Notes under the pieces: generated by a model | What the model saw: only the letters and a program-made list of their open reading frames with translations | Told to the model about the DNA's origin: nothing | The model's database searches: none | In this document: piece by piece, positions 1 through 64,000 of the stretch | Layout: every line of letters starts with the position of its first letter | How positions within the stretch are numbered: the first letter of the stretch is position 1 | Program-made: the position numbers and the translations under genes | From: Myxococcota bacterium | GTDB taxonomy: Bacteria > Myxococcota_C > UBA6777 | DNA length: 64,000 nt | Reading direction: 5' to 3' | NCBI GenBank assembly: GCA_023150835.1 | Contig: JAKLKB010000003.1 | Span: forward strand, 46,607-110,606

Positions 1-29
1 AGAATGTCTGCTCACCCCGTAATGTCTGC

Positions 30-1520
30 TCACCCCACCGACGTCTGCTGCTTCGGCGAAGAAGTCCGCCATGACAGCACAATGATCCACACGCAGATCA
101 CCGCTGTTAACAAGAAATTACTCGACTCCCCCCACATCCGAGCGACCACACCACCAAGCAAAAATCCACCAAGATTCCCAAGGTGGATCATCGAAGTGCC
201 TAATCCCATGTATTTGCTGCGTTCCGAAGCCGCAACCTGCGTAGATATCACCGCATAAGGGAGGCTAGACAGCCCACTCAACCCACCACCCATCACAAAA
301 CGCGCAAACAACACCCACCCCCAAGGCGGCCAAAGCACCAACAAAAACGAACCCACCGCGATCATCAACGACGCATGCGACATCAAATGCCGCTCCCCCG
401 CATCATGCAAACGCCCCCACACAAACGACATCGCAAAGCTCATCACACCCGTTGCGCTCATACAAATGGACACAAACACAAGATCCTGACTCCACCAAGA
501 AGCCGAAACACGGCCCTCTGCGACCGCTTGTGTGATCAATTTCCCCGCATAGATCGCAAACACCGCTTGCGATAACGTCCACGCAAAGTTGCCCAACATC
601 AAGATCCCAAACGCCACTCGCAACGAGAGATTCCGCCATCCTTCGCCCATCGCTATCCAAAGCGCCACAAACGGATTGGCCGATGGACGCCATGTATCCG
701 CTGTTTTCGTCGTATCCGATGCGGTCGCTGTATCCGACACCTTCGCCGCATCCGATGCGGTCGCTGTATCCGACATCTTCGTCGTATCCGGTACGGTCGC
801 TGTATCCGACATCTTCGTCGTATCCGATGCGGTCGCTGTATTCGACATCTTCGTCGTATCCGATGCGGTCGCTGTATCCGACATCTTCGTCGTATCCGAT
901 GCGGTCGCTGTATCCGACATCTTCGTTGTGCCCGTTCGTTCAGCATCCGCAGGCAGCCACCACCAAGACACCAACGTCGTCAACAAGATCACGCCCCCGA
1001 TCAGCCAGTAGACGGGACGAAATCCAAGGGCGTGCGCCAAAGTCCCCCCGATCATCGGGCCAAGCACGAGGCCCACCGTGTTGGAAGATTGTAAGATCGA
1101 GATCGCACGACCTTGATGTTCTTCGGGGGTAATCGCGCTTAACAACCCCAGATTGGCCGCGATCACCCCCGACACCATCCCTTGCAACATCCGAATCAAC
1201 ACCAATTGGAGTGGAGACGTCGCAAAACCCATCAACAACTGCGTAATCCCCAACCCAACGATCGCACGCAAGACCTGTTTTTTGTGGCCTGTGCGATCCC
1301 CCATCCATCCCCAAAATGGCGTCGCGATCAAGGTCGTAAAAAAAGGCCCCGCCAAGATCAAACTTGTGTAAAACAACCGATCTGCATCCACAGTAACGGC
1401 AAGAAACGGGTCTTTTTCGAGATAAAACGGAACGAAGGTCAGACCAAGTGTCGTCGCCATCGTGACAAGAAATTGAACGATCCAAAGAATCACCAAAACA
1501 CTACGCCAAGAGACAGTCAT
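30..1520 (-). CDS. MFS transporter with internal 7x12-aa tandem repeat loop (TTKMSDTATASD)
   Basis: 496-aa ORF with about 12 hydrophobic helices and MFS-like loop motifs (GWMGDRTGHKKQ, GRLHDAGER). A central loop is encoded by a 36-bp tandem repeat. Confidence 0.75.
   Translation of the reverse strand: MTVSWRSVLVILWIVQFLVTMATTLGLTFVPFYLEKDPFLAVTVDADRLFYTSLILAGPFFTTLIATPFWGWMGDRTGHKKQVLRAIVGLGITQLLMGFATSPLQLVLIRMLQGMVSGVIAANLGLLSAITPEEHQGRAISILQSSNTVGLVLGPMIGGTLAHALGFRPVYWLIGGVILLTTLVSWWWLPADAERTGTTKMSDTATASDTTKMSDTATASDTTKMSNTATASDTTKMSDTATVPDTTKMSDTATASDAAKVSDTATASDTTKTADTWRPSANPFVALWIAMGEGWRNLSLRVAFGILMLGNFAWTLSQAVFAIYAGKLITQAVAEGRVSASWWSQDLVFVSICMSATGVMSFAMSFVWGRLHDAGERHLMSHASLMIAVGSFLLVLWPPWGWVLFARFVMGGGLSGLSSLPYAVISTQVAASERSKYMGLGTSMIHLGNLGGFLLGGVVARMWGESSNFLLTAVICVWIIVLSWRTSSPKQQTSVG
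700..956 (-). repeat. In-frame 36-bp coding tandem repeat (about 7 units) inside the MFS gene
   Basis: Near-perfect iterations of gtatccgatgcggtcgctgtatccgacatcttcgtc are seen directly. They translate on the minus strand to repeated TTKMSDTATASD. Confidence 0.85.
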
Positions 1521-1589
1521 CGAGAATGGTCTTCCATCGGGTGGGCGAAGAGAGAGCGGGATCGTGGGATCAAAGCGGAGACATCGGCA

Positions 1590-3488
1590 TCACAGCGAGA
1601 TCATCGGGGGGGCATCGGTCGGATGCACCAAACGCTCGAGGCGCTGGGCTTCTTTCATCGGCTCGAACGTCGATGGATCAAGACAGTCCATTCCGCCGTG
1701 AGGTTGGGGGCCTGTGACAAGATGTTTGACTTGGTAGCGTGAATGAAAGATCCCGGGAGCGGCCATATACCCGCGCTCTATCGCAAGGGCCAGAGCTTGT
1801 GGATCCGCAAGCAACGGAGCCAGCGCATCAAGAGAAGGCCCTGCGCTGAGCAAAGCGGGCGAAGGATAAGGCAGTGCGCTCAGTTTCGCAATCTGCTGAA
1901 GCAAGAATTCTGCTTCGGAAAGCAAAAAAGCCCGACGTTCCACAACTTTTGGATCTTTCAAGTAGGGCAAGAGTTCATGTTGGTGTTGTTGAAAAACACG
2001 CACAGCGCGGCGCACCAGTTTGGAGCTATCGATCACATCTTCGGCTGTAGCGATGTGGTCGGCCTCGCAATAACTAACTTGGTGGATGATGTGGGGCTGC
2101 ACCATCATCTGCAACAGCGTGGAACGTGCGAGCTGATACTTGGCGATGGCAGGATCAGGATCAAGTGAGTCGATCCCTGTCCGAGTCTCTCGCCAGATCT
2201 TCGGTCTCTGCGGCGCTTTGGCGATCACTTGTCGAGCCAGTTCCAGCCCTGCGGTCATCTTCGCAAGATCCGCAAAATCGCTCGTCTCGCGGGGCTTATT
2301 AAACTGCATCTGCAACACCAGATCACGCGAGCCATTTTGCGACATCACGGCGCTAATCAGCGCATAATCCGCACAAAACACCGTATCATGCACCCATCGG
2401 GACGACCACTGGTTGGGATCGTTCATCTCCGTGGGGATGCCGTATTTCACCAACTCACGGATCGCTGCAATGTGTTCGACAATCGACTCAGGAACACTCA
2501 TCTCCCCGCGTCCATCCAAGACATTGAACCAATACAGCGGCACAGCTTGATGCGCGCCGATCAGCATCCCCGCTCTCACACAATCGCGCACAAACTCCAC
2601 CAGATCGACCACATGAGCATACGGCTTCAACGAAGGATAATTTCCCCGCTGTGCGGCCTCGACCATCGCCACAAGATCGTCAAACACTTGGTAGGGAACC
2701 CCCCCGTCGTTTTTGCGCTCTGCGAACACGTGCGGCTTTCCGTAATAGCGTTGCGACAGATCGGAAGAACCGATCGAGATCTCATCGATCACACGTTCGC
2801 TTGCGATACGGGCGATCCCTTCGACCGTTGGGCGGATGGTCTTGTCTGGAACACCAAAGTGGACCCGCAACACAGGGATCGGCGAGTCTTCGATCCGCTT
2901 TGTGTACGAATGACGGGCTTCTTGCGATGGGATCGGCAAGGGCGGTTCTTCACGATACGCATCGTTGGCGACGACCTGCTTTGCGAGAACATCCAACGCT
3001 TCGATGCGCGGAGGAAACCACTCCGCATGCAGCGCAGAAAGGATCTGCGTGCGCAAAGCCCCTTGGATGCCGAAAAAGTCCAATACACGGCTTGCACCGC
3101 GCATCCGATCATTGTCTTGCGCCATCGTCCAGATCGGGCAAGGCAGCGAAGACGCGATATCTTGCATCGCACGCATGGTCTCAGGCAGGCCCGCTAACGC
3201 GACCTTCCGAACGGCTTCGCCATGTTGCTGTTTCAACAAGCCGCTCTGCGCCAAACGCCCCAACAACCCCTGAAATAGCCGCACTCCCACATCCGGGCTG
3301 AGCCGATAACTCAACCCCAAAAACAGCGGATCATGCTCATGAATCGCTTGCAAGATGACTTCTTCGGATGCACCGGGAGGTAGCACGTGACACACGATCC
3401 CCGCCTTCTCCACCATGCGGCGGATCCGAAACAAACCTTGGGTATGTGGATCGTTACCAAGCGTACACAACACGCAGTGCATCGTCAT
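1590..3488 (-). CDS. Cobalamin (B12)-binding domain protein with large uncharacterized C-terminal domain
   Basis: N-terminal DxHxxG signature (GNDPHTQG), then an S-x-L (SYRLS) and Rossmann-like pattern that aligns with GlmS/MutS-type B12-binding domains. The remaining ~480 aa carry no recognisable motif. The start overlaps the upstream gene stop (ATGA), indicating translational coupling. Confidence 0.6.
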   Translation of the reverse strand: MTMHCVLCTLGNDPHTQGLFRIRRMVEKAGIVCHVLPPGASEEVILQAIHEHDPLFLGLSYRLSPDVGVRLFQGLLGRLAQSGLLKQQHGEAVRKVALAGLPETMRAMQDIASSLPCPIWTMAQDNDRMRGASRVLDFFGIQGALRTQILSALHAEWFPPRIEALDVLAKQVVANDAYREEPPLPIPSQEARHSYTKRIEDSPIPVLRVHFGVPDKTIRPTVEGIARIASERVIDEISIGSSDLSQRYYGKPHVFAERKNDGGVPYQVFDDLVAMVEAAQRGNYPSLKPYAHVVDLVEFVRDCVRAGMLIGAHQAVPLYWFNVLDGRGEMSVPESIVEHIAAIRELVKYGIPTEMNDPNQWSSRWVHDTVFCADYALISAVMSQNGSRDLVLQMQFNKPRETSDFADLAKMTAGLELARQVIAKAPQRPKIWRETRTGIDSLDPDPAIAKYQLARSTLLQMMVQPHIIHQVSYCEADHIATAEDVIDSSKLVRRAVRVFQQHQHELLPYLKDPKVVERRAFLLSEAEFLLQQIAKLSALPYPSPALLSAGPSLDALAPLLADPQALALAIERGYMAAPGIFHSRYQVKHLVTGPQPHGGMDCLDPSTFEPMKEAQRLERLVHPTDAPPMISL

Positions 3489-4837
3489 CCGACATCCTTT
3501 TGCTTTTTGTTGAGTTCACCGCGTAAATAACGCAGCAAATACTCCGTCTCAAACCGCGCAAGATTCCGCCCCGTGTCACGAAAATCTTGCGGATTAATGG
3601 CTCGGTAACGGTCGATCACTTCGCTGATCGGCTGATGTGCGACCCCTAGCCGCTTTGCCAGTGCTTCCAACGGAACCAGCCCTGTGGGGATATCTTCTTC
3701 GGCGTAGCGCTGTTGTGGATACGAACGCTCTTGAAAGTTCGGCGTCCGACCGATCGCGTCGGCCAACGACTCCCCCGGTATCCGATCGATACCGTAGGTG
3801 TAGCACAACCACAACTGCGCGGAGATCACGGTTTCGTTGATCGACTCCAACAACTCACCGCGCTTTCGGCGACGCGCACGTACCGTCAAGCTTTTCTCTT
3901 CATCCACCGCCTTCACTCGCGCCAAGACGTCCAAAAATTCAGCCTCGTTGTGATCGTCTTCAAATCCGATCACTTTGCATCCGGCAGCACGAGCGATCTG
4001 CAAACGGATCTGATCGATCTCTCCCACAACCCTTCCAACTTCGGGGTTTTGCGCGATCCCTTGAATGTAAAACGAAAACGTTTCTCCACGCGCTGCTGCC
4101 GCCTGAATCGCCTCATAGTTCAACACAAACGGCGCAGGATGAAACACCGCACCGATATTCCCAAGCGAAGTGGTTGCGGGCGTGCGGCTGTAAACCAGTT
4201 GTGGGAAAAGCCGCTTAATTTGTTGCAACAGGCGCGTGGAAACCTCACCATCCACCGAGGCCACCCAGCTACGCTTGCGACGCTTGATATAACTCGAACC
4301 CGGAGAATACGACTTACACGCATACGGGCATGTCTGCAACGACACGATCGGATACTGATCGTCCAATATCTCCCACAGATAGGGCGTGGCGAGTGTACGA
4401 GAAGGCGACAGCATCAACGGAATGCGCTGCTCAACCAAGCCATCCCGCATCAACCGCGCCGTGTCCTCGTGATACACCGACGGATGCGAAAACAAGATCA
4501 CATCGGTCTCAAAAAGTGCTTCCAGATCATGACCGACTTCGCTTTGACCAAGCGGAATAAACCGTTTTGTCGGTTCGATGGGGTTTTCAGGGCGTTGCAG
4601 TTCGATCCCGCCTTGGGCTTGCAAAGCACAAACGACCTCTTTCCCATGATCGGTCGTGCGCGCATAACCATACACCTCCACCTCTGGCATCTCCAACAAA
4701 TCCGCAAGATAGGCTTTCCCTGACTGCGTACTCAAACCGTAGATCCCCACCCGCAACACACGATCGTTCTTTTTCAAGCCTTGCACTGTCATCGCACTCG
4801 CTCCCTCCATAATCATCGGGGGCGGACTCCCCTTCAA
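3485..4837 (-). CDS. Opine dehydrogenase family NAD(P)-dependent oxidoreductase
   Basis: Rossmann N-terminus (VGIYGLSTQSG). Blocks NIGAVFHPAPFVLN and EEDIPTGLVPLEALAKRLGV match conserved octopine/nopaline dehydrogenase family blocks (NxxAVxHPxPxxLN; EDVPxGLVPL). The 4-bp overlap with the B12-binding gene suggests an operon. Confidence 0.75.
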   Translation of the reverse strand: MKGSPPPMIMEGASAMTVQGLKKNDRVLRVGIYGLSTQSGKAYLADLLEMPEVEVYGYARTTDHGKEVVCALQAQGGIELQRPENPIEPTKRFIPLGQSEVGHDLEALFETDVILFSHPSVYHEDTARLMRDGLVEQRIPLMLSPSRTLATPYLWEILDDQYPIVSLQTCPYACKSYSPGSSYIKRRKRSWVASVDGEVSTRLLQQIKRLFPQLVYSRTPATTSLGNIGAVFHPAPFVLNYEAIQAAAARGETFSFYIQGIAQNPEVGRVVGEIDQIRLQIARAAGCKVIGFEDDHNEAEFLDVLARVKAVDEEKSLTVRARRRKRGELLESINETVISAQLWLCYTYGIDRIPGESLADAIGRTPNFQERSYPQQRYAEEDIPTGLVPLEALAKRLGVAHQPISEVIDRYRAINPQDFRDTGRNLARFETEYLLRYLRGELNKKQKDVG

Positions 4838-5008
4838 GTTGATTGAAACTCACCCTCCTTGGGATGGGGCAGCCTCGATCTGTTTGAGAAAGTGCCCGCA
4901 TTGGGACCCCTTCGCCTGCAAAAATCAACACCAAAACATTGGATATGTACAGATCATTCCGCGACGACGCAAGAAAGGGATGAACTTTTTCTCATCGAAA
5001 AAACGGAA

Positions 5009-8000
5009 TCAATTACAGTCGACTTTGTAGTTGATCTCGATGGTTTGGCTGGGTTGGGGTGTGCTGGCATCGGCAAAAGCAACCGATTGCGTGGTGGGAT
5101 CGAAGGTATACGTGGCGGGAGCCGCGACTTTTCCATCGACCGAGACGGAAAGCGTGTTGGCTGTAGCACTACGGGAGAGAAAGAACCGTCGTTGGAGGCC
5201 AAAGGTCGAAGCCGCAAGGGACTTGAGCGTCACGCTCCAATCGGGCGCACAGATCGACTCGGTGCTTCCGCCAAAAGCGCCTGCAAGTGTCCAATAACGC
5301 CCGTTGGTGGTCGCATCTTGGCAAGACTTCGCTGGCATCGGCGCTGTGATCGCGGAGATCCGCACGACACGGCCACGTTGCGAACCGCGCAGACTTTCAA
5401 AAAATTGTTGGTAAAAGCCCAAGGGTTGGGGGGATTGATCGGGTTCATCCGTGACAAAGATCACGGACAACGAAGCATCGTTGCGCAAAAAGCCCAAGTT
5501 GCAGTCGGGGTTATACAGCACAGGCGGCGTCAAAGCCCGATAAGCAGCCTCTAAGCCCTGTTCGACAGCATCGCCCGTCGTTCCGACTTGAACAAGCTGC
5601 TGAAAAGCCTGCAAAAGGTTCGGTGTTTGGGGCGTAAGGATCTTGTCGTTGCTGCCGACAAAACATCCCCCGGGGCGTTGCGTGACAGGGCCTTCTTTGG
5701 GAAGACTGGTCGTCGTCACCGCGATCCGAAAATCACTTTTGCGTGTTTGGGCTTCTTGCAAAAAGATCTGGAGGTTTTGCGATAGGCTTTGTTGGCGCTT
5801 TGCCATCGAAAAAGAGTCGTCGATCACAAACAAGATATCCGCCTTTGGACTTCCAGATTGTACGAAAATATCTTTTTGTGTATCCGAAGAAGTTCCCTGC
5901 GCTTGGATGGGAATCTCCATCTCAGGCAAAGCATCGGAGTTGTTTTGGATGCGCAGGATTCCTTGATCTTGCGTGGTATCTGTGGGCGAATACCCCAGTT
6001 CGATCTCTGCGGTTTGACCGAGTTGCAGCGTAAGCGGCGTGGGCGGAGCTTTGACGATAGAAAATTCTTTTGACGTGGCGCTGCTCAAGGCGATGTTTTG
6101 GACAGCAAGGGCTTGGGGACAAAGGTTGTAAAGGGTGACGCGCTGCGTGCGAGCGCGGCAAGCCGTCATCGTGTCGTCAAAACGGATATCCTCGGGAACT
6201 GCGCGGATGCAAAGGCGAGACGCACTGCCGAGCAATTTGAGTTTCATCTCGGGACGTTGCGGATCATCACTTTTGACGGTGAGCAGATTCTCGACCCAGC
6301 TTGCGCGGGTGGGGCTGTAGCGGATCTCGATCGGAAGCTGATCCGAAGGCTTGAGGATCACAGGCGTCCCGACGGGTCGGGCAAGTTGAAGCTCTCCGCT
6401 TTGCTGCGGTGTGCTGCCGTTTGGAACGGAGACCTCTGTGATCCGGCAATCTTTGAGTCCTTCGTTGACCAACGTAATCGAACGAACTTGGGTCTTTCCG
6501 ATCGGGATGCGGCCAAAGTTTAAGGCCGCAGGGTTGGGGGCAAGTTGACAGGCTTCGACGCGCACAGGGGCTTCGAGAGGGATCTCGATCTTTGGTTCGT
6601 CAGCGTCATCGCTTTCGATGATGATCTTGCCCTTGTCATCGACGTTATCGGATGGACGGTACTCAACGAAAAATTCCAACGAAGCGTTGGGAGCAAGACT
6701 CAAGACCGGCCATGTCGCGGGGATCATGATGTAATCTTTCGAGCTACTCGCATCCAACGCGATGCGCTTGATCGTGCAAGCGCGATTGCCTTGGTTCGAA
6801 AGCGTCACGGTGATGGTCTTCTTCGATGGAAAATTCAGCGTTTTTGGATCGCTTTTCAGGTCGCATCCATCGGTGACTGCGTACACAGGAACGCTCACCT
6901 GCGGCTGTTTTGGATCGCTGTTTTCTAACACAAGCGTTGCTTGTTGGCGTGAAAGATCACTGCCCTTGTAGATCACAGGAAGCTCAAAAGACTGCCCGAC
7001 AGGGATAGACAAGGGAAAGCGCACGCTTGGATCGACGGAGAAGGGGTTCCCTGCTGCACCTTGGATCTGCGCGGAAGTGACGGTCAGTTCGATCTCACCG
7101 CGAGAAAGGATGGCGAGCTTTCGCGTGGTCTCCTTTCCTTGCGAAGTCAGCGGGAAGATCAAAAACTCGGGAACCACTTGGATCGTTGCAGTCGCCGATT
7201 GGCCGCGCAGATTGATCGAGGGGCGCGCTGCGTTGGGTTCGGCTTCTTTGCCGACAAAAAACAGTTGGGCTTGATCTTCGCCTTGATCTTGGGGACTGTA
7301 AGTGACTTGTATCTTTTGGGCCGCAGCACCCGACTTGATCGTCATTGGCAGCGAGGCCGACGCCGAAAACTCTCGTTCAGCCCCTTCCGAAAGCGCGAAG
7401 CCGGCGATCTCCCAATCAGCGGTTCCTCGGTTGGAAAGCTCGCAGTCAAGCGACTTTTTCTCTCCGATGCGAACGCTGCCAAAGTCCAACGCTGGCACGC
7501 ATGAAAACACGGGCGACGGCGCGTTGACCAAGCTCAACAACCGCACCTCAAACTTCCCTTCTTGATCTGCGTTGTCGGCATCGCTCCACAGCAACAAGCG
7601 GCCACTGGCTCCGCCCCCTTCAAGCGGCGCAAAACGCAAAGCGATCTTGGCCGTTTCTTTCGGTTGTAAAGTCAGCGGTAGATCGGGCGCTTTCGCCAAA
7701 GCAAACGAGGGGTGTGTCCCTGCCGAGAGCTCCAATTTGGTCACTTTGACCACCAAGGTTTCGGGGTTGCTCAGCTCGACTTCCAGCACGCTCTCTTTTC
7801 CAACGGGTGTCAGCGGAAACACGAGGTTGGTCGGTGTCACCGCAAGCTTGCTTCGTTTTTGTTGGGTCACTTCATCGCAGTTGCAGCCGCTTCCCATCGC
7901 AAGCACCGACAAGATCGCAAAAAAACCAACACGCCCAAACCATGCGCGTGCTTCCAACCGCGTAACTCCTATCACAAAAAAACGGCCCAACGGGGGAGCG

Positions 8001-11000
8001 AAGCGTTGTCCGACAGCCGCTTGCTTTGCTGTACGGAGATCCCCGCGTCCCCCTTCAAACTTTCCCAAGCATTCTCCTTTGCGGCGGCGAAGCACAAACA
8101 GCAACAACAAACCAATCACCCAAAATGCCCGTTCTGCGGGCGGTTGTGTTGCAGAACAACCGCATCCTCCCGGAGATTGCTTTTCGGCGTTGGGGTCGTT
8201 GTCTCCGCTTCCGCCGTCCACGATCTTCGTACCTGAGCCGCCTTCGGTGTCTTTGGGTTCACTTGGCGGCGGTTCTTGCGTACCATCCGCAGCACACTCT
8301 CCCGCCTTACACACCTGCCCTTGGGGACATTGCAACGTCAAACAAGGATCATCGACGCACTTGTTGGCCGCAGGATCACAGATGCGCCCTTCGGGGCATT
8401 TCAGCGCAGGGCATGGATCTGCAAGGCACTTTCCGCCCACACACACCTCGCCCGACGGGCATTTCACGCTCGCGCATGGGTCCTCGACGCATTGCCCTTC
8501 CACACAGCGTTTTCCTGCGGAACAAGCGATCCCCACACAAGAATCAAAGCACTTGCCCAAGCGGCAGGCTTGACCGGGCTTGCACTTCGCCGCCAAACAA
8601 GCATCCGTTTCGCACTGCCCGTTTACACAAACCGTCCCCCCCGGGCAACCGAGCCCATAACACGAGTTGTCGCGGCACTTTCCATCCCGACAAAGCTGTC
8701 CTTCTGGGCAAGTGATCGCCGCACAAGCATCGACACAACGACCTGACAAACACGCCTTGCCTTCGGGACAATCGACACCTTTGCATGGATCGCCCACGCA
8801 AAAACCTTCGATACATTGGCCGTTGTCGCTGCAATCTTGGTCTTTCTGACACGTCGCGGTGCATTTGCCTTTATAGCAGCCTTGCCCGACTTGACATGGT
8901 GCGTTGTTGTCCACGAATCCATCGCAGTTGTTATCGATCCCGTCGCAGATCTCTTCGGCGGGCTTGGGCGCGGTGCAATCTTTCCAAAAACCGTTGATAC
9001 AAGTTTCTTTGCCTTCGCCACACTCGCTTCGACAAGTGCGCGGTTCGATATCGTCGATCTTTCCATTACAATCGTTGTCTACGCCATCGCAGACTTCGGG
9101 CTGTGGCGTGAGGCCGTCGCATCCGACAAAAACGCCCGCTTCACAAGAAGCTGTCCCTTTCCCACAAGCCCCTGTACAAGGGCGTGTTGGGATACCTTCA
9201 TCCACTTGCCCGTTGCAGTCGTTGTCTTTTCCGTCGCAGATCTCGGCTTGGGGCTGGGGAGCCGAACAACTTCCCCAGACTCCGGCCTTGCAGACCTCTG
9301 TCCCCGCTCCACAAGCTGTCTGACAGGGACGCGAAAGCCCGTTGTCCACCGAACCATCGCAATCTTCGTCGGTATTATCGCAGGTTTCGGGCTTGGGTTG
9401 GCGTGCCGAACAAGCGCCCCAAACACCCGCATTACAGATCTGTTCGCCTGTCCCACAGGCCGATGTACACGAGCGTTTCACACCATTGTCGACTTGCCCG
9501 TCGCAGTCGTTGTCGGTGTTGTCGCAGATCTCGGGTGTTCCTTGACCTGCGGTGGCACTACAGCGTACGCCGTTTCCGTTGGTCGCACATTGAAAGATGC
9601 CCGATTGTTGGCAAGGTCCGACACCTGCGCTGCATGCTTGCCCGAGTTGCGTGAAGGTTTCATCGATCTGTCCGTTGCAGTTGTTGTCTACGCCGTCGCA
9701 GATCTCGGCGGTCGCCGCTCCTGCCGATGCATTGCACTCCGTCCCTGATCCATCGGCCTTGCAGACGCTGGTCCCTGTCTTTTGGCAAGCTCCCACACCT
9801 GACGTACAGCTTTTGTTTTTGTCAGGGAAATCTTCGTCGACTTGTCCATCGCAATCGTTGTCCACACCATCGCATCGCTCGGCGGTGGGGATGACTTGGC
9901 CGATGCAGTTGCCCCATTGACCGCCCGTACAAGTCTGCGTGCCTTGCTTGCAAGGCCCTTGGCCCGCTGTTCCAGCAGCCCCGCTATAACATGGGCGCGT
10001 CGTCCCGTCCGTACACTGGCAACCTTCGTCGACTTGTCCGTCGCAATCGTTGTCTTTACCGTCGCAGATCTCGGGGCTAGAGGCTCCTGCGCTTGCGCTA
10101 CAAACAAGGCTTGCGCCATCCGCACTGCACAGGAAAGTTCCGCTGCGCTGACACTCTCCAAGCCCGACCGTACAGGCTTTTCCTTTATCCGAAAAGTTCT
10201 CGTCGATTTGCCCGTCGCAATCGTTGTCTTTGCCATCGCAAAGCTCCGTCGTGGGCGTTCCCGCAGAGACCGAGCATTGCGTGGCTGTACCATCCGCCCG
10301 ACAAACAAACGTACCGCTGCGCAAGCACTCTCCAAGGCCCACAGTACAAGCGGTCCCCTTGTTTGCGAAGGTTTCGTCGATCTGCCCATTGCAGTTGTTG
10401 TCTTTGCCGTCGCAGATCTCGGTGCTTGGCGTCCCTGCGCTCACCGAGCATTGCGTGTTGCTTCCGTTCGCAGCACACACAAAAACGCCCGTACGAAGGC
10501 ACTCTCCAAGGCCAACGGTACAAACCGCTCCTTTGTTTGAGAACGTTTCGTCGATCTGTCCGTTGCAGTTGTTGTCGATCCCATCGCATATCTCGGCGGT
10601 TGCCGTCCCTGCGGTGGCCGAACATTGCGTGCCGCTGCCATTTGCAGCACAGACGAAGATCCCCGCACGAAGGCACGCACCGATCCCCACCGTACAAGCC
10701 GTCCCCTTGTTCGTGAACGTTTCGTCGATCTGTCCGTTGCAATCGTTGTCCTTGCCATCGCAAAGCTCTGCTGTGGGTGTTCCTGCGGAGACAGAACACG
10801 TCACGCCATTTTGCGCAGCGTTGCATACAAGTGTCCCGTTGCGTTGACATTCTCCGACGCCCACCGTACAAGCCGTCCCTTTGGTCGGCCAAGTTTCATC
10901 GACTCGACCATCGCAGTTGTTATCGATCCCATCACAGATCTCGGCGCTGGGTGTCCCTGCGGTGACGCTACATTGAAGTGCCGTCCCTGCTGCATTGCAT

Positions 11001-12285
11001 TGCATGACACCTGTGCGCTGACAAGCTCCGACGCCCACCGTACAAGGCGCGCCTACACCCGGCAATGCGCATCCCGAGACAGTGATCTGGCAGCTTTGAC
11101 GGGCATATTCGACCCCATCACCATAAACACACACATCGAAAGCATACGCTCCTGCGCTCGTTCCATTCGGCGGCGTCACGGTAATCCCCAACGAATGAGG
11201 CCCCGTTCCTGTCGTGACGTTGGTCATCGCATCACCACTGCTCAGCCACGTTGCATAACTTGGCGGCTGATCTTTGCACAGTTCGATGCTTAGGCGGCTA
11301 ATGGTCGAAGACAGCGCTTGCACGGTTTGTTGGATGAATTGAGCGATGTTGGCATTGTTCGGAAGATTGCCTTGTTGATCGAGTTGGTAAGCGTTGCCCA
11401 ACGTTGTTTTCGAGTGCGTCTGCCAAAACTCAAAGACCCGCAACGGCGGCCCTCCGCCAAGACTGAGCTTGTCGGGACCGCTATAAAGCGTGATTAGCGT
11501 GATGTTGTTGTTCTTGAGTCCGTTGATGGTATCGATCCACTTGATGTCATCGGCATTTCCAGCTACGCCATCTCGCCCGGGATCAGGCCCTGTCGTCAAG
11601 GTGTACGGATTCACCACCAAACTACATTCGTGTGGAAGCGCATCGCCATACAACACAACGAAACGCTTCGATCCTGCGCGCCATCCGACGTTTGTATCGT
11701 TGTAAAGCTCCCATAGCGCCCGACCATACGAAGCGGGATAATCTGTGTTGGGGTCTGTGCTGATCGTCCACGTGTTGATCGCGTTCGAAACGGCTGTCTT
11801 GTTGACGGTTATCCCTTGATCCAAACGATACGGATAGTCTTGGCCCGAACCGTACAACACCGCACCGCCTGTCGAGGTTTGGTAATTACAATATTTATAC
11901 GAGTTTCTGTAATCCTTAAAAGAAAAAGCCCCGAAATAAGTATCTGGGATCGCTGTCGTAATCTGGTTCATAATGCTTGTGGAGGTGGCTTTGGCCTTTG
12001 CCACCTCATCCACCATCGAAGATGTCAAGTCACTCCCAAAGATCACATCCGCCTTGGGTGGAACGGACGGCAGCGTCAGCGAGATCGTGCGGCGGATGCT
12101 TTGCCCTGCCGTCAACGTATCGTTGCAAAGGTTGGTTGCGGCTTGCTGCACAACGCCCAACGCTGGCTCGCCTGTGTCCTTGTTTTTGCCTGTGATATCG
12201 GCTTGGTCGGGAGACACACAAGCCCAACTCCACCAAAATACCCCCATCCATACCATCCACGAACGCTGCTTCCACATACGCATAC
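5009..12285 (-). CDS. Giant secreted multidomain protein: signal peptide, vWA, about 20 Myxococcus cysteine-rich repeats, EGF-like Cys-rich modules, internal MYXO-CTERM-like tail, lipoprotein-like signal, repeated beta-sandwich domains and C-terminal vWA
   Basis: The ORF is 2506 aa from 12529. The likely true start is MRMWKQRSW at 12285, which has a GAGGAGAGGGAAG RBS and lies downstream of an intergenic repeat copy. Repeats of CDGxDNxCxGxxDE and CTVGxGxCxRxG are visible. PGGCGCSATQPPAERAFWVIGLLLLFVLRRRKGE sits mid-protein (coding about 8060-8170). It is followed by FFAILSVLAMGSGC (about 7885-7960). A DDSFSM MIDAS motif lies near the C-terminus. Confidence 0.7.
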
Positions 12286-12477
12286 TTCCCTCTCCTCTCA
12301 CACGCCTCTGTCGTTGCGCTCGCCAAACCAAGCAGACCGCGCACCCACACAGAACAAACAAAGCGGCCATACCGCACCTTGTCGAACCCCAAACCAAACC
12401 GCTCAAAAAAACTTTTATACACCCGCCTTTGAAGATTTCATCCCCACAAATCCCCCATGTTCGGACCACTTCAAGCG

Positions 12478-12592
12478 ACTCAGACGTCGGTTTGAAAAAA
12501 CGATGTTCTCTTCGCCTACACAGGGTCAAGGGAGCCGCGCTCTATGGCGGGGCGTGGGGCAGCGCCCCATACGCGCCTTGTTAAGGTGGAAA
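12478..12592 (-). repeat. Structured intergenic repeat family 1, copy E (5' leader of giant protein gene)
   Basis: Shares the blocks ggggcgctgcccc ... gcggctcccttgaccc(t/c)gtgt(a/t)ggcgaa.ag.acatcgtttttcaaacc.acg with five other copies. It is co-oriented with the gene downstream. Confidence 0.8.
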
Positions 12593-12825
12593 CCTCGTAG
12601 AGTCGGTCTTGATCGCCTTTTTTTTTCTCCCCCCCTCAATCCCCCCGGCCAACGGGGGGAAGTTGGAACGGGCAGCGTCTGCATCTCGTGCATACAGCGT
12701 GCGTCATGAAAAAACAAAATCCCCGATGCTTCCGACTTTCGCTCCTTCCCCTGTTCACGGGGGAGGGCGGGGTGGGGGGCTTTCCTCCGCTTCACCTAAC
12801 GCCTATGGGGCAGCGCCCCACAAAT

Positions 12826-12877
12826 CTATCCAACCCATCCAACCTATCCGACCTATCCGACATATCCAACTGCACCA
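12826..12877. repeat. Tandem octamer array (c/t)atccaacc / atccgacc, 5-6 units, in the divergent promoter region
   Basis: tatccaacccatccaacctatccgacctatccgacatatccaactg is seen directly. The array lies between the divergently transcribed giant protein gene and the lipoprotein gene at 13115. Confidence 0.7.
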
Positions 12878-13114
12878 CCCCGCAGCGGAAAAAAAATGAG
12901 AGCTTTTTTTTTCGCTTCGACAACCCTCCCCGAAAACGCGATCTGCTTTTGGGGATAGCCTCGCCCCACCAAAGCAAACCCCAATAACGGAACTTTTGCT
13001 ACACAAAATATTTCGTTATCATGGATTCGCTTATCTTCACTATCTGAGGCAAAAAAAAACTTTTTTCTTGCTAGAAAACGCGAATAGACTGGATCACCAA
13101 GAAAGGATTCTTCG

Positions 13115-14590
13115 ATGCAGACGAAGCGACTTTTTTATCTTTTGACGCTCCTTGGTCTGATGGCTGTCCCTCATCTGATGGTGTCGGGTTGTGCAAGTCC
13201 CCGTTGTGGCGATGGTATCGTTCAGAAGGATTACACCGACTCAAGCGGTGCGACTGTGACGGAAGAATGTGATGACGGAAACAGCGACAACACCGATGGT
13301 TGCACCAGTTCGTGCAAGCTGGCCGTCTGCGGGGATGGGTATATCCAAACAGGGGTGGAAGAGTGCGACAACGGCAGCAAAAATGCCGATGATGCGACGT
13401 GTACCAAGTCGTGCAAGATCGCCAAGTGCGGTGACGGCCTTGTCCAAAAAGGTGAAGAGTGCGACGACGGCAACACCAACAACAACGATGCTTGCCTCAA
13501 CACCTGCGTCAAAGCCACCTGTGGCGATGGCTTCGTTCAAAAAGATGTTGAAGAGTGCGATGACGCCAACAAAAACAACAACGATTCTTGTACAAACGCT
13601 TGCAAACTAAACGTCTGTGGGGACGGCTTTGTGCATATAGGTGTTGAAGCCTGTGACGATGGAAACCAAGAAGACACCGATGGTTGCACCAAGCTTTGCC
13701 GCCTTCCGACTTGCGGCGATGGCATCGTCCAAAAAGGCGAAGAGTGCGACGACGGCAACAACACCAACACCGATGCTTGCCTCAATACTTGCATCAAAGC
13801 CTCTTGTGGCGATGGTATCATCCAAGCCGGAACCGAAGAGTGCGATGACGCCAACAAAAACAACAACGACGGATGCACCAACACTTGCAAGATCGCCAAA
13901 TGCGGTGATGGTTTCGTCCAAAAAGATGTCGAAGAATGCGACAACGGCCCCAACAACAGCGACACAGGCTCCTGCACAACCGCTTGCAAAAAAGCCACTT
14001 GCGGCGACGGCTTTGTCCAACCGGGCGAAGAGTGCGACGACGGCCCGAACAACAGCAACACAGGCGCTTGTACGCTTGCTTGTAAAAAAGCCAAGTGCGG
14101 TGACGGCCTTGTCCAAAAAGGCGTCGAAGAATGCGACGACGGCAACACCAACGACGGGGATTGGTGCAACGCAACCTGCAAACGCGAGTGCATCCTTGGA
14201 AGCGCCAAAAAACTCGATGGCAACAGTTGTTATATGGCCTTTAACACCACGCTATCTTGGCGTGACGCAGCAGCCGCTTGTTCGATCGTCGGAGCGCACC
14301 TTGCCAACATCGGAAGCGCCGCCGAAAACACCCTTGTCACCGACTTGATCAAGACAGGCGCAGCCGCTTGGATCGGTTTGACCGATCAATACGGCGAAGG
14401 CACCTTTGTTTGGGACGAAGGCAAAAACCGCTATACCGCCCCCACCTTTACCAAATGGGCCGCCAACCAACCCGACAACAACCCGGGCGGCAACGCAAAC
14501 TGCGCGCAGATATCCACCACAGGCGACTGGTCTGACGAAGCCTGCACCCAACTCAAACCCTACGTTTGCAAATACACTTGGCCTCAATAG
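13115..14590 (+). CDS. Lipoprotein with about 9 Myxococcus cysteine-rich repeats and a C-terminal C-type lectin-like domain
   Basis: Signal peptide with a VSGC lipobox. Repeats of CGDGxVQxGEECDDGNxxNNDxCxxxC. The C-terminus WIGLTDQYGEGTFVWDEG...CAQISTTGDWSDEAC...YVCK matches the C-type lectin WIGL / WxD / Cys pattern. RBS AAGAAAGGA. Confidence 0.8.
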   Translation: MQTKRLFYLLTLLGLMAVPHLMVSGCASPRCGDGIVQKDYTDSSGATVTEECDDGNSDNTDGCTSSCKLAVCGDGYIQTGVEECDNGSKNADDATCTKSCKIAKCGDGLVQKGEECDDGNTNNNDACLNTCVKATCGDGFVQKDVEECDDANKNNNDSCTNACKLNVCGDGFVHIGVEACDDGNQEDTDGCTKLCRLPTCGDGIVQKGEECDDGNNTNTDACLNTCIKASCGDGIIQAGTEECDDANKNNNDGCTNTCKIAKCGDGFVQKDVEECDNGPNNSDTGSCTTACKKATCGDGFVQPGEECDDGPNNSNTGACTLACKKAKCGDGLVQKGVEECDDGNTNDGDWCNATCKRECILGSAKKLDGNSCYMAFNTTLSWRDAAAACSIVGAHLANIGSAAENTLVTDLIKTGAAAWIGLTDQYGEGTFVWDEGKNRYTAPTFTKWAANQPDNNPGGNANCAQISTTGDWSDEACTQLKPYVCKYTWPQ

Positions 14591-14646
14591 CGAAGATGCC
14601 CTCCCTCCGTTTTCAACAGTTTTGCTCCGCTGAGGAGGTTTTTTCC

Positions 14647-17600
14647 ATGAGGCGATTCATTCTTTCCATCATCGGCATCCTTTGGATCGCCATCGCAGCC
14701 ACTTCGTGCGGCCCCGGCCCGTACTGCGGCGATGGAATCCCCCAAGAAGGCGAAGAATGCGACGATGGCAACTCCATCAATACCGATGGCTGTACTGCGG
14801 CTTGCAAAAAAGCCGTATGCGGCGACGGTTACATCCAAAAAGGCGTCGAAGAGTGCGATGATGGCAACAAAAACGCCGATGACGCCGCTTGTTCCAAATC
14901 CTGCAAACGCTCTCTTTGTGGCGATGGCATCGTCCAAAAAGGCGAAGAGTGCGACGACGGCAACAAAAACAACAACGATGAATGTACCAACGCTTGCACC
15001 AAAGCCACTTGTGGCGATGGCATCGTCCAAAAAGGCGAAGAATGCGACGACGGCAACAAAAACAACAACGATGAATGTACCAACGCCTGCAAACTCAACG
15101 TCTGCGGTGATGGCTTTGTCTTCGTTGGTGTCGAAGAGTGCGACGATGGCAACAAAAACGATGGCGACGGCTGCTCGAATCAATGCAAAGGCAGTCGCTG
15201 TGGTGATGGTGTTGTCCAAGCCAACGAAGCCTGCGATGACGGCAACAAAAGCAACAACGACGCTTGCTTAAACAATTGCACAAAAGCCCGTTGTGGCGAT
15301 GGTATCGTCCATCTCGGCGTCGAGTTGTGCGATGACGGCAAAGACAACGGCCCCGGCAAAAAATGTACAGCCCAATGCACGCTCCCGACTTGCGGCGATG
15401 GCATCGTCCAAGCTGGCGAACAATGCGACGACGGCAACGCTTCCAACAACGACGCTTGCCTCAATACCTGCGTCAAGTCCTCCTGCGGTGATGGCTTTGT
15501 CCAACCGGGCGAAGAGTGCGATGATGGCAACAAAAACAACCACGACGGCTGCACCAACGACTGCAAGATCGCCCGTTGTGGCGATGGCATCGTTCAAATC
15601 GGTGTCGAAGAGTGCGATGATGGCAACAAAAACAACCACGACGGCTGCCTCAATACCTGCAAACGCGCTGTTTGTGGCGACGGTGTTGTGCGCGCAGGCA
15701 TCGAAGACTGCGATGACGCCAACCGCGATAACACCGATGGCTGCTTGATTAACTGTCGATCGTATGATCCATGCGCCAACTTTCAGATCGATCAACTACA
15801 ACCTGCCGTCGCTTGCGTGGGACTTGTGCCCAACCGCATCAAGATCCTTGGCGATGGCTTCTTGCGTATCGACGGAACCGATCCCACCGTTCGTTTCCAA
15901 GGCAACCCCCTCACGATCACCAGTCTTACACAATGCCAGCCCGAACAAGGCAACTTCTTGCGCATCGATCGCTGCAAAGAGATCGAAGTCGCCCTCCCCG
16001 CTGGCCTCGGCGCAGGGGCCTATCAAGTGGCCGTCACCAACGCCACCACCAAACAATGCGAAGCCAAGGCGATCTTTAGTGTTGGCCCTCGACCCACTAT
16101 CACCCAAGTCCGTCCCAACGAGACTTGCGAAGGCCGCTTGACCAGCTTTACTTTGCTCGGAACAGGCTTTACCCCAAGCACTCAAGTGACATTCCGTCGC
16201 GGTGGCAATACCTTTTCTCCCAACAGCTTCCGTTATGTCAGCGCCACCGAGATCGAAGTGATCTTTAACGCCCTTGATCCCGGACAATACGACGTCACCG
16301 TCTCCAACGGTGCGGGTTGTGATTCCACGCTACCGCTTGCAGTGACGGTCTACAAAAATCCCCTTGTCTTCTTTGTCGATCCCGAAGTGGCTTACAACCA
16401 GATCAGCCTTCAAGCGACACTCTACTTGACAGGACTCAACGGCCCGGGCGTCACCTTTGTCGGTATCCGCCGCAGTGGTTCAGGAGATCCCTTTACCAGC
16501 GTGTCCTTTACCTTTGACCCAAGCCGCCCAAGCAAAACGCTAATCGAGTTGCCCAAGAACCTCACCCCCGACGAATACGACGTGTTGGTGCGGGATGCCA
16601 AAACGTGCGAAAACACCCTTCCCAAGGGCTTTAAGGCAACCAACACCACGACGCTCTTTGTCAAAGCCATCGATCCGCCCTTTGGTTGGGCGCAAACCGA
16701 AACAGCCGTCACACTCACCTCCGAAAATCCAGCCCCCGCTGGCAAAGTTCCCTTTCAAAACGGCGTCCGTGTCTACCTCAGCCCAAGCACAGGAACAGGG
16801 CTTTCCTCACCGCTCAACGCGGTAGCCTTTGTCAAATCCACCGAAGTGACGGGCCTCGTCCCCAAACTTCCTGTCGGCGAATATGACGTTGTCGCCGTAA
16901 ATCCCGATGGAACAGTCGGTGTTCTACAAAAAGGCTTCCGCATCACCCAAGAAGCCCCTCCCGTCATCGCCAGCATCGCTCCCGGATCGATCCCCAACTC
17001 CAGCACCGAAACCGTGATCGTGCGTGGCCAAGGCTTCCGAACAGGAGCCACGGCCCAACTCGAATGTCGCGATCCTGCCGGAACGATCACCACACGAACG
17101 ATCCCCATCACCAACACCCAAAGCACTCAAGTCACGCTGTCTATCGCTTCGGGGATATCCGCAGGCTCCGTTTGCATCGTTCGCGTCACCAATACGGACG
17201 GAACCTACGGCGAATTCTCGGCGCTTGGTGTGACGAACCCCGCCGAAAATATCGGTGCGCCCAAGCTGTTGACCTCCAACCTTGTGACGGGACGCCGCGC
17301 CTTGGCCGCCATCTCAGGGCGTCCCACACTCAGCGCACGCTTTCTCTACGTCTTGGGTGGCGATACAGGAACCGTCGCAAACGCCCTTGATTCCGTCGAA
17401 GCCGCACCCGTCAACCGTTTCGGAGACGTCGGCGCATGGGCCGCCCTCCCCGTAAAACTTCCCAACCGACTGACCTTTGCCTCGGCCCAACGCATCGAAC
17501 GATTCATCTATATCGTCGGCGGAAACAACGGTGCATCAGCGCAAAACAAAGCCTACCGTGCCGAAGTCTTGCGCCCAAGCGATGCTCCGCAGATCCGCGA

Positions 17601-18660
17601 TGTCACCATCGAAGTGGATGACAATATCGGACTCGGCATAGGTTTATGGTACTATCGTGTCTCGGCTGTCATGGCGGCAAACGATCTCAACAACCCGAAC
17701 GGCGAAACACTTCCGAGCGAACCGCTACCGTTTAAACTTCCTGCAACGTTCTTGAAAAAAGTGCAGATCACCTTGCAATGGACCCCGATCACAGGAGCCG
17801 CCAAATACCGCATCTATCGCAGCCCCACTCCGAACCTGATCTCTGGTCAAGAACAACTGATCGGCGAAGTCAACGCACCGACCACCCAATACACCGACCG
17901 TAACGCAACAGCTACGGCTCCAATCCCTCGCCGCATCGGAGCCTTGGGCGAATGGATCACTCTCCCTGATCTGGGTGTTGCTCGCGAAGGATTGGGCCTT
18001 GGCCTTGGGCGCGATCCCAACAATGCAAACCTCTGGTATCTCTACGCCGTCGGAGGCCGCAACAGCACAACCGCCCACCGCAGCTACGAATACCTTTCGG
18101 TCACCCTCGACGCACAAGGCAATCAAACCGTCGGAGCTTCGTGGACTCAAGATGCAACGAACTTATTCGCACAAGGTCGCTGGCAAATGGCTGCTTATTC
18201 CGTAGATGAAGTCGCAACCACTCGCTACGGCAGCAACGAGACGTGGATCTACGCAGGCCCGGGCGCAAACCAAGCGGCAAACGCAGGAATAGGCGATGTC
18301 GATGCTGGAAAAGTCCAATCAGGCGGAAAACTGGGAACGTGGATCTCTGTTGACTCCGTCGGTGGGCAAAGTTGGACAGGCTACGGTTTTGCCGCTGTTG
18401 CCAACCAACTCTTCTTGTTCGGCGGACAGGGCTTTGCCCCAAGTGGTAGCGTCAACTCCGCCTTGCTTTGTGGGATCGGACTCGCCTGTGGGGGTGGAGC
18501 CTCTGATCCACCCGACCTTCGCAACTGGAACGCCGCCGGTGTCAGCCTCTCGACACCCCGCTACCTGATGGGAAGCATCCTCGAAAGCGGACACATCTAT
18601 CTCGTCGCAGGAGCCGTATCAAACGGCGTATCCAACACCCTCGAAAGTAGCGTGTGGTAG
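14647..18660 (+). CDS. Large lipoprotein: about 13 Myxococcus cysteine-rich repeats, IPT/TIG-like beta-sandwich domains and Kelch-like repeats
   Basis: The start at 14647 has a GAGGAGG RBS and a signal peptide with an ATSC lipobox. The repeat series is as in the upstream gene. Later come repeated beta-strand-rich modules and Kelch-like YVLGG/YIVGG/YAVGG/LFLFGG motifs. Confidence 0.75.
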   Translation: MRRFILSIIGILWIAIAATSCGPGPYCGDGIPQEGEECDDGNSINTDGCTAACKKAVCGDGYIQKGVEECDDGNKNADDAACSKSCKRSLCGDGIVQKGEECDDGNKNNNDECTNACTKATCGDGIVQKGEECDDGNKNNNDECTNACKLNVCGDGFVFVGVEECDDGNKNDGDGCSNQCKGSRCGDGVVQANEACDDGNKSNNDACLNNCTKARCGDGIVHLGVELCDDGKDNGPGKKCTAQCTLPTCGDGIVQAGEQCDDGNASNNDACLNTCVKSSCGDGFVQPGEECDDGNKNNHDGCTNDCKIARCGDGIVQIGVEECDDGNKNNHDGCLNTCKRAVCGDGVVRAGIEDCDDANRDNTDGCLINCRSYDPCANFQIDQLQPAVACVGLVPNRIKILGDGFLRIDGTDPTVRFQGNPLTITSLTQCQPEQGNFLRIDRCKEIEVALPAGLGAGAYQVAVTNATTKQCEAKAIFSVGPRPTITQVRPNETCEGRLTSFTLLGTGFTPSTQVTFRRGGNTFSPNSFRYVSATEIEVIFNALDPGQYDVTVSNGAGCDSTLPLAVTVYKNPLVFFVDPEVAYNQISLQATLYLTGLNGPGVTFVGIRRSGSGDPFTSVSFTFDPSRPSKTLIELPKNLTPDEYDVLVRDAKTCENTLPKGFKATNTTTLFVKAIDPPFGWAQTETAVTLTSENPAPAGKVPFQNGVRVYLSPSTGTGLSSPLNAVAFVKSTEVTGLVPKLPVGEYDVVAVNPDGTVGVLQKGFRITQEAPPVIASIAPGSIPNSSTETVIVRGQGFRTGATAQLECRDPAGTITTRTIPITNTQSTQVTLSIASGISAGSVCIVRVTNTDGTYGEFSALGVTNPAENIGAPKLLTSNLVTGRRALAAISGRPTLSARFLYVLGGDTGTVANALDSVEAAPVNRFGDVGAWAALPVKLPNRLTFASAQRIERFIYIVGGNNGASAQNKAYRAEVLRPSDAPQIRDVTIEVDDNIGLGIGLWYYRVSAVMAANDLNNPNGETLPSEPLPFKLPATFLKKVQITLQWTPITGAAKYRIYRSPTPNLISGQEQLIGEVNAPTTQYTDRNATATAPIPRRIGALGEWITLPDLGVAREGLGLGLGRDPNNANLWYLYAVGGRNSTTAHRSYEYLSVTLDAQGNQTVGASWTQDATNLFAQGRWQMAAYSVDEVATTRYGSNETWIYAGPGANQAANAGIGDVDAGKVQSGGKLGTWISVDSVGGQSWTGYGFAAVANQLFLFGGQGFAPSGSVNSALLCGIGLACGGGASDPPDLRNWNAAGVSLSTPRYLMGSILESGHIYLVAGAVSNGVSNTLESSVW

Positions 18661-19011
18661 CTCTCCCACTTGTTCCCTCCCCCTACCTCGCAGCAAACAT
18701 CCGCCCAAATCCCCATCGTTCACGATATCACCCGCCCATCCTTTTCCGTCGCAGCCCGCTGGTTTGAAAAGCGATCAAAAAGCAATGATCGCGCAGATAG
18801 AACACGTTCCAAAAAAAGCAGCAAGCACGCGACACCACAAGGCAAGCAAAAAAAACAAGAAAATACGGCAACTTCTGAAAAACGAACGCGATAACTTTAC
18901 CGAAAGCCAAAGGACAGCTACGCAAGCGATGCAGACCACCACAAAGCAACGCAAACCGCCTACCGACCGCCTTCGGCAAACCATGCTTCTCCAACACAAA
19001 AGAGGGATTCC

Positions 19012-20679
19012 ATGAGCATCAATAACATCCGTCAAAACAGTGCTTTTTCTTCTGCCTTCCAAGGTGCGATGGGACAAGGGATCCAGTCGTGGGGAGCCTC
19101 CTTCTCCACTTCGTCCGTTTCAAAAAGTGGTGCGTCTGCCGAAGGAAACCAAGGCGCAACGGGCGCAGCAGCCGCAGCATTCGCACAATTTCAAAATAAC
19201 AGCTTTGGCGCTTTTGCAACCTCGGCTTCTTTCGGACAAGGCGCGCTCAACCTCGACAAACAGGGCTTTTTGAATAAACCCGAAGCCGCTGGACAAGCCG
19301 GTGGACTCGGCCAAGCCATGAAAAGCCTTGAACAACTTTCCAAGTCCGTCGATCAACTTTGGAACCAAGTGACGGGCGGCAAAGGTGCAGAAGGTGGCAA
19401 AGGTGCAGAAGGCGGACAAGCCGCACCACAAATGCCGACATTCGCAGGCCCCCAAGCTCCCGCCGCTCCCGCTGGTGGCCCCCAAGCTCCCGCCGCTCCC
19501 GCTGGTGGTCCCCAAGCCCCCGCCGCTTCTGCTGGTGGTCCCCAAGCCCCCGCAGGCGCTCCCCCCGCAGCGGGCGACCAAGGCGTGGCTCCAACCACAG
19601 ACAAAGGAGCCAACGAAAACAAAGGCCTCGGCGAAACACTCCAAAAAGCCTTCCAACAGATCTTCCAACAGATCAATCAGATGATGGATCTCCTCAAAAA
19701 CATCACCAAGATGGCCCAAGAAGCCAACCGTCCCCAAGCCCCCGCTGGTGCGGGCGGCGCAGGTGGTGAGGGAGCCGAAGGCGAAGAAGGCGCGGGCGGC
19801 GCGGGTGGCGCGGGTGGCGGCGGTGGCGCTGGCAAAGCCGGTGGCGGCGGTGGCGCTGGCAAAGCCGGTGGCGGCGGTGGCGCTGGCAAAGCCGGTGGCG
19901 CTGGCAAAGGCATGGATGCCCGAAACGCCAACGCAAAAGTTCCCATGAAACAAGCCCAAGCCCCACGCCCTCGCGGTTCTGACGCAGCCGCAAAAGCACA
20001 AGGAGCCGGTGGCGCACAAGGAGCAGGCGGCGCACAAGGAGCAGGCGGCGCGGGCGATGTCAAACAAGTCGTTGGCGATGCAATGAAAAAACTGGCCGAC
20101 AAATTGGGCGACAAGATCGGAAACAAAGTCGGAGCCAAGATCGGCGCAGAAGTCAGCAAAGCCTTCGGAAAAGAAACAGGCGAAGCCGTCCAAAAAGCGG
20201 TCAGCCAAATGATCGACAAAGCCGTCGAGCAAGTCATGGGCAAAGCCATCGACAAGATGCTCAACCCCCAAGCCAACGGCGAGGCACCCGCTGCTGCTGG
20301 CGCTGGACAACCCGCCGCTCCTGCTGCTGGCGCTGGTCAACCCGCCGCTCCTGCTGCTGGCGCTGGTCAACCCGCCGCTCCTGCTGCTGGCGCTGGTCAA
20401 CCCGCCGCTCCTGCCGCTGGACAACCCGCTGCTCCCGCTGGATTCGCACAGCAACCGACCCAAGCAGGCAATCCTCCCCAAGATATCGCCAAGATGCTTG
20501 AAGGACTCGCCAAAGAGATCGAAGGACTCAGCAAACAGATCGGTGAATTCGCGGACAAGACCTTCGGAAAAGATGTGGGCGCGACTTCCCAACAAGCCGC
20601 CGGAGCCGCCCTCGATCAAAACGTCCAACAAAGCGTCAGCTTCGCCGCTTTCAGCGCCTTCCAAACCTTCCAAGCCTAA
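19012..20679 (+). CDS. Low-complexity Ala/Gly/Gln/Pro-rich protein with several perfect in-frame tandem repeats (disordered, function unknown)
   Basis: Good AAGAGGGA RBS and no signal peptide. 3x GGPQAPAAPA, 3x GGGGGAGKAG and 4x GAGQPAAPAA repeats are encoded by perfect 27-30-bp DNA repeats. Both termini are Phe/Ser/Gln-rich. Confidence 0.65.
   Translation: MSINNIRQNSAFSSAFQGAMGQGIQSWGASFSTSSVSKSGASAEGNQGATGAAAAAFAQFQNNSFGAFATSASFGQGALNLDKQGFLNKPEAAGQAGGLGQAMKSLEQLSKSVDQLWNQVTGGKGAEGGKGAEGGQAAPQMPTFAGPQAPAAPAGGPQAPAAPAGGPQAPAASAGGPQAPAGAPPAAGDQGVAPTTDKGANENKGLGETLQKAFQQIFQQINQMMDLLKNITKMAQEANRPQAPAGAGGAGGEGAEGEEGAGGAGGAGGGGGAGKAGGGGGAGKAGGGGGAGKAGGAGKGMDARNANAKVPMKQAQAPRPRGSDAAAKAQGAGGAQGAGGAQGAGGAGDVKQVVGDAMKKLADKLGDKIGNKVGAKIGAEVSKAFGKETGEAVQKAVSQMIDKAVEQVMGKAIDKMLNPQANGEAPAAAGAGQPAAPAAGAGQPAAPAAGAGQPAAPAAGAGQPAAPAAGQPAAPAGFAQQPTQAGNPPQDIAKMLEGLAKEIEGLSKQIGEFADKTFGKDVGATSQQAAGAALDQNVQQSVSFAAFSAFQTFQA
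20311..20430 (+). repeat. 4x perfect 30-bp coding tandem repeat (cccgccgctcctgctgctggcgctggtcaa)
   Basis: Seen directly. Similar 30-bp (about 19450-19560) and 27-bp (about 19810-19900) arrays occur in the same gene. Confidence 0.85.
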
Positions 20680-20723
20680 GACGAAATCCGCCCTTTTCTT
20701 TACACGAGCGAAACAGCCCGATA

Positions 20724-20835
20724 GAGGGGCGCTGCCCCTCACCCCGCAAGGGAGCTTTGCCCCCTTGAACCCGTGTTGGCGAACAGAACATCGTTTTTCA
20801 TACAAACGACGCTCTCGCTTGAACGTCCGAAAACA
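20724..20835 (+). repeat. Structured intergenic repeat family 1, copy A (between low-complexity gene and D-aminoacylase gene)
   Basis: gaggggcgctgcccctc hairpin, caagggagc...cccttga hairpin, and ccgtgttggcgaac ... gcgaacacgg-type long-range complement. It is co-oriented with the downstream gene. Confidence 0.8.
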
Positions 20836-20982
20836 TGGGGACTTCTGCACCCTGCGTTACTCACCCAACACCATCCCACATCCCCCCATATCCCGCTTTC
20901 TCCCTCTTGACATCACCCCTCCACAAAAAGCAAAACAAGACAAGCATTTGGATCAACCGCGATCTTCAAAGAGAGGGCAAGG

Positions 20983-22701
20983 ATGTTCGATATCGTGATT
21001 CGCAATGGGTATATCGTCGATGGTACGGGCGCTTCGGGCCGCGTGGTGGATATCGCCATCGAAGGCGAAAAGATCGTCGCGATGGGTGCAGCGTTGGGGC
21101 CGGGAAAGCGTGAGATCGATGCAACGGGGTTTTTGGTGACGCCGGGCTGGGTGGATATGCACACCCATTACGACGGGCAAGTGACATGGGACCCTTATTT
21201 GACCCCCTCAAGCGAACACGGCGTGACCACCGTCGTGATGGGTAATTGCGGCGTGGGTTTCGCTCCCTGCCGCAAAGAAGACCGTGAATGGCTGATCAAC
21301 GTCATGGAAGGCGTCGAAGATATCCCGGGATCCGCTCTTTCCGAAGGCATCAAGTGGTCATGGGAAACCTTTCCCGAATACATGGACGCTCTCGCAGGCG
21401 AAAAGCACGCGATCGACTTCGGAACGCAGATCCCCCACAGTGCCTTGCGCGGCTGGGTCATGGGCCAAGACAGTTCCGAACAAGACGACGCCACCCCCGA
21501 ACAGATCGAAGCGATGCGCAAGCTCGTCACCGAAGCCCTTCAGGCGGGCGCATTGGGCTTTTCCACTTCGCGCACTTCACTTCATCGCACCGCCAAAGGG
21601 GTCTTGGTCGCCGGCACAAACGCCAAACGCGACGAACTCTTTGGGATCGCACAAGCCCTCAAAGAAACGGGCCTTGGGGTCTTTGAGTGCGCAAGCGAAC
21701 ACCTTTCTGTCCCCGAAGAATTCTTGTGGATGCGCGAGATGGCGCAAACCATCCAACGCCCCGTAGTTTTCAATCTCTCTCAAACCGATCAAGCCCCCCA
21801 TCTTTGGCGTCATCTGCTTGAAACGCTCGAAGATGCCGAACAAAAAGATATCCCTGTTTACGGCCAAGTCGCAGGACGCGCCATCGGCATCGTCATGAAC
21901 TGGCAAGCCACCGTTCATCCGTTCGTTTCCTATGAAGCGTGGATGCAGATCATGCAACAGCCTTGGGAAGTCAAACGCAAGCGCGTCATGGACCCTGCCT
22001 TCAAAGCAGAGCTACTCGCCCAAGAACCTTATGATCTGTGGGAGTTTGCCAACTTCGTCACTCGTTCGTTTCACAAGATGTTTCCGATGAAAGATGGTTC
22101 TTCCTACGAGCCCGACATCAGCGAAAGCGTTGCCGCACGCGCCAAACGAGAAGGCCGCTCTCCCAAAGAGATCGCCTTCGAGATGTTGATGGAAAACGAC
22201 GGCAACGGGATGATCTACTTTCCGCTGTTCAACTACACCGACAACAGCCTCGATCACCTCCACACCCTCCACAGCCACCCACGAACGCTGATGGGCCTTA
22301 GCGATGGAGGCGCCCACTGTGGCGCGATCTGTGACGCAGGGATGCCCACCTTTATGCTGACCCATTGGACCCGCGACCGCAAACGCGGCGAAAAACTCTC
22401 GCTCGAATACATGGTGATGCGCCAAACCAGTCAAACAGCCCGATTCTACGGCCTTGAAGATCGCGGTGTCCTTGCCCCGGGATACCTCGCCGATATCAAC
22501 ATCATCGACTACGACAACCTCCGCCTTGGCGTCCCCCAAGTCGTCTATGATCTCCCTGCGGGCGGAAAACGCTTGCTTCAACACGCCACAGGTTACAAAG
22601 CCACCCTCAAAAGCGGACAAATCATCCTCCAAGACGGCCAACCCACGGGCGCTTTGCCCGGAAAACTTATCCGTGGATCTCAACCCGCCCCCCACAAATA
22701 A
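20983..22701 (+). CDS. N-acyl-D-amino-acid deacylase (D-aminoacylase), amidohydrolase superfamily
   Basis: The N-terminus MFDIVIRNGYIVDGTG...TPGWVDMHTHYDGQVTWDP is the characteristic D-aminoacylase metal-binding start (HxH). Length 572 aa. RBS GAGAGGG. Confidence 0.85.
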   Translation: MFDIVIRNGYIVDGTGASGRVVDIAIEGEKIVAMGAALGPGKREIDATGFLVTPGWVDMHTHYDGQVTWDPYLTPSSEHGVTTVVMGNCGVGFAPCRKEDREWLINVMEGVEDIPGSALSEGIKWSWETFPEYMDALAGEKHAIDFGTQIPHSALRGWVMGQDSSEQDDATPEQIEAMRKLVTEALQAGALGFSTSRTSLHRTAKGVLVAGTNAKRDELFGIAQALKETGLGVFECASEHLSVPEEFLWMREMAQTIQRPVVFNLSQTDQAPHLWRHLLETLEDAEQKDIPVYGQVAGRAIGIVMNWQATVHPFVSYEAWMQIMQQPWEVKRKRVMDPAFKAELLAQEPYDLWEFANFVTRSFHKMFPMKDGSSYEPDISESVAARAKREGRSPKEIAFEMLMENDGNGMIYFPLFNYTDNSLDHLHTLHSHPRTLMGLSDGGAHCGAICDAGMPTFMLTHWTRDRKRGEKLSLEYMVMRQTSQTARFYGLEDRGVLAPGYLADINIIDYDNLRLGVPQVVYDLPAGGKRLLQHATGYKATLKSGQIILQDGQPTGALPGKLIRGSQPAPHK

Positions 22702-22924
22702 TCCGCTCCAAAAATCGAACATTCTGAACCTTCGCATCTTTCCACTTTGCCGATATCTCCGAAGTGATCACGGGAGAAGAAGTCAGAGCCACGGCATATT
22801 CGCCATCGAGGATCTCCGATGGTTGAGGGCCACAAGCCACAACGCTCAGCAACAAGCCCCCCAAAAACAGCCCAAAAGCCCATCGCCTCGCAGAAGCCGA
22901 GGACTTGGAACCGTGAGATCGAGA
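22667..22924 (-). CDS. Possible small lipoprotein (85 aa)
   Basis: MSRSHGSKSSASARRWAFGLFLGGLLLSVVACGPQ is a signal peptide with a VVAC lipobox. The gene is convergent with and slightly overlaps the D-aminoacylase 3' end. There is no further support. Confidence 0.3.
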   Translation of the reverse strand, partial: SRSHGSKSSASARRWAFGLFLGGLLLSVVACGPQPSEILDGEYAVALTSSPVITSEISAKWKDAKVQNVRFLERIICGGRVEIHG

Positions 22925-23015
22925 CATCAAACCAAACAAAACATCAGACAACATCGCCGTTCACCCTTTCTCAGAGAAAAATACTTTTTGATTCGATCAG
23001 ACTTACTCGGATCGT

Positions 23016-23140
23016 TTTGTGGGTCATTGCCCCACACCCCACAAGGGAGCTTTGGCCCTTTGACCCCGTGAGAGGCGAAAAGAGCAAAGGTTTTTCAAAC
23101 CAACGACGGTGTCGCTTGAACCTCCGCGAACACGGAGTTT
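23016..23140 (+). repeat. Structured intergenic repeat family 1, copy B
   Basis: gttttgtgggtcattgccccacaccccacaagggagctttggccctttgaccccgtg...caaaccaacgacggtgtcgcttgaacctccgcgaacacgg. Confidence 0.8.
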
Positions 23141-23403
23141 TGTCAACCGCGTCATCCAGATGACCCGATCTGCTCTGGGCGCTTCGCCCCTACAACAAAA
23201 AGCACACCACATCTCAAAAAAACAAAAAAGAATCAAAAGGCAAAGCACTTATCAGACACGGATTGTTTTTTCTGCGTTGGTTTGCGCTTCGGTATCGGAG
23301 GGCTGTATGCCATGCAAAACGGCAAACAAAAAAGAGAGTGTATGCGAAAACATACATATCGCCTATTCCGAGAGATCGTCTGCTTTGGGGGCTGTTGAGG
23401 CGA

Positions 23404-24717
23404 TTATCCAGCGCGCTCCGCTTCGGCCATCGCCATCATCACCAAAGTTGCCGCGATCAATGGGATATTTTTGGTGAGTGGGCCAAAGGGATGCACCCAA
23501 AACGACGGGCTCCCGTACGTCAAGATCCCCATAAATCCAAACATCAACAAAAGCTGCAAAGCCCCCATCCATCGGAGCCGAAACCCGATCGCGGTGCAGA
23601 TCCCCAAAACGATCTCGAGATAACTCGTCCCATACAACGCGATCTTTGCAAGGATGCCCGTCAAGCCAACGCCCGCAAGCAACTTGAGGCTCTCTTGTTC
23701 GGGGTAGATCCAAGCCGAGACGATGCCTGTTGCGATCCAGATGAACGCCACAGACCACTGCACAACAAGACGCAACGGTGTTAAATAAGCTGCCCATCGG
23801 GCTTCTACGCTGCGCGGCCTGCGAGAGATCCCCAATGCAAACGGCATCGGTGAAAAACCAAAGATCTGCACAAACCGCGTGTTGTCACAATGATTGCCCC
23901 GCAACAACATACCCAATTCATCGCGTGATATCGGACCTCTTCCGCCAAGCAGATCGGTGATCCAAGCCAGCACGCTCATCCACCACAACGGCAGATGCAG
24001 CCGAAACGCGCCGTTGTTTTTTCCCAACCAGACAGCCAAGGTGTCCAACATCGCGTTAAAAGAAAGCGCCTCCGCTCCGCCTACATCCACCGCAACATCC
24101 GCGATATCGTCGTCTTCAACGGCTCGCGTGATGGCGCTGACCAGATCTTCCACATGGATCGGTTGCACAAGGTACTCTCCATCCCCAACCACGGGCGTCA
24201 CAGGCAGCGCAGCCAACGAAGTAAAAAAAGTCATCGAGTGATCTTGCGGGCCGTACACAAAGGACGGACGCAACACAACGTAGGGGATCCCCAAGCTCGC
24301 AAGATGCTGATCTGCGGCGCGTTTGCTTTGGTGGTAGTGACTTTTGGCCCCTTCATCCGCCCCCAACGCGCTAAGTTGAATGATCTTTTTTATACCCGCC
24401 TGTTTTGCCGCATCAAAAAACGCGATCGGAGCGGCCTGATGCAAGATATCAAATCGCGCCTCACCTTGTTCGCGGATGATCCCCACAAGGTTGATCGCGA
24501 TATCATGGCCTTGCAAAGAGTTCGCCCATGCGGCGGGTTGCGCAAATTCCCCCGCCACACACCGCACGCCCGACCACTGCATCTGCTCGACCCATCCGAC
24601 TTGCTTTCCCCGCAACAACACCGTCACTCGATGGCCCCGTTTCGATAGCGCTTCCAACACATGACGACCGATAAATCCGCTTCCACCCGTTAGAAAAATC
24701 GTCTTTCCTTCTGGCAT
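23404..24717 (-). CDS. Atypical SDR NAD(P)-binding epimerase/dehydratase-like domain fused to C-terminal DoxX-like membrane domain
   Basis: The start MPEGKTIFLTGGSGFIGRHV has a GAGGG RBS and a TGGxGxxG Rossmann motif. The C-terminal ~130 aa form 3-4 TM helices typical of DoxX. Confidence 0.7.
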   Translation of the reverse strand: MPEGKTIFLTGGSGFIGRHVLEALSKRGHRVTVLLRGKQVGWVEQMQWSGVRCVAGEFAQPAAWANSLQGHDIAINLVGIIREQGEARFDILHQAAPIAFFDAAKQAGIKKIIQLSALGADEGAKSHYHQSKRAADQHLASLGIPYVVLRPSFVYGPQDHSMTFFTSLAALPVTPVVGDGEYLVQPIHVEDLVSAITRAVEDDDIADVAVDVGGAEALSFNAMLDTLAVWLGKNNGAFRLHLPLWWMSVLAWITDLLGGRGPISRDELGMLLRGNHCDNTRFVQIFGFSPMPFALGISRRPRSVEARWAAYLTPLRLVVQWSVAFIWIATGIVSAWIYPEQESLKLLAGVGLTGILAKIALYGTSYLEIVLGICTAIGFRLRWMGALQLLLMFGFMGILTYGSPSFWVHPFGPLTKNIPLIAATLVMMAMAEAERAG

Positions 24718-24856
24718 CACACCCTCGCTCTTCGTTCCCAAAAAATGCGCTTGACGTCCACAGCCAGATGCTGCAACTCTTCCCATGACGCGCCAAAAGA
24801 CCATACATCGCTTTGTCTTTTTTCAATAGGACACAACGGGCAAGGAATTCTTTGAC

Positions 24857-25333
24857 ATGACTTCTTTCTATTTGCTTTTAAAAACCATCCATATCCTCGC
24901 AGCAACCTTGTTTTTCGGCACAGGATTAGGGAGTGCTTTTTTTAAGTTCCGCGCCGATCAAAGCGGAAAGATCGAGGATATCGTGTTTGCACAAAAGAAT
25001 ATCGTCCTTGCAGACTGGCTTTTCACCATCCCTTCGGGGATCTTGCTTCCCCTGACGGGTTTGTGGATGGTTTGGTATCTCGGTATCCCACTAACAACAC
25101 CTTGGATTATGGCGGGCCTTGGGCTGTATGCGCTTGCGGGCCTTTGTTGGGTGCCTGCCGCCTTGATGCAGATCTGGATGCGTGAAGCCGCCCTCCACGC
25201 CCAAGCCACACAAACGCCCCTCCCACCGCGCTATCACACATGGGCCTTGTGGTGGCTTCTGCTCGGCTTCCCTGCTTTTGGAGCGTCCGTTTGGACCATC
25301 TACATCATGGTCTCCAAACGTTTCCCTTGGTGA
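24857..25333 (+). CDS. Small integral membrane protein (DUF2269-like, 4 TM)
   Basis: 158 aa with four hydrophobic helices. The family assignment is from memory only. Confidence 0.55.
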   Translation: MTSFYLLLKTIHILAATLFFGTGLGSAFFKFRADQSGKIEDIVFAQKNIVLADWLFTIPSGILLPLTGLWMVWYLGIPLTTPWIMAGLGLYALAGLCWVPAALMQIWMREAALHAQATQTPLPPRYHTWALWWLLLGFPAFGASVWTIYIMVSKRFPW

Positions 25334-25610
25334 AAAATCGCCCAACACACAGATATCTCGCTTTTTCCGCCGCCCCCATACTCCCCAAGTACTTTCCTTG
25401 GGGCCTCAAAAGCACGTTTTTTCCCCTCCTGCGTATATCCCCGCAAGCCCGCTCTCCCCTTTTCTCACCTCTCGCAAAGGAGCCTTGATGACCCCTCACA
25501 ACACACGCCCCCTGTCCTCTACAACCTCCGCCCTAGAAACCAAACAAAGTACAAACAAAGTTTGTTTTTTTCATGGCATCACTTCTATTTGGACTGATGC
25601 AGTTAAATGG

Positions 25611-25735
25611 TTTTGTGGGGTTCCACCCCACACCCCGCAAGGGAGCGCGGCTCCCTTGACCCCGTGTTGGGCGAACAGGTCACTGTTTTCCAAACCAACG
25701 ACGCTCTCGCTTGGATGGGTGCGAACACGGCTTTT
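25611..25735 (+). repeat. Structured intergenic repeat family 1, copy C
   Basis: This is the most canonical copy: ggttttgtggggttccaccccacaccccgcaagggagcgcggctcccttgaccccgtgttgggcgaacag...caaaccaacgacgctctcgcttggatgggtgcgaacacggc. Confidence 0.85.
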
Positions 25736-26315
25736 TTTGGGCCGACTGCGTCGCTCCTATTCAATATTCATCCCTTGTCTTTTTTCTTTATTCGCTTTTT
25801 TTATCTGTTTCCTTGAAGATCCTGCGCCATCCTACGCGTCTTCCGTCACGTCTGCTCGTCTTCGGTGTTGGCCGATCAAAAAAAACCACAAAAGCGGGCG
25901 TATTGAAGTCACTTGGAGCCATCATTGCGCAGGAGGCCGAACTTGCAGCAAAAGAATCGATATCACGCTGCAACTCAACAGGAAATGGTACAACGAAAGC
26001 ATCGATTATCCGACGTATCCCGCTCAAAAAAATGGGGTTCAGTCCGAGGCTTTTGGGTGTTGGAAGTCCAAAAAGAAGTACTTTCGTTATCGCTTTACGC
26101 GCTGGGGAAAACGGCGGATCAGTATCGAGATCTCTCCCGAGCGTAATGAGTACAAATTGCGTCTGCATATCAGACGAAAACACCCGATCCAAACGGGCGG
26201 CTGGTTGGGAGGGTTGCGCTGTCAAATCCACCACCGCGCACTGACGTTTCGTCGCTGTCCCCCACAGCCACCCTCGCCGCGTTAAGTATCGCTGCTCTCA
26301 AAAGAAAGGTATCTC

Positions 26316-26786
26316 ATGCGAAATCAATGGTTGACCCTCATCGGCCTTGGGTGCTTGGGGCTTTTTGCAGCCTGCGAAAAAAAAGAACCCGATCATCTTT
26401 GGTTGCGCGGTAATGCAACGCAACGAATCCTCACTCTTGCCAAGCACCACCGAGGGAACGACGTGGTGATGATGGAAGTGCGTTACCGCCACGAACAACT
26501 CTACCTTGCGATCCAAAGCAAGAACACAAATTATGCGATGTATCAGCTCAACAAAATAGAGAACGTCATGCGACACGGCGCAGAACGTCGCCCAAAAAGA
26601 AAGAAATCCTATGATTGGTTCTTTCAAACCGCCCTCCCGCCGATGAAAGCCAGTCTGGAGAAAAAGTACCAACCTGATATCGCCTTCCAGCAGTTCACTG
26701 CTCAGTGCATGGCTTGCCACATCAAAGAAAAGCTGCCCTACATCCCCGTCCCACAGCCTTGGGAAAAGCGCCGACTCCCCCCTTGA
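26316..26786 (+). CDS. Class II c-type cytochrome (cytochrome c'-like) lipoprotein
   Basis: Signal peptide with an LFAAC lipobox. A single CxxCH (CMACH) lies near the C-terminus of a ~130-aa helical protein, which is the cytochrome c' / c-556 arrangement. Confidence 0.55.
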   Translation: MRNQWLTLIGLGCLGLFAACEKKEPDHLWLRGNATQRILTLAKHHRGNDVVMMEVRYRHEQLYLAIQSKNTNYAMYQLNKIENVMRHGAERRPKRKKSYDWFFQTALPPMKASLEKKYQPDIAFQQFTAQCMACHIKEKLPYIPVPQPWEKRRLPP

Positions 26787-26837
26787 TCGGAGACCACCCA
26801 AAAGACCTCCTCACATCTTCTACGAGATCCGCCCATC

Positions 26838-26935
26838 GTGTGATCGTAAAGCGTAGAAGCAGCCCCTGTGGCTGCCCGATAACAGGGCATCTGCGTACGA
26901 TTCTTTGTGTACGTCGCTCGGATATCGTAGGACAT
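26838..26935 (+). repeat. Palindromic repeat family 2, copy 1 (immediately 3' of cytochrome gene; terminator-like GC hairpin)
   Basis: tgtgatcg ... gtag.agcagcc-cctgt-ggctgccc ... acagggc ... ggatatcg is shared with the copies at 34125 and 37041. Confidence 0.75.
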
Positions 26936-26952
26936 CACGGGCAGATCTCGTA

Positions 26953-27795
26953 TCAATGCACAAGATATCCCCACCCAGTCTCGGGATAGACGTTCATGTG
27001 ATAAAACTCGCCCGGGATCTCGATCTGTTTTCGCCAAGCCACCAACAGCGCGTATGCAGCGCGATGAAGAAGATCAAGCCGTTCAAAGATCCGCCCAAGC
27101 ACCGACGGCATCAACGGGGCTGCTCCTTTGTGACATTGGATCGCAAGCGAAACCACTTCTTCGAGCGCTCCGTCTTCGCGCAAGAAAAACGGCCACGCTT
27201 GCGTTGCGCCCCAGACTTCGGTCAAACCGCGCTCAAGGCTCGCAAGATGCTCATGGATCGTTGTCCAAAAGCTCCCGACATCCCGTATCGTCCGACTGCA
27301 CAGCACTTGATGGAAAGCCAACAAGCGCTCGACAGGGCCTTCTTGACAAAGCCCTTGGCGGTAGGCTCCCAAAGCACCGAGAAAGCGGGGTTCTTGGTGA
27401 AACAGAAAATGCGTCTCTCGAAAAGCGCTTTGCCACTCAGGTTTTTCAAGCGCCCGCTTGGTAATTCCCCGATCGCGCATAAACGGGCGCGCTTCTTGGC
27501 GGCTCGCCAACAGCGGCAGATTGCAACGCGTCGCCAAAACATCCAACAGCCGCTCCAAGTAAAACAGCGCGATATGGCTCCCCACCAAGCCATTTTCTGC
27601 GTGCATCTTGAAAAAAATCTGCGCGCCATACGAAGCAGGTCTTACTTCGATGTCACGAAAAACGATCTCTTCTGCAAAAAAAGCCTCGACTTCTTCGAGC
27701 TGAAATCGCGTACTGATCACGAACGATCCGTACACCTGCAAATCAAAATGCCAGATCGGACGATCGGCTTCCTTGCCTGCCATGGAATCAACCAT
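26953..27795 (-). CDS. Hypothetical protein (280 aa)
   Basis: A long ORF directly downstream of and co-oriented with the SUKH gene. No recognisable motifs. Confidence 0.5.
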   Translation of the reverse strand: MVDSMAGKEADRPIWHFDLQVYGSFVISTRFQLEEVEAFFAEEIVFRDIEVRPASYGAQIFFKMHAENGLVGSHIALFYLERLLDVLATRCNLPLLASRQEARPFMRDRGITKRALEKPEWQSAFRETHFLFHQEPRFLGALGAYRQGLCQEGPVERLLAFHQVLCSRTIRDVGSFWTTIHEHLASLERGLTEVWGATQAWPFFLREDGALEEVVSLAIQCHKGAAPLMPSVLGRIFERLDLLHRAAYALLVAWRKQIEIPGEFYHMNVYPETGWGYLVH

Positions 27796-27813
27796 CTTGA
27801 CTCATCGCTCCTC

Positions 27814-28329
27814 TCAATCCTCTTCGCTCAAAAGTGCGAAGACTTCGCCTTCTTCGATCACTTCGTAGTGACCCGCTTCCAGCCGATCAGCCAACCCCGC
27901 CAGCCAACGCCCAAACGAAGGGGCCACCACCACCCGATCATACGGATCGTGAAAGGCTTCCAAACACTCGCCTGTATCCATATCCAGCACCAAAAAATCC
28001 CCTCCCCCGTTGCCCAACACAGGCAACCACTCAGGCAGCCACTCGTAGTCTGGATTCTCTGCGGCGATCTGATTGTTCAACTTCCACTCCGCCAAGATAT
28101 CGCGTGTCCCCATCAAAAACCAACTCCCAAGCACATACGACTCATCCGAACCGTTGTTGCAAAACAAAACCGTCCGAATGTCGGAGGGGAGCCCTCGTCC
28201 CAAAGCCGTTTCCAGCGCATCGATCTGCTCATCGCTTGCAGCGGGTCGCAAAAAGTCATACGCCACAGGAAATTTCTCTTCCAAAAAATCAACCACTCTT
28301 TTCCATGATTTCAAAGCCAGATTCGCCAT
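27814..28329 (-). CDS. SMI1/KNR4 (SUKH-1) family protein, immunity-protein-like
   Basis: Internal start MANLALKSW with an AAAGGAA RBS; the longer ORF would run into repeat copy D. Motifs GLPSDIRTVLFCNNGSDE and LGNGGGDFLVLD match the SMI1_KNR4 pattern (LPxDY..FL..NGG ... GnGd.l.lD). Confidence 0.65.
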   Translation of the reverse strand: MANLALKSWKRVVDFLEEKFPVAYDFLRPAASDEQIDALETALGRGLPSDIRTVLFCNNGSDESYVLGSWFLMGTRDILAEWKLNNQIAAENPDYEWLPEWLPVLGNGGGDFLVLDMDTGECLEAFHDPYDRVVVAPSFGRWLAGLADRLEAGHYEVIEEGEVFALLSEED

Positions 28330-28374
28330 CCCATATTCCTTTCTTCTGTATAAATAGAAGTGACGCAGTTTCCA

Positions 28375-28500
28375 AAAAAGCCGTGTTCGCGAACGCCCAA
28401 GCGAGAGCGTCGTTGGTTTGAAAAACGATGCTCTGTTCGCCAATACAGGGTCAAGGGGGCAAAACTCCCTTGCAGGGCGTGGTACCTCGCCCCACAACGC
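28375..28500 (-). repeat. Structured intergenic repeat family 1, copy D (46 nt upstream of SUKH start)
   Basis: The reverse complement reads ggcgttgtggggcgaggtaccacgccctgcaagggagttttgcccccttgaccctgtattggcgaacagagcatcgtttttcaaaccaacgacgctctcgcttgggcgttcgcgaacacggc. Confidence 0.85.
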
Positions 28501-28536
28501 CATTCAACCTCGTCCATCCTATACAAATGTCGCTTT

Positions 28537-31068
28537 TCAAGACACCCATGAAACACGATCGATACGGTGGGCGTTTCGTCGCCTGCGCCACACACCCCAA
28601 CACAACCATCCCAACAGCCAAAAAGCCAGCCCCAAAGACTCTTGCGAAAGCACAGACTGACAAGAACATCCGAAGGCTCGGGGTTTGAACTCGGAGCCGT
28701 TGGGAACCAAGCAGACTTTCGTGCTATCGGGCTGTTGAACACAGATCGCATTGCCATCGCAGCTTCCGTCGCTACGACAAGGGCCACCAAAGGCCCCAGC
28801 CGCCCGTTCCGTTAGATCTCCGTCAAGCGGTCCGGCATCTGGGGGGCGCGATCCATCAGGAGGCCGTGACTCGGTGCTGCTTCCGCCTTCTTCACGAACG
28901 CTTGTGTTTTCTCCGCTATTTTCGCTTGTGCTTTCGGTACTTGCGTTCCCTTCGGGAGAACTCGCTTGGCAGAGACTATCCAAACACACCTGCCCTTGGG
29001 GACATCGACAATCTTGTGGGCAAGAGTCACATGCCTCTCCTTCTGCACAACGCCCGTCTCCACAATTCGCCAACGGCTTACACAGGCCGTTGTTGCAAGC
29101 TAAACCCTCTGGGCAAAGACAGTCGGCCTTACACGCATCGCATGTTTCGTTGTTGTCACAGATGCCGTTGCCACATTGCGGCTTATTTTCTTCGCATTTT
29201 CCTGCGTTGCAGATCTGTGTTGGCGGACACGCGCAATCTTGCGCACACGTCGCGCAATTTTCGCTTGCATCACACGCTCCGTTGCCGCACGTGGAAGGCG
29301 TGATGCAGATCCCTCCTTGACATTGTTGTCCGCTCGGGCAGGGGCAATCCTTTGGACACGAACTGCAATCCTCGTTGCCATCGCAGCTTCCGTTTCCACA
29401 AACGGCTCCTCCGCTTGGAATACAAAAATTCCCATCGCACGCATACCCTGTCGGACACGTACCGCCCCCGCGCTGTGCGCAAGCGCCAAGGCCCAGATTC
29501 CCCAGCACCTCTTTGTTGCAGTTGTATCCGCTCGCACAATCTGTATCCCCACGACACAAACAAAACGGCGTACCGCTGTTGATCCGCCCGCAAAGTCCGC
29601 CTGCTGCTGCTGCGCACGTACTGTTGCTCGAACAGCTCCGCAAACAAGCACTCAAACCGACGTTGTCGATGCAAGAAGTTCCCGCCGCACACGACGAACA
29701 AGACGAGCCGGGCGCTCCGTTCGGAAAGCCCCCTGTCCCTGTTCCACAAGCCACCGTACAGATCTGCCCCTTGGAAGTGTTTTGACAGATCGTCCCCGCC
29801 ACACACGGGATATTGGCATTGCAAGGCTGACCGAGGTTGGCGGGTTGTGCTTCGATACAAGCCTGATTCTTACAGACAAAACCTGCGGCGCAATCCGCAT
29901 CGCTCTGACACATTTTTTGGCAGCGACCATTTTGGCAAGTCTCGTTGCTCCCACATTCGTTGGTCGTTGCGCAAGGAGCATCGGGGCATTTGTTGGTGTC
30001 GGGCATACAAAGCATCGAAGCTCCCGAAGATTGGCACTTTGTACCCGAAGGACAACAGCCTGCGGCATCGCAGCGCAACAAACAGCGCGAACGGCCATCG
30101 ACTTGGGCGCAGGCACCACCACCACAATCGGCATCTTGACGGCATGGCTTACAGTTTTGGGGTGGGATGGGAAACGTCTTAGGGCCGCACTTTCCGCCTA
30201 CACAATCACGACACGTCCCGCACTGCGCCGCCGAAGTGCAGCCTGTGGTCGGGTAGATCGTACAAACCCCCGACTCTTCGTCCGAAGTGATGCCGTTAAA
30301 CAACGGCCCCACACCACGCACCGAAAAATACATCAGCGAAGAACGCGGGGCTGTATGTCCGAAACCAAGGGCATGACCGATCTCGTGCGCGGCAACGTCG
30401 GCAAAGTCCATCTCGTTGGCTTGTACGTTGGGCGTCATCCCCCACAAACGCCCCGAAGGAAGGGGGTTAAAAGCGATATCCGCATCGATCAACGAACCAT
30501 TCGATGACACCGCTGGTTGCGTCACCGCAAGCACCGAAGAAGGCAGCCGCATCGCCGACCAATCCGCACTCGACGGCAACCAACACACCAAACGCCGATC
30601 CGAAGGATTCCCTTTGGTGGTGGTTTGTCCCAGATAATTGTGCGCAAAGTCCGTACAACTCGGCTGCTTCCAAGCATCCCAAGCCGCTTTTAAAGTTGCC
30701 TCGATGGTGGTTCCTGTCTTGCCTTGGTATCCGCCCTGCCCGGGCATGTTGTTGAGGTTGAGATACCATCCCACAGGCAAAGCAGGCCACTTGTACGGAT
30801 TTCCGCCCACACATTCATTCTGCGCAGCGCAAGTCGCCAGTCCCGAACTCAGCGGATCACAACACGCATCCGCTCCGCCCGCGTTGCCGATCGTCGTGCG
30901 ACAAGAGGTCTGGGTTTGCTTGCATTGTCCGCCCGTCGTCAACGAGTGCCACGCCAAAGCCGCCGATGTACCAAAGAAAAACACCGATACACACAAACAG
31001 AAAAATACCGCACTCCACAAACCAAAGCCAAGTTCCGACCTCACCGTGCTACCCTCGTTGCGACTCAT
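28537..31068 (-). CDS. Secreted matrixin-like (metzincin) zinc metalloprotease with Cys-rich EGF-like region and MYXO-CTERM-type C-terminal anchor
   Basis: Signal peptide. HEIGHALGFGH matches HExxHxxGxxH, followed by a Met-turn-like LMYF. About 400 aa of Cys-rich modules follow. The C-terminus FGCSCQSVLSQESLGLAFWLLGWLCWGVWRRRRNAH is a GC motif, TM helix and Arg cluster. Confidence 0.8.
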   Translation of the reverse strand: MSRNEGSTVRSELGFGLWSAVFFCLCVSVFFFGTSAALAWHSLTTGGQCKQTQTSCRTTIGNAGGADACCDPLSSGLATCAAQNECVGGNPYKWPALPVGWYLNLNNMPGQGGYQGKTGTTIEATLKAAWDAWKQPSCTDFAHNYLGQTTTKGNPSDRRLVCWLPSSADWSAMRLPSSVLAVTQPAVSSNGSLIDADIAFNPLPSGRLWGMTPNVQANEMDFADVAAHEIGHALGFGHTAPRSSLMYFSVRGVGPLFNGITSDEESGVCTIYPTTGCTSAAQCGTCRDCVGGKCGPKTFPIPPQNCKPCRQDADCGGGACAQVDGRSRCLLRCDAAGCCPSGTKCQSSGASMLCMPDTNKCPDAPCATTNECGSNETCQNGRCQKMCQSDADCAAGFVCKNQACIEAQPANLGQPCNANIPCVAGTICQNTSKGQICTVACGTGTGGFPNGAPGSSCSSCAAGTSCIDNVGLSACLRSCSSNSTCAAAAGGLCGRINSGTPFCLCRGDTDCASGYNCNKEVLGNLGLGACAQRGGGTCPTGYACDGNFCIPSGGAVCGNGSCDGNEDCSSCPKDCPCPSGQQCQGGICITPSTCGNGACDASENCATCAQDCACPPTQICNAGKCEENKPQCGNGICDNNETCDACKADCLCPEGLACNNGLCKPLANCGDGRCAEGEACDSCPQDCRCPQGQVCLDSLCQASSPEGNASTESTSENSGENTSVREEGGSSTESRPPDGSRPPDAGPLDGDLTERAAGAFGGPCRSDGSCDGNAICVQQPDSTKVCLVPNGSEFKPRAFGCSCQSVLSQESLGLAFWLLGWLCWGVWRRRRNAHRIDRVSWVS

Positions 31069-31889
31069 CTCCCCCCTCCTTGTCTTTTCGTCTCATGCAC
31101 AGGGGCCTTTTTGCGATGGAGCGCCCAAAGCGCCCGCAAGCGCAGCGTAAATTCGCGTAGTGTCGTGTGTCGTATCTTAGAGCGATCTTGCACTGAGCGC
31201 ATCTTCCGCGCCCTCGCCTCTGGCTGTTCGGATGCTGTGACTCTCCCGTCGCGTGGCTTATCGGATGGCGCGAACATCCCGCTGTGCGATTCATTGGAAG
31301 GGGTGATGTACAAACGCAGATCTTCTGCGGTGTTTTGCGCAAACGAAGCGGGCGGGGTGGCGATCTTCCAGATACCTTGTGTCCAACCTGTCAGAAGATA
31401 CTCACCTCTGATGTGCGGATTGGGATACAAAAACAAGACGACTTCTTCACCCACGACAAAACGTGGCCCGCCCTCCAATCCCATCGAATCTTTGCCAACG
31501 GTTCCCCCGTAGTGACCGACCAAAACACGCTTTGGAGCAGAGCGACCCAAAAGCTCCGAGACGACGCCCAAGGTCGCTTGCGTGACGATCGCTTGCTGTT
31601 CTTTCGTCCAAAAAGACCACTGATAAAGAACCTTCGCACGAACGATCAAGCTGGACTGTTCGAGCATTTGAGCTTCGGTCAAGCGCAAGATCGTTGCGGC
31701 ACGACTGGTCATCGCACTCCCCACAAGAAAAAGCGCAACCAATCCAACACACCATGCTCTCGCTCCGCCCCAAAAAGCCCGTCGATTCGGATTGTTTCGC
31801 CACGCACACACACACGACCTTACGGTGGCGTACAGCTTTGCGATCACACACAACCCTGCGATACATCGTTCCAACATCGTTTCCTCCAT
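31065..31889 (-). CDS. Secreted hypothetical protein translationally coupled (ATGA overlap) to the metalloprotease gene
   Basis: A signal-like segment RRAFWGGARAWCVGLVALFLVGSAMTSRAA. The ORF extends to 32099, but an internal start near MEETMLER or MLER is more plausible given its overlap with the divergent PARG gene. Confidence 0.45.
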   Translation of the reverse strand: MEETMLERCIAGLCVIAKLYATVRSCVCAWRNNPNRRAFWGGARAWCVGLVALFLVGSAMTSRAATILRLTEAQMLEQSSLIVRAKVLYQWSFWTKEQQAIVTQATLGVVSELLGRSAPKRVLVGHYGGTVGKDSMGLEGGPRFVVGEEVVLFLYPNPHIRGEYLLTGWTQGIWKIATPPASFAQNTAEDLRLYITPSNESHSGMFAPSDKPRDGRVTASEQPEARARKMRSVQDRSKIRHTTLREFTLRLRALWALHRKKAPVHETKRQGGGR

Positions 31890-32059
31890 CAGCCCGTCGC
31901 CACCGCTTTGTGGTCTCTCTTGCCGAATCCAAGCAGCCAACGCGCACAGGATTGTACTCGCCTGCGTTGCTTTTGGCAAAAGGCTTTGTTCGCCGATCGA
32001 ACTCTCCATGCTATCGCTGCGTAGTGGGTTCGCCTTATCCCTACACACGGAGCTGATCG

Positions 32060-32920
32060 ATGAGCCAAAACAACCGACAAAAACGGTCTCGAATCGCACA
32101 AGAAACCTTGGATATCCTTTCTCGTGGAAGCTACAACCTCCCCGACCAACAAAGTGTCAGCCTCCAACCCGCCCTCCAAGACGCCATCCAACGCACCGAG
32201 CTATTCTCCCCCGAAGTCTTGGATGACTTGTTGAGCGAAGCGCGAACGCTGCTGGAAACACAACACGGCCCCCTCGCAACCATCGAAGTGACAGGCGAAA
32301 CAACGTTGGCCGCAGCAAGTCGTTTGCTTCAACAAGGCCACACCGATGTCATGTGCCTTAACTTTGCTTCGGCCAAAAACCCCGGTGGCGGCTTTTTGGG
32401 CGGCAGCCAAGCCCAAGAAGAAAGCCTCGCACGCGCTTCGGGGCTTTATGCCTGTATCGCCCCTGTTCACGGATACTACGCAACCCATCGCCATCTCAAA
32501 TCTCTTCTTTATACCGACAACATGATCTATTCACCCGATGTCCCCGTGTTTCGCGATGACAACGATCAACTTCTTGAGGTGCCTTATCGCGCAACGATGA
32601 TCACCTCTGCCGCCGTCAATCGCGGTGCCATCGAGCAAAACAGCCCCGAAGAAAAACCTCGCATCGCTGCGGTGATGTCCGAACGCATCGAAAAGATGCT
32701 CGCGCTATGCGTCCATAAAAAGCAACAAGCCCTTGTATTGGGTGCATGGGGATGCGGAGTCTTTCGCAACGATCCCTTGCAGATGGCCGAGTGGTTTCGT
32801 CAACACCTCCTCGAACACGGCTACGCACGCGCTTTCAAACACATCACCTTCGCCGTGTACGACACCTCCAAACAACAAAATACACGCAACGCTTTTCAAC
32901 AGACATTTGCTCCCGCCTGA
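32060..32920 (+). CDS. Bacterial-type poly(ADP-ribose) glycohydrolase-like macrodomain protein (TIGR02452 / DUF2263)
   Basis: LNFASAKNPGGGFLGGSQAQEES contains the PARG catalytic signature GGG-X7-QEE in its typical context. Length 286 aa. Confidence 0.7.
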   Translation: MSQNNRQKRSRIAQETLDILSRGSYNLPDQQSVSLQPALQDAIQRTELFSPEVLDDLLSEARTLLETQHGPLATIEVTGETTLAAASRLLQQGHTDVMCLNFASAKNPGGGFLGGSQAQEESLARASGLYACIAPVHGYYATHRHLKSLLYTDNMIYSPDVPVFRDDNDQLLEVPYRATMITSAAVNRGAIEQNSPEEKPRIAAVMSERIEKMLALCVHKKQQALVLGAWGCGVFRNDPLQMAEWFRQHLLEHGYARAFKHITFAVYDTSKQQNTRNAFQQTFAPA

Positions 32921-33084
32921 TTATTCGTCCTGCTTAACAAGTTTCCGCATATCCCTATTATCCGCCATTTTCGATCGGATCTCTTCTCTCCAACGCATCC
33001 ACCATCCCTAGACAGGCAGCACACCTTGGCTAAGATGGTTTCGCCTATTTCGACCTTTTACCTCAAACACGCCGAGGAACACGA

Positions 33085-34119
33085 ATGTTTGAATCTCTGC
33101 GCCTAGCGGCCTTGGGAGGGTTGCTCAAACTGCCTCCGTCGATCCAACGCACCCTCTCAGGTCCGCCTTCCACCGATGACGGCGTGGCTTTGGACCCACA
33201 ACACCACTGGTTGACTTACCTTGCCTCACGCTTCCAAGCCGACGACACTCCCCCCCCCCACAAGATCCCCCATCAGCGCCACGAACACGAGATCGCAGCC
33301 GCATTTCTTTCAGGCCCACGCCCCACAAGTGTCCGCGTCGAGGAACGCTTCGTACCACTCGAACAGCGCACACTCGCGATGCGGATCTATCGGCCTCAAC
33401 ACCACGATGGAACGGCGCTGTTTTACCTTCACGGGGGCGGTTTCGTGATGGGAAGCATCGTCGGACAGGACGGCGTTTGCGCACGCATCGCAGAAAAAGC
33501 CCGATGTACCGTCATCTCATGCAGCTACCGCCTCGCTCCAGAACACTTATTCCCTGCGGCTCATGCGGATGCCGCTGAAGCCTACGCATGGATAGTTGCA
33601 AATGCCGAAGAGATCGGCATCGATCGCTCGCGTTTGGGTATCGGCGGAGATAGCGCAGGTGGAAACCTCGCAGCTTCCGTCGTCAACACACGCCGCAAAC
33701 AAAACCTCCCGCTTCCCAAGGTTCAAATGCTGCTCTACCCTGTCGCCGACGCCACAAAAGAAGCCCTATCCTACGGACTTTTTGGCGAAGGTTCTTTTCT
33801 CTCACAAAAAAGAATGCGGTGGTTTTTCGATCAATACATCCCCGAACGCGCACAACGCACAGATCCCCGAATCAGCATACTCCTCGAACCCGATCTATCG
33901 GGCGTTTCGCCTGCGTTGATCGCGACCGCAGGTTTTGACGTCTTGCGGGATGAAGGCATCGCTTACACCCAACGCCTCCAAACATCGGGCGTTTCTGTAC
34001 ATCACCTGCACTTTCCGCATCTCACACACGGCAGCTTCAATTTTGCAGGCCGATTGCCTGCCGCTGCGCAAGCCCTTGATCGTGTATCCCAAACACTTTG
34101 CGACCTCTTCACCGCCTAA
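33085..34119 (+). CDS. Alpha/beta hydrolase fold-3 (HSL family) esterase/lipase
   Basis: An HGGGF oxyanion motif (LFYLHGGGFVMGS) and a GDSAGG nucleophile elbow. Confidence 0.8.
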   Translation: MFESLRLAALGGLLKLPPSIQRTLSGPPSTDDGVALDPQHHWLTYLASRFQADDTPPPHKIPHQRHEHEIAAAFLSGPRPTSVRVEERFVPLEQRTLAMRIYRPQHHDGTALFYLHGGGFVMGSIVGQDGVCARIAEKARCTVISCSYRLAPEHLFPAAHADAAEAYAWIVANAEEIGIDRSRLGIGGDSAGGNLAASVVNTRRKQNLPLPKVQMLLYPVADATKEALSYGLFGEGSFLSQKRMRWFFDQYIPERAQRTDPRISILLEPDLSGVSPALIATAGFDVLRDEGIAYTQRLQTSGVSVHHLHFPHLTHGSFNFAGRLPAAAQALDRVSQTLCDLFTA

Positions 34120-34124
34120 TATCC

Positions 34125-34240
34125 GCCTATTGTGTGATCGAATGATGTAGGGGCAGCCCCCCGTGGCTGCCCAACCACAGGGCGTTTACAACGGATCACA
34201 TCGACCTTTTGTGTACACTTCTCTTGGATATCGTCTATCC
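34125..34240 (+). repeat. Palindromic repeat family 2, copy 2 (6 nt after esterase stop)
   Basis: tgtgatcgaatgatgtaggggcagcc-ccccgt-ggctgcccaaccacagggcg...ttggatatcgtc. Confidence 0.75.
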
Positions 34241-34316
34241 GCCCAAACGGAGATCACACATCTAGGATGAGGATATCCCAGAGGAGCGAGCAACCCCCAC
34301 AAAAAAGGAGCGTATC

Positions 34317-35006
34317 ATGGAGTTCTTCGATCCCTTGTTTCTTGCATCAAGCGGTTCTTCCTTTGGCATGGAGATCTTGCAAAAAGTGCTTGCGTGGTTG
34401 ATCGGCTTGTCGATCTCCGCAGGTGTCGTCTGGTTTTTGGCTTACCGCGAGATGATCGGAAAAAGCTTCTTTGGCCGCATTACCTTTTCGTACATCGGCC
34501 TCGAAGATGGCGAAAACAGCGAGCGGATCACCATCGACACTCTGCTCGACAAGCACCTCAGCGACGTGTGGCTCAACAATCGCATCCTTTTGCGCAGCAT
34601 CGTCTCCTGCGCCCAACAATGCAACGAATCCGCACCGCTTGTTGTCCCCGAAAAACATCACCTCTATCACGTCACCTCCGGCCTCCGCCACCAGATCTCC
34701 GAGCGCTACTCGGACGGTCTGATCGATCGCGCCCTTGGCTTCGAGATCCGCAAAGAAGAACTCTTGATCGCCCTGTGCTTTAGCGCTTCCAAAGCCGACG
34801 GTGTGCAAAAACTTCGCGCCCTCGTGCTCCATCCTCAGATCCTCAAAAAGATCGGCGAACAGGCCGATGCCTTCGAGAAAGCCAATCCAAAACAAATCCC
34901 CTTTATCAAGGCCCTCCAAGCCGCCTACAAGCGATGGCAACAAGAAGAAAACGATCCCAAAATCGATCGGCTCATCACCAAAGTCCGCGTGTACCGAAGA
35001 AAATAA
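34317..35006 (+). CDS. Membrane-anchored hypothetical protein
   Basis: 229-aa ORF with an N-terminal TM helix (VLAWLIGLSISAGVVWFLAY). No recognisable domain. Confidence 0.5.
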   Translation: MEFFDPLFLASSGSSFGMEILQKVLAWLIGLSISAGVVWFLAYREMIGKSFFGRITFSYIGLEDGENSERITIDTLLDKHLSDVWLNNRILLRSIVSCAQQCNESAPLVVPEKHHLYHVTSGLRHQISERYSDGLIDRALGFEIRKEELLIALCFSASKADGVQKLRALVLHPQILKKIGEQADAFEKANPKQIPFIKALQAAYKRWQQEENDPKIDRLITKVRVYRRK

Positions 35007-35166
35007 CCCCACCCCACAGATCCAAACGGCGCCCATCCGATCCATTACGTTGGCTCCCAAGTGCCTCTACCGTTTGCCAGATGGTACGGCTATGCTTATC
35101 TTCCTTGCTGCTTTGCGGCACGAAGTGGACGCTCTCGTCCCCCTACAACCAAGGAGATCTTGCGTA

Positions 35167-35745
35167 ATGACTCGCTTGAGTGATGACTTTGCCTCCGAAA
35201 GTATGCGATCTTTCCTCGAACGCAAACTACTCGAAACCCGAACCCTGCTGATCTACGGACGCATCGATCAAAGCGTCGCCGAAGACGTCACCCAAAAGTT
35301 GCTGCTGTTATCGGCAACCTCCAATGATCCGATCAAGCTGTTTATCAACAGCCAAGGCGGACACGTCGAGTCTGGCGACACCATCTTTGACATGATCCGC
35401 TTCGTCAAACCGCGTGTAAAGATCATCGGCACAGGATGGGTGGCCAGCGCTGGGGCGTTGATCTACTCCTCCGTCCCCCTCGAAGATCGCTACAGCCTCC
35501 CCAACACCCGCTATATGCTGCACCAGCCCCTCGGCGGCGTGAGCGGCCAAGCCTCCGATATCGCCATCGAGGCCCTTGAGATCGTCAAGATGCGCGAACG
35601 CCTCAACAAATCCTTCGCCCAACAAACAGGACAACCTCTCGAAAAGATTACAAAAGATACCGACCGCAACTTCTGGATGTCCGCCGAAGAAGCCAAAGAA
35701 TACAAACTCGTCGGCCACATCATCCAATCCATCGACGCCCTCTAA
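35167..35745 (+). CDS. clpP: ATP-dependent Clp protease proteolytic subunit (orphan ClpP paralog)
   Basis: It aligns end to end with E. coli ClpP. The catalytic Ser sits in GWVASAGA, the His in MLHQPLGG and the Asp in KDTDRNFWMSAEEA. The start is MTRLSDD at 35167 with an AAGGAG RBS; the longer upstream ORF extension is rejected. No clpX or clpA is adjacent. Confidence 0.85.
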   Translation: MTRLSDDFASESMRSFLERKLLETRTLLIYGRIDQSVAEDVTQKLLLLSATSNDPIKLFINSQGGHVESGDTIFDMIRFVKPRVKIIGTGWVASAGALIYSSVPLEDRYSLPNTRYMLHQPLGGVSGQASDIAIEALEIVKMRERLNKSFAQQTGQPLEKITKDTDRNFWMSAEEAKEYKLVGHIIQSIDAL

Positions 35746-35848
35746 CCCCCTCCTCTCCGCCTTCCTCGTCTCCTGCCCCTTTCCTTTCGCTTGTTATTTC
35801 GTACATTCCCTCCGACACTCTACCCCACCCAAAAAGGGAACAACGACC

Positions 35849-37039
35849 ATGCAAACCCGACCTCTCTTTGCCCTCTTGTTTGTCCTTGTTTGGCCTCTCC
35901 AAGCCCGCGCACAAACGCCTCCACCCACACCAACACCCCAAACTTCCGCACAAATGGAACAAGCCATCCAACAAGCACGCCTTCAACACATCCAAGACGC
36001 GCAAAACAAAGACAAACAGCTTCAACGCATCCGAAAAGCCGAAACAGCCCTCCAAGCCAAACAAGCCCTCGGCACCTGCAAAGCCATCCAACTCCCCTTC
36101 GTCAAACCGATCGAACTCTGCATCAAACCCCACGAAGGCAAAAGCACACTCTTCGTCAACGGCTCCCCCAAACCCGTCCCTGCCGCCTTCCACGGCGCGG
36201 CTCTTGGACTCAAAAAAGCCTATCGCGTAGCCAAAGCCAAAGCCGATATCCTCGCACAAAAATTATCCCACCAAGGAAAAAAACGCGCAGAACAAGTCGC
36301 AAAGCACTCCGCTTCACTTTTCGACAAAGCTCTTCAAAAATACCGAAAAAAAGCCACCGACCTCGCGCAAAAACTCGCCAACTCCCCCGAATGGAAACAG
36401 CGACTGGCCGCGCAACTCGCAATCGTCGCGATATCCAAAGTCGACGAAGCCACCAAGCTCGCCCAACAACAGATGCAAACCAAACTTCAACGCACCCTTG
36501 AGCTTTACACCCATCCCGAAAAGATCCGCGACCTCGCGCTCAAAAAACCCACATCAAAAAAAGGCGAAACCTTCGACAACAAGGCTGTCCTCCTTGGTGT
36601 GGGGTTGATTATGGCCCATCAAGCCGCCCGTATCGCCTTCGTCTGCTGGCAACAAAGCGGCCCACAAAAGCGCGCTTGCTTCAACCGAGAGATCGCAACG
36701 AGTATGCGCGATGCCCTGTTTGATGTCCTCGCGCTGCTCGTTCGTACCGCGCTCGATGCCCATGTGATCGCCCCGCTCTCTCACTCCCTCGCAGCCGCCC
36801 TTACCGCACACCGCCTGCTTTCGACAGCCAGCATCGGCTCCGCCGCCTATCCCACAGCCTACGCTGCCGCCAGCATCGCCTTTCACGGTATGCTCTCCAC
36901 CCTCTACGAAGCCCTCTTACGCCCCGAATACAACAAGCTCTTTGAAACGCGCCTTCGCTCTCCGATCGAGCGCTTCAACAACAAACTGATCCGCCAACTC
37001 CCCGAAGCCGCATTCAAATGTTGGGGTTCATGCAAATAA
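35849..37039 (+). CDS. Secreted helical / coiled-coil hypothetical protein
   Basis: Signal peptide MQTRPLFALLFVLVWPLQARA, then a Lys/Ala/Gln-rich helical sequence. Function unknown. Confidence 0.55.
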   Translation: MQTRPLFALLFVLVWPLQARAQTPPPTPTPQTSAQMEQAIQQARLQHIQDAQNKDKQLQRIRKAETALQAKQALGTCKAIQLPFVKPIELCIKPHEGKSTLFVNGSPKPVPAAFHGAALGLKKAYRVAKAKADILAQKLSHQGKKRAEQVAKHSASLFDKALQKYRKKATDLAQKLANSPEWKQRLAAQLAIVAISKVDEATKLAQQQMQTKLQRTLELYTHPEKIRDLALKKPTSKKGETFDNKAVLLGVGLIMAHQAARIAFVCWQQSGPQKRACFNREIATSMRDALFDVLALLVRTALDAHVIAPLSHSLAAALTAHRLLSTASIGSAAYPTAYAAASIAFHGMLSTLYEALLRPEYNKLFETRLRSPIERFNNKLIRQLPEAAFKCWGSCK

Positions 37040-37040
37040 C

Positions 37041-37130
37041 ACGATATCCGAAAGATCTGTGATCGAAGGGTAGGTGCGTTCCGCTGTATATGCCCTGTTC
37101 TTGGGCAGCCACAGGAGGCTGCCCCTACGT
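37041..37130 (+). repeat. Palindromic repeat family 2, copy 3 (2 nt after stop of 35849-37039)
   Basis: acgatatcc...tgtgatcgaagggtagg...gggcagcc-acagga-ggctgcccctac. Confidence 0.7.
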
Positions 37131-37302
37131 TTTACGCACACACCCTGCGGATTTCGTCTAAGCCTCTCCCCCACCCCAAGGCTCTTTTCGTTTCTTTGCT
37201 CTTGCGCTATACCGACACTCCAAGCGCACAGCCAAGACACTCCGCTCCGCACGCGCCTCGCTCTCAGCCGATCCCTCACCCCCACCTACGAAAGGAAGCC
37301 CC

Positions 37303-38103
37303 ATGCTCCAAGAGATCCTCGATCTACGCGAAGAAGGTGACGCACTCTACGCCGTCTTGAAAACGATGGACGAACACCGCTGGCATACCGTCACGCAGTT
37401 CAAATCATGGACGATCCACGATGTTGTGCTTCATCTGCATTTTTCGGATTATCTTGCGATCACCACCGCACGCGATCGCTCCGCCTTTTCCGATGTCCTC
37501 TCCGCCCTTTTGACCGCGATGGGAGAAGGCCAAACCCTGATGCAATACTCCCGTGACTGGATCGGGCCGATATCTGGGCCTGATCTGCTTGTGCGTTGGC
37601 GCGACGCGTTTGTCGAGATGTGCGATCTCTTTGTCGGCCTTGATCCGCAAACGCGCCTTGAATGGTTTGGCCCCGATATGGGCCTTCGGATGTTCGCAAC
37701 CGCCCGTCAGATGGAGACTTGGGCGCACGGTCAGGAGATCTACGACCTGCTCGGACTGATCCGCCAAAACACCGACCGACTCAAAAACATCGTCGTCATC
37801 GGCCTCAAGACGTTTGCGTGGACCTTCATCAATCGCGGCCTCACCCCCCCCGCCTCCCCTCCCTACCTTCGACTCGAAGCTCCCTCTGGCGCTATTTGGG
37901 AATGGGGACAACCAAGCGATACATACGAGATCAGCGGAACTGCCGAAGCATTCGCCCAAGTCGTCACACAAACACGCAACGTCGCCGATACTTCGCTGCA
38001 AGTCATCGGCGAAGATGCCAAACATTGGATGTCCATCGCACAATGCTTTGCAGGCCCACCCGCCGATCCACCCGCCCCCAACACACGCTTTCGTCACACC
38101 TAA
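37303..38103 (+). CDS. DinB/YfiT-like (maleylpyruvate-isomerase N-terminal domain family, TIGR03083/03084-like) protein
   Basis: The N-terminal WTIHDVVLHLHFSDY pattern and an overall ~260-aa helical-bundle profile are typical of MDMPI_N/DinB_2 proteins. This is pattern-level only. Confidence 0.5.
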   Translation: MLQEILDLREEGDALYAVLKTMDEHRWHTVTQFKSWTIHDVVLHLHFSDYLAITTARDRSAFSDVLSALLTAMGEGQTLMQYSRDWIGPISGPDLLVRWRDAFVEMCDLFVGLDPQTRLEWFGPDMGLRMFATARQMETWAHGQEIYDLLGLIRQNTDRLKNIVVIGLKTFAWTFINRGLTPPASPPYLRLEAPSGAIWEWGQPSDTYEISGTAEAFAQVVTQTRNVADTSLQVIGEDAKHWMSIAQCFAGPPADPPAPNTRFRHT

Positions 38104-38117
38104 TCTACCGAATCATC

Positions 38118-40832
38118 CTACTCCAACGGATCGAACTTGAGAATCTTGCTGATCTCGACTTCTCCCGTCGTCGGGTTGACAGAAGCACGAACCTTGTAAG
38201 TGCCGTATTTGCCATCACAATCGAGATCCCCTTGTGCTGTTACCTCGAATTGTGACTTTACGCCCGTCCCTTCAGACTTGTAGCAATAACGGTAGTAGTG
38301 CCGCTTATTCAAGCTGAACCGCAATTGCTTCCAACAAGCATGCTCCCACTGTGCAGGATTGGGCGTGTACAACGCTTGACCTGACGCGCAAGGCATCGCT
38401 TTGGGGGCACAAATCCATCCTTTCCCTTCACAAGGAAAATGGCGCGCCATGGGGTTGCCCTCTTTATCGGCGTGTTCATCGTCGTACCAGCGTATCGCGC
38501 CTCTCCATATCGCTCTGAGATTGGCGGTGACCTCGCTGGTTTTGGCACGCCGCGCAAAACGCAAGTAGGTGGGGATCGCCACCGCAGCGGACACACCCGA
38601 CATCAAAAGCATCGGCAACCCAAGCGACAAAGTCCCCGCAGCAACAGGCAAGAGTTCTTGCGCTTGTTTGGGTGGGGTTGCGAACTCCAGCAAGTTCGGA
38701 AGAACAGCGCGTTGACCAAGGAAAGCCTCGGAGACAAGGGACTTTTCGGAAAAAGCCAACGTCCAACCATACGCATAATCCACCCCATCGACCAGATCAT
38801 ACACCCCAAGCAAGCGCAGATGCGACCACGCCCGCCGCGCAAATAGCTTAAACATCGGCGGCACGAACCACTCCCCTAAATCCCGCAACACCCGTGGATG
38901 CACCACCATCGCGTTTGCCGTCTTCATCAAGGCATAGTCAAACAACCCGGGAAAACTATCCCGAAGAATGTGCGGTGTGCGCGGAGCCACGGCCTGTACT
39001 GGCATCGACAATGGCCCTGTAGATTCAGGCTTTTTGTTCGCATTGGGCGCAGACGGTGTCGGTGTTTCTCCCCCTTGTGGTTTTTCGGGAAGCTCTTGCG
39101 GCGGAAGTCCCGTAGGCACGGGCGTTTTGTTCGCGGGTTGCGCATCCGAACCTGCATCCAGAACAGGACCCAACAGCTCCAATGCGCGCTTTGTGCGAAC
39201 TCCCGCTGTATCGGTCGCTGCAAACGATGGAGCCTCACCCTTCCACACCGCTGCAAACTGCCCAAACGTGGCTTGGTGGCCAAAGAAGAACAAAAAGCGT
39301 TGAACCGTCGAAAGATACACAGGCTGTACCCCGGGCAGATGGATCGCAAGTGCATCGCGCCCAAACAGAGACACCTTTTCCACACGAACAGGCGGTGCGC
39401 CGCGCCCTTGCGGTCCTCTCGCCAACACCGTACTCCACGCTTGAAACAACAAGCGCAAAAACCCCTTTGCTTCGACGGGAGTGTTAAAGCCCAACGCAAA
39501 GAACACACCCCGCAGATGGCCGGGGAAAAACTTCATCGAACGGTTTTGAAGCGCTAAAGCCACACGCGCCATCCCATCTTCCCATAAAAAGCCGCCTGCA
39601 ACATCGCCACGCAAGCCTTTCAGCACCGAAGTCAACTCCGTCCCCAACACCTGCTTGGCCATCCCATCGGCCTTGGCTTGCTCTTTACGAAATCCTCCGA
39701 TCACTTCCTTGGCTTTGGGATGAAAGTTTTCTACAAACGCCAGCAAGCGCACGATCCCCTTTGGCGAAAGATGCATACGACCAAACCAACCCGTCGTGAT
39801 CGGCAACATCGAAAACCACGATGCCAACGTCGTATCCGAACGCAAGATCCCCAACACGGGCGAAAACTCTTTCGTCATCACAAAGCGTTGTTCGGCTTGA
39901 ATGCCTTCTCGCAGATCAAAGGAACTGATGCTACCGCGAAAATAGCGCTTGACCCAAGGCAAGACCGCCTCAACCATCGGAAAATTCGCTTGCTCAGGTA
40001 GCAACATATCAAGCGTCACTTTTGCGCAGATATCGGTTTGTTCAGGACAAGAAACATCCGACAACACCGATGCTGCAAGCCCCATCCCATCGCCTTGTTT
40101 GGACCACACGCGATCCAACAAACGACCCAAACCCGCAGCATCCATCTTCACGCTGTTCGGATCAGGCCCTGCCATCGCATACAAGCGCCCTTTCCAGATC
40201 AACGCCACAGGTCGAGAGTCCGGGGCCATCAACAGCGCAAGCTCCGGTGCAAACCACACCAAGCGCACAGGCAGCCGCCAACGTGCAAACGCCCGCTCCA
40301 GCTTCAAAGCATCCACACCCAACGACACCAACGTCTCCACTTTGATGCCCTTTGCGTACACGACGCTCGTCGCGGGTTGATCGAGCTCCAAACCCACACT
40401 TCGCAACAACGCGGGCAACTGCACAAACAGCGATTCAAGGTCTTTTGCGGGCTTCCCGTCCGCCATCGGACCCACCATCGCCAAGATCTCTTGGACTTTT
40501 GGACCCAACATCTCCAACGGCGCAAGCGCCCGCACCCTCAAAAAGCGGCGCAGCGCACGACCCGGATCTTCCGACCAGATCACCGCCACCGGCGTCCCAT
40601 CTTTGACCAAGCCCTTGCTGGCCACCAACGCCACAGAGGGCTGCGGTGCTTTCCCACGCAACATCGGGCCTGATGACTTGCCCTCGACAGATGCCGGTGT
40701 CTCTTTCAAGACCCGAGATTTCGGCGGACCTGCCCATGTTTCGGCCCCTCCCCACACGCTACAGACAAAACCCCACAACAGCACGCTCTTTCGCATTCCG
40801 TCTACTCCATACGTCGTTTGAACCCTGTACAT
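38118..40832 (-). CDS. Large (about 900 aa) protein with N-terminal signal peptide and C-terminal type IV pilin-like domain
   Basis: The C-terminal segment LLMSGVSAAVAIPTYLRFARRAKTSEVTANLRAIWRGAIRWY closely parallels the alpha1 helix of Myxococcus type IV pilins (AIAIPNFIRFQARAKQSEAKTNLKAIYTA). It is followed by a Cys-containing head-like region. There is no prepilin G/FTLIE cleavage site. The N-terminal ~700 aa are unassigned. Confidence 0.55.
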   Translation of the reverse strand: MYRVQTTYGVDGMRKSVLLWGFVCSVWGGAETWAGPPKSRVLKETPASVEGKSSGPMLRGKAPQPSVALVASKGLVKDGTPVAVIWSEDPGRALRRFLRVRALAPLEMLGPKVQEILAMVGPMADGKPAKDLESLFVQLPALLRSVGLELDQPATSVVYAKGIKVETLVSLGVDALKLERAFARWRLPVRLVWFAPELALLMAPDSRPVALIWKGRLYAMAGPDPNSVKMDAAGLGRLLDRVWSKQGDGMGLAASVLSDVSCPEQTDICAKVTLDMLLPEQANFPMVEAVLPWVKRYFRGSISSFDLREGIQAEQRFVMTKEFSPVLGILRSDTTLASWFSMLPITTGWFGRMHLSPKGIVRLLAFVENFHPKAKEVIGGFRKEQAKADGMAKQVLGTELTSVLKGLRGDVAGGFLWEDGMARVALALQNRSMKFFPGHLRGVFFALGFNTPVEAKGFLRLLFQAWSTVLARGPQGRGAPPVRVEKVSLFGRDALAIHLPGVQPVYLSTVQRFLFFFGHQATFGQFAAVWKGEAPSFAATDTAGVRTKRALELLGPVLDAGSDAQPANKTPVPTGLPPQELPEKPQGGETPTPSAPNANKKPESTGPLSMPVQAVAPRTPHILRDSFPGLFDYALMKTANAMVVHPRVLRDLGEWFVPPMFKLFARRAWSHLRLLGVYDLVDGVDYAYGWTLAFSEKSLVSEAFLGQRAVLPNLLEFATPPKQAQELLPVAAGTLSLGLPMLLMSGVSAAVAIPTYLRFARRAKTSEVTANLRAIWRGAIRWYDDEHADKEGNPMARHFPCEGKGWICAPKAMPCASGQALYTPNPAQWEHACWKQLRFSLNKRHYYRYCYKSEGTGVKSQFEVTAQGDLDCDGKYGTYKVRASVNPTTGEVEISKILKFDPLE

Positions 40833-41004
40833 CGGCCTGTTCGCAACTCACGAACGCCCACGCAGACCACTCATCAAAAAAATGCTCTTCTCTTTTAACT
40901 GATCACTCTTTACAAAACAACCCACACGAAGCCTCTTGCACAATTCCCTTCCGATCGTGCAAATCTTTTCGACACAAAGCCCGATCCATACGAAGAGAGC
41001 GCAG

Positions 41005-42180
41005 ATGCCCACAAAAACGCCCCCCATCACTTTGCTGTGGCCAAACAAGCCATCGCTTCTTCCCCCAAACGATCCGCCCGCGCCACAACGCCTCGGAACC
41101 TTTGCGGTCCCCTCTGAGCCTTCGGATGCTGCTCTTCACGTCCCGCCGAATGCTCTCTATCACGGCGACAACCTTCTTGCGCTGCAACATCTGCGTTGCT
41201 CTTGCGCGCAAAAGATCGATCTGATCTACCTCGATCCTCCTTTTGCAACAGGTCGTATCTTTCGCACTCGCCAAACCCCAAGCAACGCTCCAACAACTGC
41301 TTACCGCGATACATGGAGCGATAAAGCACAATTCCTTTCGATGCTTTACCCTCGAATCTACTGTATGACAGAACTTCTTTCTCCAAAAGGCGTTCTAATT
41401 ATCCACACAGATACTCGATTTTCTTCTTATGTTGCAACGCTTCTTTTTGAGATCATGGGCGAAGAATCCTTACAAAACGAGATCATCTGGTCTTATGGAG
41501 GACGGGGAGCCAAAGCCCACGCCGGGCAATTCCCCCGCAACCACGACACCTTACTGGTCTTTTCCAAAGGCACACCCACTTATCACCGACAAGACCGCAT
41601 CCTTCGCCATCCCAAAACACAACTCCCCAAGCATATCCTGATCGATGAACTGGGCCGCCCTTTCAAAACCAGCCCACGCGGCGATTACACCGATCAAAGC
41701 ATCGATCGGCTGGCTTTAGAAGGCCGCATTTACTACACGCGCAATCGGCAGATCCGTATCAAGTATTTCCTCGAACACGACAAACACCATGTCCTCGAAC
41801 CCAAGCAGATCGGCGATGTCTGGGATGATATCCCCGATATGATGCACTGCCCCCGCACAGAACGCTCGGGCTATCCGACCCAAAAACCGCTGGCCTTGCT
41901 CGAACGCCTGTTGCGTGCGTGGAGCAACGAAGGCGACACCATCGCGGATCTGTTCTGTGGTTCAGGCACGACCCTTCTCGCAGCGCAGCGGCTCAAACGC
42001 CGATGGATCGGCGCAGATCAAAGCGATATCGCCATCCAAACCACGCAACATCGTCTTCTTCAAACGCCCAATTGCCCAACCTTCCATCTCTACCGCTTGA
42101 ACGAAGCTGCCCCCTCACCTGAACAGCCCTCGCCCGATCCGCCCGTCCCTCCGCCGACTTCTGCACGGCGCAAGCGCTAA
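41005..42180 (+). CDS. Beta-class N4-cytosine/N6-adenine DNA methyltransferase (N6_N4_Mtase family), orphan
   Basis: Motif IV LIYLDPPFATG (a DPPY variant) precedes motif I ADLFCGSGTTLLAAQ, giving the beta order. No restriction endonuclease candidate is adjacent. Confidence 0.8.
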   Translation: MPTKTPPITLLWPNKPSLLPPNDPPAPQRLGTFAVPSEPSDAALHVPPNALYHGDNLLALQHLRCSCAQKIDLIYLDPPFATGRIFRTRQTPSNAPTTAYRDTWSDKAQFLSMLYPRIYCMTELLSPKGVLIIHTDTRFSSYVATLLFEIMGEESLQNEIIWSYGGRGAKAHAGQFPRNHDTLLVFSKGTPTYHRQDRILRHPKTQLPKHILIDELGRPFKTSPRGDYTDQSIDRLALEGRIYYTRNRQIRIKYFLEHDKHHVLEPKQIGDVWDDIPDMMHCPRTERSGYPTQKPLALLERLLRAWSNEGDTIADLFCGSGTTLLAAQRLKRRWIGADQSDIAIQTTQHRLLQTPNCPTFHLYRLNEAAPSPEQPSPDPPVPPPTSARRKR

Positions 42181-42343
42181 ACATCCGCTGCCCGCCAAAC
42201 CCCCTTGCAACACAGACACACCTCCTGCGTCCAAGAAGTTGTCTGAACCAAGGTATTGTGCTACCTATCCCAAGACAGCGATGCGTAGGACATCTTGGGC
42301 GTTCTACCTTGCATCGCATGGATGTTTGTGAAGGGATCAACCG

Positions 42344-43288
42344 ATGTGCCGATTGTTTGGATTCCGCTCCGTGATCGAAAGCCAAGTTCACCACAGTCTT
42401 CTTCATGCCGAAAATGCGCTGATGCGACAAAGTGAACGCCATCCCGATGGATGGGGCGTAGGGTACTACGTCGCGGGTGCGCCCCACATCATCAAGTCCT
42501 CCGAAGCCGCGATCACCGATATCCTTTTTCGCCGTGTATCGGGCATCGTCTCTTCGGAAACCGTCATCGCCCACATCCGCAAAGCCACCCAAGGGCAGCT
42601 CACCATCCTCAACACGCACCCTTTTCAATACGGAAACTGGGTCTTTGCACACAACGGAAATATCGCGGAGTTTGGAGGCCGACGCGAGACGCTCAAAAAG
42701 CGCATCGCCCCAAGGCTACAACGCTTTATCCTCGGTGACACCGACAGCGAAGTCCTCTTTTATCTGCTGCTCACCCATATCGCCCAACGTGCCGAACTCC
42801 ACCGCCCCGGCTGCGATATCGACGCCGTCGCTGAAGCCGCTCGCGATACCGTCGACGAGATCACTTCGATCACAGGGCCGTTCTACCACCAAAACGACGG
42901 CCCCCCTCACGAAACCTATCTGACTTTTTTGCTCACCAACGGCTCCACCATGCTCGCTCATCATGGCGGAAAAGACCTCTACTACAGCACTTACAAGACG
43001 CTCTGCTCCCAACGCGACCTCTGCCCAAGCTTCTCTCAAGAATGCGAGCAAAAAACACAAACAGGCTTCGTCAACCATCTGATCTTTTCGAGTGAACCCC
43101 TCCAAGGAGAAAATATCTGGCTGCCCATGATCCCCGGCCAGATGGTCGGTGTCGACTGGCGGATGCGCTTGCGACTTTATCCGTCTCAAATCCCTCAACA
43201 TCACCAAGAGACCGAATCCATCACGGAAAATCAAAACTCTTCCACACACTCTCTCACCCATTCTTCCCAACGCATCGCCCACACCTAG
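42344..43288 (+). CDS. Class II glutamine amidotransferase-like Ntn hydrolase (YafJ/EgtC-like)
   Basis: It starts MCRLFGF, which places the nucleophilic Cys2 in the typical context. HPDGWGVGYY and HIRKAT...NTHPF blocks fit the GATase-II fold. Confidence 0.65.
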   Translation: MCRLFGFRSVIESQVHHSLLHAENALMRQSERHPDGWGVGYYVAGAPHIIKSSEAAITDILFRRVSGIVSSETVIAHIRKATQGQLTILNTHPFQYGNWVFAHNGNIAEFGGRRETLKKRIAPRLQRFILGDTDSEVLFYLLLTHIAQRAELHRPGCDIDAVAEAARDTVDEITSITGPFYHQNDGPPHETYLTFLLTNGSTMLAHHGGKDLYYSTYKTLCSQRDLCPSFSQECEQKTQTGFVNHLIFSSEPLQGENIWLPMIPGQMVGVDWRMRLRLYPSQIPQHHQETESITENQNSSTHSLTHSSQRIAHT

Positions 43289-43303
43289 CCCGACGATCTC
43301 ACT

Positions 43304-44632
43304 GTGTCCAAGGCATCCTTTTCGGAGAACCCCACCATGCACGCTTCGGCGACCTCTCCTGCGTCTCCTCACAAACGTATCTTGTTTCTTGCTTTTGTGA
43401 CCATCTTTCTTGATCTGCTCGGCTTCGGCATCCTTATTCCGATCCAGCCTTTTTATGCAGAAGCCTTTGGGGCGCGGCCTTTTACGGTGACGATGCTTGG
43501 CGCGTCCTACTCAGCGATGCAATTTCTCTTTGCTCCGCTTTGGGGCCGCCTCTCTGATCGCATCGGAAGAAGACCTGTGATTTTAACGAGTATTGTGATC
43601 AACATCGTCGGTTATCTCTTGTTTGGCTTGGCAGGGAGTCTCTGGATGTTGTTTGCCGCGAGGATGCTTTCGGGCTTTGGCAGCGCCAACATCGGAGCCA
43701 TCCAAGCCGTGATCGCAGACAGTACCTCTCCTTCTGAACGCGCCAAAGGCATGGGCATCATCGGCGCGGCATTTGGTTTGGGCTTCATTTTTGGCCCTGC
43801 CATCGGTGGGATCATGGGGCAGATCAGCCCCAGCGCACCCGCTTTTTTCGCTTGCGGCATCGGCCTCTTTAACTTCTTTCTCGCTCTCCGCTTTTTGCCT
43901 GAAACACGCACTCCCCAGATATCGCCAAGCCCGATCTCACCGAACACACGGCGCTTTTCGCTCGTTCGGTGGGCTGCTTCCATCCAGTTGCCCAACGTCT
44001 TTTGGCTTTTTGCGCTGTACTTTACGATCACAACGGCCTTTTCGATGATGGAACAAGTCTTGGGACTCTACATCGACCGCATCTGGCTAACAGGCGAGCC
44101 ATTTGCTCACCCAAACGACCGAATCAAACGCGCAGCCGCACTGACTAGCTCTGTGCTGATCGTCGTCGGCGTCGTCGCAACCATCGTCCAAGGCGGGCTG
44201 ATCGGGCGATTGTCACGGCGCTTTGGAGAGCGTCGATTGCTGCTTGCAGGAACAACGATCAACACCTTCGCATTTGTCGGACTAATCGCCGTCGGCTCCT
44301 CCAAGATCTTTGCTCTGATGATGCTATGCGGTGCTTGTATCGCCCTTGCCAGCGGACTCAACAACCCTTCGCTTGGCAGCCTGCTTTCACAAAGCGCCCC
44401 CCAAGGGCAACAAGGCGCACTCCTCGGACAAGGCCAAGCCCTCTCCGCCCTTGGCCGTGTCCTTGGACCCGCTCTTGCCGGCCTTTTCTTTGAATGGCAG
44501 ATCAACCTGCCCTTTGCCCTCAGCGCTTGTATGATGCTCGTTTGTATCTTCTTTGCCGCTCGCCTCCATCTTCCCGACGTACCCTCGAAACCGCTTCACG
44601 AACATCCCCATCCCACCGCCCACTCAAGCTGA
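43304..44632 (+). CDS. MFS transporter (drug:H+ antiporter-like)
   Basis: 12 predicted TM helices. The GRLSDRIGRRPVIL motif lies between TM2 and TM3. Confidence 0.8.
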   Translation: MSKASFSENPTMHASATSPASPHKRILFLAFVTIFLDLLGFGILIPIQPFYAEAFGARPFTVTMLGASYSAMQFLFAPLWGRLSDRIGRRPVILTSIVINIVGYLLFGLAGSLWMLFAARMLSGFGSANIGAIQAVIADSTSPSERAKGMGIIGAAFGLGFIFGPAIGGIMGQISPSAPAFFACGIGLFNFFLALRFLPETRTPQISPSPISPNTRRFSLVRWAASIQLPNVFWLFALYFTITTAFSMMEQVLGLYIDRIWLTGEPFAHPNDRIKRAAALTSSVLIVVGVVATIVQGGLIGRLSRRFGERRLLLAGTTINTFAFVGLIAVGSSKIFALMMLCGACIALASGLNNPSLGSLLSQSAPQGQQGALLGQGQALSALGRVLGPALAGLFFEWQINLPFALSACMMLVCIFFAARLHLPDVPSKPLHEHPHPTAHSS

Positions 44633-44705
44633 TCCACCGCCCACTCAGCCCTATACACCGCCCACTCAGCCCTATACACCGCCCACTCAGCCCTATACAC
44701 CGCCC
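44630..44705 (+). repeat. 23-bp tandem repeat x3.3 (caccgcccactcagccctataca) at the 3' end of the MFS gene
   Basis: Seen directly. Confidence 0.85.
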
Positions 44706-44711
44706 CATCCA

Positions 44712-46529
44712 TCAACGCACGCCATACACCGCCAAACGATGCCGCCCGTCCTCTACCCCGCGCAGGATCACATACAGATCACTCGCCATCCCCCAAGGCG
44801 TATACACCGATAGATCCACCGACGCTTTCTCTTGCTGGATCTTCCCACGCAAGAAATCGATCAACTGCCAGCGCACCTCCTTCACTTCGCCTGTACGCAA
44901 AGCATCCAACGCCAAGATCTCGATACGTCGATTGTTTTGTGGATACTGTCGAGAGGGCAGTTCGAGGAAAGGTATCCCCGACCAAAACAACGGCTTCGGC
45001 AACGGCGCATAAAACGCCGTGTACTCCATCTTTTGCCCATCATCCGCAACATACGAAAACCCTGCATCATAACACTGCAAAAACTCTGTCATCCTGCCCA
45101 TCACCGCAGGAACAAGCGCCTCTCCAACCTCGCGCAGTCGTCCGCCTTGTGGGTCAGGAAAAAACGTCCACAAACGTTGCTTTGCCCCCGAAGGCGTCAC
45201 TTGATCGCGCAACACAAAGAACGGCGGAGCGGGAGCATGACCACCTCTGCCCGACGGATGACACCCTTCGACCGATGAAAAACGCTGCAACGCTCCTTGA
45301 GGGCGCCACACCATCCGCGCCCCCTCGGCCTGCCATGCCCCCAACTCTCCGTTTTGTGCCAACGCCCACATCCGCCCGTGCGTTGCTCCCAGCCATTGGC
45401 CCACCGCAGGCACCGAAGGCAGCGGCATCTGCTGATGCTTCCCGAGCCGCGCCAAGATCCGCACCATCTCCTTTTGCAACAAAACCCAGAAAACATCTTC
45501 TCCTGCATCATACCAACACGGCAAAGAAAAAAGGTTTTTTTCTGGCACATCGATACGAAGGATCGAACGACCGATCTCACGAGTACTTCGCAGATGAACG
45601 AACCAATATCGCGCCCCTGCCGCATCGGTTTGTGATTCTGCCAACACCAGATGCTCTTTGCCAAAACACAGATGCCCTTGCAACCAAGCACGCTCGGGCA
45701 GATCCGCTTGCGACAACACGCGCCGCTGCTCCACATCCCACACCATCGCTTGGTGACGTTTGTCTGGGCCAAGAAAGATCACCACATCATACAAGGCTTC
45801 TTGTGCAGCCGCCGGCGAAACATGATAAAAAACAGGCTGTATATTTGCTTGTGTCGGTACTGAAAAAGTAGCTCGAAGGCTATCATAGAAAACCGTCAAA
45901 TGAGGTGTCGGCTCAGAAGAAAGGCTCGTCGAAAAGTACAAAAAGCCTCTCCTCCCTAAAAAAGGAGACGACGTCGTAGGCACCCATACGCGCCCTTTTG
46001 GAGCCACCCACTCATTCTCGCCGTCAAAGTGCGTCAACCACGCCATCCGAGCGATCTCCCCTTGCGCGCCCCCTGCCTTGCGATACTCCAACAACAGCGG
46101 GAAACCCACGCTCGGGATGATCTCCAACACACCGCCCTCTTTCGAGACCAACGCCCGCCTTCGGCACGTCTCCAAATCCACAAGATGAAACGTGCTTTGC
46201 TCCCGCAAGATCAACAACTTTCCATAAGTCGCAACCGCCGCCTCCCCCGAAGCCACTTCGACAAAACAACGAAAACACGCCACTTCTTGATTGCACGTCC
46301 CGCCCTCTTCAGAAGGTTCAGCCTCTTGAGCTACTTCGCTTTGGGCCTCGGTGGACTCGATGCTCCCGCCATCTTCGACTTGACGCTCACCACCCGCAAC
46401 ACCTTCTTTGACCGTTCCATCGCCCACAGGAAGGGAGATATCGTACTCACAGCCTATCGCCCCAAACACCACGACTCCGATCAGCAACGCCACCCAGCCA
46501 CAGACCCGCAGGCCCTTCAAACACCACAT
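44712..46529 (-). CDS. Hypothetical lipoprotein (605 aa)
   Basis: Signal peptide with an AIGC lipobox. RBS GAAAGGAAGG. No recognisable domain. Confidence 0.55.
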   Translation of the reverse strand: MWCLKGLRVCGWVALLIGVVVFGAIGCEYDISLPVGDGTVKEGVAGGERQVEDGGSIESTEAQSEVAQEAEPSEEGGTCNQEVACFRCFVEVASGEAAVATYGKLLILREQSTFHLVDLETCRRRALVSKEGGVLEIIPSVGFPLLLEYRKAGGAQGEIARMAWLTHFDGENEWVAPKGRVWVPTTSSPFLGRRGFLYFSTSLSSEPTPHLTVFYDSLRATFSVPTQANIQPVFYHVSPAAAQEALYDVVIFLGPDKRHQAMVWDVEQRRVLSQADLPERAWLQGHLCFGKEHLVLAESQTDAAGARYWFVHLRSTREIGRSILRIDVPEKNLFSLPCWYDAGEDVFWVLLQKEMVRILARLGKHQQMPLPSVPAVGQWLGATHGRMWALAQNGELGAWQAEGARMVWRPQGALQRFSSVEGCHPSGRGGHAPAPPFFVLRDQVTPSGAKQRLWTFFPDPQGGRLREVGEALVPAVMGRMTEFLQCYDAGFSYVADDGQKMEYTAFYAPLPKPLFWSGIPFLELPSRQYPQNNRRIEILALDALRTGEVKEVRWQLIDFLRGKIQQEKASVDLSVYTPWGMASDLYVILRGVEDGRHRLAVYGVR

Positions 46530-46583
46530 CTCTCAACCTTCCTTTCACAACCCTTCCAGTCCTTCGGTCATCCATTCCTTCGG

Positions 46584-46650
46584 TTTTGTGGGGCGTTGCC
46601 CCCTACGGAACCCCACTCTCTTGACCCCGCGTAGGCGAACCAAACCATGC
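46584..46650 (+). repeat. Structured repeat family 1, partial copy F (5' half)
   Basis: ggttttgtggggcgttgccccctacgg...ctcttgaccccgcgtaggcgaaccaaacc. It lies 177 nt upstream of the TPR gene. Confidence 0.6.
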
Positions 46651-46826
46651 CCCTACAAGACTCCTGTCGGTTGTCTGCGATCTCCTTCTTGTTCTTCATC
46701 TGCCGACACCACGCAGCCAAAACACCGCCGAATCCGACAGAAGTGGGGCTTGGTCTTGTCAAAGCCTGTCCTCGAAACTATGCTTGCGGGCGGACTCTTT
46801 TGGTAGGGCAAAGGAGAAACGATCAC

Positions 46827-47792
46827 GTGGCAGAATACATCTCGATCCACAAAGAAGACCCCGATGAAGCAAGACTTTATGAACTAATCCCGATGATCCA
46901 GTACGCGATTGAACGAGGGGCCTTGTGTCAAGCGTGGTGGGAACTTCGCCGAGTCCTCGAAACAGCCCCCATGAGCAAAACGGGGCTGTTGTTGCTCGAT
47001 CGGCTGCTTGCCGAGATCGGCGGAGACTCCGAAGGGATCTTTCGCCTGTGCGGAAAAAAACACACACAAATCGACGTTGCGCTTCACGCTTATGCGCTCG
47101 GTGCAGCCGGCCAATACAACAAAGCGCTGTATTTATTATGCGAATTAGCCCGACTCGACCCAACGCGCCCCTTGCTTGCGTGGGCATGGCGTTGGCTTCC
47201 TCCTCAACCCACCCTCCAACCCGAAACGCTCTATCCTCCGCTCTATCACGCCATCCAAATATGCCGCGCCCAAGAAGCCGATGCTTCGGCCTTTTGGCTC
47301 CAACTGCTCGCGCTTAGCAAACTCATCCACCAATCCGATCCAACCGCGCTTTTGTGGCTCTACCTTCGCGCAGAGGCCGCACGCGAGATCGGCGATCTGC
47401 TACTGGCCCAAACTCTGGCCTTAGAACTCCGCAGCTACGGATGGACGGCTGAAAGCTTTGTCCTCCAAGCCCGCAACTGCGAAGCCGAAGCCCACCTCGA
47501 AGAAGCCACCCAACACTACCAAGCCGCACTCCGCTCTCACCTCCATCACCCCGATATCTACGCAGAGATCATCGCCTATCTTCTCCAACGCGATCGGTGG
47601 GAGGAAGCTCAACAACATCTCCGCCAGCTTTTGCACGAACACCCCTATCATCCGCACGCATTGGCTTTGTTCTTCTGGGCTTCTTATCGCCAAACCCCCA
47701 GCGGGGAGTGGTCGCAAAAGCTGACTTGCCTCGCTCGCGCCTACCCCCACGATCCGGCCATCCAACACATTCAAGATCACCTTCTCACCTAA
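46827..47792 (+). CDS. TPR-like helical repeat protein
   Basis: A GTG start is preferred because it has an AAAGGAGAAA RBS. The ATG at 46647 would overlap repeat copy F. The protein consists of Leu/Ala/Trp-rich helix pairs. Confidence 0.5.
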   Translation: MAEYISIHKEDPDEARLYELIPMIQYAIERGALCQAWWELRRVLETAPMSKTGLLLLDRLLAEIGGDSEGIFRLCGKKHTQIDVALHAYALGAAGQYNKALYLLCELARLDPTRPLLAWAWRWLPPQPTLQPETLYPPLYHAIQICRAQEADASAFWLQLLALSKLIHQSDPTALLWLYLRAEAAREIGDLLLAQTLALELRSYGWTAESFVLQARNCEAEAHLEEATQHYQAALRSHLHHPDIYAEIIAYLLQRDRWEEAQQHLRQLLHEHPYHPHALALFFWASYRQTPSGEWSQKLTCLARAYPHDPAIQHIQDHLLT

Positions 47793-47935
47793 ACCCAAAC
47801 TCCCATCCAACAAGGATTTGCGTACTTCCACCCTGACCTTGTCGCGTTGCGACAGTTTTTCGTGTTAGCATCCGCCCCTGTTTGTTCGACCTCCAACACT
47901 TCGCCTCCCCCCTCCAACAACACAAGGAGTCCACG

Positions 47936-48775
47936 ATGCCAGAGTTCGCAGAAGTCAATCTCCAAGTCCGCTACTTGCGAGAGCGTTGCACAGGATGGCC
48001 GATCGCCAGCATCGGCTACGAAGGTTGGTCTCACTTTCAAAATCTCCCCGAAGAAGGCCGAGAAGCCGCCATCCAAGAATTTTTCCACAACAATACCCTC
48101 GAAGCCATCACACAAAAAGGAAAACACGTCGTCATGCGCACCACCAAAGGCACGATGCTCTCCCACCTGATGTTCAAAGGGCGGTGGAGCGTCGCAGGCG
48201 ATGACTTCCTTTCCAACTACAAACAACACAAAAAACCACCGACAGAAAAAAGCAATAATTTCTGGCTGATCAACCCCGATGGAAAACGCCTCAACTTCCA
48301 TGAACCCGAATACAAGGGCAAGATCACCCTCTTTCCCAAACAGTCCCCCGGCCAAGTCGAAACCCTCGAAAAACTTGGCCCCGACATCCTCATCCTCCCC
48401 GAAACCGACCCCGATCTGCGCCAAGAATGGACTGTCGACGGATTTCTCAAAGCGCTCAAACGCTCCAAACAGCCGATCAAAGTCTTCTTGCTCGATCAAA
48501 AACGCCAAGCTGGACTCGGCAATATGTATGTCTGCGAAGCTCTCTACAGCGCAGGCATCGCTCCCCAACGACCCGCCCAAAGCCTCTCCGATCCAGAGGC
48601 CAAACGCCTCCATCAAGCCGCCCGCGACATCCTACAAGCCGCTCTCGACACCGACCTCGATTACGACAAGATCCTCAACGTCTACCGCAAAGAAGCCGAT
48701 CCCGAAGGCCACCCCGTCGAAGAATCCGATGTCGGCGGACGCGACACCTTTTGGGTTCCCACCAAACAAAGCTAA
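47936..48775 (+). CDS. Fpg/Nei family DNA glycosylase lacking the C-terminal zinc finger (zincless)
   Basis: MPEFAEVN (Pro2, Glu3, Glu6). The H2TH block LLDQKRQAGLGNMYVCEALYSAGIAP matches E. coli Fpg LLDQ..VGVGNIYASESLF.AGIHP. There is no CxxC...CxxC at the C-terminus. RBS AAGGAG. Confidence 0.7.
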   Translation: MPEFAEVNLQVRYLRERCTGWPIASIGYEGWSHFQNLPEEGREAAIQEFFHNNTLEAITQKGKHVVMRTTKGTMLSHLMFKGRWSVAGDDFLSNYKQHKKPPTEKSNNFWLINPDGKRLNFHEPEYKGKITLFPKQSPGQVETLEKLGPDILILPETDPDLRQEWTVDGFLKALKRSKQPIKVFLLDQKRQAGLGNMYVCEALYSAGIAPQRPAQSLSDPEAKRLHQAARDILQAALDTDLDYDKILNVYRKEADPEGHPVEESDVGGRDTFWVPTKQS

Positions 48776-48777
48776 AC

Positions 48778-50040
48778 TCACAACGAGCGCAAAAAGGCCA
48801 ACAAAGCCTCTTGTTCCGTAGAAGAAAGCGCGAAAAATCTATCGCGACTTTTTTGTGCTTCACCGCCGTGTTCGTCGATGGCTTCTTTGAGGGTTTTGGC
48901 GCGCCCATCGTGCAAGTAAAAAGGCTGCCCTCCCATCAAATCTCCGATTACACCCAACCCCCAAAGTGGCGTCGTTCGCCACATATCGCCTGTCGCTTGC
49001 CCCTCGGGGTATCCGTCGGCCAGCTTGGGTCCCATGTCGTGCAATAAGAGATCAGAGTACAGAGGAACCGTCTTTTCACGGAGAGCTTCGATCGCACTCT
49101 TTCCTGTTTTCATGGAAGGGACATGGCATTTTGCACACCCGACTTGCGCAAAAAAACCTTCGCCTTGTTTCACCACGGGATTTTCCGCATCACGCCGAGG
49201 GGGTGGGCGCAAGGTCCGCATATAAAATGTCACCGATCGAACCGTTGCAGCGGATACTTCGGGATCTGGAGCGCTGTCTCCCGAAGGTCCACCGACAAGA
49301 GGATTATGCAGATCTTTCATCAAAAAGTCGGAGGTGATCCCCATATCGTTGAGATAGGCTTCGGCTACCTGTTGCAACAAATTGATCGCCGCCGCTTTTC
49401 GCCCAAAGCGCCCCATGATCTTGCCGTCCTTTGGCGTGTGTTCGATCACAGGCTCGAAGAAACTCGGCGGAGTGACGTAGTTGGGCCGCCCTCGGATCCC
49501 ATCGCCGTCTTTGTCGTCTGGATCGGCGTATCGGAGGATCTCGGATTCGGGGATCGCCTCGATCAAACCCAGCCCTGTCACGATGGGAGCGCTGCGCACA
49601 GAACGCGCTAAACCTTCCAGATTCGGTAGCTTTTCAGCTTGGTAGCCAAGGACCGCTCGGTGCTGGAGTTGAGGCCCCCCAAGGTGCAGCAAGTAATCAA
49701 AACGCGCAGCATCCGTCGGATCGCCCACCCCAAAGCGCGTCAGGTTGGTCGACGGATGCCCCTTGCCATCGGCGGTATGACAAGCGATACACGACGCTTC
49801 CACAAAGATCGGCCCCAAGCCCGTTGCAGGTGTAAAGACACGTGCGAATTCTTCGTCTCCTGCCTTAAACGTCTGCAACTGTGCGTGAGAAAGCCCCTCG
49901 ATCGGCCCATCCAGCACCGTTTCTCGTCGCGGCTCTTCTGTGAACAACACGCCGCAACCGCTCCCACACACCATCCAAACACTCCACAAACACAAAAGCC
50001 GAAACATCCAAGACATCGTATAAGTCCTATCTCTTTGCAA
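48778..50040 (-). CDS. Di-heme c-type oxidoreductase (DUF1111 / putative thiol oxidoreductase-peroxidase) lipoprotein
   Basis: Two CxxCH motifs (CIACH, CAKCH). A VCGSGC lipobox. Size and spacing are typical of the DUF1111 di-haem family. Confidence 0.65.
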   Translation of the reverse strand: MQRDRTYTMSWMFRLLCLWSVWMVCGSGCGVLFTEEPRRETVLDGPIEGLSHAQLQTFKAGDEEFARVFTPATGLGPIFVEASCIACHTADGKGHPSTNLTRFGVGDPTDAARFDYLLHLGGPQLQHRAVLGYQAEKLPNLEGLARSVRSAPIVTGLGLIEAIPESEILRYADPDDKDGDGIRGRPNYVTPPSFFEPVIEHTPKDGKIMGRFGRKAAAINLLQQVAEAYLNDMGITSDFLMKDLHNPLVGGPSGDSAPDPEVSAATVRSVTFYMRTLRPPPRRDAENPVVKQGEGFFAQVGCAKCHVPSMKTGKSAIEALREKTVPLYSDLLLHDMGPKLADGYPEGQATGDMWRTTPLWGLGVIGDLMGGQPFYLHDGRAKTLKEAIDEHGGEAQKSRDRFFALSSTEQEALLAFLRSL

Positions 50041-50058
50041 GAAACTTTTCGATTTGCC

Positions 50059-51432
50059 TCAAAAGTAGGTCGCCACGCCAAACTGTACCCCCGCACGACG
50101 CGCCACATTCCCCAAACGATCTGTGAGCCAACTGTGTTGGTACTCCACACGCAAAGAAGTCCCTTCGTAGGGGCGAAACGACAGAGCCAACGTCAAGCGC
50201 AACGTCTCGTCGCCGATATCCTGCCCCGTTGACGCAAAACGCCCGACGTGCAGATCGACGTAATCAACGCGCCCCACAAGACGAAACGCAGCCTCTCGTA
50301 AAAATCCAAGACGCCCCTTCCAAAATTCCCAGATCACATCCGCATAAATCCCCCACTGCGTATCCGCAAACAGCTCCACCAAACCATCCGGGATATCGAT
50401 CCAAGCGACCGCTGCTTCGGTGCGGATCGTGACCGGCCCAAAAGATATCTCCGCATCCACCGCAAAGATCTTGAGCCACAACGCTCGATCGATCTCTTCG
50501 GCTCCGTCCCGATAACGGTTGAAGATCCCCACATACCCCGAAAACCCGACCTCAAGCCCCAAAGGTCCTGCATACGCGATCCGACCCGTCAATGCAGGAG
50601 ATCCGTTTTCATTGGCCGCAAAGATCGCCGACGATTTGCCTCGTGCGATCCGCGTCCCTTCGGCAGAATCGTTGATGATCCCGCTGCGCAACCCGTTCAC
50701 TACGTAGAGTTCGTAATACAACTTGTGCCCAAGCGCAGGAAAAAAACTACCCGTCACACCAAAGCCGACATCCGAGTACGTCGACGGGATCACCCATGTC
50801 GAGACCAATGGCCGATCGATCACATCATAACGCGGCCCATCGTGGGCGATATTGAAACGCCCGATAGGAGGCAGCAAGATGCCCCCTCGCAACACAAACG
50901 CCCGATGGAAGCGAAAATCCACCAGCGCCGTCTCCAACGCGATGCTCGAAGTTCCCTGCTCGAATTCCAACTCCGCCGTCAAACGTACAAAACTCCCAAG
51001 AGACGAAAAAACAAACAGATTAAAGCGCCGCGCCTCAAACGAAAAGCCATCCGTCAACCCTTCTTGAAGGATGTATCGACCCAAAAACTCGGTATACCCG
51101 CCCAAGGCGATCGACATCCCACCAAGCGCCTCCGAAGTCCCCAGCCTACCGATATAAGGGCGATCATAAATTCCACCCCGAACCACGGGTGTCTCGGACG
51201 TTGTTGGTTTTTTCCCGAAGTTCCCTTCATATTGAAAGCTCGGAGCCTTTGGTGTATCCGCTTTTTGAGAAGATGTCGGAAGGCTACTTGGCCTTGAAGT
51301 CGGCGGCCCATACGCGGCGTGCTCCTGAGCACGTGCAAGATCAAGCCCTGCCCAAAACACAACCCACGCACCCAGCAGCCCAAAGCACCGACGCCACCAA
51401 ATCCCCAAAAACACACAACCGCCCAGCTTCAA
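50059..51432 (-). CDS. Outer-membrane beta-barrel (porin-like) protein
   Basis: Signal peptide, an alternating amphipathic beta-strand pattern and a C-terminal aromatic residue (…GVATYF). It has a 4-bp overlap with the upstream Rieske gene. Confidence 0.55.
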   Translation of the reverse strand: MKLGGCVFLGIWWRRCFGLLGAWVVFWAGLDLARAQEHAAYGPPTSRPSSLPTSSQKADTPKAPSFQYEGNFGKKPTTSETPVVRGGIYDRPYIGRLGTSEALGGMSIALGGYTEFLGRYILQEGLTDGFSFEARRFNLFVFSSLGSFVRLTAELEFEQGTSSIALETALVDFRFHRAFVLRGGILLPPIGRFNIAHDGPRYDVIDRPLVSTWVIPSTYSDVGFGVTGSFFPALGHKLYYELYVVNGLRSGIINDSAEGTRIARGKSSAIFAANENGSPALTGRIAYAGPLGLEVGFSGYVGIFNRYRDGAEEIDRALWLKIFAVDAEISFGPVTIRTEAAVAWIDIPDGLVELFADTQWGIYADVIWEFWKGRLGFLREAAFRLVGRVDYVDLHVGRFASTGQDIGDETLRLTLALSFRPYEGTSLRVEYQHSWLTDRLGNVARRAGVQFGVATYF

Positions 51433-51989
51433 CGGCCACCTCCCCGCGCTCTCAAGTCGATCCAGACGCCTTCGGCCTTCTCCACAACGGGATAGCGCAC
51501 CAACCCAGACCGCGCAGGCCCGGCCAAACGCGCTCCCATCCGATCAAATCGCGCCCCATGACACGGACATTCATAACCATCAGGCTCTGCATCGACCTCA
51601 CACCCCCGATGACTGCACCGCGATAGCAAAGCAACGTACCCCTCCGAAAGCTTTCGCAAATAGATCGGCGGCCCCCATCCTCCCGCACGCAACGACAACA
51701 CAGTCTGCGCGTCCTTGAGCGATACCAACTTCGCACGAGGAACCAAAGCCCATCCCCCTTGGATCGGCGCTTCATAAGCAACCTGTTTGACACACCCCAC
51801 ACCGCCAAATGCTGCACCACTCGCCAACACCAACGCCACCCGACCCAGCCGCCCCAACAACGCACGGCGCGTACACTCCGCCTCACCATCCCCCGTCGCT
51901 TCGGCCTCGCCCTCCTCCCAAAGTTGCTCGGCGTTTTCGTCGCGTTGCTGACAACCCATGCACAAAGGCGCACACTCTAATTTCTCCAT
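51429..51989 (-). CDS. Rieske [2Fe-2S] domain protein with Tat-like signal and extra N-terminal CxxCxxC cluster
   Basis: CSHRGC ... CPCHGARF is the Rieske CxH...CxxH pattern. RRALLGRLGRVALVLASGAAF is a twin-arginine-like signal. An extra Cys cluster CAPLCMGC precedes it. The start MEKLE at about 51989 is preferred over the longer ORF. Confidence 0.65.
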   Translation of the reverse strand: MEKLECAPLCMGCQQRDENAEQLWEEGEAEATGDGEAECTRRALLGRLGRVALVLASGAAFGGVGCVKQVAYEAPIQGGWALVPRAKLVSLKDAQTVLSLRAGGWGPPIYLRKLSEGYVALLSRCSHRGCEVDAEPDGYECPCHGARFDRMGARLAGPARSGLVRYPVVEKAEGVWIDLRARGGGR

Positions 51990-52127
51990 GTTCCGTTGCT
52001 TACCTCGGCTCTTTCTCTCAATCCAATAGAAATAAGACTTCACCTGCGCCCTTGGCGCGGCTCCAAGAAGCAAGAGGATAAAAGCAAAGCTAAAAGGATG
52101 CAAATCCTTTTTTAGCAAAGGCTAAAA

Positions 52128-53000
52128 TTAGCTTTTCGACTGGATCAAAGCGCGGGCTTGTCGGCGGACGGCTTCACGCAAAGCGTTGGATTTGGCGAGG
52201 ATACGCAAGTTCTCTTGGCGCAGTTGCCGCAACAATTGAAGAGCCAACGGTGTGGGCGTTTTTGGATGACGAACGGCCAACATCTTTAAGTCTTCGCTGC
52301 CTTGAAAGCGCCGATCTTTGAGGAGCATCTGGATGATCTCGCCTGTAATGTGTTTATTTCGCATCATGCTCTGGGCTTCGTCTAAACTCAGTCGAGGATT
52401 TTGCAGCAAAAGCTTCAAGACTTGTGGATGAGCATCTTGCGTCAGCAATGCTCTTTCCTGTCGATCTGCCCGTATCGCCAAGCGTGCGCGCTCAAATGTG
52501 CCGCGTTCTTTGAGCTGATGCAGCACAGAGATATCCCCGACCCGTCGGATGGACTCGCCTTCTGTCGCCGCTTCGGCCTCCAAAGCTGCCATCTCTTCTT
52601 CCGACAACTTTTCTCCCACGTATGGCTCTTCTCCCTCGATCTCATCGGATGAGGCGATGGCTTCGGATGCAGCCCATGCTCCCATGCGCTCGTGGGCTGT
52701 CGCAAGCTCTTTTTGTGCGTTTGGATCTTGACGGATCTGTATCGTCATGCCGACCCCTTCGGCCATACGCATCACTTGGACCACTTCGCCTCGCAACGAT
52801 ACCGACGTACCATCAGGCAGCAACAAAGCGATCTGCACCTGCGCAAACGCCGACAAAGCCCGTTCAAACACAGCGTACAGAAAGCCCTGTTGAAGTCCTT
52901 GTTGGTATAGCGAAACAAACGTTTGCGCTTCGCTACATACCAATTCAACCCTTGCATCCGAAGAATCCGAACCTTCTTGCAACCCTCTTACCGACCACAT
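52128..53000 (-). CDS. Hypothetical protein, possible PilZ-like N-terminal domain and Leu-rich helical C-terminal domain
   Basis: Only a weak resemblance. RBS GGACGGAG. Confidence 0.35.
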   Translation of the reverse strand: MWSVRGLQEGSDSSDARVELVCSEAQTFVSLYQQGLQQGFLYAVFERALSAFAQVQIALLLPDGTSVSLRGEVVQVMRMAEGVGMTIQIRQDPNAQKELATAHERMGAWAASEAIASSDEIEGEEPYVGEKLSEEEMAALEAEAATEGESIRRVGDISVLHQLKERGTFERARLAIRADRQERALLTQDAHPQVLKLLLQNPRLSLDEAQSMMRNKHITGEIIQMLLKDRRFQGSEDLKMLAVRHPKTPTPLALQLLRQLRQENLRILAKSNALREAVRRQARALIQSKS

Positions 53001-53355
53001 CGCCTACTCCGTCCGTTTGGCTTGATGAAAGACCACATCCTGCTTCGACCCTACACCAAAGGCGTCGTCCTGCACACCTCTCTCCAGCCTCGAAGACGAT
53101 ACGCCTTGACCTTGCGGGCCTTGTTCACTACGCTATCGCCCGAATCTCGGCACGTTATCGCCCGAATCTCAGCGATCCGAGCGACCGCCAAGATCGCCTC
53201 GCACCGTAAAACATTCTTTGCGCTGCGACCTTGCCCATGCCATGCTCGCAACTCTTCACTCAATTTTCACGCGACGCCTACAACCCCTTCAAGTCTTCTC
53301 TGCACTTAGCGCGATGTTGCGCCACTCTTCTTTCCCGCCCAAAAAAAGAGGCCCG

Positions 53356-53904
53356 ATGAAGACACACACAACTCCTGCCTCTCTTCGCCTTCTTGCCACA
53401 CTCGGCCTTTGTATGGCGTTGTTTTTCTTTGGCAAACGCTGGTATCAGCAAGCCGAGACCTCATCGCTGCTTTGGCTACTCGGCCCCACCACGCAGGCGC
53501 TGTCTTGGTGGTCTGGAAAGACCTATCACTTCGTGGTGTCTGAAGGATTTTTACGAGAAGATGGCGCTTTGCTGATCCACAAAAACTGTTCCGGTTTTCA
53601 GTTTTTTTTACTTGCGCTGCTTGTCTCATGGTCTTCTCTGCTGTATCACGCTCGCTCTTTTCGTACAGGCTTTGTTCGCTTTTTGATCAGCAGTTGTGCA
53701 GCGTATCTGTTGACCTTGCTTGCCAATACCGCACGCATTCTTTCCGCTGAACACTTGGCTGCCATGCCATCGATCGCGTCACACATCGCCGCCGACACCC
53801 TTCATCAAAGTGTCGGGATCTTTGTGTACTTCAGCTTTTTGGTGCTCTTTTCTCTTTGCCTTTGGAGTGTACCCGATGAACGTCCCAACCCAACCCCATC
53901 TTGA
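53356..53904 (+). CDS. Mini exosortase/archaeosortase-family-like integral membrane protein (182 aa)
   Basis: It starts at MKTHTT with an AAAGAGG RBS and has about 5 TM helices. NCSGFQ lies in one helix and LLANTARIL in the next, giving the exosortase-type Cys and Asn-x-x-Arg arrangement. The gene end overlaps the next ORF by 29 nt. Confidence 0.55.
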   Translation: MKTHTTPASLRLLATLGLCMALFFFGKRWYQQAETSSLLWLLGPTTQALSWWSGKTYHFVVSEGFLREDGALLIHKNCSGFQFFLLALLVSWSSLLYHARSFRTGFVRFLISSCAAYLLTLLANTARILSAEHLAAMPSIASHIAADTLHQSVGIFVYFSFLVLFSLCLWSVPDERPNPTPS

Positions 53905-56900
53905 ACCCGCCGAACCATCTAGGCAACTGGATCTACAAAGCAGCAACCATCCCTACTGGCTATTGCTCAGCCTCACTCTCCCACAAGTCTTGTTGTGGTT
54001 GGCTTTTTTCTATCAATACATCTTGATCCAAAGTCTTTTATCTGACAAGAGTAAAGGCTATTGGGCAGATTATGGAATGCTGATCGGCGCAGGGATTGTT
54101 GGATCGATCTTTGTTGCATGCTTTTTCCGATACAAACGTCATCCTCTTCCTGCATGGCTCGCTCCGCTGCTTTTGTTCGGATATATCGGCCTTCTTTATT
54201 TTTCGATCAAAGATATGCCCCAGCTTTTACCGTTCAACATCCCGCAGTGGATGAGCCAACGAGAAGAATTATCACTTCTTCCTTTTGCTTTCACGATGCC
54301 TGTTCTTTTTCATGCTTTGTTGATGTTGATCGCTTACTTTACGCCGAACCAAGACGAGACGGCCTCTTTCCCTAATTTCTTTTATGCGCTGCTGATCCCG
54401 TTGATCTGGTACTTTTTTATCCAGATCCTTGTGCCGTATTTGCGAACAAAAACGTACCTTTCGGAGCGCCTTTTTCTGATCTTTTTTATCTGCACAACGG
54501 TTTGTTTTTTCTTTTTTCTTTTGCGCGGTGTGCTGTTGGCCCTGCGAAAGAACCAAAAAACATCGCGTTATGCCCCATTCTGGCGTCTTTTGATCGCGTT
54601 GATCTTACCGCTTGCTGGGCTGGTGACCTACAACGCACGCAGCCTTTTTGGAATGCGCGGGATGCACACGCCTCAGATCGTTGGCGAACTCAGCCATCCG
54701 CTTTTCTATCTTTGCGCGATCCTCGCGGCAGGTGCGCTGCTTGCTCCATCTCCGCTGCTTCCACGCGCACGCTTGGCGCTGTTTTCGTTGCGTATGGTCG
54801 TGTATCCTTACACGCTGTTTTTCTTTGTGATCTTCTTGCCTTTCTTGCCTTTGTCGTTGCTTGCGATCTTGGTGATGGGTCTGGGTTTTCTGATGCTTGC
54901 TCCGACCCTGTTGATGATCTTGCACAGCAGGACACTCGCAGAAGAATGGAGAGCGCTTCGCCTGCATTACCGCACAACCCTGCTTGGTCTCGTTGCTGTC
55001 CTTTCCTTTTTTGCCGTCCCCTCTGGCATCCTCACTTATCTGTTCCAAGAACGCGCCACACTCCACCGCGCACTCGCCTATCTTTATCAGCCCGATCACC
55101 TGCGCGTCCAAGCCCCCGATATCTATCCCGCTCTCCTGCGCAACAGCATCGACGCTCTGCGCCAACACCACCAGCGCAGACGTGGACGCCGTTTCGTGAT
55201 CGCGGACGAAAAGCGTGTACCCTTTCTGACTTCTCTTTACAAAAGCATCGTGCTTGACAATATGACTTTATCGCAAAACAAGATCAACGAACTCTCCCAA
55301 ACCTTTTTGGGCAACACTTCTCCCTCCCAAACCACGACTGCTCGCCTCTTCCGCCCCAACAGAGCCTCTCCATCCGCTTCACTTCAGCCCATCCCCCCCC
55401 AAACCACCGCGATATCGCCCCATCAGTCGCGCTCTCCCCAAAGTACCGTCGCTTCGACCTCTCCTCCGCGCTCTCCCCAAAGTACCGTCGCTTCGACCTC
55501 TCCTCCGCGCTCTCCCCAAAGTACCGTCGCTTCGACCTCTCAACCAAACGTGAAGATTGCTCAACCATCCCCTGCGTCGGCCTCCAAGATGTTTACACCG
55601 TCTCCGTCTGTAAGCACCCAAACCGCCCTTTCCGCCACAAGGCCAACTTCTGCCACAGCCGCGACAGCCAGCCCCCACGCAGCCACGCAGCCCACCGTCG
55701 CCGCTGCTCAACCAGCATTTCGCATCACTACACCCAAGATCACACACTTACAAACCAGCACACACTACGATCCAACGATCCACGCTTACAAAAGCACGAT
55801 CCTTCTTCGGATCACGAATTACGGGACTTGGCAGCAAGAATTCTCCACCTCTTTCCAGATCCCGCTCGGTGTTTGGGCGAGTGCCTATGCCCTTTGGATC
55901 GATGGGAAAAAAGTGGACGGTGCGCTCACCGAAAAAAAGGCGACGCTGTGGGTCTATCAACAGATCGTTCGTGCGCGCCAAGATCCCGGCCTGTTGTACT
56001 ACGAAGACGCGACCACACTACGCCTGCGGGTGTTTCCCGTCCTTGCTCGCGAGACACGCCAAACGAGTTTCACGCTGTTGCACAAAGCGCCTTTTTCCTT
56101 TCAGATCGGCGCAAGCACACATCACCTCGACGATAGCCGTGTGCTCTCTCGGATGCAGCGCCCGATCGAACGGCTGTGGGGAGATCACCTGCTGTTCTTC
56201 CCGCACGAACAAAAAGCCAAACTCCCCACGTTGACGCGCAAGCCTTATCTGCACGCGATCCTCGATTGTTCACAGGGACGAAAAAGCCATTATGCCCTCT
56301 ACATCGAACAGATCCGCAAGCTGCACCAACGCTACAACCTCGATCCCACGCACACCCGCGTCACCTTTGCGAACTATCAAGCCCACACCAGCGCTTGGTC
56401 CGCTGACTTGCTCCAACACCTCGAAAGCTATCCTGCCCAAGGCGGACTTTTTCTTGTCCGCGTCCTCAAACGCATCTACCTCGAACACGCCACCCAAGCA
56501 CGCGACTCTTTCCCTGTGGTCGTCGTACTCACCCCTCGCATCCAAGACGCGATCCTCAAACAAAGACTCCAAGGAGTCCCGTTTTTAAGTCCCGACGCTG
56601 CGTCTTTTTATAGCCTTAACCCGCAAGATCGGTTCACACGCCACAGCCTTTACGGTCCCTTACGCGATCAAGAGATCCAAAACACCGATCCTGCGACATT
56701 TCAGCCCTTTTCCTTGGGGACTGTGCGTACATGGCCAGACGCGCAGCATCCTCGCGTATTCTTGCGCAACGATGGACAAGATAGCCTCGTATTGCGCGTC
56801 CCTTACGTGGCTCAGATGCCGCCCACCGCACTTCCCAACGATCCGTGGCAAGCGGGACTTGCGATCTATGGGCGTTGGCTATTGCAACAGCTACGTTTGG

Positions 56901-57178
56901 GGGGACAAGAAAACTGGCTTGCGCAGATCCGTTGGAGTTGGTATGCCCGCATCCTCGGACCTCAGACCTCCTTTACTGTGCTGGAAAATCAAGCCCAATG
57001 GGAAGCCTTGCGCCGAAAACAACAGCAAGTCCTCGCAGGAAAAAGCTTTTTCGATCTGACCGAAGACGAAGGACCACGCCGTGCGGATGAACCGCCGCTC
57101 GGAGGGTTGGTGCTGTTGTTGGGGATGTTCTTCTTCTACTTTCTGCGCAAAACACGCAAAGCGCGGTCCCAGAATTAA
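53876..57178 (+). CDS. Giant polytopic membrane protein with S/P/T-rich repeat linker, large C-terminal globular domain and PEP/MSEP-CTERM-like terminal sorting signal
   Basis: About 10-12 TM helices in the first ~440 aa. 3x perfect SPPRSPQSTVAST repeats. A ~500-aa domain. The final residues ADEPPLGG-LVLLLGMFFFYFL-RKTRKARSQN give a motif, TM helix and basic cluster. The start at 53876 is coupled to the mini-exosortase gene. Confidence 0.65.
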   Translation: MNVPTQPHLEPAEPSRQLDLQSSNHPYWLLLSLTLPQVLLWLAFFYQYILIQSLLSDKSKGYWADYGMLIGAGIVGSIFVACFFRYKRHPLPAWLAPLLLFGYIGLLYFSIKDMPQLLPFNIPQWMSQREELSLLPFAFTMPVLFHALLMLIAYFTPNQDETASFPNFFYALLIPLIWYFFIQILVPYLRTKTYLSERLFLIFFICTTVCFFFFLLRGVLLALRKNQKTSRYAPFWRLLIALILPLAGLVTYNARSLFGMRGMHTPQIVGELSHPLFYLCAILAAGALLAPSPLLPRARLALFSLRMVVYPYTLFFFVIFLPFLPLSLLAILVMGLGFLMLAPTLLMILHSRTLAEEWRALRLHYRTTLLGLVAVLSFFAVPSGILTYLFQERATLHRALAYLYQPDHLRVQAPDIYPALLRNSIDALRQHHQRRRGRRFVIADEKRVPFLTSLYKSIVLDNMTLSQNKINELSQTFLGNTSPSQTTTARLFRPNRASPSASLQPIPPQTTAISPHQSRSPQSTVASTSPPRSPQSTVASTSPPRSPQSTVASTSQPNVKIAQPSPASASKMFTPSPSVSTQTALSATRPTSATAATASPHAATQPTVAAAQPAFRITTPKITHLQTSTHYDPTIHAYKSTILLRITNYGTWQQEFSTSFQIPLGVWASAYALWIDGKKVDGALTEKKATLWVYQQIVRARQDPGLLYYEDATTLRLRVFPVLARETRQTSFTLLHKAPFSFQIGASTHHLDDSRVLSRMQRPIERLWGDHLLFFPHEQKAKLPTLTRKPYLHAILDCSQGRKSHYALYIEQIRKLHQRYNLDPTHTRVTFANYQAHTSAWSADLLQHLESYPAQGGLFLVRVLKRIYLEHATQARDSFPVVVVLTPRIQDAILKQRLQGVPFLSPDAASFYSLNPQDRFTRHSLYGPLRDQEIQNTDPATFQPFSLGTVRTWPDAQHPRVFLRNDGQDSLVLRVPYVAQMPPTALPNDPWQAGLAIYGRWLLQQLRLGGQENWLAQIRWSWYARILGPQTSFTVLENQAQWEALRRKQQQVLAGKSFFDLTEDEGPRRADEPPLGGLVLLLGMFFFYFLRKTRKARSQN
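55429..55545 (+). repeat. 3x 39-bp perfect coding tandem repeat (ctctccccaaagtaccgtcgcttcgacctctcctccgcg)
   Basis: Seen directly. It encodes RSPQSTVASTSPP units in the linker of the target protein. Confidence 0.85.
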
Positions 57179-57202
57179 GCTTGGGTCGGCCCCCCCCTCA
57201 TT

Positions 57203-57448
57203 CCCCCCGGCCAACGGGGGGAAGTTGGAGCAGGCAAAGACGCACCCGCAGAAGTCGTACCTGCAAGAGAGACCACAGCGGCCAACGGGGGGAAGTTGGA
57301 GCAGGCAAAGACGCACCCGCAGAAGTCCAAGTGTTCGGGAACCGCCCGTGTATCGGGACATCGAGCAGCGAACGGACACGCTCACACAACCACAGAAGTT
57401 TACGTAGGGGCGGTTCGCGAACCGCCCGTGTATCGGGACATCGAGCAG
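57203..57448 (+). repeat. Intergenic direct-repeat cluster upstream of the Clp ATPase gene: 2x 48-bp unit (period 71) and 2x 30-bp unit
   Basis: ggccaacggggggaagttggagcaggcaaagacgcacccgcagaagtc occurs at 57209-57256 and 57280-57327. gaaccgcccgtgtatcgggacatcgagcag occurs at 57339-57368 and 57419-57448. The ccccccggccaacgggggg hairpin also occurs at 12636-12660. Confidence 0.8.
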
Positions 57449-57677
57449 TGTTGTCTTTCCGACAGCACAGACGAAGTGTCCGAGTGTTCGGGGTGGGGGG
57501 CCAACCATCGCTTAACAAGGCGCGTATGGGGCGTCGCACAACGACGGGGTGAGGGTGAAACGAACATGGGAGGCCCTCTGGGTACTTGCCAGAACAAGCG
57601 AACCTGCGCAAGATCCATCCGTCCATAAGGCCCGCACCGATCGACCCGACGGATGCGCCCATCTTCACGGAGTTTGG

Positions 57678-60600
57678 ATGAACCCCCAAGACAGCACCCC
57701 CGCCAAAGACACCGCCCCCCAAGAAGCCCAACAAACCCAGATCATCAAGCTCAAGCTGTTTGTTCAAGAACACCACGACGGCCAATTTACCCTCGAAGTC
57801 CTCGGAAAACGCGATATCTGCGTGTACACACCCGACCTCGATCAAGGCCGCGAAGAACTGATGTTGATGCTTGTCGATCTCGTTGAACGCAGCCATCCCC
57901 GACTCCAAAGTAGCTTCCAACCCCCCGAAGATATCGAACACCACACCATCGAGATCCCCCGTGTGGTCTATGTTTCCGATGCTTCGGGACGTAGCGCAAC
58001 CCCAACCAAAGTATCGATGTTCCTTCAACGCGATCGCAAATGGCAACGTCTGTATTTTCCGCGCCTTGACTGCCATTACTGGCTATCGATCGAGGCTCCG
58101 CTCGAAGAAAATGCGATCTCCTTTCTTCAGCAACATCAGTTTAAAAAGATGAGCGATCACGCTCGCCTCAATCAGCGCTATGAGAAAAAAGAATGGATCG
58201 AAGAGTTGGAGATCGAAGCGATCCGTCCTCCCCTCGAAGAGTTTACAGGCCGGTATCTTGGGGTAGATCTGTTGCCGACTCCTGCGGAGCGCAAAGAAGC
58301 CGAAGAAAAAGAAGAGGAAGAAAACGCCCAAAAGCAAGGAAAAAAAGGCAAGAAGCGCCCGAATACACCGACATTTAAGAAGATCGGGATCCCGATCGCA
58401 CAACAAGCCAAAGACAAAGAACTCGAACATGCCTACGGACGGGACAAAGAGATCGAGTCGTTGTTTGGGATGCTGCAAGCCAAAGGCGGCAAAGCCATCG
58501 TACTAGTCGGTCCTTCGGGCTGTGGCAAAAGCGCCTTGTTGTCGGAGTTGGCCTATCGCGTGACGCACCCTGACACCCCCGAAGCCCTGCGCGAACGGCC
58601 TATTTGGTTTGCTGATGCCAACCGCGTCGTCGCAACAGACGGATGGTTCGGCGACTGGCAAAGGCAGTGCCTTGATGTCATCCAAGAAGCCATCGATGCC
58701 GAAGTGATCTGGTACATCGGCGATGTCTTGCATCTGCTTGATGCCGGAAAAAACGTTCGTTCCGAGCAAAACGTCGCGATGATGCTCAAGCCCTATCTTG
58801 CAGGCCGTCGCATCACGGTGATCGGTGAGTGTTCCTCGCGCAACTTTGCACAGCTTGAGTTGCGCGATGTCGGATTCGCCCGTATGTTCAGCCCTTTTCG
58901 CCTCGAAGATCCCCCCCCCGAAACGATCCGCTCCATCCTTCAAGAAGTCTCCAAAGATCTCAAAAAAGAACGCGCCATCGACGTATCGAGCCAAGGCTTG
59001 GACACCACGATGGAACTCAGCCGACGCTTCCAAAGCTCCCAAAGCCTACTCGGCCACAGCGTGGCCTTTTTGCGCCGCCTTGTGGACGACGCTTCCAGCA
59101 CAGAAGCCCCCCCCAAAGAACCACTCGGACGCAACGAAGTGATCGCTCACTTTTGCTCAGAAACAGGGATGCCTGCTTTTTTGGTGCGCGATGATCTTCC
59201 CCTTGATCCCGAAGCGATCTGGATGAGCTTTCGCACCCGCTTGATCGGCCAAGAAGAAGCCATCCGCCGCATGACCGATCTTGTCGCCATGATCAAGGCT
59301 GGGCTCTCTGATCTAGGCCGTCCCCTCGGCTCTTTTCTTTTTGTCGGTCCCACCGGCGTCGGAAAAACAGAGATGGCCAAGTGCCTTACCAGCTTTTTGT
59401 TTGGCCGCGAAGACCGCTTGATCCGCTTTGATATGTCCGAGTTTATCGACGCTTCAAGCGTCTATCGCTTCCTTGGTGACGCCCAAAATGAAGGGAAATT
59501 AATTAGCGCCATCCGCCGCAACCCGTTTTCTGTGCTGTTGCTCGACGAGATCGAAAAAGCCCATCCTGCGGTCTTTGACGTCTTGCTCCAAGTCCTTGGC
59601 GAGGCCCGACTCACCGACGAAGCAGGCCGCACCGCCGATTTCCGAAACGTCGTCGTCTTGATGACCTCAAACCTTGGTGTCGGCACTTTTCGCCGCCAAG
59701 TCGGCTTCGATCAAGGCGATGCGCTGCGCTTTCGCGATCACTTTCTGGCCGAAGCCGAACGCTTCTTTCGCCCCGAATTCTTCAACCGTATCGACTACAT
59801 CATCCCCTTTATGCCCCTCGAAAGCGAAGCCATCCATCAGATCACTGTGCGCGAGATGAACAAGTTCTTGCGCCGCGAAGGCATTCAACACCGCGAACTC
59901 CAACTCCAGATCGATCCGCTCGTCCATCCGTGGCTTGCCGAACGCGGCGTCAACCCACGCTACGGCGCACGCCCGCTCAAGCGCGTGCTTGAACAACAGC
60001 TAACCGCCCCTCTCGCACGACACCTTTCGAGCCAACGCGGCCCGCACATCGGACAGATCGGCGTCCAACCCGAAAAAGAAGCCCTTCAATTTACCAACCT
60101 CGGACAATCCAAACGCCAAGACACCCAACAAGCGCGAGCCACACTTCAAAAGCTGCTCGAACAGATCGGACTGGTTCGCTACCGCGCTCAGCGTTGGTCG
60201 CGTACCACCCTCTTTCGCGAACTCCACCAAAAAGTCCGCTTGTTTGATCGCCTCAGCCAGTCCCCCAACTTTTGGAACGATCACCATACCGCCGAACAAT
60301 ACGTCAAAAACATCGACGCAGAGCGCCAAGTCATCGAACAGTACCGCAGTTTTCAAGAGATGATCTGCTCCATCGAAGACCTCGCTTACGAGACTTATTA
60401 CGATCGCTCCGTCTCACAAAAACACACACTCGAAGAAGAACTTGCGCAGGCCGAAAAAAGCCTTGAAGCCTTGGAGTTTCAACTGTACGGTCAGCGCTTC
60501 CAACACCCCAACGCAGCGACCCTGTACTTTGAACCCGGCAAAAGCGCCGCAGGATTCTTGCGGGCCCTGCTTGAAACCTACATCGAGATCGCCATCGAAC

Positions 60601-61325
60601 GCGGGTGGCAAGTGACGGCCTACGCTTCGCGCCGCGTCCTCGATGAAGAACTTGAAATCCAACAGATCCCTGTCGAAGATCCCCCTCTTCCCGAGTCCTT
60701 GGCTGCTTTAGAAGAGCTTCAAAAACGCAAAGACCGCCGTCCCAACAACGCAAATGCAAGCGCAAATGCAGCTCCCTCCGAACAAGAAAACGAGCAAGAA
60801 TCTATCCGCCGCGCCAACGAACAACGCCTGCTCGAATTCAAAAAGCGCAACTCTCTCGAATACCGCCGCTGGCTCTGGCGCGAGCTCGATCCCCCCGATC
60901 TCGCAGAGTCCGAGATGCGAAAACGCCGCATCGAGCGCCTACTTGATCAGCTTTACTCTTTTAGCGGCGACGAATACCCCCGTGTCATGGTCTTTGAAGG
61001 CCAGCACGCCGCAAGCCTACTCAACCACGAAAGCGGCCTCCACACCCGCATCGCCCGCGATCAAACCGAGCAAGTTAAAGTCTTTTACGCCGATCAGCGG
61101 CCCTCCAAAAAAGAACAACTCCTTCATCCCGTCGATCTTTCCGAGAAATGGAGCACACAACGCCTTCGCACCGCCCAAGAAAACAAAAACCTCTTGATCG
61201 ATCATGTCCTTGATACGCACGTCTACCTCGAACCCCGCCTCCACCTTCTTTATGCTCGCATGATGCGCAGCCACATCTACGTCAACACCTTCGGCGAACA
61301 AGCCGCCAAGTGGCTTCGCACCTAG
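57678..61325 (+). CDS. Giant ClpA/ClpB-family double-AAA+ ATPase (about 1216 aa) with novel N- and C-terminal domains
   Basis: D1 has Walker A GPSGCGKS and a ClpB-like LKPYLAGRRITVIGECS block, but its Walker B is IWYIGDVLH, with no DE. D2 has Walker A GPTGVGKT, Walker B VLLLDEIEKAH and ARPLKRVLEQ. The D2 loop RRQVGFDQGD parallels the ClpA IGL / ClpX IGF ClpP-docking loop. The start MNPQD at 57678 has a GGAG RBS. Confidence 0.8.
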   Translation: MNPQDSTPAKDTAPQEAQQTQIIKLKLFVQEHHDGQFTLEVLGKRDICVYTPDLDQGREELMLMLVDLVERSHPRLQSSFQPPEDIEHHTIEIPRVVYVSDASGRSATPTKVSMFLQRDRKWQRLYFPRLDCHYWLSIEAPLEENAISFLQQHQFKKMSDHARLNQRYEKKEWIEELEIEAIRPPLEEFTGRYLGVDLLPTPAERKEAEEKEEEENAQKQGKKGKKRPNTPTFKKIGIPIAQQAKDKELEHAYGRDKEIESLFGMLQAKGGKAIVLVGPSGCGKSALLSELAYRVTHPDTPEALRERPIWFADANRVVATDGWFGDWQRQCLDVIQEAIDAEVIWYIGDVLHLLDAGKNVRSEQNVAMMLKPYLAGRRITVIGECSSRNFAQLELRDVGFARMFSPFRLEDPPPETIRSILQEVSKDLKKERAIDVSSQGLDTTMELSRRFQSSQSLLGHSVAFLRRLVDDASSTEAPPKEPLGRNEVIAHFCSETGMPAFLVRDDLPLDPEAIWMSFRTRLIGQEEAIRRMTDLVAMIKAGLSDLGRPLGSFLFVGPTGVGKTEMAKCLTSFLFGREDRLIRFDMSEFIDASSVYRFLGDAQNEGKLISAIRRNPFSVLLLDEIEKAHPAVFDVLLQVLGEARLTDEAGRTADFRNVVVLMTSNLGVGTFRRQVGFDQGDALRFRDHFLAEAERFFRPEFFNRIDYIIPFMPLESEAIHQITVREMNKFLRREGIQHRELQLQIDPLVHPWLAERGVNPRYGARPLKRVLEQQLTAPLARHLSSQRGPHIGQIGVQPEKEALQFTNLGQSKRQDTQQARATLQKLLEQIGLVRYRAQRWSRTTLFRELHQKVRLFDRLSQSPNFWNDHHTAEQYVKNIDAERQVIEQYRSFQEMICSIEDLAYETYYDRSVSQKHTLEEELAQAEKSLEALEFQLYGQRFQHPNAATLYFEPGKSAAGFLRALLETYIEIAIERGWQVTAYASRRVLDEELEIQQIPVEDPPLPESLAALEELQKRKDRRPNNANASANAAPSEQENEQESIRRANEQRLLEFKKRNSLEYRRWLWRELDPPDLAESEMRKRRIERLLDQLYSFSGDEYPRVMVFEGQHAASLLNHESGLHTRIARDQTEQVKVFYADQRPSKKEQLLHPVDLSEKWSTQRLRTAQENKNLLIDHVLDTHVYLEPRLHLLYARMMRSHIYVNTFGEQAAKWLRT

Positions 61326-61717
61326 CCGCACAAGCAAAGTCAAGGATTCATCTAGCTCAAGGCTTCTACGAAGACCACAGGCAATCCATCGCAAATAGGG
61401 GGATGTTCGAGATCTTGAGCAAGATGTTCTCCCAAAGAAAGCGCTGAAAGATAATCGACTTGGATTCCAACGACTTGGATGGGGACTCGTACATATCTAT
61501 CTCCACGCCCCTCTGTCAATCTTCCTGTTCCCGCTTGCCCTCGTTTCTAGCGTCGCTCCTGCCCACCGCTCACCTCCACGATAATCTTGACAAAAAAGGC
61601 AAACCGTCCTATCCATCGAAACACATCGGGTTTTGCTGTGCTTTTCTTCCAAGAAATCCAACAGCGACCACGCACCGAGAAACAATGGACTTTTTTGTCC
61701 GATAAAGGAGCCCCACC

Positions 61718-62164
61718 ATGAGCGAAAACCAAGAGAGCGGATATCCTGGGAGGAGAGAAAAACAAGTCAAGTACAAAGCAATGCCGTTGGTGTATTCATG
61801 TTCGGGTTGTTCGAGTGTTGCGCAGTTGGCGAATGCGTTGGCAGTGCGACTGGATCGAGAAGAACTGGCCGAGATGTCCTGCATCGCGGGGGTGGGTGGC
61901 GGTGTCAAAGCGTTGGTCAAAACAGCCAAGTCCCAAAGACCGATCCTTGCGCTCGATGGTTGCCCGTTGCATTGCACTCTTCATTGCTTGGAACAACAAG
62001 GCGTCGAACCCACGGTGCATGTCGATCTGTCGACTTTTGGCTTGCGCAAACGCTTTCACGAAGACGCGCTCCCCGAAGAACAAGCCTATGCTTGGGAACA
62101 AGCCATCGAACCCGCTCTTGAACAACTCAAATCTCCCCCGATCGAGCGGGCCAAAAGCGCTTAA
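61718..62164 (+). CDS. DGC-domain-like cysteine-rich putative zinc-binding protein
   Basis: YSCSGCSS ... LDGCPLHCTLHC gives a central DGC motif and conserved Cys/His. The family assignment is from memory. Confidence 0.45.
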   Translation: MSENQESGYPGRREKQVKYKAMPLVYSCSGCSSVAQLANALAVRLDREELAEMSCIAGVGGGVKALVKTAKSQRPILALDGCPLHCTLHCLEQQGVEPTVHVDLSTFGLRKRFHEDALPEEQAYAWEQAIEPALEQLKSPPIERAKSA

Positions 62165-62185
62165 AGGCAAGAGGATCGCGAACGC

Positions 62186-62629
62186 ATGGAATGCCAAGTC
62201 TGCTTCAATCGCAATCTGTACACCACTTTTCACACCCTGTGGCTGCGTTACATCCGTTGGGGCGTGGCGCGCTCCCGTCTGACGCCTCTGCTGTATCCCT
62301 TCGAGATGCTGCTCAATCCGCTGTTGTTGGCTTCGGTTCTTTGGCTGTGGACGGGTTGGTCTTGGCTGTGGGGTTGGTCGCTGTTGTTGATCAACCTGCG
62401 CGATATCAGCCAATGGTGGATACTGCGTGGAAAGCATCGGTGGTTCTGGGTCTGGATACTCGGCCCGTTTCGCGAGATCGTGTACTCCTGGCTTGCGGCA
62501 CCTTTCTACCACACCGTCCAATGGCGCGGACACACACTGCGCGTCGGCGCTGGAACTCATCTCTTCGTCGTCTATCCACCCCAAGAACGCACGCAAGAAC
62601 AACCCCAAGAAGCCCCCAAACGCTCGTAG
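62186..62629 (+). CDS. Hypothetical Trp-rich membrane protein
   Basis: 147-aa ORF with 2-3 TM helices. It lies downstream of the DGC protein with a 20-bp gap. Weak support. Confidence 0.35.
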   Translation: MECQVCFNRNLYTTFHTLWLRYIRWGVARSRLTPLLYPFEMLLNPLLLASVLWLWTGWSWLWGWSLLLINLRDISQWWILRGKHRWFWVWILGPFREIVYSWLAAPFYHTVQWRGHTLRVGAGTHLFVVYPPQERTQEQPQEAPKRS

Positions 62630-62906
62630 TCACCGCCGATGTAGCAGAAACTTAGACGAGATCCGCAGGGTGCGTGATCACAAAACGTCGGGGCAGACAG
62701 GTGTGACGAACACTCGGACACATCCTCTGTAAAGCCCATCCAGCAGGAGATATCTGACAGGGACACGTTTCGTTTGACCCTCACCCCAGCCCTTCGGGCG
62801 TCCCCTCTCCCTGCGACGCTCGCAAAGCCTCGCTGCTGCCGCGAGGGGAAAGCACAGAGCAAAGCAGAAGAGAAACAGAATGGAGCCGCGATGATTGGAT
62901 TTCGTA

Positions 62907-63311
62907 CTAAGCGGACAGACCGGGGGATGGGGTTCGTTCGGGGTTGAGCGACATACGGCTGTGGGGGAGTTCTTGGTCACGGATCTTTTGCAAAGCCCGG
63001 CACATCGTGGGTTTGCTGACGCGAACCTTGGCGCACGAGTAGAAGTCTTCGCAAAGGGCTTCGAGGGTGGCTTCGGGTTTGTTCGCGACGATCTGGCGAA
63101 GTGTGGATAAACTGCCTTGATCGATGCGGGGTTGTGGGCCACGACGATAATCTTTGGGTTGAAGGTGGCCTGTATCACGGAAACGCTTGAGCCAATTTTG
63201 GACGGTGGCCAAGCACACACAAAAACGGCGGGCCAACTCACGTTGCGAGCCTTCACCGTTTTTGTAAGCATTGATCACACGGATACGCAGATCATTGGAA
63301 TAAGGACGCAT
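62907..63311 (-). pseudogene. IS630/Tc1-mariner family transposase N-terminal (HTH) fragment; DDE domain missing
   Basis: MRPYSNDLRIRVINAYKNGEGSQRELARRFCVCLATVQNWLKRFRDTGHLQPK is the typical IS630 ORF-A HTH region. The ORF ends after about 135 aa, and no DDE-encoding continuation appears in any frame. Confidence 0.55.
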
Positions 63312-64000
63312 GGAAAACTCCTTGTGGATCGGATGCAGGGGTGGAGAGTCGCGAAAGCCAAGCAGCGACGTGAGGAGTCGGGCTTGGCTTGGCGAGCGAT
63401 GGGAGGCGTTGCGAAGATATTTTTTCGGAAAATGTTGTGCTTCGGCGATCTTTTGCGATAGCAACGGTCGCCCATCTCACAAAAATCAAACCTTGTGTGG
63501 CTTACTTCGTTTGAAGCAGTCGCCGCTGGTTTGGATACGCTTATGCGTCCAAAAAGCCCAACAACACAAAAGAATCGCTTTGGAGTGTGTTTTCAGCGAA
63601 CACTTTTCCTCGAAACGACACAAAAATATCGAAACCAACGCCGTCTTGAAACGACAGCCTCAGCCCTGCGGGTTCAACTTCCCCTCTCTCCCGCGATTTA
63701 CGGCGTAGAGGAAGTGGAAAACGCTGGGTGCTTTTGACAAAGAAACAAAACCACGTGGAAAAAGCCCGCAACGCAAGCCTTCCACAAAAAACCAACGAGC
63801 CAAAACATAAAAAACCAAAGAACCCAAGAGATCAGAGAATTCGATCCCGATATACGTCCTGCGACGTCAACTTTCCCTCCGATTTGAGCGTGGTGTGCGG
63901 TTGCAAACACCGAAGCATCGGCACAACACAAACCAGCGTAGAGAAAGTGGATGGCGTAGGATCGCTTTTCCAACCACCCGTCGATACGGGTCAGGGTGTG

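Follow-up and report, generated by a model that had tools for sequence, protein, structure and literature searches.

The existence of a new family of B12-dependent proteins was predicted in 2009 by Zhang, Rodionov, Gelfand & Gladyshev (PMC2667541), and in the same year Mavromatis et al. described Hore_09740/09750 of Halothermothrix orenii, with 'distant similarity to methionine synthase' (PMC2626281). As reported then, the family had a distant B12-binding domain at its N-terminus, always adjoined a pfam02317 octopine/nopaline dehydrogenase, had D-Ala:D-Ala-ligase-type genes nearby in some genomes and was known from 11 genomes, mostly of thermophilic anaerobes, that represent 4 phyla (PMC2667541; PMC2626281). 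The 632-aa B12 protein encoded in the window (the whole 64-kb stretch of Myxococcota DNA analyzed here) matches this family as described, in its domain, in its pfam02317 adjacency and in the overlapping phyla and genera of its relatives. The pairing is therefore not new, since both the family and its dehydrogenase adjacency were published in 2009 (PMC2667541; PMC2626281). Full-text literature searches found no biochemical characterisation of the family or the pair since then. The present analysis adds a fold of the glutamate mutase E (GlmE) type, paralog subfamilies, fusions to MutL and ATP-grasp domains, glycan-locus and exporter contexts, and a Myxococcota-like genome in which the pair occurs with an MFS pump.

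Both open reading frames were present on the minus strand, and a third, co-oriented gene, absent from the earlier note, was found 69 nt downstream of the B12 gene:

3485-4837, minus strand: opine-dehydrogenase-family gene (OpDH), listed ORF with start TTG at 4837, 450 aa
3485-3488, minus strand: ATGA, the OpDH stop codon overlapping the B12 gene start codon (codons checked)
1590-3488, minus strand: fused B12-binding and glutamate-mutase-E-like protein, 632 aa, predicted adenosylcobalamin-dependent mutase
30-1520, minus strand: MFS transporter, drug:H+ antiporter (efflux) type, third in the putative operon (Pfam MFS_1, 6e-48)

Because 507 and 347 database homologs were found for the two proteins of the pair, these are real genes and not chance ORFs. 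The ATGA overlap noticed in the earlier note is real. The true start of OpDH is probably ATG 4792 (M16 of the listed ORF), which would give a protein of 435 aa, because a putative ribosome-binding site, GGAGGGAG, lies 8 nt upstream of this ATG and the alignment of homologs begins only at about residue 20 of the listed ORF. The operon contained only OpDH, the mutase and the MFS gene, and the flanks in locus L001 held unrelated genes.

OpDH matched the C-terminal alpha-helical Octopine_DH domain of Pfam (PF02317) at 79.7 bits, above the cut-off of 30 (E 2.9e-22), and the nearest structures to its two-domain fold were solved opine dehydrogenases. It was compared with N-(1-D-carboxyethyl)-L-norvaline dehydrogenase (CENDH) of Arthrobacter (PDB 1bg6), with residues numbered as in the listed ORF:

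4139-4141, minus strand: codon of OpDH His233, aligned with CENDH His202
3707-3709, minus strand: codon of OpDH Arg377, aligned with CENDH Arg292
3692-3694, minus strand: codon of OpDH Asp382, aligned with CENDH Asp297
4271-4288, minus strand: subfamily-specific, nearly invariant basic motif IKRRKR

The three CENDH residues, the catalytic His-Arg-Asp of the literature, have counterparts that were each at least 95% conserved among 42 OpDH subfamily members. CENDH is about 75 aa shorter than the window protein, which has an insertion before the C-terminal helices and a variant dinucleotide-binding motif, GIYGxSxQSG, instead of the canonical GxGxxG/A, though with its glycines and beta-alpha-beta element in place. 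The IKRRKR motif, also at least 95% conserved in the 42 sequences, was located on a beta-hairpin of the nucleotide-binding domain (model strands 165-171 and 175-180), whereas CENDH has VNAIKGAM at this position in the 1bg6 alignment. This hairpin may serve to bind a substrate of negative charge, or as an interface with a partner.

The 632-aa protein was resolved into the following regions:

3114-3488, minus strand: B12-binding Rossmann-type domain, residues 1-125, also with GLSYRLSP and AGLP motifs
3435-3452, minus strand: DPHTQG motif of the B12 domain
3444-3446, minus strand: His15 of the B12 domain
2889-3113, minus strand: helical linker, residues 126-200, aligned by secondary structure and hhalign with the GlmE N-terminal helices that precede the barrel
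2049-2888, minus strand: predicted TIM barrel of the GlmE/KamD/OraE type, residues 201-480
1593-2048, minus strand: C-terminal helical region with a small beta-hairpin, residues 481-632, colinear with the C-terminal part of GlmE

The B12 domain was recovered at fold level and carries the DxHxxG...SxL...GG signature (base-off/His-on type), of which DxHxxG is conserved. Both family assignments in the earlier note held. GlmE ranked first in both fold searches, and an E-subunit-type TIM barrel is present. The C-terminal region accordingly resembles GlmE in its modelled fold, the link being mostly structural; a GlmE-like fold was among the outcomes that the earlier note, guessing at a 'mutase-like' enzyme, had named for a structure check. 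The residues of the barrel that are invariant in the superfamily are R208, H210, D235, Q246, K/R288, Y290, W320, D325, R327, E354, N356, R364, D368, Q393, K410, R436, H469 and E475 (2064-2066).

Pfam and NCBIfam gave no family-level match for the 632-aa protein, including the Met_asp_mut_E (PF06368) and methylaspartate mutase E models. Searches of the PDB by phmmer and by profile, with the window protein or the core-family profile as query, found no GlmE or other mutase, only a B12 domain (E 0.014), and hhalign gave no result when the core family was set against one GlmE sequence. A 48-sequence superfamily profile was then compared by hhalign with a 17-sequence GlmE profile, which was shallow because the GlmE homolog search gave only relatives at least 78% identical. 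The alignment was colinear over 446 columns with an E value of 2e-4 and a probability of only 47%. In two independent alignments E475, a glutamate in 43 of the 48 superfamily members, fell on GlmE E330, which contacts the adenosyl ribose, and by hhalign the NE(L)DG of the B12 family fell on GlmE N170-E171-GGG. In the same low-confidence alignment the 'arginine claw' by which GlmE holds glutamate was not preserved: R66 fell on H210 (with R208 at i-2), R100 on Q246 (with R247 next to it) and R149 on Y290 or K288 (K/R288 at i-2). The Y177/Y181 loop was absent there, and the position of GlmE E171, glutamate in 19 of 24 sequences and E, Q, K or V across the family, was V323 in the window protein. 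Since the claw residues and the Y181 loop were unmatched in this low-confidence alignment, the comparison suggests that the substrate of the B12 protein differs from that of glutamate mutase.

Glutamate mutase of Clostridium cochlearium (PDB 1cb7/1ccw) differs in further respects. It consists of two subunits, GlmS and GlmE, whereas here S precedes E in one 632-aa chain, and identity is about 13%. Its partner is methylaspartase in a fermentative context; the obligate partner here is an opine dehydrogenase, and the context is biosynthetic (glycan or export). Its accessory protein MutL/GlmL is absent from the operon and from core-family loci.

The co-occurrence of the two genes, raised as a check in the earlier note, turned out to be far stronger than could be known from a single sequence. 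Of 58 related loci from more than 10 phyla, 50 had an OpDH gene on the same strand, seven of the eight exceptions being cut contigs, and OpDH was directly upstream of the B12 gene in all four divergent paralog subfamilies examined. The two genes overlapped or were at most 50 nt apart in about 26 loci, while in Bacteroidota they were 1-7 kb apart with other genes between. The B12 family is conserved at 45-60% identity over more than 10 phyla, and across loci the identity of OpDH to its window counterpart co-varied with that of the B12 protein (r = 0.85, n = 45). What would have spoken against the earlier note, a housekeeping B12 enzyme in a pairing lost among relatives, was not found. Among the paralogs, P0149, P0150 and P0155 carried a C-terminal MutL (PF13941) fusion, and only P0137 (1.5e-6) and P0132 (3.6e-4) gave matches to Met_asp_mut_E (PF06368), both weak. 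One paralog carried a fused ATP-grasp domain of the glutamate-handling RimK/GshB type, and a Peptidase_C26 gene of the gamma-glutamyl-hydrolase type followed it.

Two kinds of context were found for the pair. ATP-grasp ligases within glycan loci accompanied it in 26 loci, which also held DegT aminotransferases, glycosyltransferases, Wzx or Wzt, and ArnC-like and flippase-like genes; loci for surface glycans in gut Bacteroidales (Alistipes, Rikenellaceae, Muribaculaceae) were among them. One associated ligase (ATP-grasp c2) matched the PylC family weakly (TIGR03909, 61.7 bits vs a cut-off of 248). MFS pumps accompanied the pair in 11 loci plus the window and belonged to two different subfamilies, one in Myxococcota/Gemmataceae, where the same gene as in the window follows the pair, and one in Smithella/Vulcanimicrobiota. 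These proteins resemble efflux subfamilies, either MdtG and FslB or the DHA2 type. For the window gene, the best NCBIfam matches, which scored far under cut-offs, were MdtG and FslB, an exporter of rhizoferrin; it is of efflux type by family likeness, from which the direction of MFS transport cannot be read. In 21 further loci the pair stood alone, with neither pump nor ligase. No recurrent third gene was detected beside these stand-alone pairs (Amphibacillus, Halolactibacillus, Thermotogae, an 'archaeon' MAG, Tissierellia), whose neighbours were unrelated housekeeping genes (PTS, GH1, IMP dehydrogenase, CTP synthase, GGDEF and others).

The best reading of these data, which we hold with an even balance of confidence and doubt, is a two-enzyme module, here part of a small three-gene biosynthetic operon, that makes a rearranged amino-acid-derived acid, exported in this organism. 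OpDH would reduce, with NAD(P)H, the imine formed from an amine and a 2-oxo acid to an N-(1-carboxyalkyl) amine. The B12 protein would be a single-chain equivalent of glutamate mutase, its cobalamin-binding 'S' domain ahead of the 'E' barrel, binding adenosylcobalamin base-off/His-on through His15 and catalyzing a radical 1,2-rearrangement. Its substrate would probably not be free glutamate but an acidic amino acid or the N-carboxyalkyl (opine) derivative of one. Acting in sequence, in either order, the two enzymes would yield a rearranged (e.g. beta-branched) di- or tri-carboxylic acid, which the MFS pump would export in the source organism, other Myxococcota and Gemmataceae. In Bacteroidota, Bacillota, Hydrogenedentota and Cloacimonadota it would instead be joined by ATP-grasp ligases to amino sugars on surface glycans.

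The earlier interpretation as a whole is partly supported. An 'opine' product fits both the chemistry of OpDH and the adjacent MFS pump, but the alternative of a 'metallophore' found no specific support. In the staphylopine/pseudopaline pathways (CntKLM with exporter CntE/CntI) a nicotianamine-synthase-like CntL and an uptake system are present; the window operon has neither, a B12 mutase stands in place of the aminobutyryl-transfer step, and the pair is tied to glycan loci in about half of its lineages. That these lineages have the pair beside ATP-grasp ligases in surface-glycan loci suggests a product used to build decorated glycans rather than to chelate metal. In logic only, the module recalls PylB-PylC-PylD, with which it has three elements in common: a radical mutase yielding an amino acid with a methyl branch, an ATP-grasp ligase joining this to an amine, and an NAD-dependent dehydrogenase. 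However, PylB depends on radical SAM instead of B12, PylD does not belong to the opine dehydrogenases, and homology of the pathways is not claimed.

The fold ranking, E475 on E330, NE(L)DG on N170-E171-GGG, the MutL fusions with weak Met_asp_mut_E matches, and the paralog with the RimK/GshB-type fusion and Peptidase_C26 gene would also agree with a genuine fused glutamate mutase. Such an enzyme would convert L-glutamate to (2S,3S)-3-methylaspartate, which OpDH would condense with pyruvate or another 2-oxo acid, or deaminate oxidatively. We consider this unlikely: neither Pfam nor NCBIfam matched the window protein to MutE, the alignment failed to recover the Tyr181 loop and two of the three claw arginines, the E171 equivalent varies and is Val here, and no methylaspartase or other methylaspartate-pathway genes lie nearby. 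Opine dehydrogenases work reversibly, and CENDH, the closest relative of OpDH, originates from a catabolic setting. The MFS protein might import an opine-like or unusual amino acid, to be cleaved oxidatively by OpDH, after which the mutase would rearrange one fragment for fermentation, as in the clostridial methylaspartate route. Many pair-bearing hosts are anaerobic fermenters (Thermotogota, Tissierellia, Halanaerobiales) and the two genes stand alone in 21 loci; however, the 26 biosynthetic glycan clusters with ligases, glycosyltransferases and flippases, the lack of recurring downstream catabolic genes and the efflux-like MFS subfamilies make a catabolic role similarly improbable.

An aminomutase dependent on PLP and adenosylcobalamin, like lysine 5,6- or ornithine 4,5-aminomutase, would shift an amino group so that OpDH could act on the new amine. 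Known aminomutases bind PLP through a lysine in the same polypeptide as the B12 domain, whereas no Lys is invariant or nearly so in residues 1-200 of the B12 family. Here the B12 domain lies at the N-terminus, a different domain order from KamDE/OraSE, both fold searches put GlmE and not an aminomutase at the top, and MutL, the accessory protein that occurs as a fusion, is of the glutamate-mutase type, so that this identity is quite improbable. We regard a corrinoid methyltransferase or other non-radical B12 protein as very unlikely; the 'distant similarity to methionine synthase' of the H. orenii protein points that way, but neither a helical cap before the B12 domain nor a pterin- or Hcy-binding barrel (MetH-type features) was found in the 632-aa protein. 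It is just as hard to credit that the OpDH-like protein is an obligate redox or structural partner, e.g. a reducer of inactive cob(II)alamin. The extremely tight and ancient adjacency, also present in every paralog subfamily examined, would agree with this, and IKRRKR could form an interface, but the catalytic His/Arg/Asp triad is conserved and the Bacteroidota genes lie 1-7 kb apart; we know of no precedent for such a reductase. A CarH-type B12 photoreceptor was rejected, there being no helical bundle or DNA-binding domain and the barrel being enzyme-like, as was a B12-radical-SAM enzyme (no CxxxCxxC motif; OxsB only a weak Foldseek match, TM 0.18).

Extending the preferred reading of a biosynthetic OpDH-mutase module, we tentatively propose that the superfamily is an uncharacterised class of adenosylcobalamin radical enzymes with an obligate OpDH partner. 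It would rearrange the carbon skeleton of an acidic or N-carboxyalkyl (opine-type) amino acid on which no B12 enzyme is known to act, and so give a new branched polycarboxylate building block, secreted by some bacteria and ligated by others, among them gut Bacteroidales, onto amino sugars of their surface glycans. If true, this would be notable for B12 enzymology because, to our knowledge, only about a dozen adenosylcobalamin-dependent reactions are known. In gut Bacteroidales it would tie B12 supply directly to cell-surface chemistry, and the MFS-coupled pairs of Myxococcota and Planctomycetota may give a new secreted metabolite. For what was a 'B12-binding protein of unknown function' there is now a hypothesis open to test: that it is a fused mutase of GlmSE type, for which substrates can be proposed and genes taken from cultured hosts.

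A Pfam survey of 12.5-34 kb of the window revealed DUF4215 repeat proteins, hydrolases and similar, and no genes for B12 synthesis, adenosyltransferase or MutL; a MutL-type reactivase and an adenosyltransferase were likewise absent from the operon. Rfam searches for riboswitches or leaders at gathering thresholds gave none in 11 loci with long upstream gaps and none in the whole window. A 36-nt tandem repeat at 706-926 encodes a (TTKMSDTATASD)n insert in the central loop of the MFS protein.

Three genes lie co-oriented on the minus strand of the window:

30..1520, minus strand: ORF C, MFS transporter, 496 aa
1590..3488, minus strand: ORF B, B12 protein, 632 aa
3485..4837, minus strand: ORF A, opine-dehydrogenase (OpDH) family, 450 aa as listed, with a TTG start

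The ATGA at 3485-3488 combines the stop of ORF A with the start of ORF B, confirming the overlapping pair of an OpDH gene and a B12-domain gene described in the earlier note, and ORF C starts 69 nt past ORF B. The TTG start listed for OpDH (window 4790-4837) is probably wrong, because an in-frame ATG at 4792 (M16 of the listed ORF) is preceded at 8 nt by a strong ribosome-binding site, GGAGGGAG, and because OpDH homologs lack the first ~20 residues of the listed ORF and align from about residue 20. No known RNA elements were found in the whole window using Rfam. Within the MFS gene, a 36-nt tandem repeat at window 706-926, with 6.1 copies that match at 94%, codes for (TTKMSDTATASD)n at aa 198-258, in the transporter's central loop. 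The insert looks recent, since the MFS homolog of L001, a related Myxococcales locus, is 28 aa shorter than that of the window.

Upstream of ORF A, on the same strand and after a 216-nt gap, a secreted-type protein of 2506 aa with many Cys-rich CxxGxGxC repeats is encoded (window 5009-12529, minus strand), and its gene contains 174-nt DNA repeats at 10140-10792. Genes for two DUF4215-repeat proteins adjoin it on the plus strand (13115-14590 and 14566-18660); one of the proteins carries a C-type lectin domain and the other TIG/Kelch matches. Such a content of Cys-rich and DUF4215 repeat proteins is typical of Myxococcota, and a link to the operon is not evident.

ORF A scored 79.7 bits against Pfam Octopine_DH (cut-off 30), and its membership indicates a real opine-dehydrogenase-family enzyme. 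Among solved structures, sequence searches gave a single significant relative, N-(1-D-carboxyethyl)-L-norvaline dehydrogenase (CENDH, PDB 1bg6), with an E value of 4.7e-18 for the protein and 2.9e-25 for the OpDH family profile. His233, Arg377 and Asp382 of OpDH align with His202, Arg292 and Asp297 of CENDH and are at least 95% conserved among 42 subfamily members. The subfamily is set apart by a variant of the glycine-rich motif, GIYGxSxQSG, and by an almost unvarying basic stretch, IKRRKR, in a beta-hairpin (window 4271-4288, residues 184-189 of the listed ORF). IKRRKR is restricted to the mutase-associated OpDH subfamily, the corresponding position in CENDH being VNAIKGAM, and the hairpin could serve in binding a polyanionic substrate or as an interface with the mutase.

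For ORF B, the Pfam B12-binding match at residues 4-63 was below threshold (25.2 bits vs a cut-off of 32.1), and searches of NCBIfam and of PDB sequences gave nothing useful. The motifs DPHTQG (3435-3452) and GLSYRLSP were kept in 24 homologs from many phyla. An AlphaFold model built from the alignment of these 24 homologs was confident (pLDDT 87.6, pTM 0.89). When it was compared with the PDB by Foldseek, the E chain of glutamate mutase (GlmE) ranked first (1cb7_B, E 3.8e-13), which bore out the suggestion that the protein is mutase-like; lysine 5,6-aminomutase, ornithine 4,5-aminomutase and acyl-CoA mutases followed. The model and the GlmE match therefore give the following predicted architecture, that of a fused, glutamate-mutase-like B12 protein:

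residues 1-125: 'S' domain
residues 126-200: helical linker
residues 201-480: 'E' barrel
residues 481-632: C-terminal helical part

At the sequence level, weak support for kinship with GlmE was also present. A profile of 48 superfamily sequences aligned colinearly with the GlmE profile over 446 columns (E 2e-4, probability 47%), the GlmE query having been verified against 1cb7_B, and an HMM search placed the C-terminus in the same register. In this 47%-probability alignment the invariant E475 of the B12 protein matches GlmE E330, which contacts the adenosyl ribose, and W-F-N-E-L-D-G-R-G matches W-T-S-N-E-G-G-G-I of GlmE. One rival reading is a plain fused glutamate mutase. In the same uncertain alignment, the three substrate arginines of GlmE fall at H210/R208, Q246/R247 and Y290/K288 with no arginine matched, and the Tyr177/Tyr181 loop is absent. 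At the position of the catalytic E171 of GlmE, 19 of 24 family members have Glu and a few have Q or K; the window protein has Val (V323, 2520-2522). Since the arginines are unmatched, the Tyr loop is missing and the E171 position is variable, the B12 protein probably shares its cofactor chemistry with GlmE and acts on a different substrate, as far as this uncertain alignment can be read. Two other rivals for the same protein are a PLP aminomutase and a methyltransferase.

The most conserved feature was the pairing itself. With each species represented by one genome, a scan collected 58 loci from Myxococcota, Planctomycetota (Gemmataceae), Chloroflexota, Bacteroidota, Bacillota, Thermotogota, Hydrogenedentota, Vulcanimicrobiota, Synergistia, Smithella and one 'archaeon' MAG. 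A same-strand OpDH-family gene was located within 7 kb of the mutase gene at 50 of them, and the two genes overlapped or were separated by at most 50 nt at about 26. Cultured hosts of the pair include Amphibacillus marinus (L041), Halolactibacillus alkaliphilus (L043), Natronobacillus azotifigens (L031) and Thermoanaerobacter sp. X514, in which a B12-protein gene adjoins the OpDH gene Teth514_2108. At seven of the eight loci without OpDH, the contig ended 0-315 nt from the mutase gene on the usual OpDH side. Only L017, from a Bacteroidales MAG, lacked an OpDH gene despite flanks of the full 8 kb; there it may lie outside the fetched flank, because the related locus L019 has OpDH 6.8 kb downstream. 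Homologs of OpDH and of the mutase shared contigs. The identities of the two proteins to the window pair covaried (r = 0.85, n = 45). An Octopine_DH gene was also immediately upstream in all four divergent paralog subfamilies looked up, indicating that the association is older than the superfamily split. The interpretation given in the earlier note is supported in part, as to the mutase-like protein and the conserved pair. At four loci from Smithella, Vulcanimicrobiota and Synergistia (L026, L037, L038 and L056), a core-family mutase (45-48% identical) was accompanied by a far more divergent OpDH of ~390 aa, which scored 66-84 bits against the subfamily HMM compared with 570-717 for the others.

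In the reading proposed here, OpDH would couple an amine and a 2-oxo acid reductively, and the B12 enzyme would carry out a 1,2-rearrangement like that of glutamate mutase, initiated by adenosylcobalamin, either ahead of this step or following it. The product in the window organism would be a rearranged, amino-acid-derived polycarboxylate that is pumped out; for a metallophore, raised earlier as a possible product, no specific support was found. We put the chances of this combination of coupling, rearrangement and export at about even, and the fold and family assignments are much firmer than the statements on substrate, product and export. The pairing alone would also suit a rival in which OpDH is a mere redox partner of the B12 protein; the conserved residues shared with CENDH are in line with the proposed coupling. 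Another rival, a catabolic module, has to be set against the genomic contexts. In the 58-locus tally, an ATP-grasp ligase was found at 26 loci and an MFS transporter at 11 and in the window, never both, while at 21 loci the pair stood alone among unrelated genes. The ligases were LAL/PylC-like, 'sugar-transfer-associated' or Ddl-like, and their loci also carried DegT-type sugar aminotransferases, glycosyltransferases, Bac_transf initiating transferases, Wzx or Wzm/Wzt, ArnC-like GT2 and flippase-like proteins. Such surroundings suggest that an acid, once synthesised, would be joined through an amide bond to an amino sugar of a surface polymer. By analogy only, the combination of a mutase, an ATP-grasp ligase and a dehydrogenase recalls PylB, PylC and PylD in pyrrolysine synthesis. 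One MFS subfamily directly followed the pair in Myxococcota, including the window, and in Gemmataceae, and a DHA2-type pump accompanied it in Smithella and Vulcanimicrobiota.

The pair is not new as an observation, because it was described in two papers from 2009: as a predicted B12 family (Zhang et al., PMC2667541) and, in the Halothermothrix orenii genome paper, as the same operon, Hore_09740/09750 (PMC2626281). A Thermoanaerobacter transcriptome paper reported only up-regulation of OpDH in an ethanol-adapted strain. A full-text literature search found no biochemical characterisation of the pair, and the window genes belong to this known, predicted and biochemically uncharacterised family. 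Added here are the GlmE-type fold assignment with the fused S-E architecture, the paralog subfamilies that keep OpDH, the MutL and ATP-grasp fusions, a taxonomic range that is far broader and takes in gut Bacteroidales, and two mutually exclusive output contexts. The pair, although not new, raises a question for B12 enzymology that can now be tested sharply.

Searched exhaustively with an HMM, 1.84 billion representatives yielded a superfamily of 478 proteins, with a tight core family (about six representatives at 50% clustering) and several divergent subfamilies beyond. Glutamate mutase operons encode MutL as an accessory protein, and a C-terminal MutL domain (PF13941) was fused in three superfamily proteins (P0149, P0150 and P0155), of which those with full length have about 1230-1270 aa. 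At L067, the locus of P0150 (7001-10801), an Octopine_DH gene lay directly upstream, with Mur-ligase and FemAB genes nearby on the opposite strand. One further protein was fused to a RimK/glutathione-synthetase-type ATP-grasp domain and had a weak Met_asp_mut_E match, and another was fused to a Peptidase_M15 domain. The compact paralog locus L068 (35-4463) consists of Octopine_DH, a fusion of a mutase-like protein with a RimK/GshB-type ATP-grasp domain, and a Peptidase_C26/GATase of the gamma-glutamyl-hydrolase type; the make-up of this three-gene unit is a hint that the paralog is involved in glutamyl chemistry. Of the 48 superfamily sequences in the alignment, 22 have Cys in place of the Asp of DxHxxG (CxHxxG), with His and Gly kept; divergent paralogs with this variant include P0129, P0132, P0133, P0135 and P0137.

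What the first reader, a model, noticed from the sequence alone, without database searches (positions are those of the whole stretch)
7880..8175. Complete MYXO-CTERM tail followed in frame by a complete lipoprotein signal peptide inside one 2506-aa ORF
Mid-protein, the giant ORF reads PGGCGCSATQPPAERAFWVIGLLLLFVLRRRKGE. This is a textbook C-terminal MYXO-CTERM: a GC motif, a TM helix and an Arg cluster.

About 35 codons later comes RVGFFAILSVLAMGSGCNC, an N-terminal lipoprotein-type signal with no in-frame ATG before it. There is no stop codon between the two.

One possibility is that two adjacent genes were fused by stop-codon loss, or by an assembly or sequencing error. Gene 1 would be vWA plus about 20 Cys-rich repeats plus EGF-like modules plus a sorting tail. 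Gene 2 would be a lipoprotein with repeated beta-sandwich domains and a vWA.

The other possibility is a genuine single polyprotein that is split by the sorting protease. That would be an unusual way to co-produce an anchored adhesin and a lipoprotein.
Basis: seen in the sequence. Interest (0 to 1): 0.65.

Follow-up and report, generated by a model that had tools for sequence, protein, structure and literature searches.

The report
Conserved adhesin-lipoprotein fusion with frameshift signal
Two neighbouring surface-protein genes of a myxobacterium-like organism really are joined into one reading frame, as they also are in a distant relative, and the joint carries a conserved RNA signal that looks like a programmed ribosome slip, which would let the cell make either the first protein alone or both proteins as one chain.

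Summary
One ORF (12283..5009, minus strand, 2424 aa from its ATG) holds a MYXO-CTERM sorting tail that scores above NCBIfam's cut-off. No stop codon follows it, and 38 codons later a complete lipoprotein signal begins.

It is not a sequencing error. An independently assembled relative (GCA_020633035.1, 78% amino-acid identity, synonymous sites saturated) has the same stop-less junction, and all indels there are multiples of three. A more distant relative (50% identity, two independent assemblies) has the same two genes as separate cistrons whose stop and start overlap (ATGA). All 80 other family members retrieved from genome contigs are stand-alone lipoproteins. The fusion is therefore real, derived and old.

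The linker is conserved at nucleotide level, not protein level (pN 0.25, pS 0.27, against pS of about 0.7 in the flanking genes). The conserved blocks are:
- an in-phase G_GGA_AAG slippery heptamer;
- a -1-frame TGA one codon later;
- a 6-nt spacer;
- a 12-bp G+C-rich hairpin;
- an upstream GGAG.

This is the layout of the dnaX/IS911 -1 frameshift signals. Slipping would end the adhesin 8 residues after its Arg cluster. Not slipping would give a polyprotein. The frameshift is inferred, not shown, and rests on only two sequences.

The parts
5009..12283 (-). Whole fused ORF: ATG 12283 to the stop at 5011..5009, 2424 aa in the zero frame
   Evidence: Shine-Dalgarno GAGAGGAGAGGG before ATG 12283. 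The orthologue P0018 (2408 aa) aligns end to end at 78% identity.
8072..12283 (-). Adhesin module ('gene 1'): signal peptide, vWA-like domain, MopE-type and Cys-rich repeats, disordered spacer, MYXO-CTERM
   Evidence: Pfam and NCBIfam scans. pN 0.126 against pS 0.76 versus the orthologue.
8078..8173 (-). MYXO-CTERM sorting signal: GGCGC motif, TM helix FWVIGLLLLFVL, RRRK
   Evidence: TIGR03901 at 27.8 bits (cut-off 20). The same signal is internal in P0018 (26.2 bits) and terminal in L085 (32.4 bits).
8074..8078 (-). Shine-Dalgarno-like AGGAG, 7 nt upstream of the slippery heptamer (possible 5' stimulator)
   Evidence: Sequence. L083 has GGAGGG 8 nt upstream of its heptamer.
8060..8066 (-). 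In-phase slippery heptamer G_GGA_AAG (zero-frame codons GGA, AAG)
   Evidence: identical and in phase in window and L083, inside a 13-nt invariant block; one of only 5 X_XXA_AAG heptamers in 17,821 codons of the window.
8055..8057 (-). TGA in the -1 frame, reached after one codon (GTT) following a -1 slip. The product would end ...RRRKGECLGKV (1409 aa).
   Evidence: Conserved in L083.
7992..8053 (-). Hairpin starting 6 nt after the heptamer. Stem GGGGGA[C]GCGGGG / CUUCGC-UCCCCC (12 bp), with a variable apical stem.
   Evidence: Window fold -36.1 kcal/mol, z -1.95. L083 fold -35.7 kcal/mol, z -3.59. RNAalifold gives 20 shared pairs, 2 of them compensatory. The 3' arm lies in a 15/15 invariant block.
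7976..7982 (-). U7 run 9 nt after the core stem (2 nt after the extended stem). It is terminator-like in the window only.
   Evidence: Not conserved in L083.
7973..7975 (-). In-frame GTG conserved in both genomes (possible internal start of the lipoprotein; no Shine-Dalgarno sequence)
7955..7970 (-). AGGAG (7970..7966), 8 nt, then TTG (7957..7955): canonical ribosome-binding site and start for the lipoprotein. Present in the window only.
   Evidence: same geometry as other genes of the window; AGGAG occurs 0.73 times per kb per strand.
7883..7957 (-). Lipoprotein signal peptide MEARAWFGRVGFFAILSVLAMGSG|C
   Evidence: Lipobox rule and hydropathy. Aligns with the signals of stand-alone homologues.
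5012..7885 (-). Mature lipoprotein module ('gene 2'): six choice-of-anchor-D/ASH Ig-like domains and a C-terminal MIDAS/vWA domain
   Evidence: Homologues of 970-990 aa. dN/dS 0.07 versus the orthologue.

Best explanation
This is a real, evolutionarily retained in-frame junction of two genes that in a related lineage are separate, translationally coupled cistrons. The first gene encodes a MYXO-CTERM-anchored, Cys-rich vWA adhesin. The second encodes a choice-of-anchor-D/vWA lipoprotein.

The junction is not a passive linker. It carries a conserved RNA element laid out like the dnaX/IS911 type of programmed -1 ribosomal frameshift signal: GGAG, 7-8 nt, G_GGA_AAG in phase, a 6-nt spacer, then a stable G+C-rich hairpin.

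Proposed mechanism (inferred):
- Ribosomes that slip -1 read one more codon (Val) and stop. They release a 1409-aa adhesin whose MYXO-CTERM tail ends 8 residues after the Arg cluster, like an ordinary myxosortase substrate.
- Ribosomes that do not slip continue into the lipoprotein and make a 2424-aa chain.
- In that chain the MYXO-CTERM helix (N-out/C-in), a +9-charged cytoplasmic loop and the lipoprotein signal (N-in/C-out) form a membrane hairpin.
- Myxosortase on one side, and Lgt/LspA on the other, could then release the same two mature surface proteins.
- The lipoprotein would thus be made at a fixed, lower ratio to the adhesin. In the window an internal start (AGGAG + TTG 7957) may add to this.

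Shown here: the fusion, its conservation, the nucleotide-level constraint and the geometry of the elements.
Inferred: that slipping happens, how efficient it is, and the proteolytic processing.

My layer-by-layer estimates:
- real conserved fusion, about 0.93;
- functional RNA structure in the linker, about 0.8;
- actual programmed -1 frameshifting, about 0.45.
The confidence given for this explanation is that of the full chain, including frameshifting.
For: Fusion is real and old:
- The exhaustive protein search found P0018, 2408 aa, which matches gene 2 at residues 1442-2406 with 79% identity.
- It lies in a syntenic locus of GCA_020633035.1 and is annotated as one protein, MCB9640115.1.
- Its MYXO-CTERM is internal as well.
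- The junction has no stop in either genome, and its indels are 15 and 24 nt.
- Synonymous sites between the two genomes are saturated (pS 0.70-0.76). Both modules are under purifying selection (pN 0.126; dN/dS 0.07 for gene 2).

The two-gene state exists:
- In L084 and L085 (independent assemblies, 50% identity), gene 1 ends ...RRRAPNARLAKERNR* and its TGA overlaps the ATG of gene 2.
- All 80 other family members retrieved from genome contigs are stand-alone genes.

RNA-level constraint on the linker:
- The linker has pN 0.25 and pS 0.27.
- Identity by codon position is 0.69/0.85/0.69, against 0.83/0.89/0.46 elsewhere in the ORF. The binomial P for position 3 is 0.014.
- A true intergenic region between the same two genomes is almost unalignable.
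- The invariant blocks are TGGGAAAGTTTGA, GGGGG..GCGGGGA and ACGCTTCGCTCCCCC.

Structure:
- The hairpin is -36.1 kcal/mol in the window and -35.7 kcal/mol (z -3.59) in L083.
- It has 20 shared pairs, 2 of them compensatory. The apical part differs by a 15-nt indel.
- The U-run after the hairpin is not conserved, which argues against a terminator.

Specificity:
- Of 95 in-phase XXXYYYZ heptamers in 17,821 codons of the window, this one has the most stable downstream 75 nt (-33.2 kcal/mol; background first percentile -31.4).
- A -1 stop follows after one codon.
- The element is unique in the window and in the loci fetched.

Literature:
- G_GGA_AAG is highly shift-prone in E. coli (PMC5009743).
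- It is the lambda G/GT frameshift site (PMC3296357, Table 1).
- Stimulatory structures start 5-8 nt downstream, and IS911 uses an upstream GGAG (PMC4066793).
- In dnaX, 50% of ribosomes shift to -1 and stop one codon later (PMC5009743).
- Internal MYXO-CTERM ORFs are known but rare, and sorting tags work mid-protein (PMC11980579).

Topology: two hydrophobic segments, a loop of net charge +9 and a lipobox are present in both genomes.
Against: - Only two sequences carry the fused junction, so covariation and synonymous-site statistics are thin: position-3 P is 0.014, and 2.5% of same-size windows in the ORF are as conserved.
- The window's own hairpin z-score is only -1.95.
- The GGAG-to-heptamer distance (7-8 nt) is shorter than what I recall for dnaX (10 nt; own knowledge).
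- A_AAG slipperiness in E. coli depends on having a single tRNA-Lys(UUU) (PMC5009743). The tRNA set of this organism is unknown: no tRNA genes lie in the window. From my own knowledge, G+C-rich Myxococcota often also carry tRNA-Lys(CUU).
- The window has a good ribosome-binding site plus TTG for the lipoprotein, so read-through is not needed to express it there.
- Codon usage of the linker does not discriminate coding from non-coding (likelihood ratio about 1).
- Keeping the frame open could be partly luck. The probability of no new stop after 26 substitutions is 0.38; multiplied by 1/3 to 1/27 for the indels, this gives about 0.01-0.13 overall.
- There are no expression or proteomic data.
Confidence: 0.45

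Rival explanations
1. The fusion is real and retained, but there is no recoding. The hairpin is an inherited intercistronic element, such as an mRNA stabiliser, processing site or attenuator, and the heptamer is coincidence. The products would be the full-length chain, cut by myxosortase and Lgt/LspA into adhesin and lipoprotein, and/or lipoprotein made from an internal start (GTG 7975 or TTG 7957).
For: - The same evidence for a real fusion applies.
- The internal GTG is conserved, and the window has AGGAG + TTG.
- The topology and lipobox are intact.
- The literature already proposes that an internal MYXO-CTERM (MXAN_5598) is processed in place (PMC11980579).
- In the window a U7 run follows the hairpin.
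Against: - It does not explain why the 13-nt block holding the in-phase heptamer and the -1 TGA is invariant, while its pairing partner in the lower stem is not conserved.
- It does not explain why the stem starts exactly 6 nt after the heptamer.
- It does not explain why this is the most structured of the 95 heptamer contexts.
- The U-run is absent in L083.
Confidence: 0.38
2. It is a sequencing or assembly artefact: a missed stop, or a 1-nt indel in the short homopolymers between 8080 and 8058. Adding one base there would give ...RRRKRRMLGKV*, or a similar ending, at the TGA 8057..8055.
For: - A single inserted base anywhere in 8080..8058 would restore a natural-looking end.
- Family-wide, gene 2 is a separate gene.
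Against: - An independent assembly of a 78%-identical orthologue has the same open junction, and its indels are in multiples of three.
- Long intact ORFs cover 97% of the window.
- No split domains were found in the overlapping-ORF pairs tested.
Confidence: 0.03
3. It is a decaying locus: a recent stop-loss in a gene pair that is becoming a pseudogene, with no function for the joined frame.
For: Fusions by stop loss are expected at low frequency. Codon usage of the linker is uninformative.
Against: - Both modules are under strong purifying selection (pN 0.126; gene 2 dN/dS 0.07).
- The junction has stayed open over a divergence at which synonymous sites are saturated.
- The linker contains conserved islands, whereas true intergenic DNA has randomised.
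Confidence: 0.04

Closest known systems
MXAN_5598 of Myxococcus xanthus: an ORF with an internal MYXO-CTERM (Guo, Haft & Wall 2025, mBio, PMC11980579)
   Same: A large adhesin-like N-terminal part ends in a MYXO-CTERM and is followed in frame by a second envelope protein. The authors suggest a fusion of two genes and processing of the tag in place, and they note that such ORFs are rare.
   Different: There the downstream part is an OM beta-barrel/OmpA (TraB-like) protein. Here it is a lipoprotein that keeps its complete signal peptide and lipobox. No frameshift-like cassette is described for MXAN_5598, and I could not fetch its DNA to look. The proteins are not homologous in their C-terminal halves.
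E. coli dnaX programmed -1 frameshift (tau/gamma)
   Same: The layout is an upstream Shine-Dalgarno-like element, an X_XXA_AAG heptamer, a 6-nt spacer and a stem-loop. The -1 frame stops after one codon. One ORF therefore yields a short product and a long product that carries extra C-terminal domains (PMC5009743).
   Different: The heptamer is G_GGA_AAG rather than A_AAA_AAG. The GGAG lies 7-8 nt upstream rather than 10 nt. The gene is unrelated. Frameshifting here is untested. The long product would be a two-protein chain with an internal sorting signal.
IS911/IS3 and phage lambda G/GT -1 frameshift sites
   Same: Lambda uses the identical heptamer GGGAAAG (PMC3296357). IS911 uses an upstream GGAG and a downstream structure (PMC4066793).
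   Different: In those systems the slip extends the protein into a new ORF (a transframe fusion). Here the slip would truncate it, and the zero frame gives the fusion. This locus is chromosomal and is neither a mobile element nor a phage.
traA-traB of M. xanthus and the L084/L085 gene pair (overlapping cistrons)
   Same: A MYXO-CTERM Cys-rich surface receptor gene is followed directly by a partner envelope-protein gene, with overlapping ORFs that couple their translation (PMC11980579).
   Different: Those are two reading frames with a stop. The window and L083 have one frame and no stop.
Haloferax volcanii ArtA substrate with a non-terminal tripartite sorting signal (Abdul Halim et al. 2017, cited in PMC11980579)
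   Same: A C-terminal-type sorting signal functions although more protein follows it.
   Different: It is an archaeosortase/PGF-CTERM system in an archaeon, and no second signal peptide follows the tag.

Membership tests
MYXO-CTERM sorting domain (TIGR03901) | Signature motif with the invariant Cys (GC / GCGC) | tested here: met
   GGCGCS at residues 1454-1459. HMM score 27.8 bits against a cut-off of 20.
MYXO-CTERM sorting domain (TIGR03901) | Transmembrane helix followed by an Arg-rich cluster | tested here: met
   AFWVIGLLLLFVL followed by RRRK.
MYXO-CTERM sorting domain (TIGR03901) | Located at the extreme C-terminus of the protein | tested here: not met
   In the zero frame 1022 codons follow it. 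It would be met, with 8 residues after RRR, only if ribosomes slip -1 at 8066..8060.
MYXO-CTERM sorting domain (TIGR03901) | Host encodes myxosortase MrtX (CPBP family) | not testable with these tools
   Only 64 kb of the genome is available, and none of the 30 window ORFs scanned against Pfam gave a CPBP (PF02517) hit. A second, normal MYXO-CTERM protein in the window (28537..31068) implies that the pathway exists.
Bacterial lipoprotein signal peptide (PROSITE PS51257-type) | Positively charged n-region, hydrophobic h-region, and a lipobox ending in Cys | tested here: met
   ILSVLAMGSGC matches the pattern, as does LFASLGVLGAC in L083. It aligns with the signals of stand-alone homologues.
Bacterial lipoprotein signal peptide (PROSITE PS51257-type) | Sits at the N-terminus of the translated product | tested here: inconclusive
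   This holds only if translation starts at TTG 7957 (AGGAG 8 nt upstream, window only) or at the conserved GTG 7975 (no Shine-Dalgarno sequence). In the long ORF the signal is internal.
Choice-of-anchor-D / vWA lipoprotein family (gene 2) | Repeated choice-of-anchor-D (ASH/Ig-like) domains plus a C-terminal MIDAS/vWA domain, about 970-1000 aa, with its own lipoprotein signal | tested here: met
   NF012200 at 185.8 bits with 6 matched stretches, plus a MIDAS-family hit. Full-length alignments to P0001, P0003, P0005, P0008 and P0019.
Programmed -1 ribosomal frameshift signal (dnaX/IS911 type) | X_XXY_YYZ heptamer in phase with the zero frame | tested here: met
   G_GGA_AAG with zero-frame codons GGA and AAG, in both the window and L083.
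Programmed -1 ribosomal frameshift signal (dnaX/IS911 type) | Stable downstream structure starting 5-8 nt after the heptamer | tested here: met
   6-nt spacer, 12-bp G+C-rich stem, -36 kcal/mol in both genomes. It is the most stable of the 95 heptamer contexts in the window.
Programmed -1 ribosomal frameshift signal (dnaX/IS911 type) | Conservation of motif and structure among orthologues, with reduced synonymous variability | tested here: inconclusive
   Conserved in both available sequences. pS is 0.27 against about 0.72 in the flanks, with 2 compensatory pairs. But n = 2 and the position-3 P is 0.014.
Programmed -1 ribosomal frameshift signal (dnaX/IS911 type) | Two protein products actually made, dependent on the heptamer | not testable with these tools
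   This needs reporter assays, proteomics or ribosome profiling.
Programmed -1 ribosomal frameshift signal (dnaX/IS911 type) | A tRNA repertoire that makes A_AAG slippery (a single tRNA-Lys UUU) | not testable with these tools
   No tRNA genes lie in the window, and the rest of the genome is not available.
Intrinsic (Rho-independent) terminator | G+C-rich hairpin immediately followed by a U-run, conserved in orthologues | tested here: not met
   The window has U7 after the extended stem. L083 has CUGUUCGCAACUUUGUG instead. The consensus scan did not call a terminator here.

The most novel reading that the evidence does not exclude
A cellular, non-mobile bacterial gene uses a dnaX-like programmed -1 frameshift placed directly behind a C-terminal sorting signal. 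Slipping gives a normal myxosortase substrate. Not slipping gives an adhesin-lipoprotein polyprotein whose internal MYXO-CTERM helix and internal lipoprotein signal form a membrane hairpin. That hairpin would be cut on both sides, by myxosortase and by Lgt/LspA. Recoding would thereby replace stop/start translational coupling as the device that fixes the ratio of two surface proteins.

In the window the frameshift stop lies at the foot of a hairpin followed by a U7 run. The choice of frame might therefore also decide whether transcription continues.
Probability: 0.4. Interest if true: 0.82.

Novelty: new variant of a known kind. Interest (0 to 1): 0.62.

Why it matters
Programmed -1 frameshifting in bacterial chromosomal genes is known for only a handful of cases, such as dnaX and cso2. 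A conserved candidate that decides whether a sorting signal is terminal or internal would be a new use of recoding.

It would also give a natural test case for two open questions about the recently defined myxosortase pathway. The first is whether MrtX can process a MYXO-CTERM that is followed by a large polypeptide. The second is whether Lgt/LspA can act on an internal signal peptide.

For genome annotation the practical lesson is that an ORF with a sorting tail in the middle need not be an error. Neither splitting it nor calling it a single protein (as in MCB9640115.1) captures the likely products.

Tried and rejected
- **Word-indexed protein search.** Searches with gene 2 plus the tail, with the junction alone and with the gene-1 N-terminus found nothing closer than 30% identity for gene 2 and missed the 79% relative. 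Only the exhaustive representative search found it. Until then I favoured 'two genes, possibly a homopolymer error'. I abandoned that reading.
- **Source genome.** A look-up of a neighbouring window protein found no record of the source genome.
- **Genome-contig scan.** It returned only distant family members. None had a MYXO-CTERM gene directly upstream, which first suggested that the adjacency is not conserved. That conclusion was later corrected by L083, L084 and L085.
- **First metagenome scan.** It found no relative.
- **Codon-usage scoring of the 38-codon linker.** It could not tell coding from non-coding (likelihood ratio about 1).
- **Terminator reading.** The consensus terminator scan did not call the junction hairpin. 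I dropped the terminator reading because the U-run is absent in L083.
- **Sigma-54 or sigma-70 promoter in the conserved block.** I considered this by eye and rejected it, because the spacing is wrong and there is no -10 box.
- **Rfam.** It has no family for the element.
- **Repeated element.** The element is not a repeat.
- **Other long homologues** (P0037, P0038, P0067, P0085, P0098, P0123). They are only longer repeat arrays, not fusions.
- **Pervasive frameshift errors in the window.** I looked for them and found none.

Full report
**1. The observation**

The minus-strand ORF 5009..12529 is open for 2506 codons. Residues 1453-1484 (window 8173..8078) read PGGCGCSATQPPAERAFWVIGLLLLFVLRRRK.
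- On the isolated tail, NCBIfam TIGR03901 (MYXO-CTERM) scores 27.8 bits against a curated cut-off of 20. It scores 21.5 bits within the whole ORF.
- Three profiles of C-terminally anchored proteins run out 1-2 residues after K1484, so a stop would be expected at about codon 1486-1488. There is none.
- Thirty-eight codons later come in-frame GTG (7975) and TTG (7957) codons.
- The segment that follows...RAWFGRVGFFAILSVLAMGSGC, fulfils the lipobox rule.

The true start of the long ORF is ATG 12283. It is preceded by GAGAGGAGAGGG, which gives 2424 aa. A second, ordinary MYXO-CTERM protein in the window (28537..31068, a matrixin) ends 12 residues after its RRRR. The organism therefore uses this sorting system.

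**2. Each half as a family**

The C-terminal 982-988 residues have six choice-of-anchor-D/ASH Ig-like domains and a MIDAS/vWA domain.
- Homologues are stand-alone proteins of 970-990 aa that begin with their own lipoprotein signal.
- In 80 genomic loci across Myxococcota and Bradymonadia, every homologue lies in an ORF of 985-1490 codons (measured stop to stop). Every locus whose contig reaches the 5' end shows its own signal peptide, often ...SGCDC or ...GCNC as in the window.
- None of the 80 is fused, and none has a MYXO-CTERM gene directly upstream.

In the window, TTG 7957 has AGGAG 8 nt upstream. That is the same geometry as other genes here, and AGGAG occurs only 0.73 times per kb per strand. 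At this stage the locus looked like two genes with a missing stop. One extra base anywhere in 8080..8058 would give a natural end at the TGA 8057..8055. I therefore suspected a homopolymer error.

**3. The relatives change the picture**

The exhaustive search of 1.84 billion representatives found P0018. It is 2408 aa long, and its residues 1442-2406 are 79% identical to gene 2.
- It is MCB9640115.1 of a Myxococcales MAG (GCA_020633035.1), annotated as one protein.
- Its locus (L083) is syntenic upstream: a 491-aa protein, a 1335-aa DUF4215/TIG protein and an amidohydrolase.
- It aligns with the window ORF end to end at 78% identity.
- Its MYXO-CTERM is internal too (26.2 bits).
- Its junction reads ...LRRRGGIRVGKFDGGSGELRASARRFAPPVRNFVKSPIFRHWVLFVLFASLGVLGACNCDE..., with no stop, and differs from the window by 15-nt and 24-nt indels.

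Two independent assemblies of organisms whose synonymous sites are saturated (pS 0.70-0.76) share the open junction. That excludes a local sequencing error.

The next relative is P0019 (50% identity, 990 aa). It is seen in two independent assemblies, L084 from ENA and L085 from MDTC01. There the same gene pair exists as two cistrons. The upstream gene ends with a MYXO-CTERM (...GGCGCQTQAGSTPSLPLSLLLLFALFAFVRRRAPNARLAKERNR*, 32.4 bits). Its TGA overlaps the ATG of the lipoprotein gene (ATGA), with AAGGAG upstream.

So the pair is an old unit. It is coupled by stop/start overlap in one lineage and joined in frame in the other.

**4. The linker is constrained as nucleic acid**

Between the window and L083 both modules evolve under purifying selection (pN 0.126; gene 2 dN/dS 0.07).

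The 26 alignable linker codons behave differently.
- They have pN 0.25 and pS 0.27.
- Identity by codon position is 0.69/0.85/0.69, against 0.83/0.89/0.46 in the rest of the ORF.
- Third-position identity of 18/26 has a binomial P of 0.014, and 2.5% of equal-sized windows reach it.

A genuine intergenic region of the same two genomes is 831 versus 346 nt long and barely alignable, apart from small islands such as the Shine-Dalgarno sequence. The linker's invariant blocks are therefore functional islands: TGGGAAAGTTTGA (13/13), GGGGG..GCGGGGA and ACGCTTCGCTCCCCC (15/15).

**5. What the blocks are**

- **Slippery heptamer.** In both genomes the first block contains G_GGA_AAG in phase with the zero frame (codons GGA and AAG).
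- **-1 stop.** A -1 slip would be followed by GTT and then TGA (window 8057..8055).
- **Hairpin.** Six nucleotides after the heptamer a stem begins. It is GGGGGA[C]GCGGGG paired with CUUCGC-UCCCCC in the window and GGGGG[U]AGCGGGG with the same 3' arm in L083. The two substitutions move the bulge and keep 12 pairs.
- **Variable apex.** The apical part differs by a 15-nt indel but still pairs, with one compensatory change there.
- **Stability.** The energies are -36.1 kcal/mol (z -1.95) in the window and -35.7 kcal/mol (z -3.59) in L083.
- **Upstream GGAG.** It lies 7 nt upstream of the heptamer in the window and 8 nt in L083.
- **Lower stem.** The partner of the GUUUGA lower stem is not conserved, while the heptamer side is.
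- **U-run.** The window's U7 run after the hairpin is absent in L083. A terminator or simple pairing therefore does not explain the conservation.

Among 95 in-phase XXXYYYZ heptamers in 17,821 codons of the window, this one has the most stable downstream 75 nt (-33.2 kcal/mol; background first percentile -31.4). Only five heptamers belong to the X_XXA_AAG class. The element is unique in the window and in 1.57 Mb of related loci. Rfam has no family for it.

**6. Comparison with known recoding signals**

- G_GGA_AAG is described as highly shift-prone in E. coli (PMC5009743) and is the lambda G/GT site (PMC3296357).
- Stimulatory structures start 5-8 nt downstream, and IS911 has an upstream GGAG (PMC4066793).
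- In dnaX half of the ribosomes slip to -1 and stop one codon later, which gives a short and a long product (PMC5009743).

The layout here is the same, and the biological logic is clear. The slip would end the adhesin at ...RRRKGECLGKV, 8 residues after the Arg cluster. Normal tails in this material end 1-12 residues after it.

**7. Proposed working (inferred)**

- Slipping ribosomes make a 1409-aa MYXO-CTERM adhesin.
- Non-slipping ribosomes make the 2424-aa chain.
- In that chain the sorting helix, a loop of net charge +9 and the lipoprotein signal would form a membrane hairpin with both large domains outside the cytoplasm.
- Myxosortase cuts at the lipidated Cys of MYXO-CTERM. According to the literature, sorting tags work even when they are not terminal (PMC11980579).
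- Lgt/LspA could then free the lipoprotein at Cys1549.
- The lipoprotein would thus be produced at a fixed fraction of the adhesin, which is what ATGA coupling achieves in the L084/L085 lineage.
- Internal initiation (the conserved GTG, and AGGAG-TTG in the window) may contribute.

The frame has stayed open through 26 substitutions and several indels. This is mildly improbable by chance: 0.38 for no new stop, times 1/3 to 1/27 for the indels. It suggests that read-through matters.

**8. Caveats**

- Only two sequences carry the junction.
- The statistics are modest.
- The GGAG spacing is shorter than in dnaX.
- The tRNA-Lys repertoire is unknown.
- Codon usage is uninformative.
- Nothing is known about expression.

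I put the real, conserved fusion at about 0.93, a functional RNA structure at about 0.8 and true programmed frameshifting at about 0.45. The main rival is a retained fusion without recoding, in which the hairpin has another role.

**9. Novelty**

Internal MYXO-CTERM ORFs have been noted as rare and as probable gene fusions (MXAN_5598; PMC11980579), so the bare observation is a new member of a known oddity. Three points are new:
- the documented two-gene and one-frame states of the same pair;
- a complete lipoprotein signal retained behind the tag;
- a conserved frameshift-type cassette exactly at the boundary.

I found no paper linking myxobacteria with ribosomal frameshifting in the library searched.

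Noticed in passing
window 28537-31068 (-), tail at 28671-28576: A second MYXO-CTERM protein (843 aa, matrixin/Peptidase_M10 hit) ends normally...FGCSCQSV...WRRRR, then 12 residues, then a stop. This shows that the sorting pathway is in use in this genome and gives the natural tail length.
   Followed up: partly
window 24610 (-), inside ORF 23404-24804: Another in-phase G_GGA_AAG heptamer has unusually stable downstream RNA (-30.3 kcal/mol over 75 nt, near the 1st percentile). It lies in an epimerase/DoxX-fusion gene, and the -1 frame stays open for 33 codons. It is probably chance.
   Followed up: no
window 14566-18660 (+) versus L083 4034-8041 (-): The L083 orthologue of the DUF4215/TIG/Kelch protein (1335 aa) ends in a MYXO-CTERM (GGCGCTSQPQESFFFGCLLLLLFAFRRRRLA*). 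The window's 1364-aa ORF ends ...NTLESSVW* with no tail. The window copy has either lost the tail or has a different C-terminus.
   Followed up: partly
L086-L089 (ENA/Logan/TARA marine metagenome contigs), protein P0168: A stand-alone 390-aa protein is 73% identical to the N-terminal vWA-like module of the adhesin. It sits in a different gene context, next to an MFS/cNMP-binding protein. The adhesin's head domain therefore also circulates as a small separate protein.
   Followed up: partly
window 12284-13114 (divergent intergenic region upstream of the fused ORF): This intergenic region is unusually long: 831 nt against 346 nt in L083. It holds a 9-nt tandem repeat (CTATCCAAC x5, 12826-12870) and two copies of the palindromic GGGGCGCTGCCCC. 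Only small islands, such as the Shine-Dalgarno sequence, are shared with L083.
   Followed up: no
window 57549-61325 (+): A 1258-aa AAA+ protein (ClpB-like AAA_2 and D2-small domains) also gives a PCRF (peptide chain release factor) domain hit at residues 905-1037. This is an unusual combination.
   Followed up: no
method:: The word-indexed search of 5.8 billion proteins did not return the 79%-identical orthologue, although that protein is in the collection. Only the exhaustive HMMER search found it. Relying on the first search alone would have led to the wrong verdict, namely a probable sequencing error.
   Followed up: yes
window 7976-8060 (-): In the window only, the -1-frame stop lies at the foot of a hairpin that is followed by a U7 run. 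Termination of translation there could allow a terminator-like structure to form, while read-through ribosomes would melt it. This coupling is speculative, and the U-run is not conserved in L083.
   Followed up: partly

Follow-up and report, generated by a model that had tools for sequence, protein, structure and literature searches.

The repeats dispersed through the window, as we call the whole 64,000-nt stretch of DNA analysed here, behave like old, decaying small mobile DNA elements of one uncultured Myxococcota group. We assign a probability of roughly 0.6 to the reading that they stem from a non-autonomous mobile element and form a MITE-like dispersed family of a known kind, ancient and now inactive. 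The family itself is real: the window contains five full copies and a further half copy, and a degenerate 28-nt core pattern matches exactly the five full-copy sites (0.01 expected by chance). A profile built from the five full copies recovered them in an nhmmer search with E-values of 1e-34 to 1e-40.

The element measures about 165 bp (complete elements: 160-167 bp). Its non-coding core of ~125 nt contains two GC-rich hairpins as well as several conserved blocks and a T-run. Conservation reaches ~22 nt further on either side, into terminal inverted repeats of ~16 nt (TAGGACTTACGCAGTT / AACTGCGTAAGTCCTA). The two hairpins, GTGGGG...CCCCAC and CAAGGGAG...CTCCCTTG, are different and are accompanied by ~70 nt of non-palindromic conserved sequence; the core unit is not a doublet of one palindrome and in this respect differs from a REP/REPIN. 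Copies are separated by frame-breaking indels, which speaks against coding capacity, and the ORF reading through copy D (25182-26285) is spurious. Small size, lack of coding sequence, many dispersed copies and terminal inverted repeats are all features of a MITE. An earlier, sequence-only reading of the window had drawn the copies too short, at ~120 bp instead of the ~165 bp measured with the inverted ends. The motifs quoted there are present, namely the GGGGCGCTGCCCC / GTGGGGTTCCACCCC hairpin, CAAGGGAGCGCGGCTCCCTTG, CCGTGTT...AACACGG and TTTTTCAAACCAACGACG; a perfect second hairpin also exists, but in the copy at 25611 and not in that at 23016.

Copy D is the best-preserved copy of the window and the only one with clear inverted repeats. 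It spans 25591..25757 (167 bp, plus strand; core 25606-25738; E=1.1e-39) and consists of the 5' inverted repeat GGACTGATGCAGTT (25591-25604), hairpin 1 (25615-25631), hairpin 2 (25638-25658), the two arms of a long-range pairing (25660-25668 and 25724-25730), the T-run (25732-25738) and the 3' inverted repeat GACTGCGTCGCTCC (25744-25757). Orthologues in the same orientation are found in the related loci L059 (15845-15977) and L053 (2350-2482), and the gene downstream of copy D sits in a 694-nt segment that is missing from the relatives.

Copies C and E have degenerate ends; A and B have none, apart from a degenerate 3' end recorded for B. Copy A (12444..12602, minus strand; core 12448-12578; E=1.4e-34) lies in the divergent region between a giant MopE/Ig-repeat gene (5009-12469, minus) and a DUF4215/lectin gene (13115-14590, plus). 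Its 5' inverted repeat is replaced by a variant end, CTCTACGAGGTTTCCACCTTAA-CAAGGCGCG (12565-12602), which also occurs in L030, L020 and L019, and its 3' inverted repeat is unrecognisable; the orthologue in L059 is at 1653-1780. Copy B (20719..20863, plus strand; core 20719-20846; E=1.8e-39) lacks the 5' inverted repeat and retains CCCTGCGTTACTCA (20850-20863) at its 3' end. Its site extends from the stop of 19012-20679 (plus) to an amidohydrolase gene (20983-22701, plus). Copy C (22999..23158, plus strand; core 23011-23143; E=4.5e-39) has the ends AGACTTACTCGGAT (22999-23012) and AACCGCGTCATCCA (23145-23158) and sits between two convergent genes, the amidohydrolase gene (plus) and an epimerase/DoxX gene (23404-24804, minus), with no co-oriented gene downstream. 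Copy E (28357..28519, minus strand; core 28373-28504; E=1.2e-40), bounded by GGATGGACGAGGTT (5', 28506-28519) and AACTGCGTCACTTC (3', 28357-28370), occupies the site from the stop of an M10 peptidase gene (28537-31068, minus) to the start of a SUKH/SMI1 gene (27814-~28335, minus).

Copy F (46582..46640, plus strand; E=2.5e-6) is a degenerate 5' half covering profile positions 5-71, with hairpin 1, a hairpin 2 remnant and the GGCGAA block. It lies in a divergent intergenic region, directly against the start codon of 46647-47792 (plus). The supposed fragment at 57508-57545 has no match to the core. What an exact-match search finds there, at 57511..57533 (plus strand), is a 23-nt string (CTTAACAAGGCGCGTATGGGGCG) shared with copy A's variant 5' end, without any profile match. 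Ahead of this string stands CAGACGAAGTGTCCGAGTGTT (57468-57488), the end of a different repeat, and the same junction recurs upstream of a copy in L019 (6997-7123, minus strand).

Outside the window, the family is abundant within very narrow limits. About 75 further copies were found in 0.4 Mb of KLAP109, a related Myxococcota MAG, and altogether 80 copies in the window and 56 KLAP109 loci (0.4 Mb) match at least 100 profile positions. A single JGI metagenome holds 69 copies. Scanning 185,579 species representatives with the core pattern, we detected it in just one of them and in one JGI metagenome, and in no other species. Many of the copies lie at contig ends.

Of 76 copies, 27 have a recognisable 5' end, 24 a recognisable 3' end and 16 both, which makes about a third for either end; about half of the copies, A and B among them, lack inverted ends. 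The same ends border a separate repeat of 112 bp, for instance at 5658-5773 in L017 with perfect 16-nt repeats, and the ~165-bp and 112-bp families have ~20 nt in common at each end. Because two unrelated interiors carry the same ends, one transposase is suggested to have mobilised both families. The best-preserved copies are, in addition, flanked by direct repeats of 5-6 bp, such as TCTAAA/TCTAAA and TAAGA/TAAGA. In a permutation test of 17 elements (including 3 orthologous duplicates), 5- or 6-nt repeats lying 2 nt outside the GGAC...GTCC ends reached p ~0.003 in two of 28 settings, the length being ambiguous between 5 and 6 nt; the signal is modest, and as putative target duplications these repeats are no more than suggestive. 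An autonomous element or a transposase with matching ends was not found in ~0.8 Mb of related loci, where the sole transposase seen (L061, PF01609) has unrelated ends. The same genomes also contain GTAG-headed palindrome units that are clearly REP-like. One of these, GTAGGGGCAGCCCCCTGTGGCTGCCC, is located at 34147 and 37117 of the window and another, GTAGGGGCGGTTCGCGAACCGCCC, at 57404-57427, with a near-identical unit inside the 112-bp family.

Comparison with relatives is in line with this picture. In the more distant L060, all five window sites are unoccupied and the same genes are present, with flanks too diverged to define clean empty sites: the genes around the copy B site are ~18 nt apart and those around the copy E site 4 nt. 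Closer relatives share copies A, D and E at 91-95% identity, and B and C are rearranged or reversed with gene order visibly unchanged. Copy C has orthologues of opposite orientation with conserved flanks in L053 (KLAP109) and L059, and the copy B site of L059 contains a reversed copy together with the 3' remnant of a forward copy. We infer mobility as a historical event, because no filled-versus-empty polymorphism was seen at the ~30 sites compared between ~99%-identical strains. A transposase encoded elsewhere would have acted on the inverted ends and dispersed the element across intergenic DNA, perhaps with a 5-6-bp target duplication, in the ancestor of one Myxococcota clade (the window genome, KLAP109 and GCA_963852895) and after its split from the GCA_964267905 lineage. 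The family would now be inactive, with copies fixed and most of them deprived of one or both ends. Any effects on neighbouring genes, for instance of a stem and T-run acting as terminator, would be incidental and local and not the reason why the family exists.

In the sequence-only reading, every repeat with a gene downstream was co-oriented with it. For the window this holds, but copies A and F (divergent) and C (convergent) carry no orientation information and only B, D and E count. In a wider set of 61 copies from KLAP109 and the window, the downstream gene is on the same strand in 38 cases and on the opposite strand in 23. Fifteen copies lie in divergent and 11 in convergent regions, and in tandem regions 16 co-oriented copies face 9 opposed ones, which is not significant. 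Position and orientation are thus not fixed at orthologous loci: orientation is mixed, copies flip and the element is absent in L060. Many copies sit 14-50 nt past the stop of an upstream gene on the same strand.

The divergence of copies in place is near-neutral. Between the window and L059, orthologous cores are 91.2% and other intergenic DNA 93.0% identical, compared to 85-91% at third and 95-100% at first and second codon positions; the cores do not evolve more slowly than neutral sequence. Paralogues have a mean identity of 74% (26% difference), with 84% between nearest neighbours. The majority base reaches 56-60% in the inverted ends versus 80-91% in the core. All four haplotypes occur in 751 of 903 pairs of variable columns, and this mosaic composition of the copies suggests recombination or gene conversion.

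We consider it very improbable that the repeats are gene-linked cis-regulatory RNAs, 5' leaders or riboswitch-like elements that are transcribed with the downstream gene and control it. The sequence-only reading had leaned towards this view because of the orientation and the pairing-preserving changes. The co-orientation in the window and the pairing in two hairpins would fit such a role, whereas the downstream genes are functionally unrelated (and the labels 'cytochrome c'' and 'TPR' given to two of them have no Pfam support), the genes of the five sites do without the element in L060 and the family is limited to one species-level clade. The claim that sequence changes preserve pairing applies to the two 5' hairpins, of which hairpin 1 is 91% and hairpin 2 85% paired. 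One pair of hairpin 1 switches from C-G to U-A (37 versus 36 copies) on many loop backgrounds, and hairpin 2 has some compensatory changes, so something maintains these palindromes. The claim fails for the long-range stem: it is 74% paired without any compensatory change, and about half of the copies have two of its positions broken. In the inner stem 49.5% is paired; apart from the two hairpins, only a 5-bp helix keeps its pairing. RNAalifold finds almost nothing in the full alignment (-3.5 kcal/mol), single-sequence folding gives z-scores of -2.0 to +0.3, and G·U pairs are not in excess on the strand proposed as RNA (59 G·U versus 130 A·C). An Rfam search of the window returned no family at its gathering score; the best sub-threshold match, CyVA-1, is due to chance (21 bits, threshold 41). 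The REP or MITE that the same reading had offered as its alternative is the one supported by the shared inverted ends, the high copy number in one clade, the near-random orientation, the reversal of orthologues, the absence in L060 and the divergence at intergenic rate. Random orientation, no covariation and target-site duplications had been named there as signs of a simple MITE, and this is largely what we observed, with the exception of the two short hairpins that keep their pairing.

These hairpins are central to the other explanations. The core could be a REP/BIME-like palindromic module that owes its spread or persistence to the hairpins, with a REP-associated tyrosine transposase (RAYT) or inter-copy recombination as possible agents; the ends would then be secondary, a MITE shell having captured the core. 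Pairing kept precisely in the two hairpins, a core better conserved than the often missing ends, at least three different 5' contexts of the core, the extensive mosaicism and the GTAG-headed units in the same genomes point in this direction. We nevertheless regard it as unlikely, as the best copies are bounded exactly by inverted ends at a constant 163-167 bp, the end sequences are common to both families and the 125-nt unit is neither a simple palindrome nor an inverted REP doublet. There is likewise a small chance that a repeat of mobile origin was domesticated and that its core may now act for the host as a terminator, mRNA 3'-end stabiliser or protein-binding site; host roles of such kinds have been described for REP/BIME, ERIC and Correia elements. 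The many copies shortly after stop codons would suit this role, as would the paired hairpins with their compensatory changes, the core blocks that are 84-91% conserved among paralogues and the T-run present in most copies behind the closing arm of the long-range pairing. However, the stem ahead of the T-run is long-range, encloses ~55 nt and has uncompensated mismatches in half of the copies, and only one of the five window copies passes a simple terminator scan (C, with a canonical terminator-like hairpin and T-run). Hairpin 1 is broken in copy E, orthologues diverge like other intergenic DNA, and both the non-significant 16:9 ratio in tandem regions and the flipping of B and C count against a host role. 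That the ~125-nt core is an exapted module, kept by the host or the element lineage with its hairpins under selection and the inverted ends as a dispensable delivery shell, seems to us quite unlikely. It could then be a terminator, an RNA-stability element or the binding site of some protein. Such a history would account for the better conservation of the core relative to the ends and for its occurrence in several terminal contexts, and the pair switch in hairpin 1 fits selection on the hairpins.

With the repeats read as remnants of a non-autonomous mobile element, the main value of the finding is in annotation. In these uncultured Myxococcota genomes with giant adhesin-like genes, several repeat families crowd the intergenic DNA; they break assemblies, create long spurious ORFs like that across copy D and can be mistaken for regulatory RNAs. 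The family, its inverted ends and its 112-bp sister together provide a clade marker and a handle for finding the transposase that would have spread them. A new biological question would arise only if the conserved core proves functional.

Among known systems, the cis-regulatory and sRNA families of Rfam resemble these repeats only in being intergenic and having hairpins. REP, BIME and REPIN sequences, mobilised by RAYTs, are likewise GC-rich intergenic palindromes of modular and mosaic structure that persist vertically at fixed sites and occasionally have terminator-like roles; in contrast to these, the family described here is 125-165 nt long, combines two different hairpins with non-palindromic blocks and has classical inverted ends in its best copies. 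MITEs derived from insertion sequences, such as RUP of Streptococcus pneumoniae or the Tn3-derived TIMEs with their 5-bp duplications, are also small, inverted-ended, non-coding and intergenic. For our family, no parent IS was found in ~0.8 Mb of related loci, and no recent activity was seen at the ~30 sites compared between strains. Its ends are unlike the GGGG-tipped 38-nt ends of Tn3 or any other ends known to us. Correia elements (CREE/NEMIS) of Neisseria are non-coding intergenic repeats of 100-160 bp with inverted ends, stem-loops and short target duplications; they adjoin genes in either orientation and may provide promoter or terminator activity as a side effect. No sequence similarity is known between the two. 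The inverted repeats of Correia elements comprise ~26 nt with a TA duplication, compared to ~16 nt and a possible 5-6-bp duplication here, and their copies are much more uniform, whereas the ends of the present family have decayed in most copies and it is confined to one uncultured Myxococcota clade. In size, large copy number, inverted ends, internal stem-loops and insertion in either orientation, however, the two families are alike.

A five-copy profile of the ~125-130-nt core returned exactly five full sites in the window (E=1e-34 to 1e-40), and a related ~130-nt sequence is evident by direct reading at each of them: copy A (core at 12448-12578, minus strand), copy B (core at 20719-20846, plus), copy C (23011-23143, plus), copy D (25606-25738, plus) and copy E (28373-28504, minus). 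A 28-nt degenerate core pattern likewise matched five sites, with a chance expectation of 0.01. The five full copies proposed in an earlier sequence-only reading were thus recovered by both searches, and its partial copy near 46584 corresponds to a half copy (copy F) at 46582-46640 on the plus strand (E=2.5e-6). The fragment at ~57508-57545, which had also been assigned to the family, was rejected: it gave no match to the core, is not part of it and shares just a 23-nt string with copy A, at that copy's atypical 5' end. The intergenic region at 57210-57533 is composed of repeats, including a ~63-nt tandem duplication (ggccaacggggggaagttggagcaggcaaagacgcacccgcagaagtc), two copies of aaccgcccgtgtatcgggacatcgagcag, a 20-nt perfect palindrome at 57408-57427 (GGGCGGTTCGCGAACCGCCC) and, at 57468-57488, the terminus of a further repeat, CAGACGAAGTGTCCGAGTGTT. 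The latter forms an inverted pair ~600 bp apart (11855-11890, 12455-12480) in locus L059 from the related assembly GCA_963852895.1.

For the gene context, genes were predicted by an iterated dicodon model, in broad agreement with the supplied gene calls, and the neighbours were annotated using Pfam. Copy A lies next to the gene of a giant MopE/Ig-repeat protein and copy B next to an amidohydrolase; copy C is followed by an epimerase/DoxX gene on the opposite strand, copy D is preceded by DUF2269, and copy E is surrounded by an M10 peptidase and a SUKH protein. The labels 'cytochrome c'' and 'TPR' used previously were not confirmed by Pfam. Two neighbouring genes for DUF4215-repeat proteins (13115-18660), one with a C-type lectin domain and the other (1354 aa) with TIG and Kelch motifs, adjoin an opposite-strand gene for a MopE/ASH/Ig-repeat protein of 2486 aa; the three form a cluster encoding giant proteins of secreted or adhesin-like type. 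In divergent regions a copy is necessarily sense to its downstream gene, in convergent regions it cannot be, and the informative cases are confined to tandem regions, which in the window harbour copies B, D and E. Among 80 copies of the window and the MAG KLAP109, 38 share the strand of their downstream gene and 23 are opposite to it. Divergent regions held 15 copies and convergent regions 11, approximating random placement in intergenic DNA, and the tandem regions showed no significant bias (16 co-oriented vs 9 opposed). The claim that the element is always co-oriented with the downstream gene does not survive these counts outside the window.

The proposed RNA element matched no family in Rfam at either gathering or permissive thresholds, which yielded chance hits only, and single-sequence folding was weak or unremarkable (z-scores -2.0 to +0.3). 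Pairs were counted on a 78-copy alignment, using the structure proposed earlier plus two inner helices. Hairpins 1 and 2, the two 5' GC hairpins of the core, were 91% and 85% paired; the apical pair of hairpin 1 switches between C-G (37 copies) and U-A (36 copies) across many loop sequences, and compensatory changes also occur to some extent in hairpin 2. Pairing reached 96% in a 5-bp helix (GGCGA/TCGCT), whose seven double changes all fall in one divergent subfamily. In the long-range stem preceding the T-run, pairing was 74%, with two positions mismatched in about half of the copies and no compensatory change in the alignment, and the inner stem reached 49.5%. That sequence changes preserve pairing therefore holds for the two palindromes, but not for the long-range and inner stems. 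This pattern fits hairpins at the DNA or RNA level, as in many MITEs and REPs, and could also stem from template-directed repair inside palindromes. RNAalifold found almost no consensus structure in the full 78-sequence alignment; in a trimmed alignment both strands folded, the reverse G-rich strand better, and the analysis therefore identifies no strand. Non-Watson-Crick cells on the proposed strand comprised 59 G·U vs 130 A·C; G·U is thus not enriched and gives no signature of an RNA read from this strand.

When 76 copies were anchored on the core and their flanks displayed, conservation extended ~22 nt beyond the core at either side. The consensus is ATAGGACTTACGCAGTT-GGATGG-TTTTGTGGGG at the 5' flank and CACGG-TTTTTTTGG-CAACTGCGTAAGTCCTAT at the 3' flank; these are terminal inverted repeats (end motif TAGGACTTACGCAGTT(C/G)GAT). 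Counting an end as recognisable at up to 4 mismatches in 14, 16 of the 76 copies have both, 27 have the 5' end and 24 have the 3' end, and the length of complete elements was constant (160-167 bp). Among the window copies the inverted repeats are convincing in D alone; those of C and E are degenerate, B shows a weak one at the 3' side only, and A represents a subfamily with a differing 5' end. Short direct repeats flank the best-preserved elements just beyond the terminal TA (TCTAAA/TCTAAA, TAAGA/TAAGA, TCTGA/TCAGA, TTAGGA/TTGGGA). A permutation test of 5- and 6-nt direct repeats gave p ~0.003 with 17 elements, three of them orthologous duplicates, and 28 settings; the repeats are suggestive only.

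The same 16-nt inverted ends occur on a second MITE-like repeat of 112 bp, which has ~20 nt at each end in common with the main family and an unrelated interior holding the GTAG-headed palindrome GTAGGGGCGGTTCGCGACCCGCCC. Its copies lie in the related loci L017 (5658-5773, with perfect inverted ends), L009 (5554-5669), L020 (~1-67), L024 (~1-131) and L059 (~11960-12075); in L009 and L024 it directly adjoins a main-family copy, with TCAGA between them. The L059 copy is part of a 1.2-kb insertion (11711-12937) after the amidohydrolase gene, which is absent from the window. This insertion also holds G-rich tandem repeats GGGGGTGA (~8 units) and TTTGTCTTTTG tandem repeats, and its downstream end is overlapped by a 197-aa ORF (12568-13161). 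Outside an inverted-end pair in L024 (139-2844), ~0.8 Mb of related sequence yielded no autonomous element with these inverted ends. Pairs 300-4000 bp apart in L009, L070 and L071 proved to be neighbouring MITEs, the pair in L002 encloses no recognisable transposase ORF, and the only IS seen, in L061/L062 from a distant relative, was dismissed as parent on account of its unrelated ends. In L070 (129-1204), two main-family copies in inverted orientation flank a 194-aa ORF (374-958, minus strand), a composite-transposon-like arrangement that could be chance.

Three relatives cover the window region, namely L053 from KLAP109 (~91% nucleotide identity), L059 (~93-95%) and L060 from GCA_964267905.1 (~81-86%). 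The close relatives share copies A, D and E in unchanged orientation. Between the conserved flanks of site C, both L053 and L059 carry the element in the opposite orientation, and at site B L059 has a reversed copy beside what remains of the 3' part of a forward copy. In L060 all five window sites lack the element; here, the amidohydrolase follows its upstream gene after ~18 nt and the SUKH gene the peptidase gene after 4 nt, and the search for clean empty sites defined none, L060 being too diverged. Across these orthologous sites, the element therefore keeps neither a constant position nor a constant orientation relative to genes. A 694-nt segment adjoining copy D (26262-26954) is missing from the L053 and L059 loci and is therefore a strain-specific insertion or deletion. 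It holds the supposed downstream gene of copy D, ORF 26316-26786 (156 aa, no Pfam hit), as well as a repeat of a third dispersed family. This ~120-bp family (...ATCCGCC..GTGTGATCG..GTAGGGGCAGCCCCCTGTGGCTGCCC...) has a REP-like GTAG head and palindrome, with copies at 34118-34237 (plus) and 37032-37161 (minus), each with 25 BLAST hits in related loci, and at 26812-26932 (plus, 8 hits); in KLAP109 it often directly follows main-family copies. A 367-aa ORF (25182-26285, plus) runs straight across copy D, and its L059 counterpart was called as a gene (15727-16509). The two share 88% amino-acid identity, below the 93% nucleotide identity, and the ORF has no similarity to the gene in the same position of L060; it is probably an artefact that the repeat creates. 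An in-frame insertion into a gene, as in Rickettsia palindromic elements, was rejected for copy D.

Scanning one genome per species (185,579 species) with the core pattern matched 56 contig stretches, all of KLAP109, plus two in Paenibacillus that are likely chance. Many of these copies sit at contig ends, as expected of assembly-breaking repeats. Among 241 million metagenome records, 59 contigs matched, every one from JGI sample Ga0154020; most of those aligning to earlier loci were 98-99.9% identical to KLAP109 or L059. Near-full copies identified by profile search number 75 in KLAP109 (0.40 Mb searched) and 69 in Ga0154020 (0.27 Mb searched). Both scans therefore describe a family that is very abundant yet confined to one species-level clade. 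A literature search for MITEs in Myxococcota gave nothing relevant and no description of this family.

Paralogous copies are on average 74% identical (nearest neighbours 84%), and the family is old. All four haplotypes were present in 751 of 903 variable-column pairs, which suggests that copies have exchanged sequence by recombination or gene conversion, or else that the family descends from several source lineages. In the comparison of the window with L059, orthologous cores are 91.2% and other intergenic DNA 93.0% identical, compared with 85-91% at third and 95-100% at first and second codon positions; by this measure, copies in place drift like neutral DNA. No presence/absence difference was detected at ~30 comparable sites between ~99%-identical strains, and there is no sign of current activity.

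Taken together, we favour an ancient, now inactive, non-autonomous MITE-like transposable element, with a probability of roughly 0.6. Its spread, in the clade's ancestor, would have been driven by a transposase recognising the 16-nt ends. In broader terms, the family is very probably a selfish dispersed repeat and not a gene-linked regulator, and the cis-regulatory RNA preferred in the sequence-only reading has become highly improbable.

A plain decaying-MITE model fails above all to predict that the core is more strongly conserved (blocks of 80-91%) than the inverted ends (only 56-60%). A well-conserved core, found in several terminal contexts and in genomes that also contain GTAG-headed palindromes, speaks for a REP/BIME-like module that spread via its hairpins, which we consider unlikely. 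We are just as doubtful about a domesticated repeat serving as terminator or stabiliser: the T-run and the location of copies shortly downstream of stop codons agree with it, but the copies diverge neutrally and only copy C passed a terminator scan. Exaptation of the core as a functional module seems rather improbable. The MITE-like family has no sequence relationship to Correia, RUP, ERIC or TIME, and no parent IS was found, but it works like these types of bacterial MITEs.

Follow-up and report, generated by a model that had tools for sequence, protein, structure and literature searches.

The window analysed here, a stretch of 64,000 nucleotides from a Myxococcota bacterium, contains two overlapping genes on the forward strand, whose products are assigned by sequence to exosortase K (XrtK) and to the MSEP-CTERM family (Table 1). 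The start codon of xrtK is preceded by AAGAGG at a distance of 4 nt and that of the large gene by GGAG at a distance of 8 nt; the NCBI gene call for the large protein also gives 1100 aa. The 29-nt overlap that the original prediction had placed between the two reading frames is confirmed.

Table 1. Features of the xrtK/MSEP-CTERM locus and one further reading frame, with positions in the window.
Feature	Position	Strand	Basis or remark
xrtK, exosortase K, 182 aa	53356..53904	+	ATG 53356 to TGA 53902-53904
Cys78 codon, putative catalytic nucleophile, in KNCSGF (HKNCSGFQ) just before helix 81-98	53587..53589	+	
Arg127 codon, in N-T-A-R-I (LANTARIL), extension of helix 102-135	53734..53736	+	invariant (84 representatives; 77 locus-derived sequences)
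His150 codon, in L-H-Q-S-V-G, start of helix 146-170	53803..53805	+	invariant (84 representatives; 77 locus-derived sequences)
29-nt overlap, xrtK 3' end and target gene 5' end	53876..53904	+	read from the sequence
MSEP-CTERM family gene, 1100 aa	53876..57178	+	ATG 53876, stop 57176-57178
N-terminal polytopic domain, residues 27-404, 11 TM helices	53954..55087	+	hydropathy and AlphaFold2 helices
Disordered Ser/Pro/Thr-rich linker, residues 484-616	55325..55723	+	pLDDT about 30
Three perfect 39-bp repeats, 13-aa unit SPQSTVASTSPPR	55428..55541	+	Tandem Repeats Finder: period 39, 2.9 copies, 100% matches
VIT domain, beta-sandwich, residues 621-751	55736..56128	+	Pfam PF08487 and AlphaFold2 beta strands
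vWA-like alpha/beta domain, residues about 785-975, degenerate MIDAS site	56228..56800	+	
Conserved helices, residues 990-1054; helix VLENQAQWEALRRKQQQVL directly precedes the sorting signal	56843..57037	+	AlphaFold2 helices
Tripartite signal: R-ADEPP, hydrophobic helix 1075-1090, RKTRKAR 1091-1097	57080..57175	+	tail alignment, 60 homologues
843-aa ORF ending in GCSC, hydrophobic stretch, RRRR	28537-31068	-	TIGR03901 15 bits, cut-off 20

In HMM searches, the small protein matches the NCBIfam model TIGR04287 ("exosortase K") over positions 5-154 of 163 with 98.8 bits (E = 2.2e-28), which is 1.8 times the curated cut-off of 55 bits, and it exceeds the cut-off of 23 bits for the exosortase/archaeosortase signature TIGR04178 with 30.4 bits. 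The large protein scores 622.5 bits (E = 1.2e-186) against TIGR04286 ("MSEP-CTERM"), four times the curated cut-off of 150 bits. E-values of this size exclude a chance resemblance. NCBI lists sequences identical to both proteins, one under "exosortase K [Myxococcota bacterium]" and the other under MCK6508675.1, "MSEP-CTERM sorting domain-containing protein". As judged by these matches, both genes are members of the catalogued exosortase K/MSEP-CTERM pair, and their names already stand in GenBank. The original prediction, which saw a resemblance to this system and pointed to the correct models, is right in substance, but the locus is an actual member and its novelty was overstated, the pair being already known. 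The enzyme had also been called XrtM, whereas TIGR04287 describes exosortase K. No paper mentioning MSEP-CTERM or XrtK was found in the literature searched.

The AlphaFold2 model of XrtK (pLDDT 93.9, pTM 0.88) predicts five helices and a β-hairpin. The predicted cysteine in NCSGFQ and the Asn-x-x-Arg in ANTARIL are both present, and the possibility raised beforehand that Cys and Arg might vary among homologues is not borne out. Cys78 is invariant, like Arg127 and His150, in 84 representatives sharing at most 50% pairwise identity, and it is present in 99% of 77 XrtK sequences taken from genome loci. In the latter set Gly154 is likewise invariant. Asn124 is kept in 90% or more of the sequences. 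His150, which the original prediction did not mention, completes a Cys/Arg/His triad with Cys78 and Arg127; such a triad and an assignment as cysteine proteases have been described for the exosortase superfamily (bioRxiv 10.1101/2023.06.07.544157). The helix order, with Cys78 before helix 3, Arg127 after helix 4 and His150 before helix 5, suggests that all three residues are located on one face of the membrane. The K/R-rich C-terminus of XrtK is placed on the opposite side, and the positive-inside rule does not settle the orientation of the enzyme itself.

A standard exosortase with eight TM helices is about twice as long as XrtK (PMC3237569), and the match of XrtK to Pfam Exosortase_EpsH (PF09721; 21.8 bits, below the gathering threshold of 25.7) is limited to the last 100 positions of the model (156-252 of 254), since it has no counterpart of the N-terminal half of these longer enzymes. 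Both observations would suit a membrane protein without catalytic function that serves as a partner or in assembly, in which case the C-terminal helix of the large protein would be retained permanently as a twelfth TM segment; the literature searched also holds no experimental report of cleavage for any member. A merely structural role is nevertheless very improbable, given that Cys, Arg and His are invariant in homologues with a mean column identity of only 28%, and the target tail and its co-occurrence with XrtK (see below) speak against it as well.

The N-terminal domain of the target contains 11 TM helices according to hydropathy and the AlphaFold2 model of the whole protein (pLDDT 78.8, pTM 0.76), in line with the 10-12 anticipated. 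It shows invariant Pro, Gly and aromatic columns in the family alignment and a conserved FLPFLPL motif at residues 320-326; it matches no Pfam family and has no specific neighbour among solved structures. Across the family, the count of Lys and Arg residues is 11.4 on the membrane side where the N-terminus lies, compared with 3.8 on the other side. By the positive-inside rule, the N-terminus is predicted to be cytoplasmic, which with 11 TM helices puts the VIT/vWA ectodomain in the periplasm. The segment after TM11 is Arg-rich (mean of 3.0 Lys and Arg), which is unusual for a periplasmic stretch and counts against this placement. In tripartite C-terminal signals in general, the basic cluster resides in the cytoplasm. 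The predicted topology removes the puzzle that a polytopic substrate with a C-terminal sorting tag had seemed to pose, since the tail helix then runs from outside to inside and the basic cluster is cytoplasmic.

The Ser/Pro/Thr-rich linker with its perfect 39-bp repeats is present as predicted. The linker interval comprises 142 aa in the query and 17-52 aa in homologues outside its own clade, and the 13-aa unit occurs three times in the close relative P0213, twice in P0004 and P0005 and once in P0216. The long, repeat-bearing linker can be regarded as an expansion specific to the query's clade.

The globular part that follows covers about residues 620-1055, roughly 440 aa instead of the approximately 500 aa first estimated. 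The Pfam match to the VIT domain spans residues 639-733 (38.6 bits, cut-off 26.5). The top Foldseek match of the ectodomain is the inter-alpha-inhibitor heavy chain 1 (ITIH1; PDB 6fpy), which shares the arrangement of VIT and vWA-like domains at 9-11% identity and differs in being secreted by eukaryotes, in having an intact MIDAS and other processing chemistry, and in lacking a membrane domain. In the vWA-like domain of the target, His793, Asp797 and Ser799 are conserved, but a functional MIDAS (D-x-S-x-S with downstream Thr and Asp) is not found: conservation within D-x-S-x-S is limited to D797 and S799, the Thr is replaced by Phe in 53 of 61 sequences and by Leu in the query, and the second Asp is kept in only 18/61 and replaced by Pro in the query. 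In the helical region ahead of the sorting signal E1037 and Q1041 are invariant, and K1048 and L1053 show conservation of at least 90%. The XrtN system likewise pairs a small, dedicated exosortase with a target that contains a VIT domain. The target is not a member of the XrtN-system VIT protein family (TIGR04477), scoring 47.4 bits against a cut-off of 250, with the match limited to the VIT region (positions 349-436 of the 822-position model).

The complete tail of the target reads RR-ADEPP-LGGLVLLLGMFFFYFL-RKTRKAR-SQN, with the ADEPP codons at 57083-57097, and by itself aligns to TIGR04286 positions 867-915. The predicted succession of motif, hydrophobic helix and basic tail is kept in 60/60 homologues of the large protein, so that orthologues devoid of it, which would have spoken against a sorting signal, did not appear. 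The spacing between the motif Pro and the first basic residue is 17 in the query (family median 16). Of the suspected E-P-P conservation, the proline holds throughout (Pro1073, 61/61) and the glutamate only in part (E 35/61; M 27/61, S 24/61). The literal Met-Ser-Glu-Pro signature is absent from the query, which has A-D-E-P and keeps only Glu-Pro and the preceding Arg. The motif does differ from the family signature, as predicted, in having A-D in place of M-S, but with its Glu-Pro core retained ADEPP reads as a clade-level variant of R-M-S-E-P and not as a separate motif class. An invariant Pro at fixed spacing ahead of the helix is also difficult to reconcile with a non-catalytic XrtK. The tail contains no Cys and its last 60 aa do not match the MYXO-CTERM model TIGR03901 at E-values up to 10, nor is there a PEP-CTERM model match at E-values up to 10. 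The coexistence with MYXO-CTERM proteins that had been proposed for this host is weakly visible in a single tail of the window, that of the 843-aa ORF, which stays below the cut-off.

A dedicated target adjoining the enzyme is borne out by the genome loci: XrtK lies directly upstream of the target on the same strand in 76 of the 80 best ones, the exceptions being two loci cut off upstream by a contig end and two without XrtK. In the relatives L083, L084, L085, L086 and L087 the two genes overlap by 4-32 nt. Conversely, a large protein overlaps directly downstream in 3/3 sampled XrtK representatives, with a VIT domain in two of them, while the third runs off the contig. No neighbour other than the pair partner is conserved around the genome loci. 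The family had been attributed to marine proteobacteria, whereas 78 of the 80 best loci belong to Bacteroidota or Balneola and two to Myxococcota; this attribution was probably conflated with a dedicated Gram-negative sortase that has a VIT/vWA LPXTG target (PMC3237569). The query shares with the XrtK/MSEP-CTERM family the enzyme of about 180 aa with Cys/Arg/His, the polytopic target with VIT domain and tripartite tail, and the one-to-one pairing of adjacent, overlapping genes. It differs in its Myxococcota host (Bacteroidota in the family), in R-A-D-E-P-P in place of R-M-S-E-P-(S/G), and in its long linker with repeats.

Tail and enzyme co-vary. An MSEP-like tail occurs in 74 loci with XrtK and in none without, and a PID-CTERM tail (Pfam PF28310) occurs in four loci without XrtK and in none with it. 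The PID-CTERM homologues are full-length orthologues (30-38% identity) with the same TM/VIT/vWA architecture, and they differ in the tail motif, (T/V)P(I/L)D(G/S/D), and in the absence of an adjacent XrtK. Because all four are from Hymenobacter and probably reflect a single evolutionary event, they do not count as four independent observations. Clades with TPEP or APAPA tails retain an adjoining exosortase of 168-177 aa. The loss of XrtK exactly where the tail was exchanged for PID-CTERM is a further argument against a mere assembly factor.

Related sorting systems share single elements of this arrangement. XrtA/EpsH-PEP-CTERM and ArtA-PGF-CTERM have in common with it the TIGR04178 signature, the triad of Cys, Arg and His and a motif with Glu-Pro at the outward end of the C-terminal helix, but these enzymes have about eight TM segments and process numerous substrates, all of them with signal peptides (PMC3237569), while XrtK has five helices and one substrate. 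In the system of the dedicated Gram-negative sortase TIGR03784 (Haft 2011, PMC3237569), a VIT/vWA ectodomain with a tripartite tail is likewise the single target of the adjoining enzyme; enzyme fold and motif are unrelated, and its targets have signal peptides instead of an 11-TM domain.

The favoured reading, to which we assign a probability of about 80%, is a two-gene, one-enzyme-one-substrate XrtK/MSEP-CTERM sorting cassette in a Myxococcota lineage, including the processing proposed here. One translationally coupled message would give rise to both XrtK and the target. The target would insert with its N-terminus in the cytoplasm and expose linker and VIT/vWA ectodomain to the periplasm after TM11. 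Its C-terminal helix would go back into the membrane and leave RKTRKAR in the cytoplasm, and this re-entry would bring R-A-D-E-P-P to the periplasmic face of the inner membrane. Analogy is the basis for cleavage as such, for its position and for what becomes of the new C-terminus: XrtK would cut at or beside Glu-Pro via a Cys78 thioacyl intermediate and thereby remove helix and basic tail.

The intermediate could be hydrolysed, leaving the ectodomain held only by the N-terminal polytopic domain and the flexible linker. In a narrower, rival reading XrtK would act solely as a hydrolytic maturation protease that trims away the C-terminal anchor in the manner of a pro-peptide, with nothing attached afterwards, which is possible but rather unlikely. 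A target with a permanent N-terminal 11-TM anchor does not need a new one, the pair has no conserved neighbours for glycan or lipid biosynthesis, and the short linker of most members keeps the ectodomain near the inner membrane. Freeing one end of a doubly pinned ectodomain could moreover let it assume an active conformation above the protein's TM domain. However, sortase transpeptidases have a matching Cys/Arg/His triad, and linked cleavage and lipidation depend on the related enzyme ArtA (bioRxiv 10.1101/2023.06.07.544157). A further argument against this rival, though a weak one, is that a simple protease would have no need of a strict motif-helix-basic architecture with fixed spacing.

Alternatively, the new C-terminus could be transferred to a lipid or an envelope glycan, in analogy to ArtA lipidation and to the inter-alpha-inhibitor heavy chains. 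The latter lose their C-terminal pro-domain while an ester bond is formed between the new C-terminus and a glycosaminoglycan (PMC7170535), and heavy chain 1 is the best structural match of the ectodomain. VIT/vWA proteins repeatedly serve as targets in LPXTG, PEP-CTERM and GlyGly-CTERM sorting, dedicated systems included (PMC3237569), and the disordered linker of the query's clade could span the periplasm. That XrtK would act as a transpeptidase onto an outer-envelope glycan, lipid or outer-membrane component is still quite doubtful: the basis is analogy only, linkers are short in most family members, acceptor-synthesis genes are not linked to the pair, and the MIDAS site is degenerate.

What cleavage would achieve for a protein that keeps its N-terminal membrane anchor, a question already raised by the original prediction, is common to the whole family. 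If transpeptidation applied, the target would bridge the inner membrane and the outer layers of the envelope, as a bacterial counterpart of the inter-alpha-inhibitor heavy chains.

The protein encoded by xrtK matches the NCBIfam model for exosortase K (TIGR04287; 98.8 bits, cut-off 55) and the exosortase/archaeosortase signature TIGR04178 (30.4 bits, cut-off 23), and its large neighbour matches TIGR04286, "MSEP-CTERM sorting domain-containing protein", with 622.5 bits (cut-off 150). The pair, which the original prediction had likened to the dedicated MSEP-CTERM system, is thus a member of that family and no look-alike, and the enzyme is XrtK, not XrtM. Against Pfam Exosortase_EpsH, XrtK gives a sub-threshold match limited to the last 100 model positions. 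The large protein contains a Pfam VIT domain (residues 639-733); its membership of the XrtN system was rejected, as the XrtN-system VIT model scores only 47.4 bits (cut-off 250). Both exact sequences are present in NCBI from Myxococcota bacterium, named "exosortase K" and "MSEP-CTERM sorting domain-containing protein", the latter as MCK6508675.1 on a 133,763-bp contig with a gene call of likewise 1100 aa. Since NCBIfam holds models for the family (with TIGRFAMs-style accessions) and the exact proteins bear the family names, the pair was already known; it is a catalogued family and carries little weight as a discovery. Literature searches retrieved no paper on XrtK, exosortase K or MSEP-CTERM, and no relevant paper on an exosortase with VIT and vWA domains.

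The ORFs, their 29-nt overlap, the motifs, the 39-bp repeats and the tail described in the original prediction were all found at the coordinates it had given. The motifs of XrtK are KNCSGFQ (Cys78), ANTARIL (Asn124, Arg127) and LHQSVG (His150). Within 52900-57700, a promoter scan found no sigma-70-like promoter, terminator-like sites did not exceed the shuffled expectation, and Rfam gave no match near gathering scores.

Coordinates of the XrtK/MSEP-CTERM pair, its protein segments and other features of the window
Feature	Position	Strand	Remarks
Protein with choice-of-anchor D domains	5009-12529	-	2506 aa
Cysteine-rich acidic repeat protein	13115-14590	+	TIGR02232, 7 matched stretches
Cysteine-rich acidic repeat protein	14566-18660	+	TIGR02232, 9 matched stretches
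Protein with weak metalloprotease match	28537-31068	-	843 aa; NF038122
Di-haem oxidoreductase (DHOR), 457-aa protein without family match, Rieske protein	48778-52118	-	upstream of the pair
xrtK	53356 (ATG) to 53902-53904 (TGA)	+	182 aa; AAGAGG precedes start
MSEP-CTERM gene	53876 (ATG) to stop 57176-57178	+	1100 aa; GGAG precedes start
39-bp repeat unit	55428-55541	+	2.9 perfect copies (Tandem Repeats Finder)
Perfect 49-nt direct-repeat pair	57208-57256 and 57279-57327		
36-nt direct-repeat pair	57333-57368 and 57413-57448		97% identical
15-nt inverted arms	57333-57347 and 57408-57422		
Double AAA+ protein	57549-61325	+	1258 aa; AAA_2, ClpB_D2-small
XrtK helices	residues 7-32, 35-53, 81-98, 102-135, 146-170		AlphaFold2
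XrtK beta-hairpin	residues 57-67		AlphaFold2
Target, 11 TM helices	residues 27-404		AlphaFold2 + hydropathy
Target, three soluble helices	residues 418-478		AlphaFold2 + hydropathy
Target, disordered Ser/Pro/Thr linker	residues 484-616		AlphaFold2 + hydropathy
Target, beta-rich VIT domain	residues 621-751		AlphaFold2 + hydropathy
Target, alpha/beta domain	residues about 785-975		AlphaFold2 + hydropathy
Target, helical region	residues 990-1054		AlphaFold2 + hydropathy
Target, terminal helix	residues 1075-1099		AlphaFold2 + hydropathy
Target, tail			RR-ADEPP-LGGLVLLLGMFFFYFL-RKTRKAR-SQN

The XrtK/MSEP-CTERM system is widespread: one conserved peptide pattern retrieves 250 relatives of the large protein in GTDB species genomes, and a full-library search with XrtK as query yields about 1000 clusters of homologues (1008 at E <= 0.001), mostly of 170-190 aa. 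The best 80 of the 250 relatives were included in a locus survey. Rather than marine proteobacteria, to which the family had been ascribed, 78 of these best 80 loci belong to Bacteroidota or Balneola and two to Myxococcota (L001 and L002, with 90% and 50% identity). In 76 of the 80, an XrtK ORF directly precedes the gene on the same strand, and two of the four remaining loci end at a contig edge. Conversely, a large protein follows directly downstream in all three XrtK representatives looked up, with overlaps of 4-23 nt; two of these partners carry a VIT domain and the third runs off its contig. Neighbour clustering of the 80 loci found no third conserved gene beside the pair, the next commonest families occurring in 14. 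The distant homologues L083 (labelled Kiritimatiellia in NCBI) and L084, both from metagenome contigs and with TPEP or APAPA tails, also have an overlapping upstream exosortase gene (177 and 168 aa), with a gene for an ArsR/HTH_20-type regulator a few genes further upstream; a similar small winged-helix gene is present in 14 of 80 Bacteroidota loci.

In Myxococcota, the flanks of the pair are syntenic: a gene for a Rieske protein precedes it and one for a ClpB-like AAA+ protein follows. The AAA+ gene is found downstream in the Myxococcota loci L002 and L085, in L085 with an intervening restriction-modification gene, and L085 also shares the upstream Rieske gene. Residues 894-1026 of the AAA+ protein of the window resemble a peptide-chain-release-factor (PCRF) domain. 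The intergenic region between the MSEP-CTERM and AAA+ genes (57179-57548) contains two direct-repeat pairs; a 30-nt and a 32-nt core of these repeats have no other match in the window, and the region gave no Rfam match.

An alignment of 84 XrtK representatives (mean column identity 28%) contains only four invariant positions, Pro44, Cys78, Arg127 and His150, and the same invariance is seen in 77 sequences drawn from genome loci. The expected conservation of Cys and Arg thus holds, and Cys/Arg/His is the proposed triad of exosortases and archaeosortases (bioRxiv 10.1101/2023.06.07.544157). In the AlphaFold2 model of XrtK (pLDDT 93.9, pTM 0.88), the helix order suggests that Cys78, Arg127 and His150 share one membrane face, opposite the K/R-rich C-terminus. 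A structure search found no solved structure resembling XrtK.

The order of motif, hydrophobic helix and basic cluster is retained at the C-terminus of 60 out of 60 homologues of the large protein, as had been anticipated for its orthologues. Within the motif, Pro is invariant (61/61) and Glu frequent (35/61), while Met and Ser, which gave the motif its name, are found in only 27/61 and 24/61 sequences; the query clade reads (A/M)-D-E-P-P, and the first basic residue follows the Pro at a distance of 17 in the query versus a family median of 16. The tail does read ADEPP, but the conserved Pro and Glu, the low Met and Ser counts and the near-median spacing make DEPP another spelling of the family motif, not a motif class of its own. 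In a group of Hymenobacter homologues, MSEP is replaced by (T/V)P(I/L)D(G/S/D), and Pfam assigns this tail to PID_CTERM (PF28310). All four PID-tailed full-length homologues examined (L057, L071, L081 and L082) lack an adjacent XrtK, whereas Hymenobacter loci with an MSEP tail retain it. Overall, an MSEP-like tail accompanies XrtK in 74 loci and occurs without it in none. The four PID-tail loci probably go back to one event in evolution, a sorting-signal swap inside one orthologous family; even so, an enzyme that reads the tail would be expected to covary with it in this way. The alternative that XrtK and its target form a non-catalytic partnership is very unlikely, because the Cys/Arg/His triad is invariant and tail and enzyme covary. 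We favour the reading that a dedicated exosortase K acts on this tail (probability roughly 0.8).

The AlphaFold2 model of the target (pLDDT 78.8, pTM 0.76) and its hydropathy profile give the same domain order. On average over 61 homologues, the loops that share a membrane side with the N-terminus contain 11.4 K+R and those on the opposite side 3.8, which argues for an N-terminus inside. With 11 spans, the VIT/vWA ectodomain would then be periplasmic, albeit with an Arg-rich stretch directly after TM11 as a caveat, and the tail helix would cross the membrane inwards, so that its basic cluster comes to lie in the cytoplasm. To our knowledge, every tripartite sorting signal has this orientation, and the topological puzzle seen in a polytopic substrate with a C-terminal tag thereby dissolves. 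For the TM domain, no Pfam family and no specific structural neighbour were found; Pro, Gly and aromatic residues make up most of its invariant positions, with no hint of catalysis. It was also considered as the missing half or a paralogue of XrtK and rejected, as hhalign of both family alignments gave a probability of 0.3%.

The MIDAS site of the ectodomain is degenerate, with Asp797, Ser799 and His793 conserved and the Thr and second Asp positions lost. C-terminal sorting has repeatedly targeted VIT/vWA proteins, via LPXTG with a dedicated Gram-negative sortase, PEP-CTERM and GlyGly-CTERM (PMC3237569). The interval between the juxtamembrane helices and the VIT domain comprises 142 aa in the query, 112-129 aa in its three closest relatives and 17-52 aa elsewhere in the family. 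Near-identical relatives contain three (P0213), two (P0004, P0005) or one (P0216) copies of the 13-aa repeat; the perfect 39-bp copies therefore stem from copy-number change that is recent and still under way in a disordered spacer, and are no functional element in their own right.

In the proposed mechanism, XrtK and its substrate would be produced from a coupled message, and XrtK, via Cys78, would cut the target at its Glu-Pro motif, on the outer side of the inner membrane, taking off the terminal helix and basic tail. That the cleavage intermediate is then resolved by hydrolysis is possible, if doubtful; its transfer to a lipid or glycan, which would give a trans-envelope tether, seems unlikely. 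A suggestive parallel to the VIT/vWA target, if only an analogy, lies in the maturation of mammalian heavy chains, in which removal of a C-terminal pro-domain goes along with esterification of the new C-terminus to a glycosaminoglycan (PMC7170535). The most far-reaching reading, a distinctly speculative one, is that XrtK would attach the ectodomain through its new C-terminus to a glycan or lipid of the envelope and leave the 11-TM domain in the inner membrane, yielding a covalent trans-envelope tether whose span in the Myxococcota clade would be set by the expanded, repeat-variable 142-aa linker.

A crude screen of the window for tripartite tails returned that of the XrtK target alone, and a second look added one sub-threshold MYXO-CTERM-like tail. 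It belongs to the 843-aa protein with the weak metalloprotease match and consists of GCSC, a hydrophobic helix and RRRR (MYXO-CTERM 15 bits, cut-off 20; PVV-CTERM 16.1, cut-off 27). The two proteins with many stretches of the myxobacterial cysteine-rich acidic repeat and the choice-of-anchor D protein fit a Myxococcota host with abundant surface proteins.

XrtK is the smallest exosortase whose one obligatory substrate is encoded by the adjacent gene, and therefore a convenient model for asking if exosortases act as transpeptidases and what it is that they attach. The covariation of enzyme and tail, the N-in 11-TM topology and the heavy-chain-like ectodomain provide concrete testable predictions. 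If it exists, the tether would be a prokaryotic counterpart of heavy-chain-to-hyaluronan transfer, and the exchange of the tail for PID-CTERM in Hymenobacter, accompanied by the loss of XrtK, would represent a natural experiment showing that the same ectodomain can be passed to another sorting machine.
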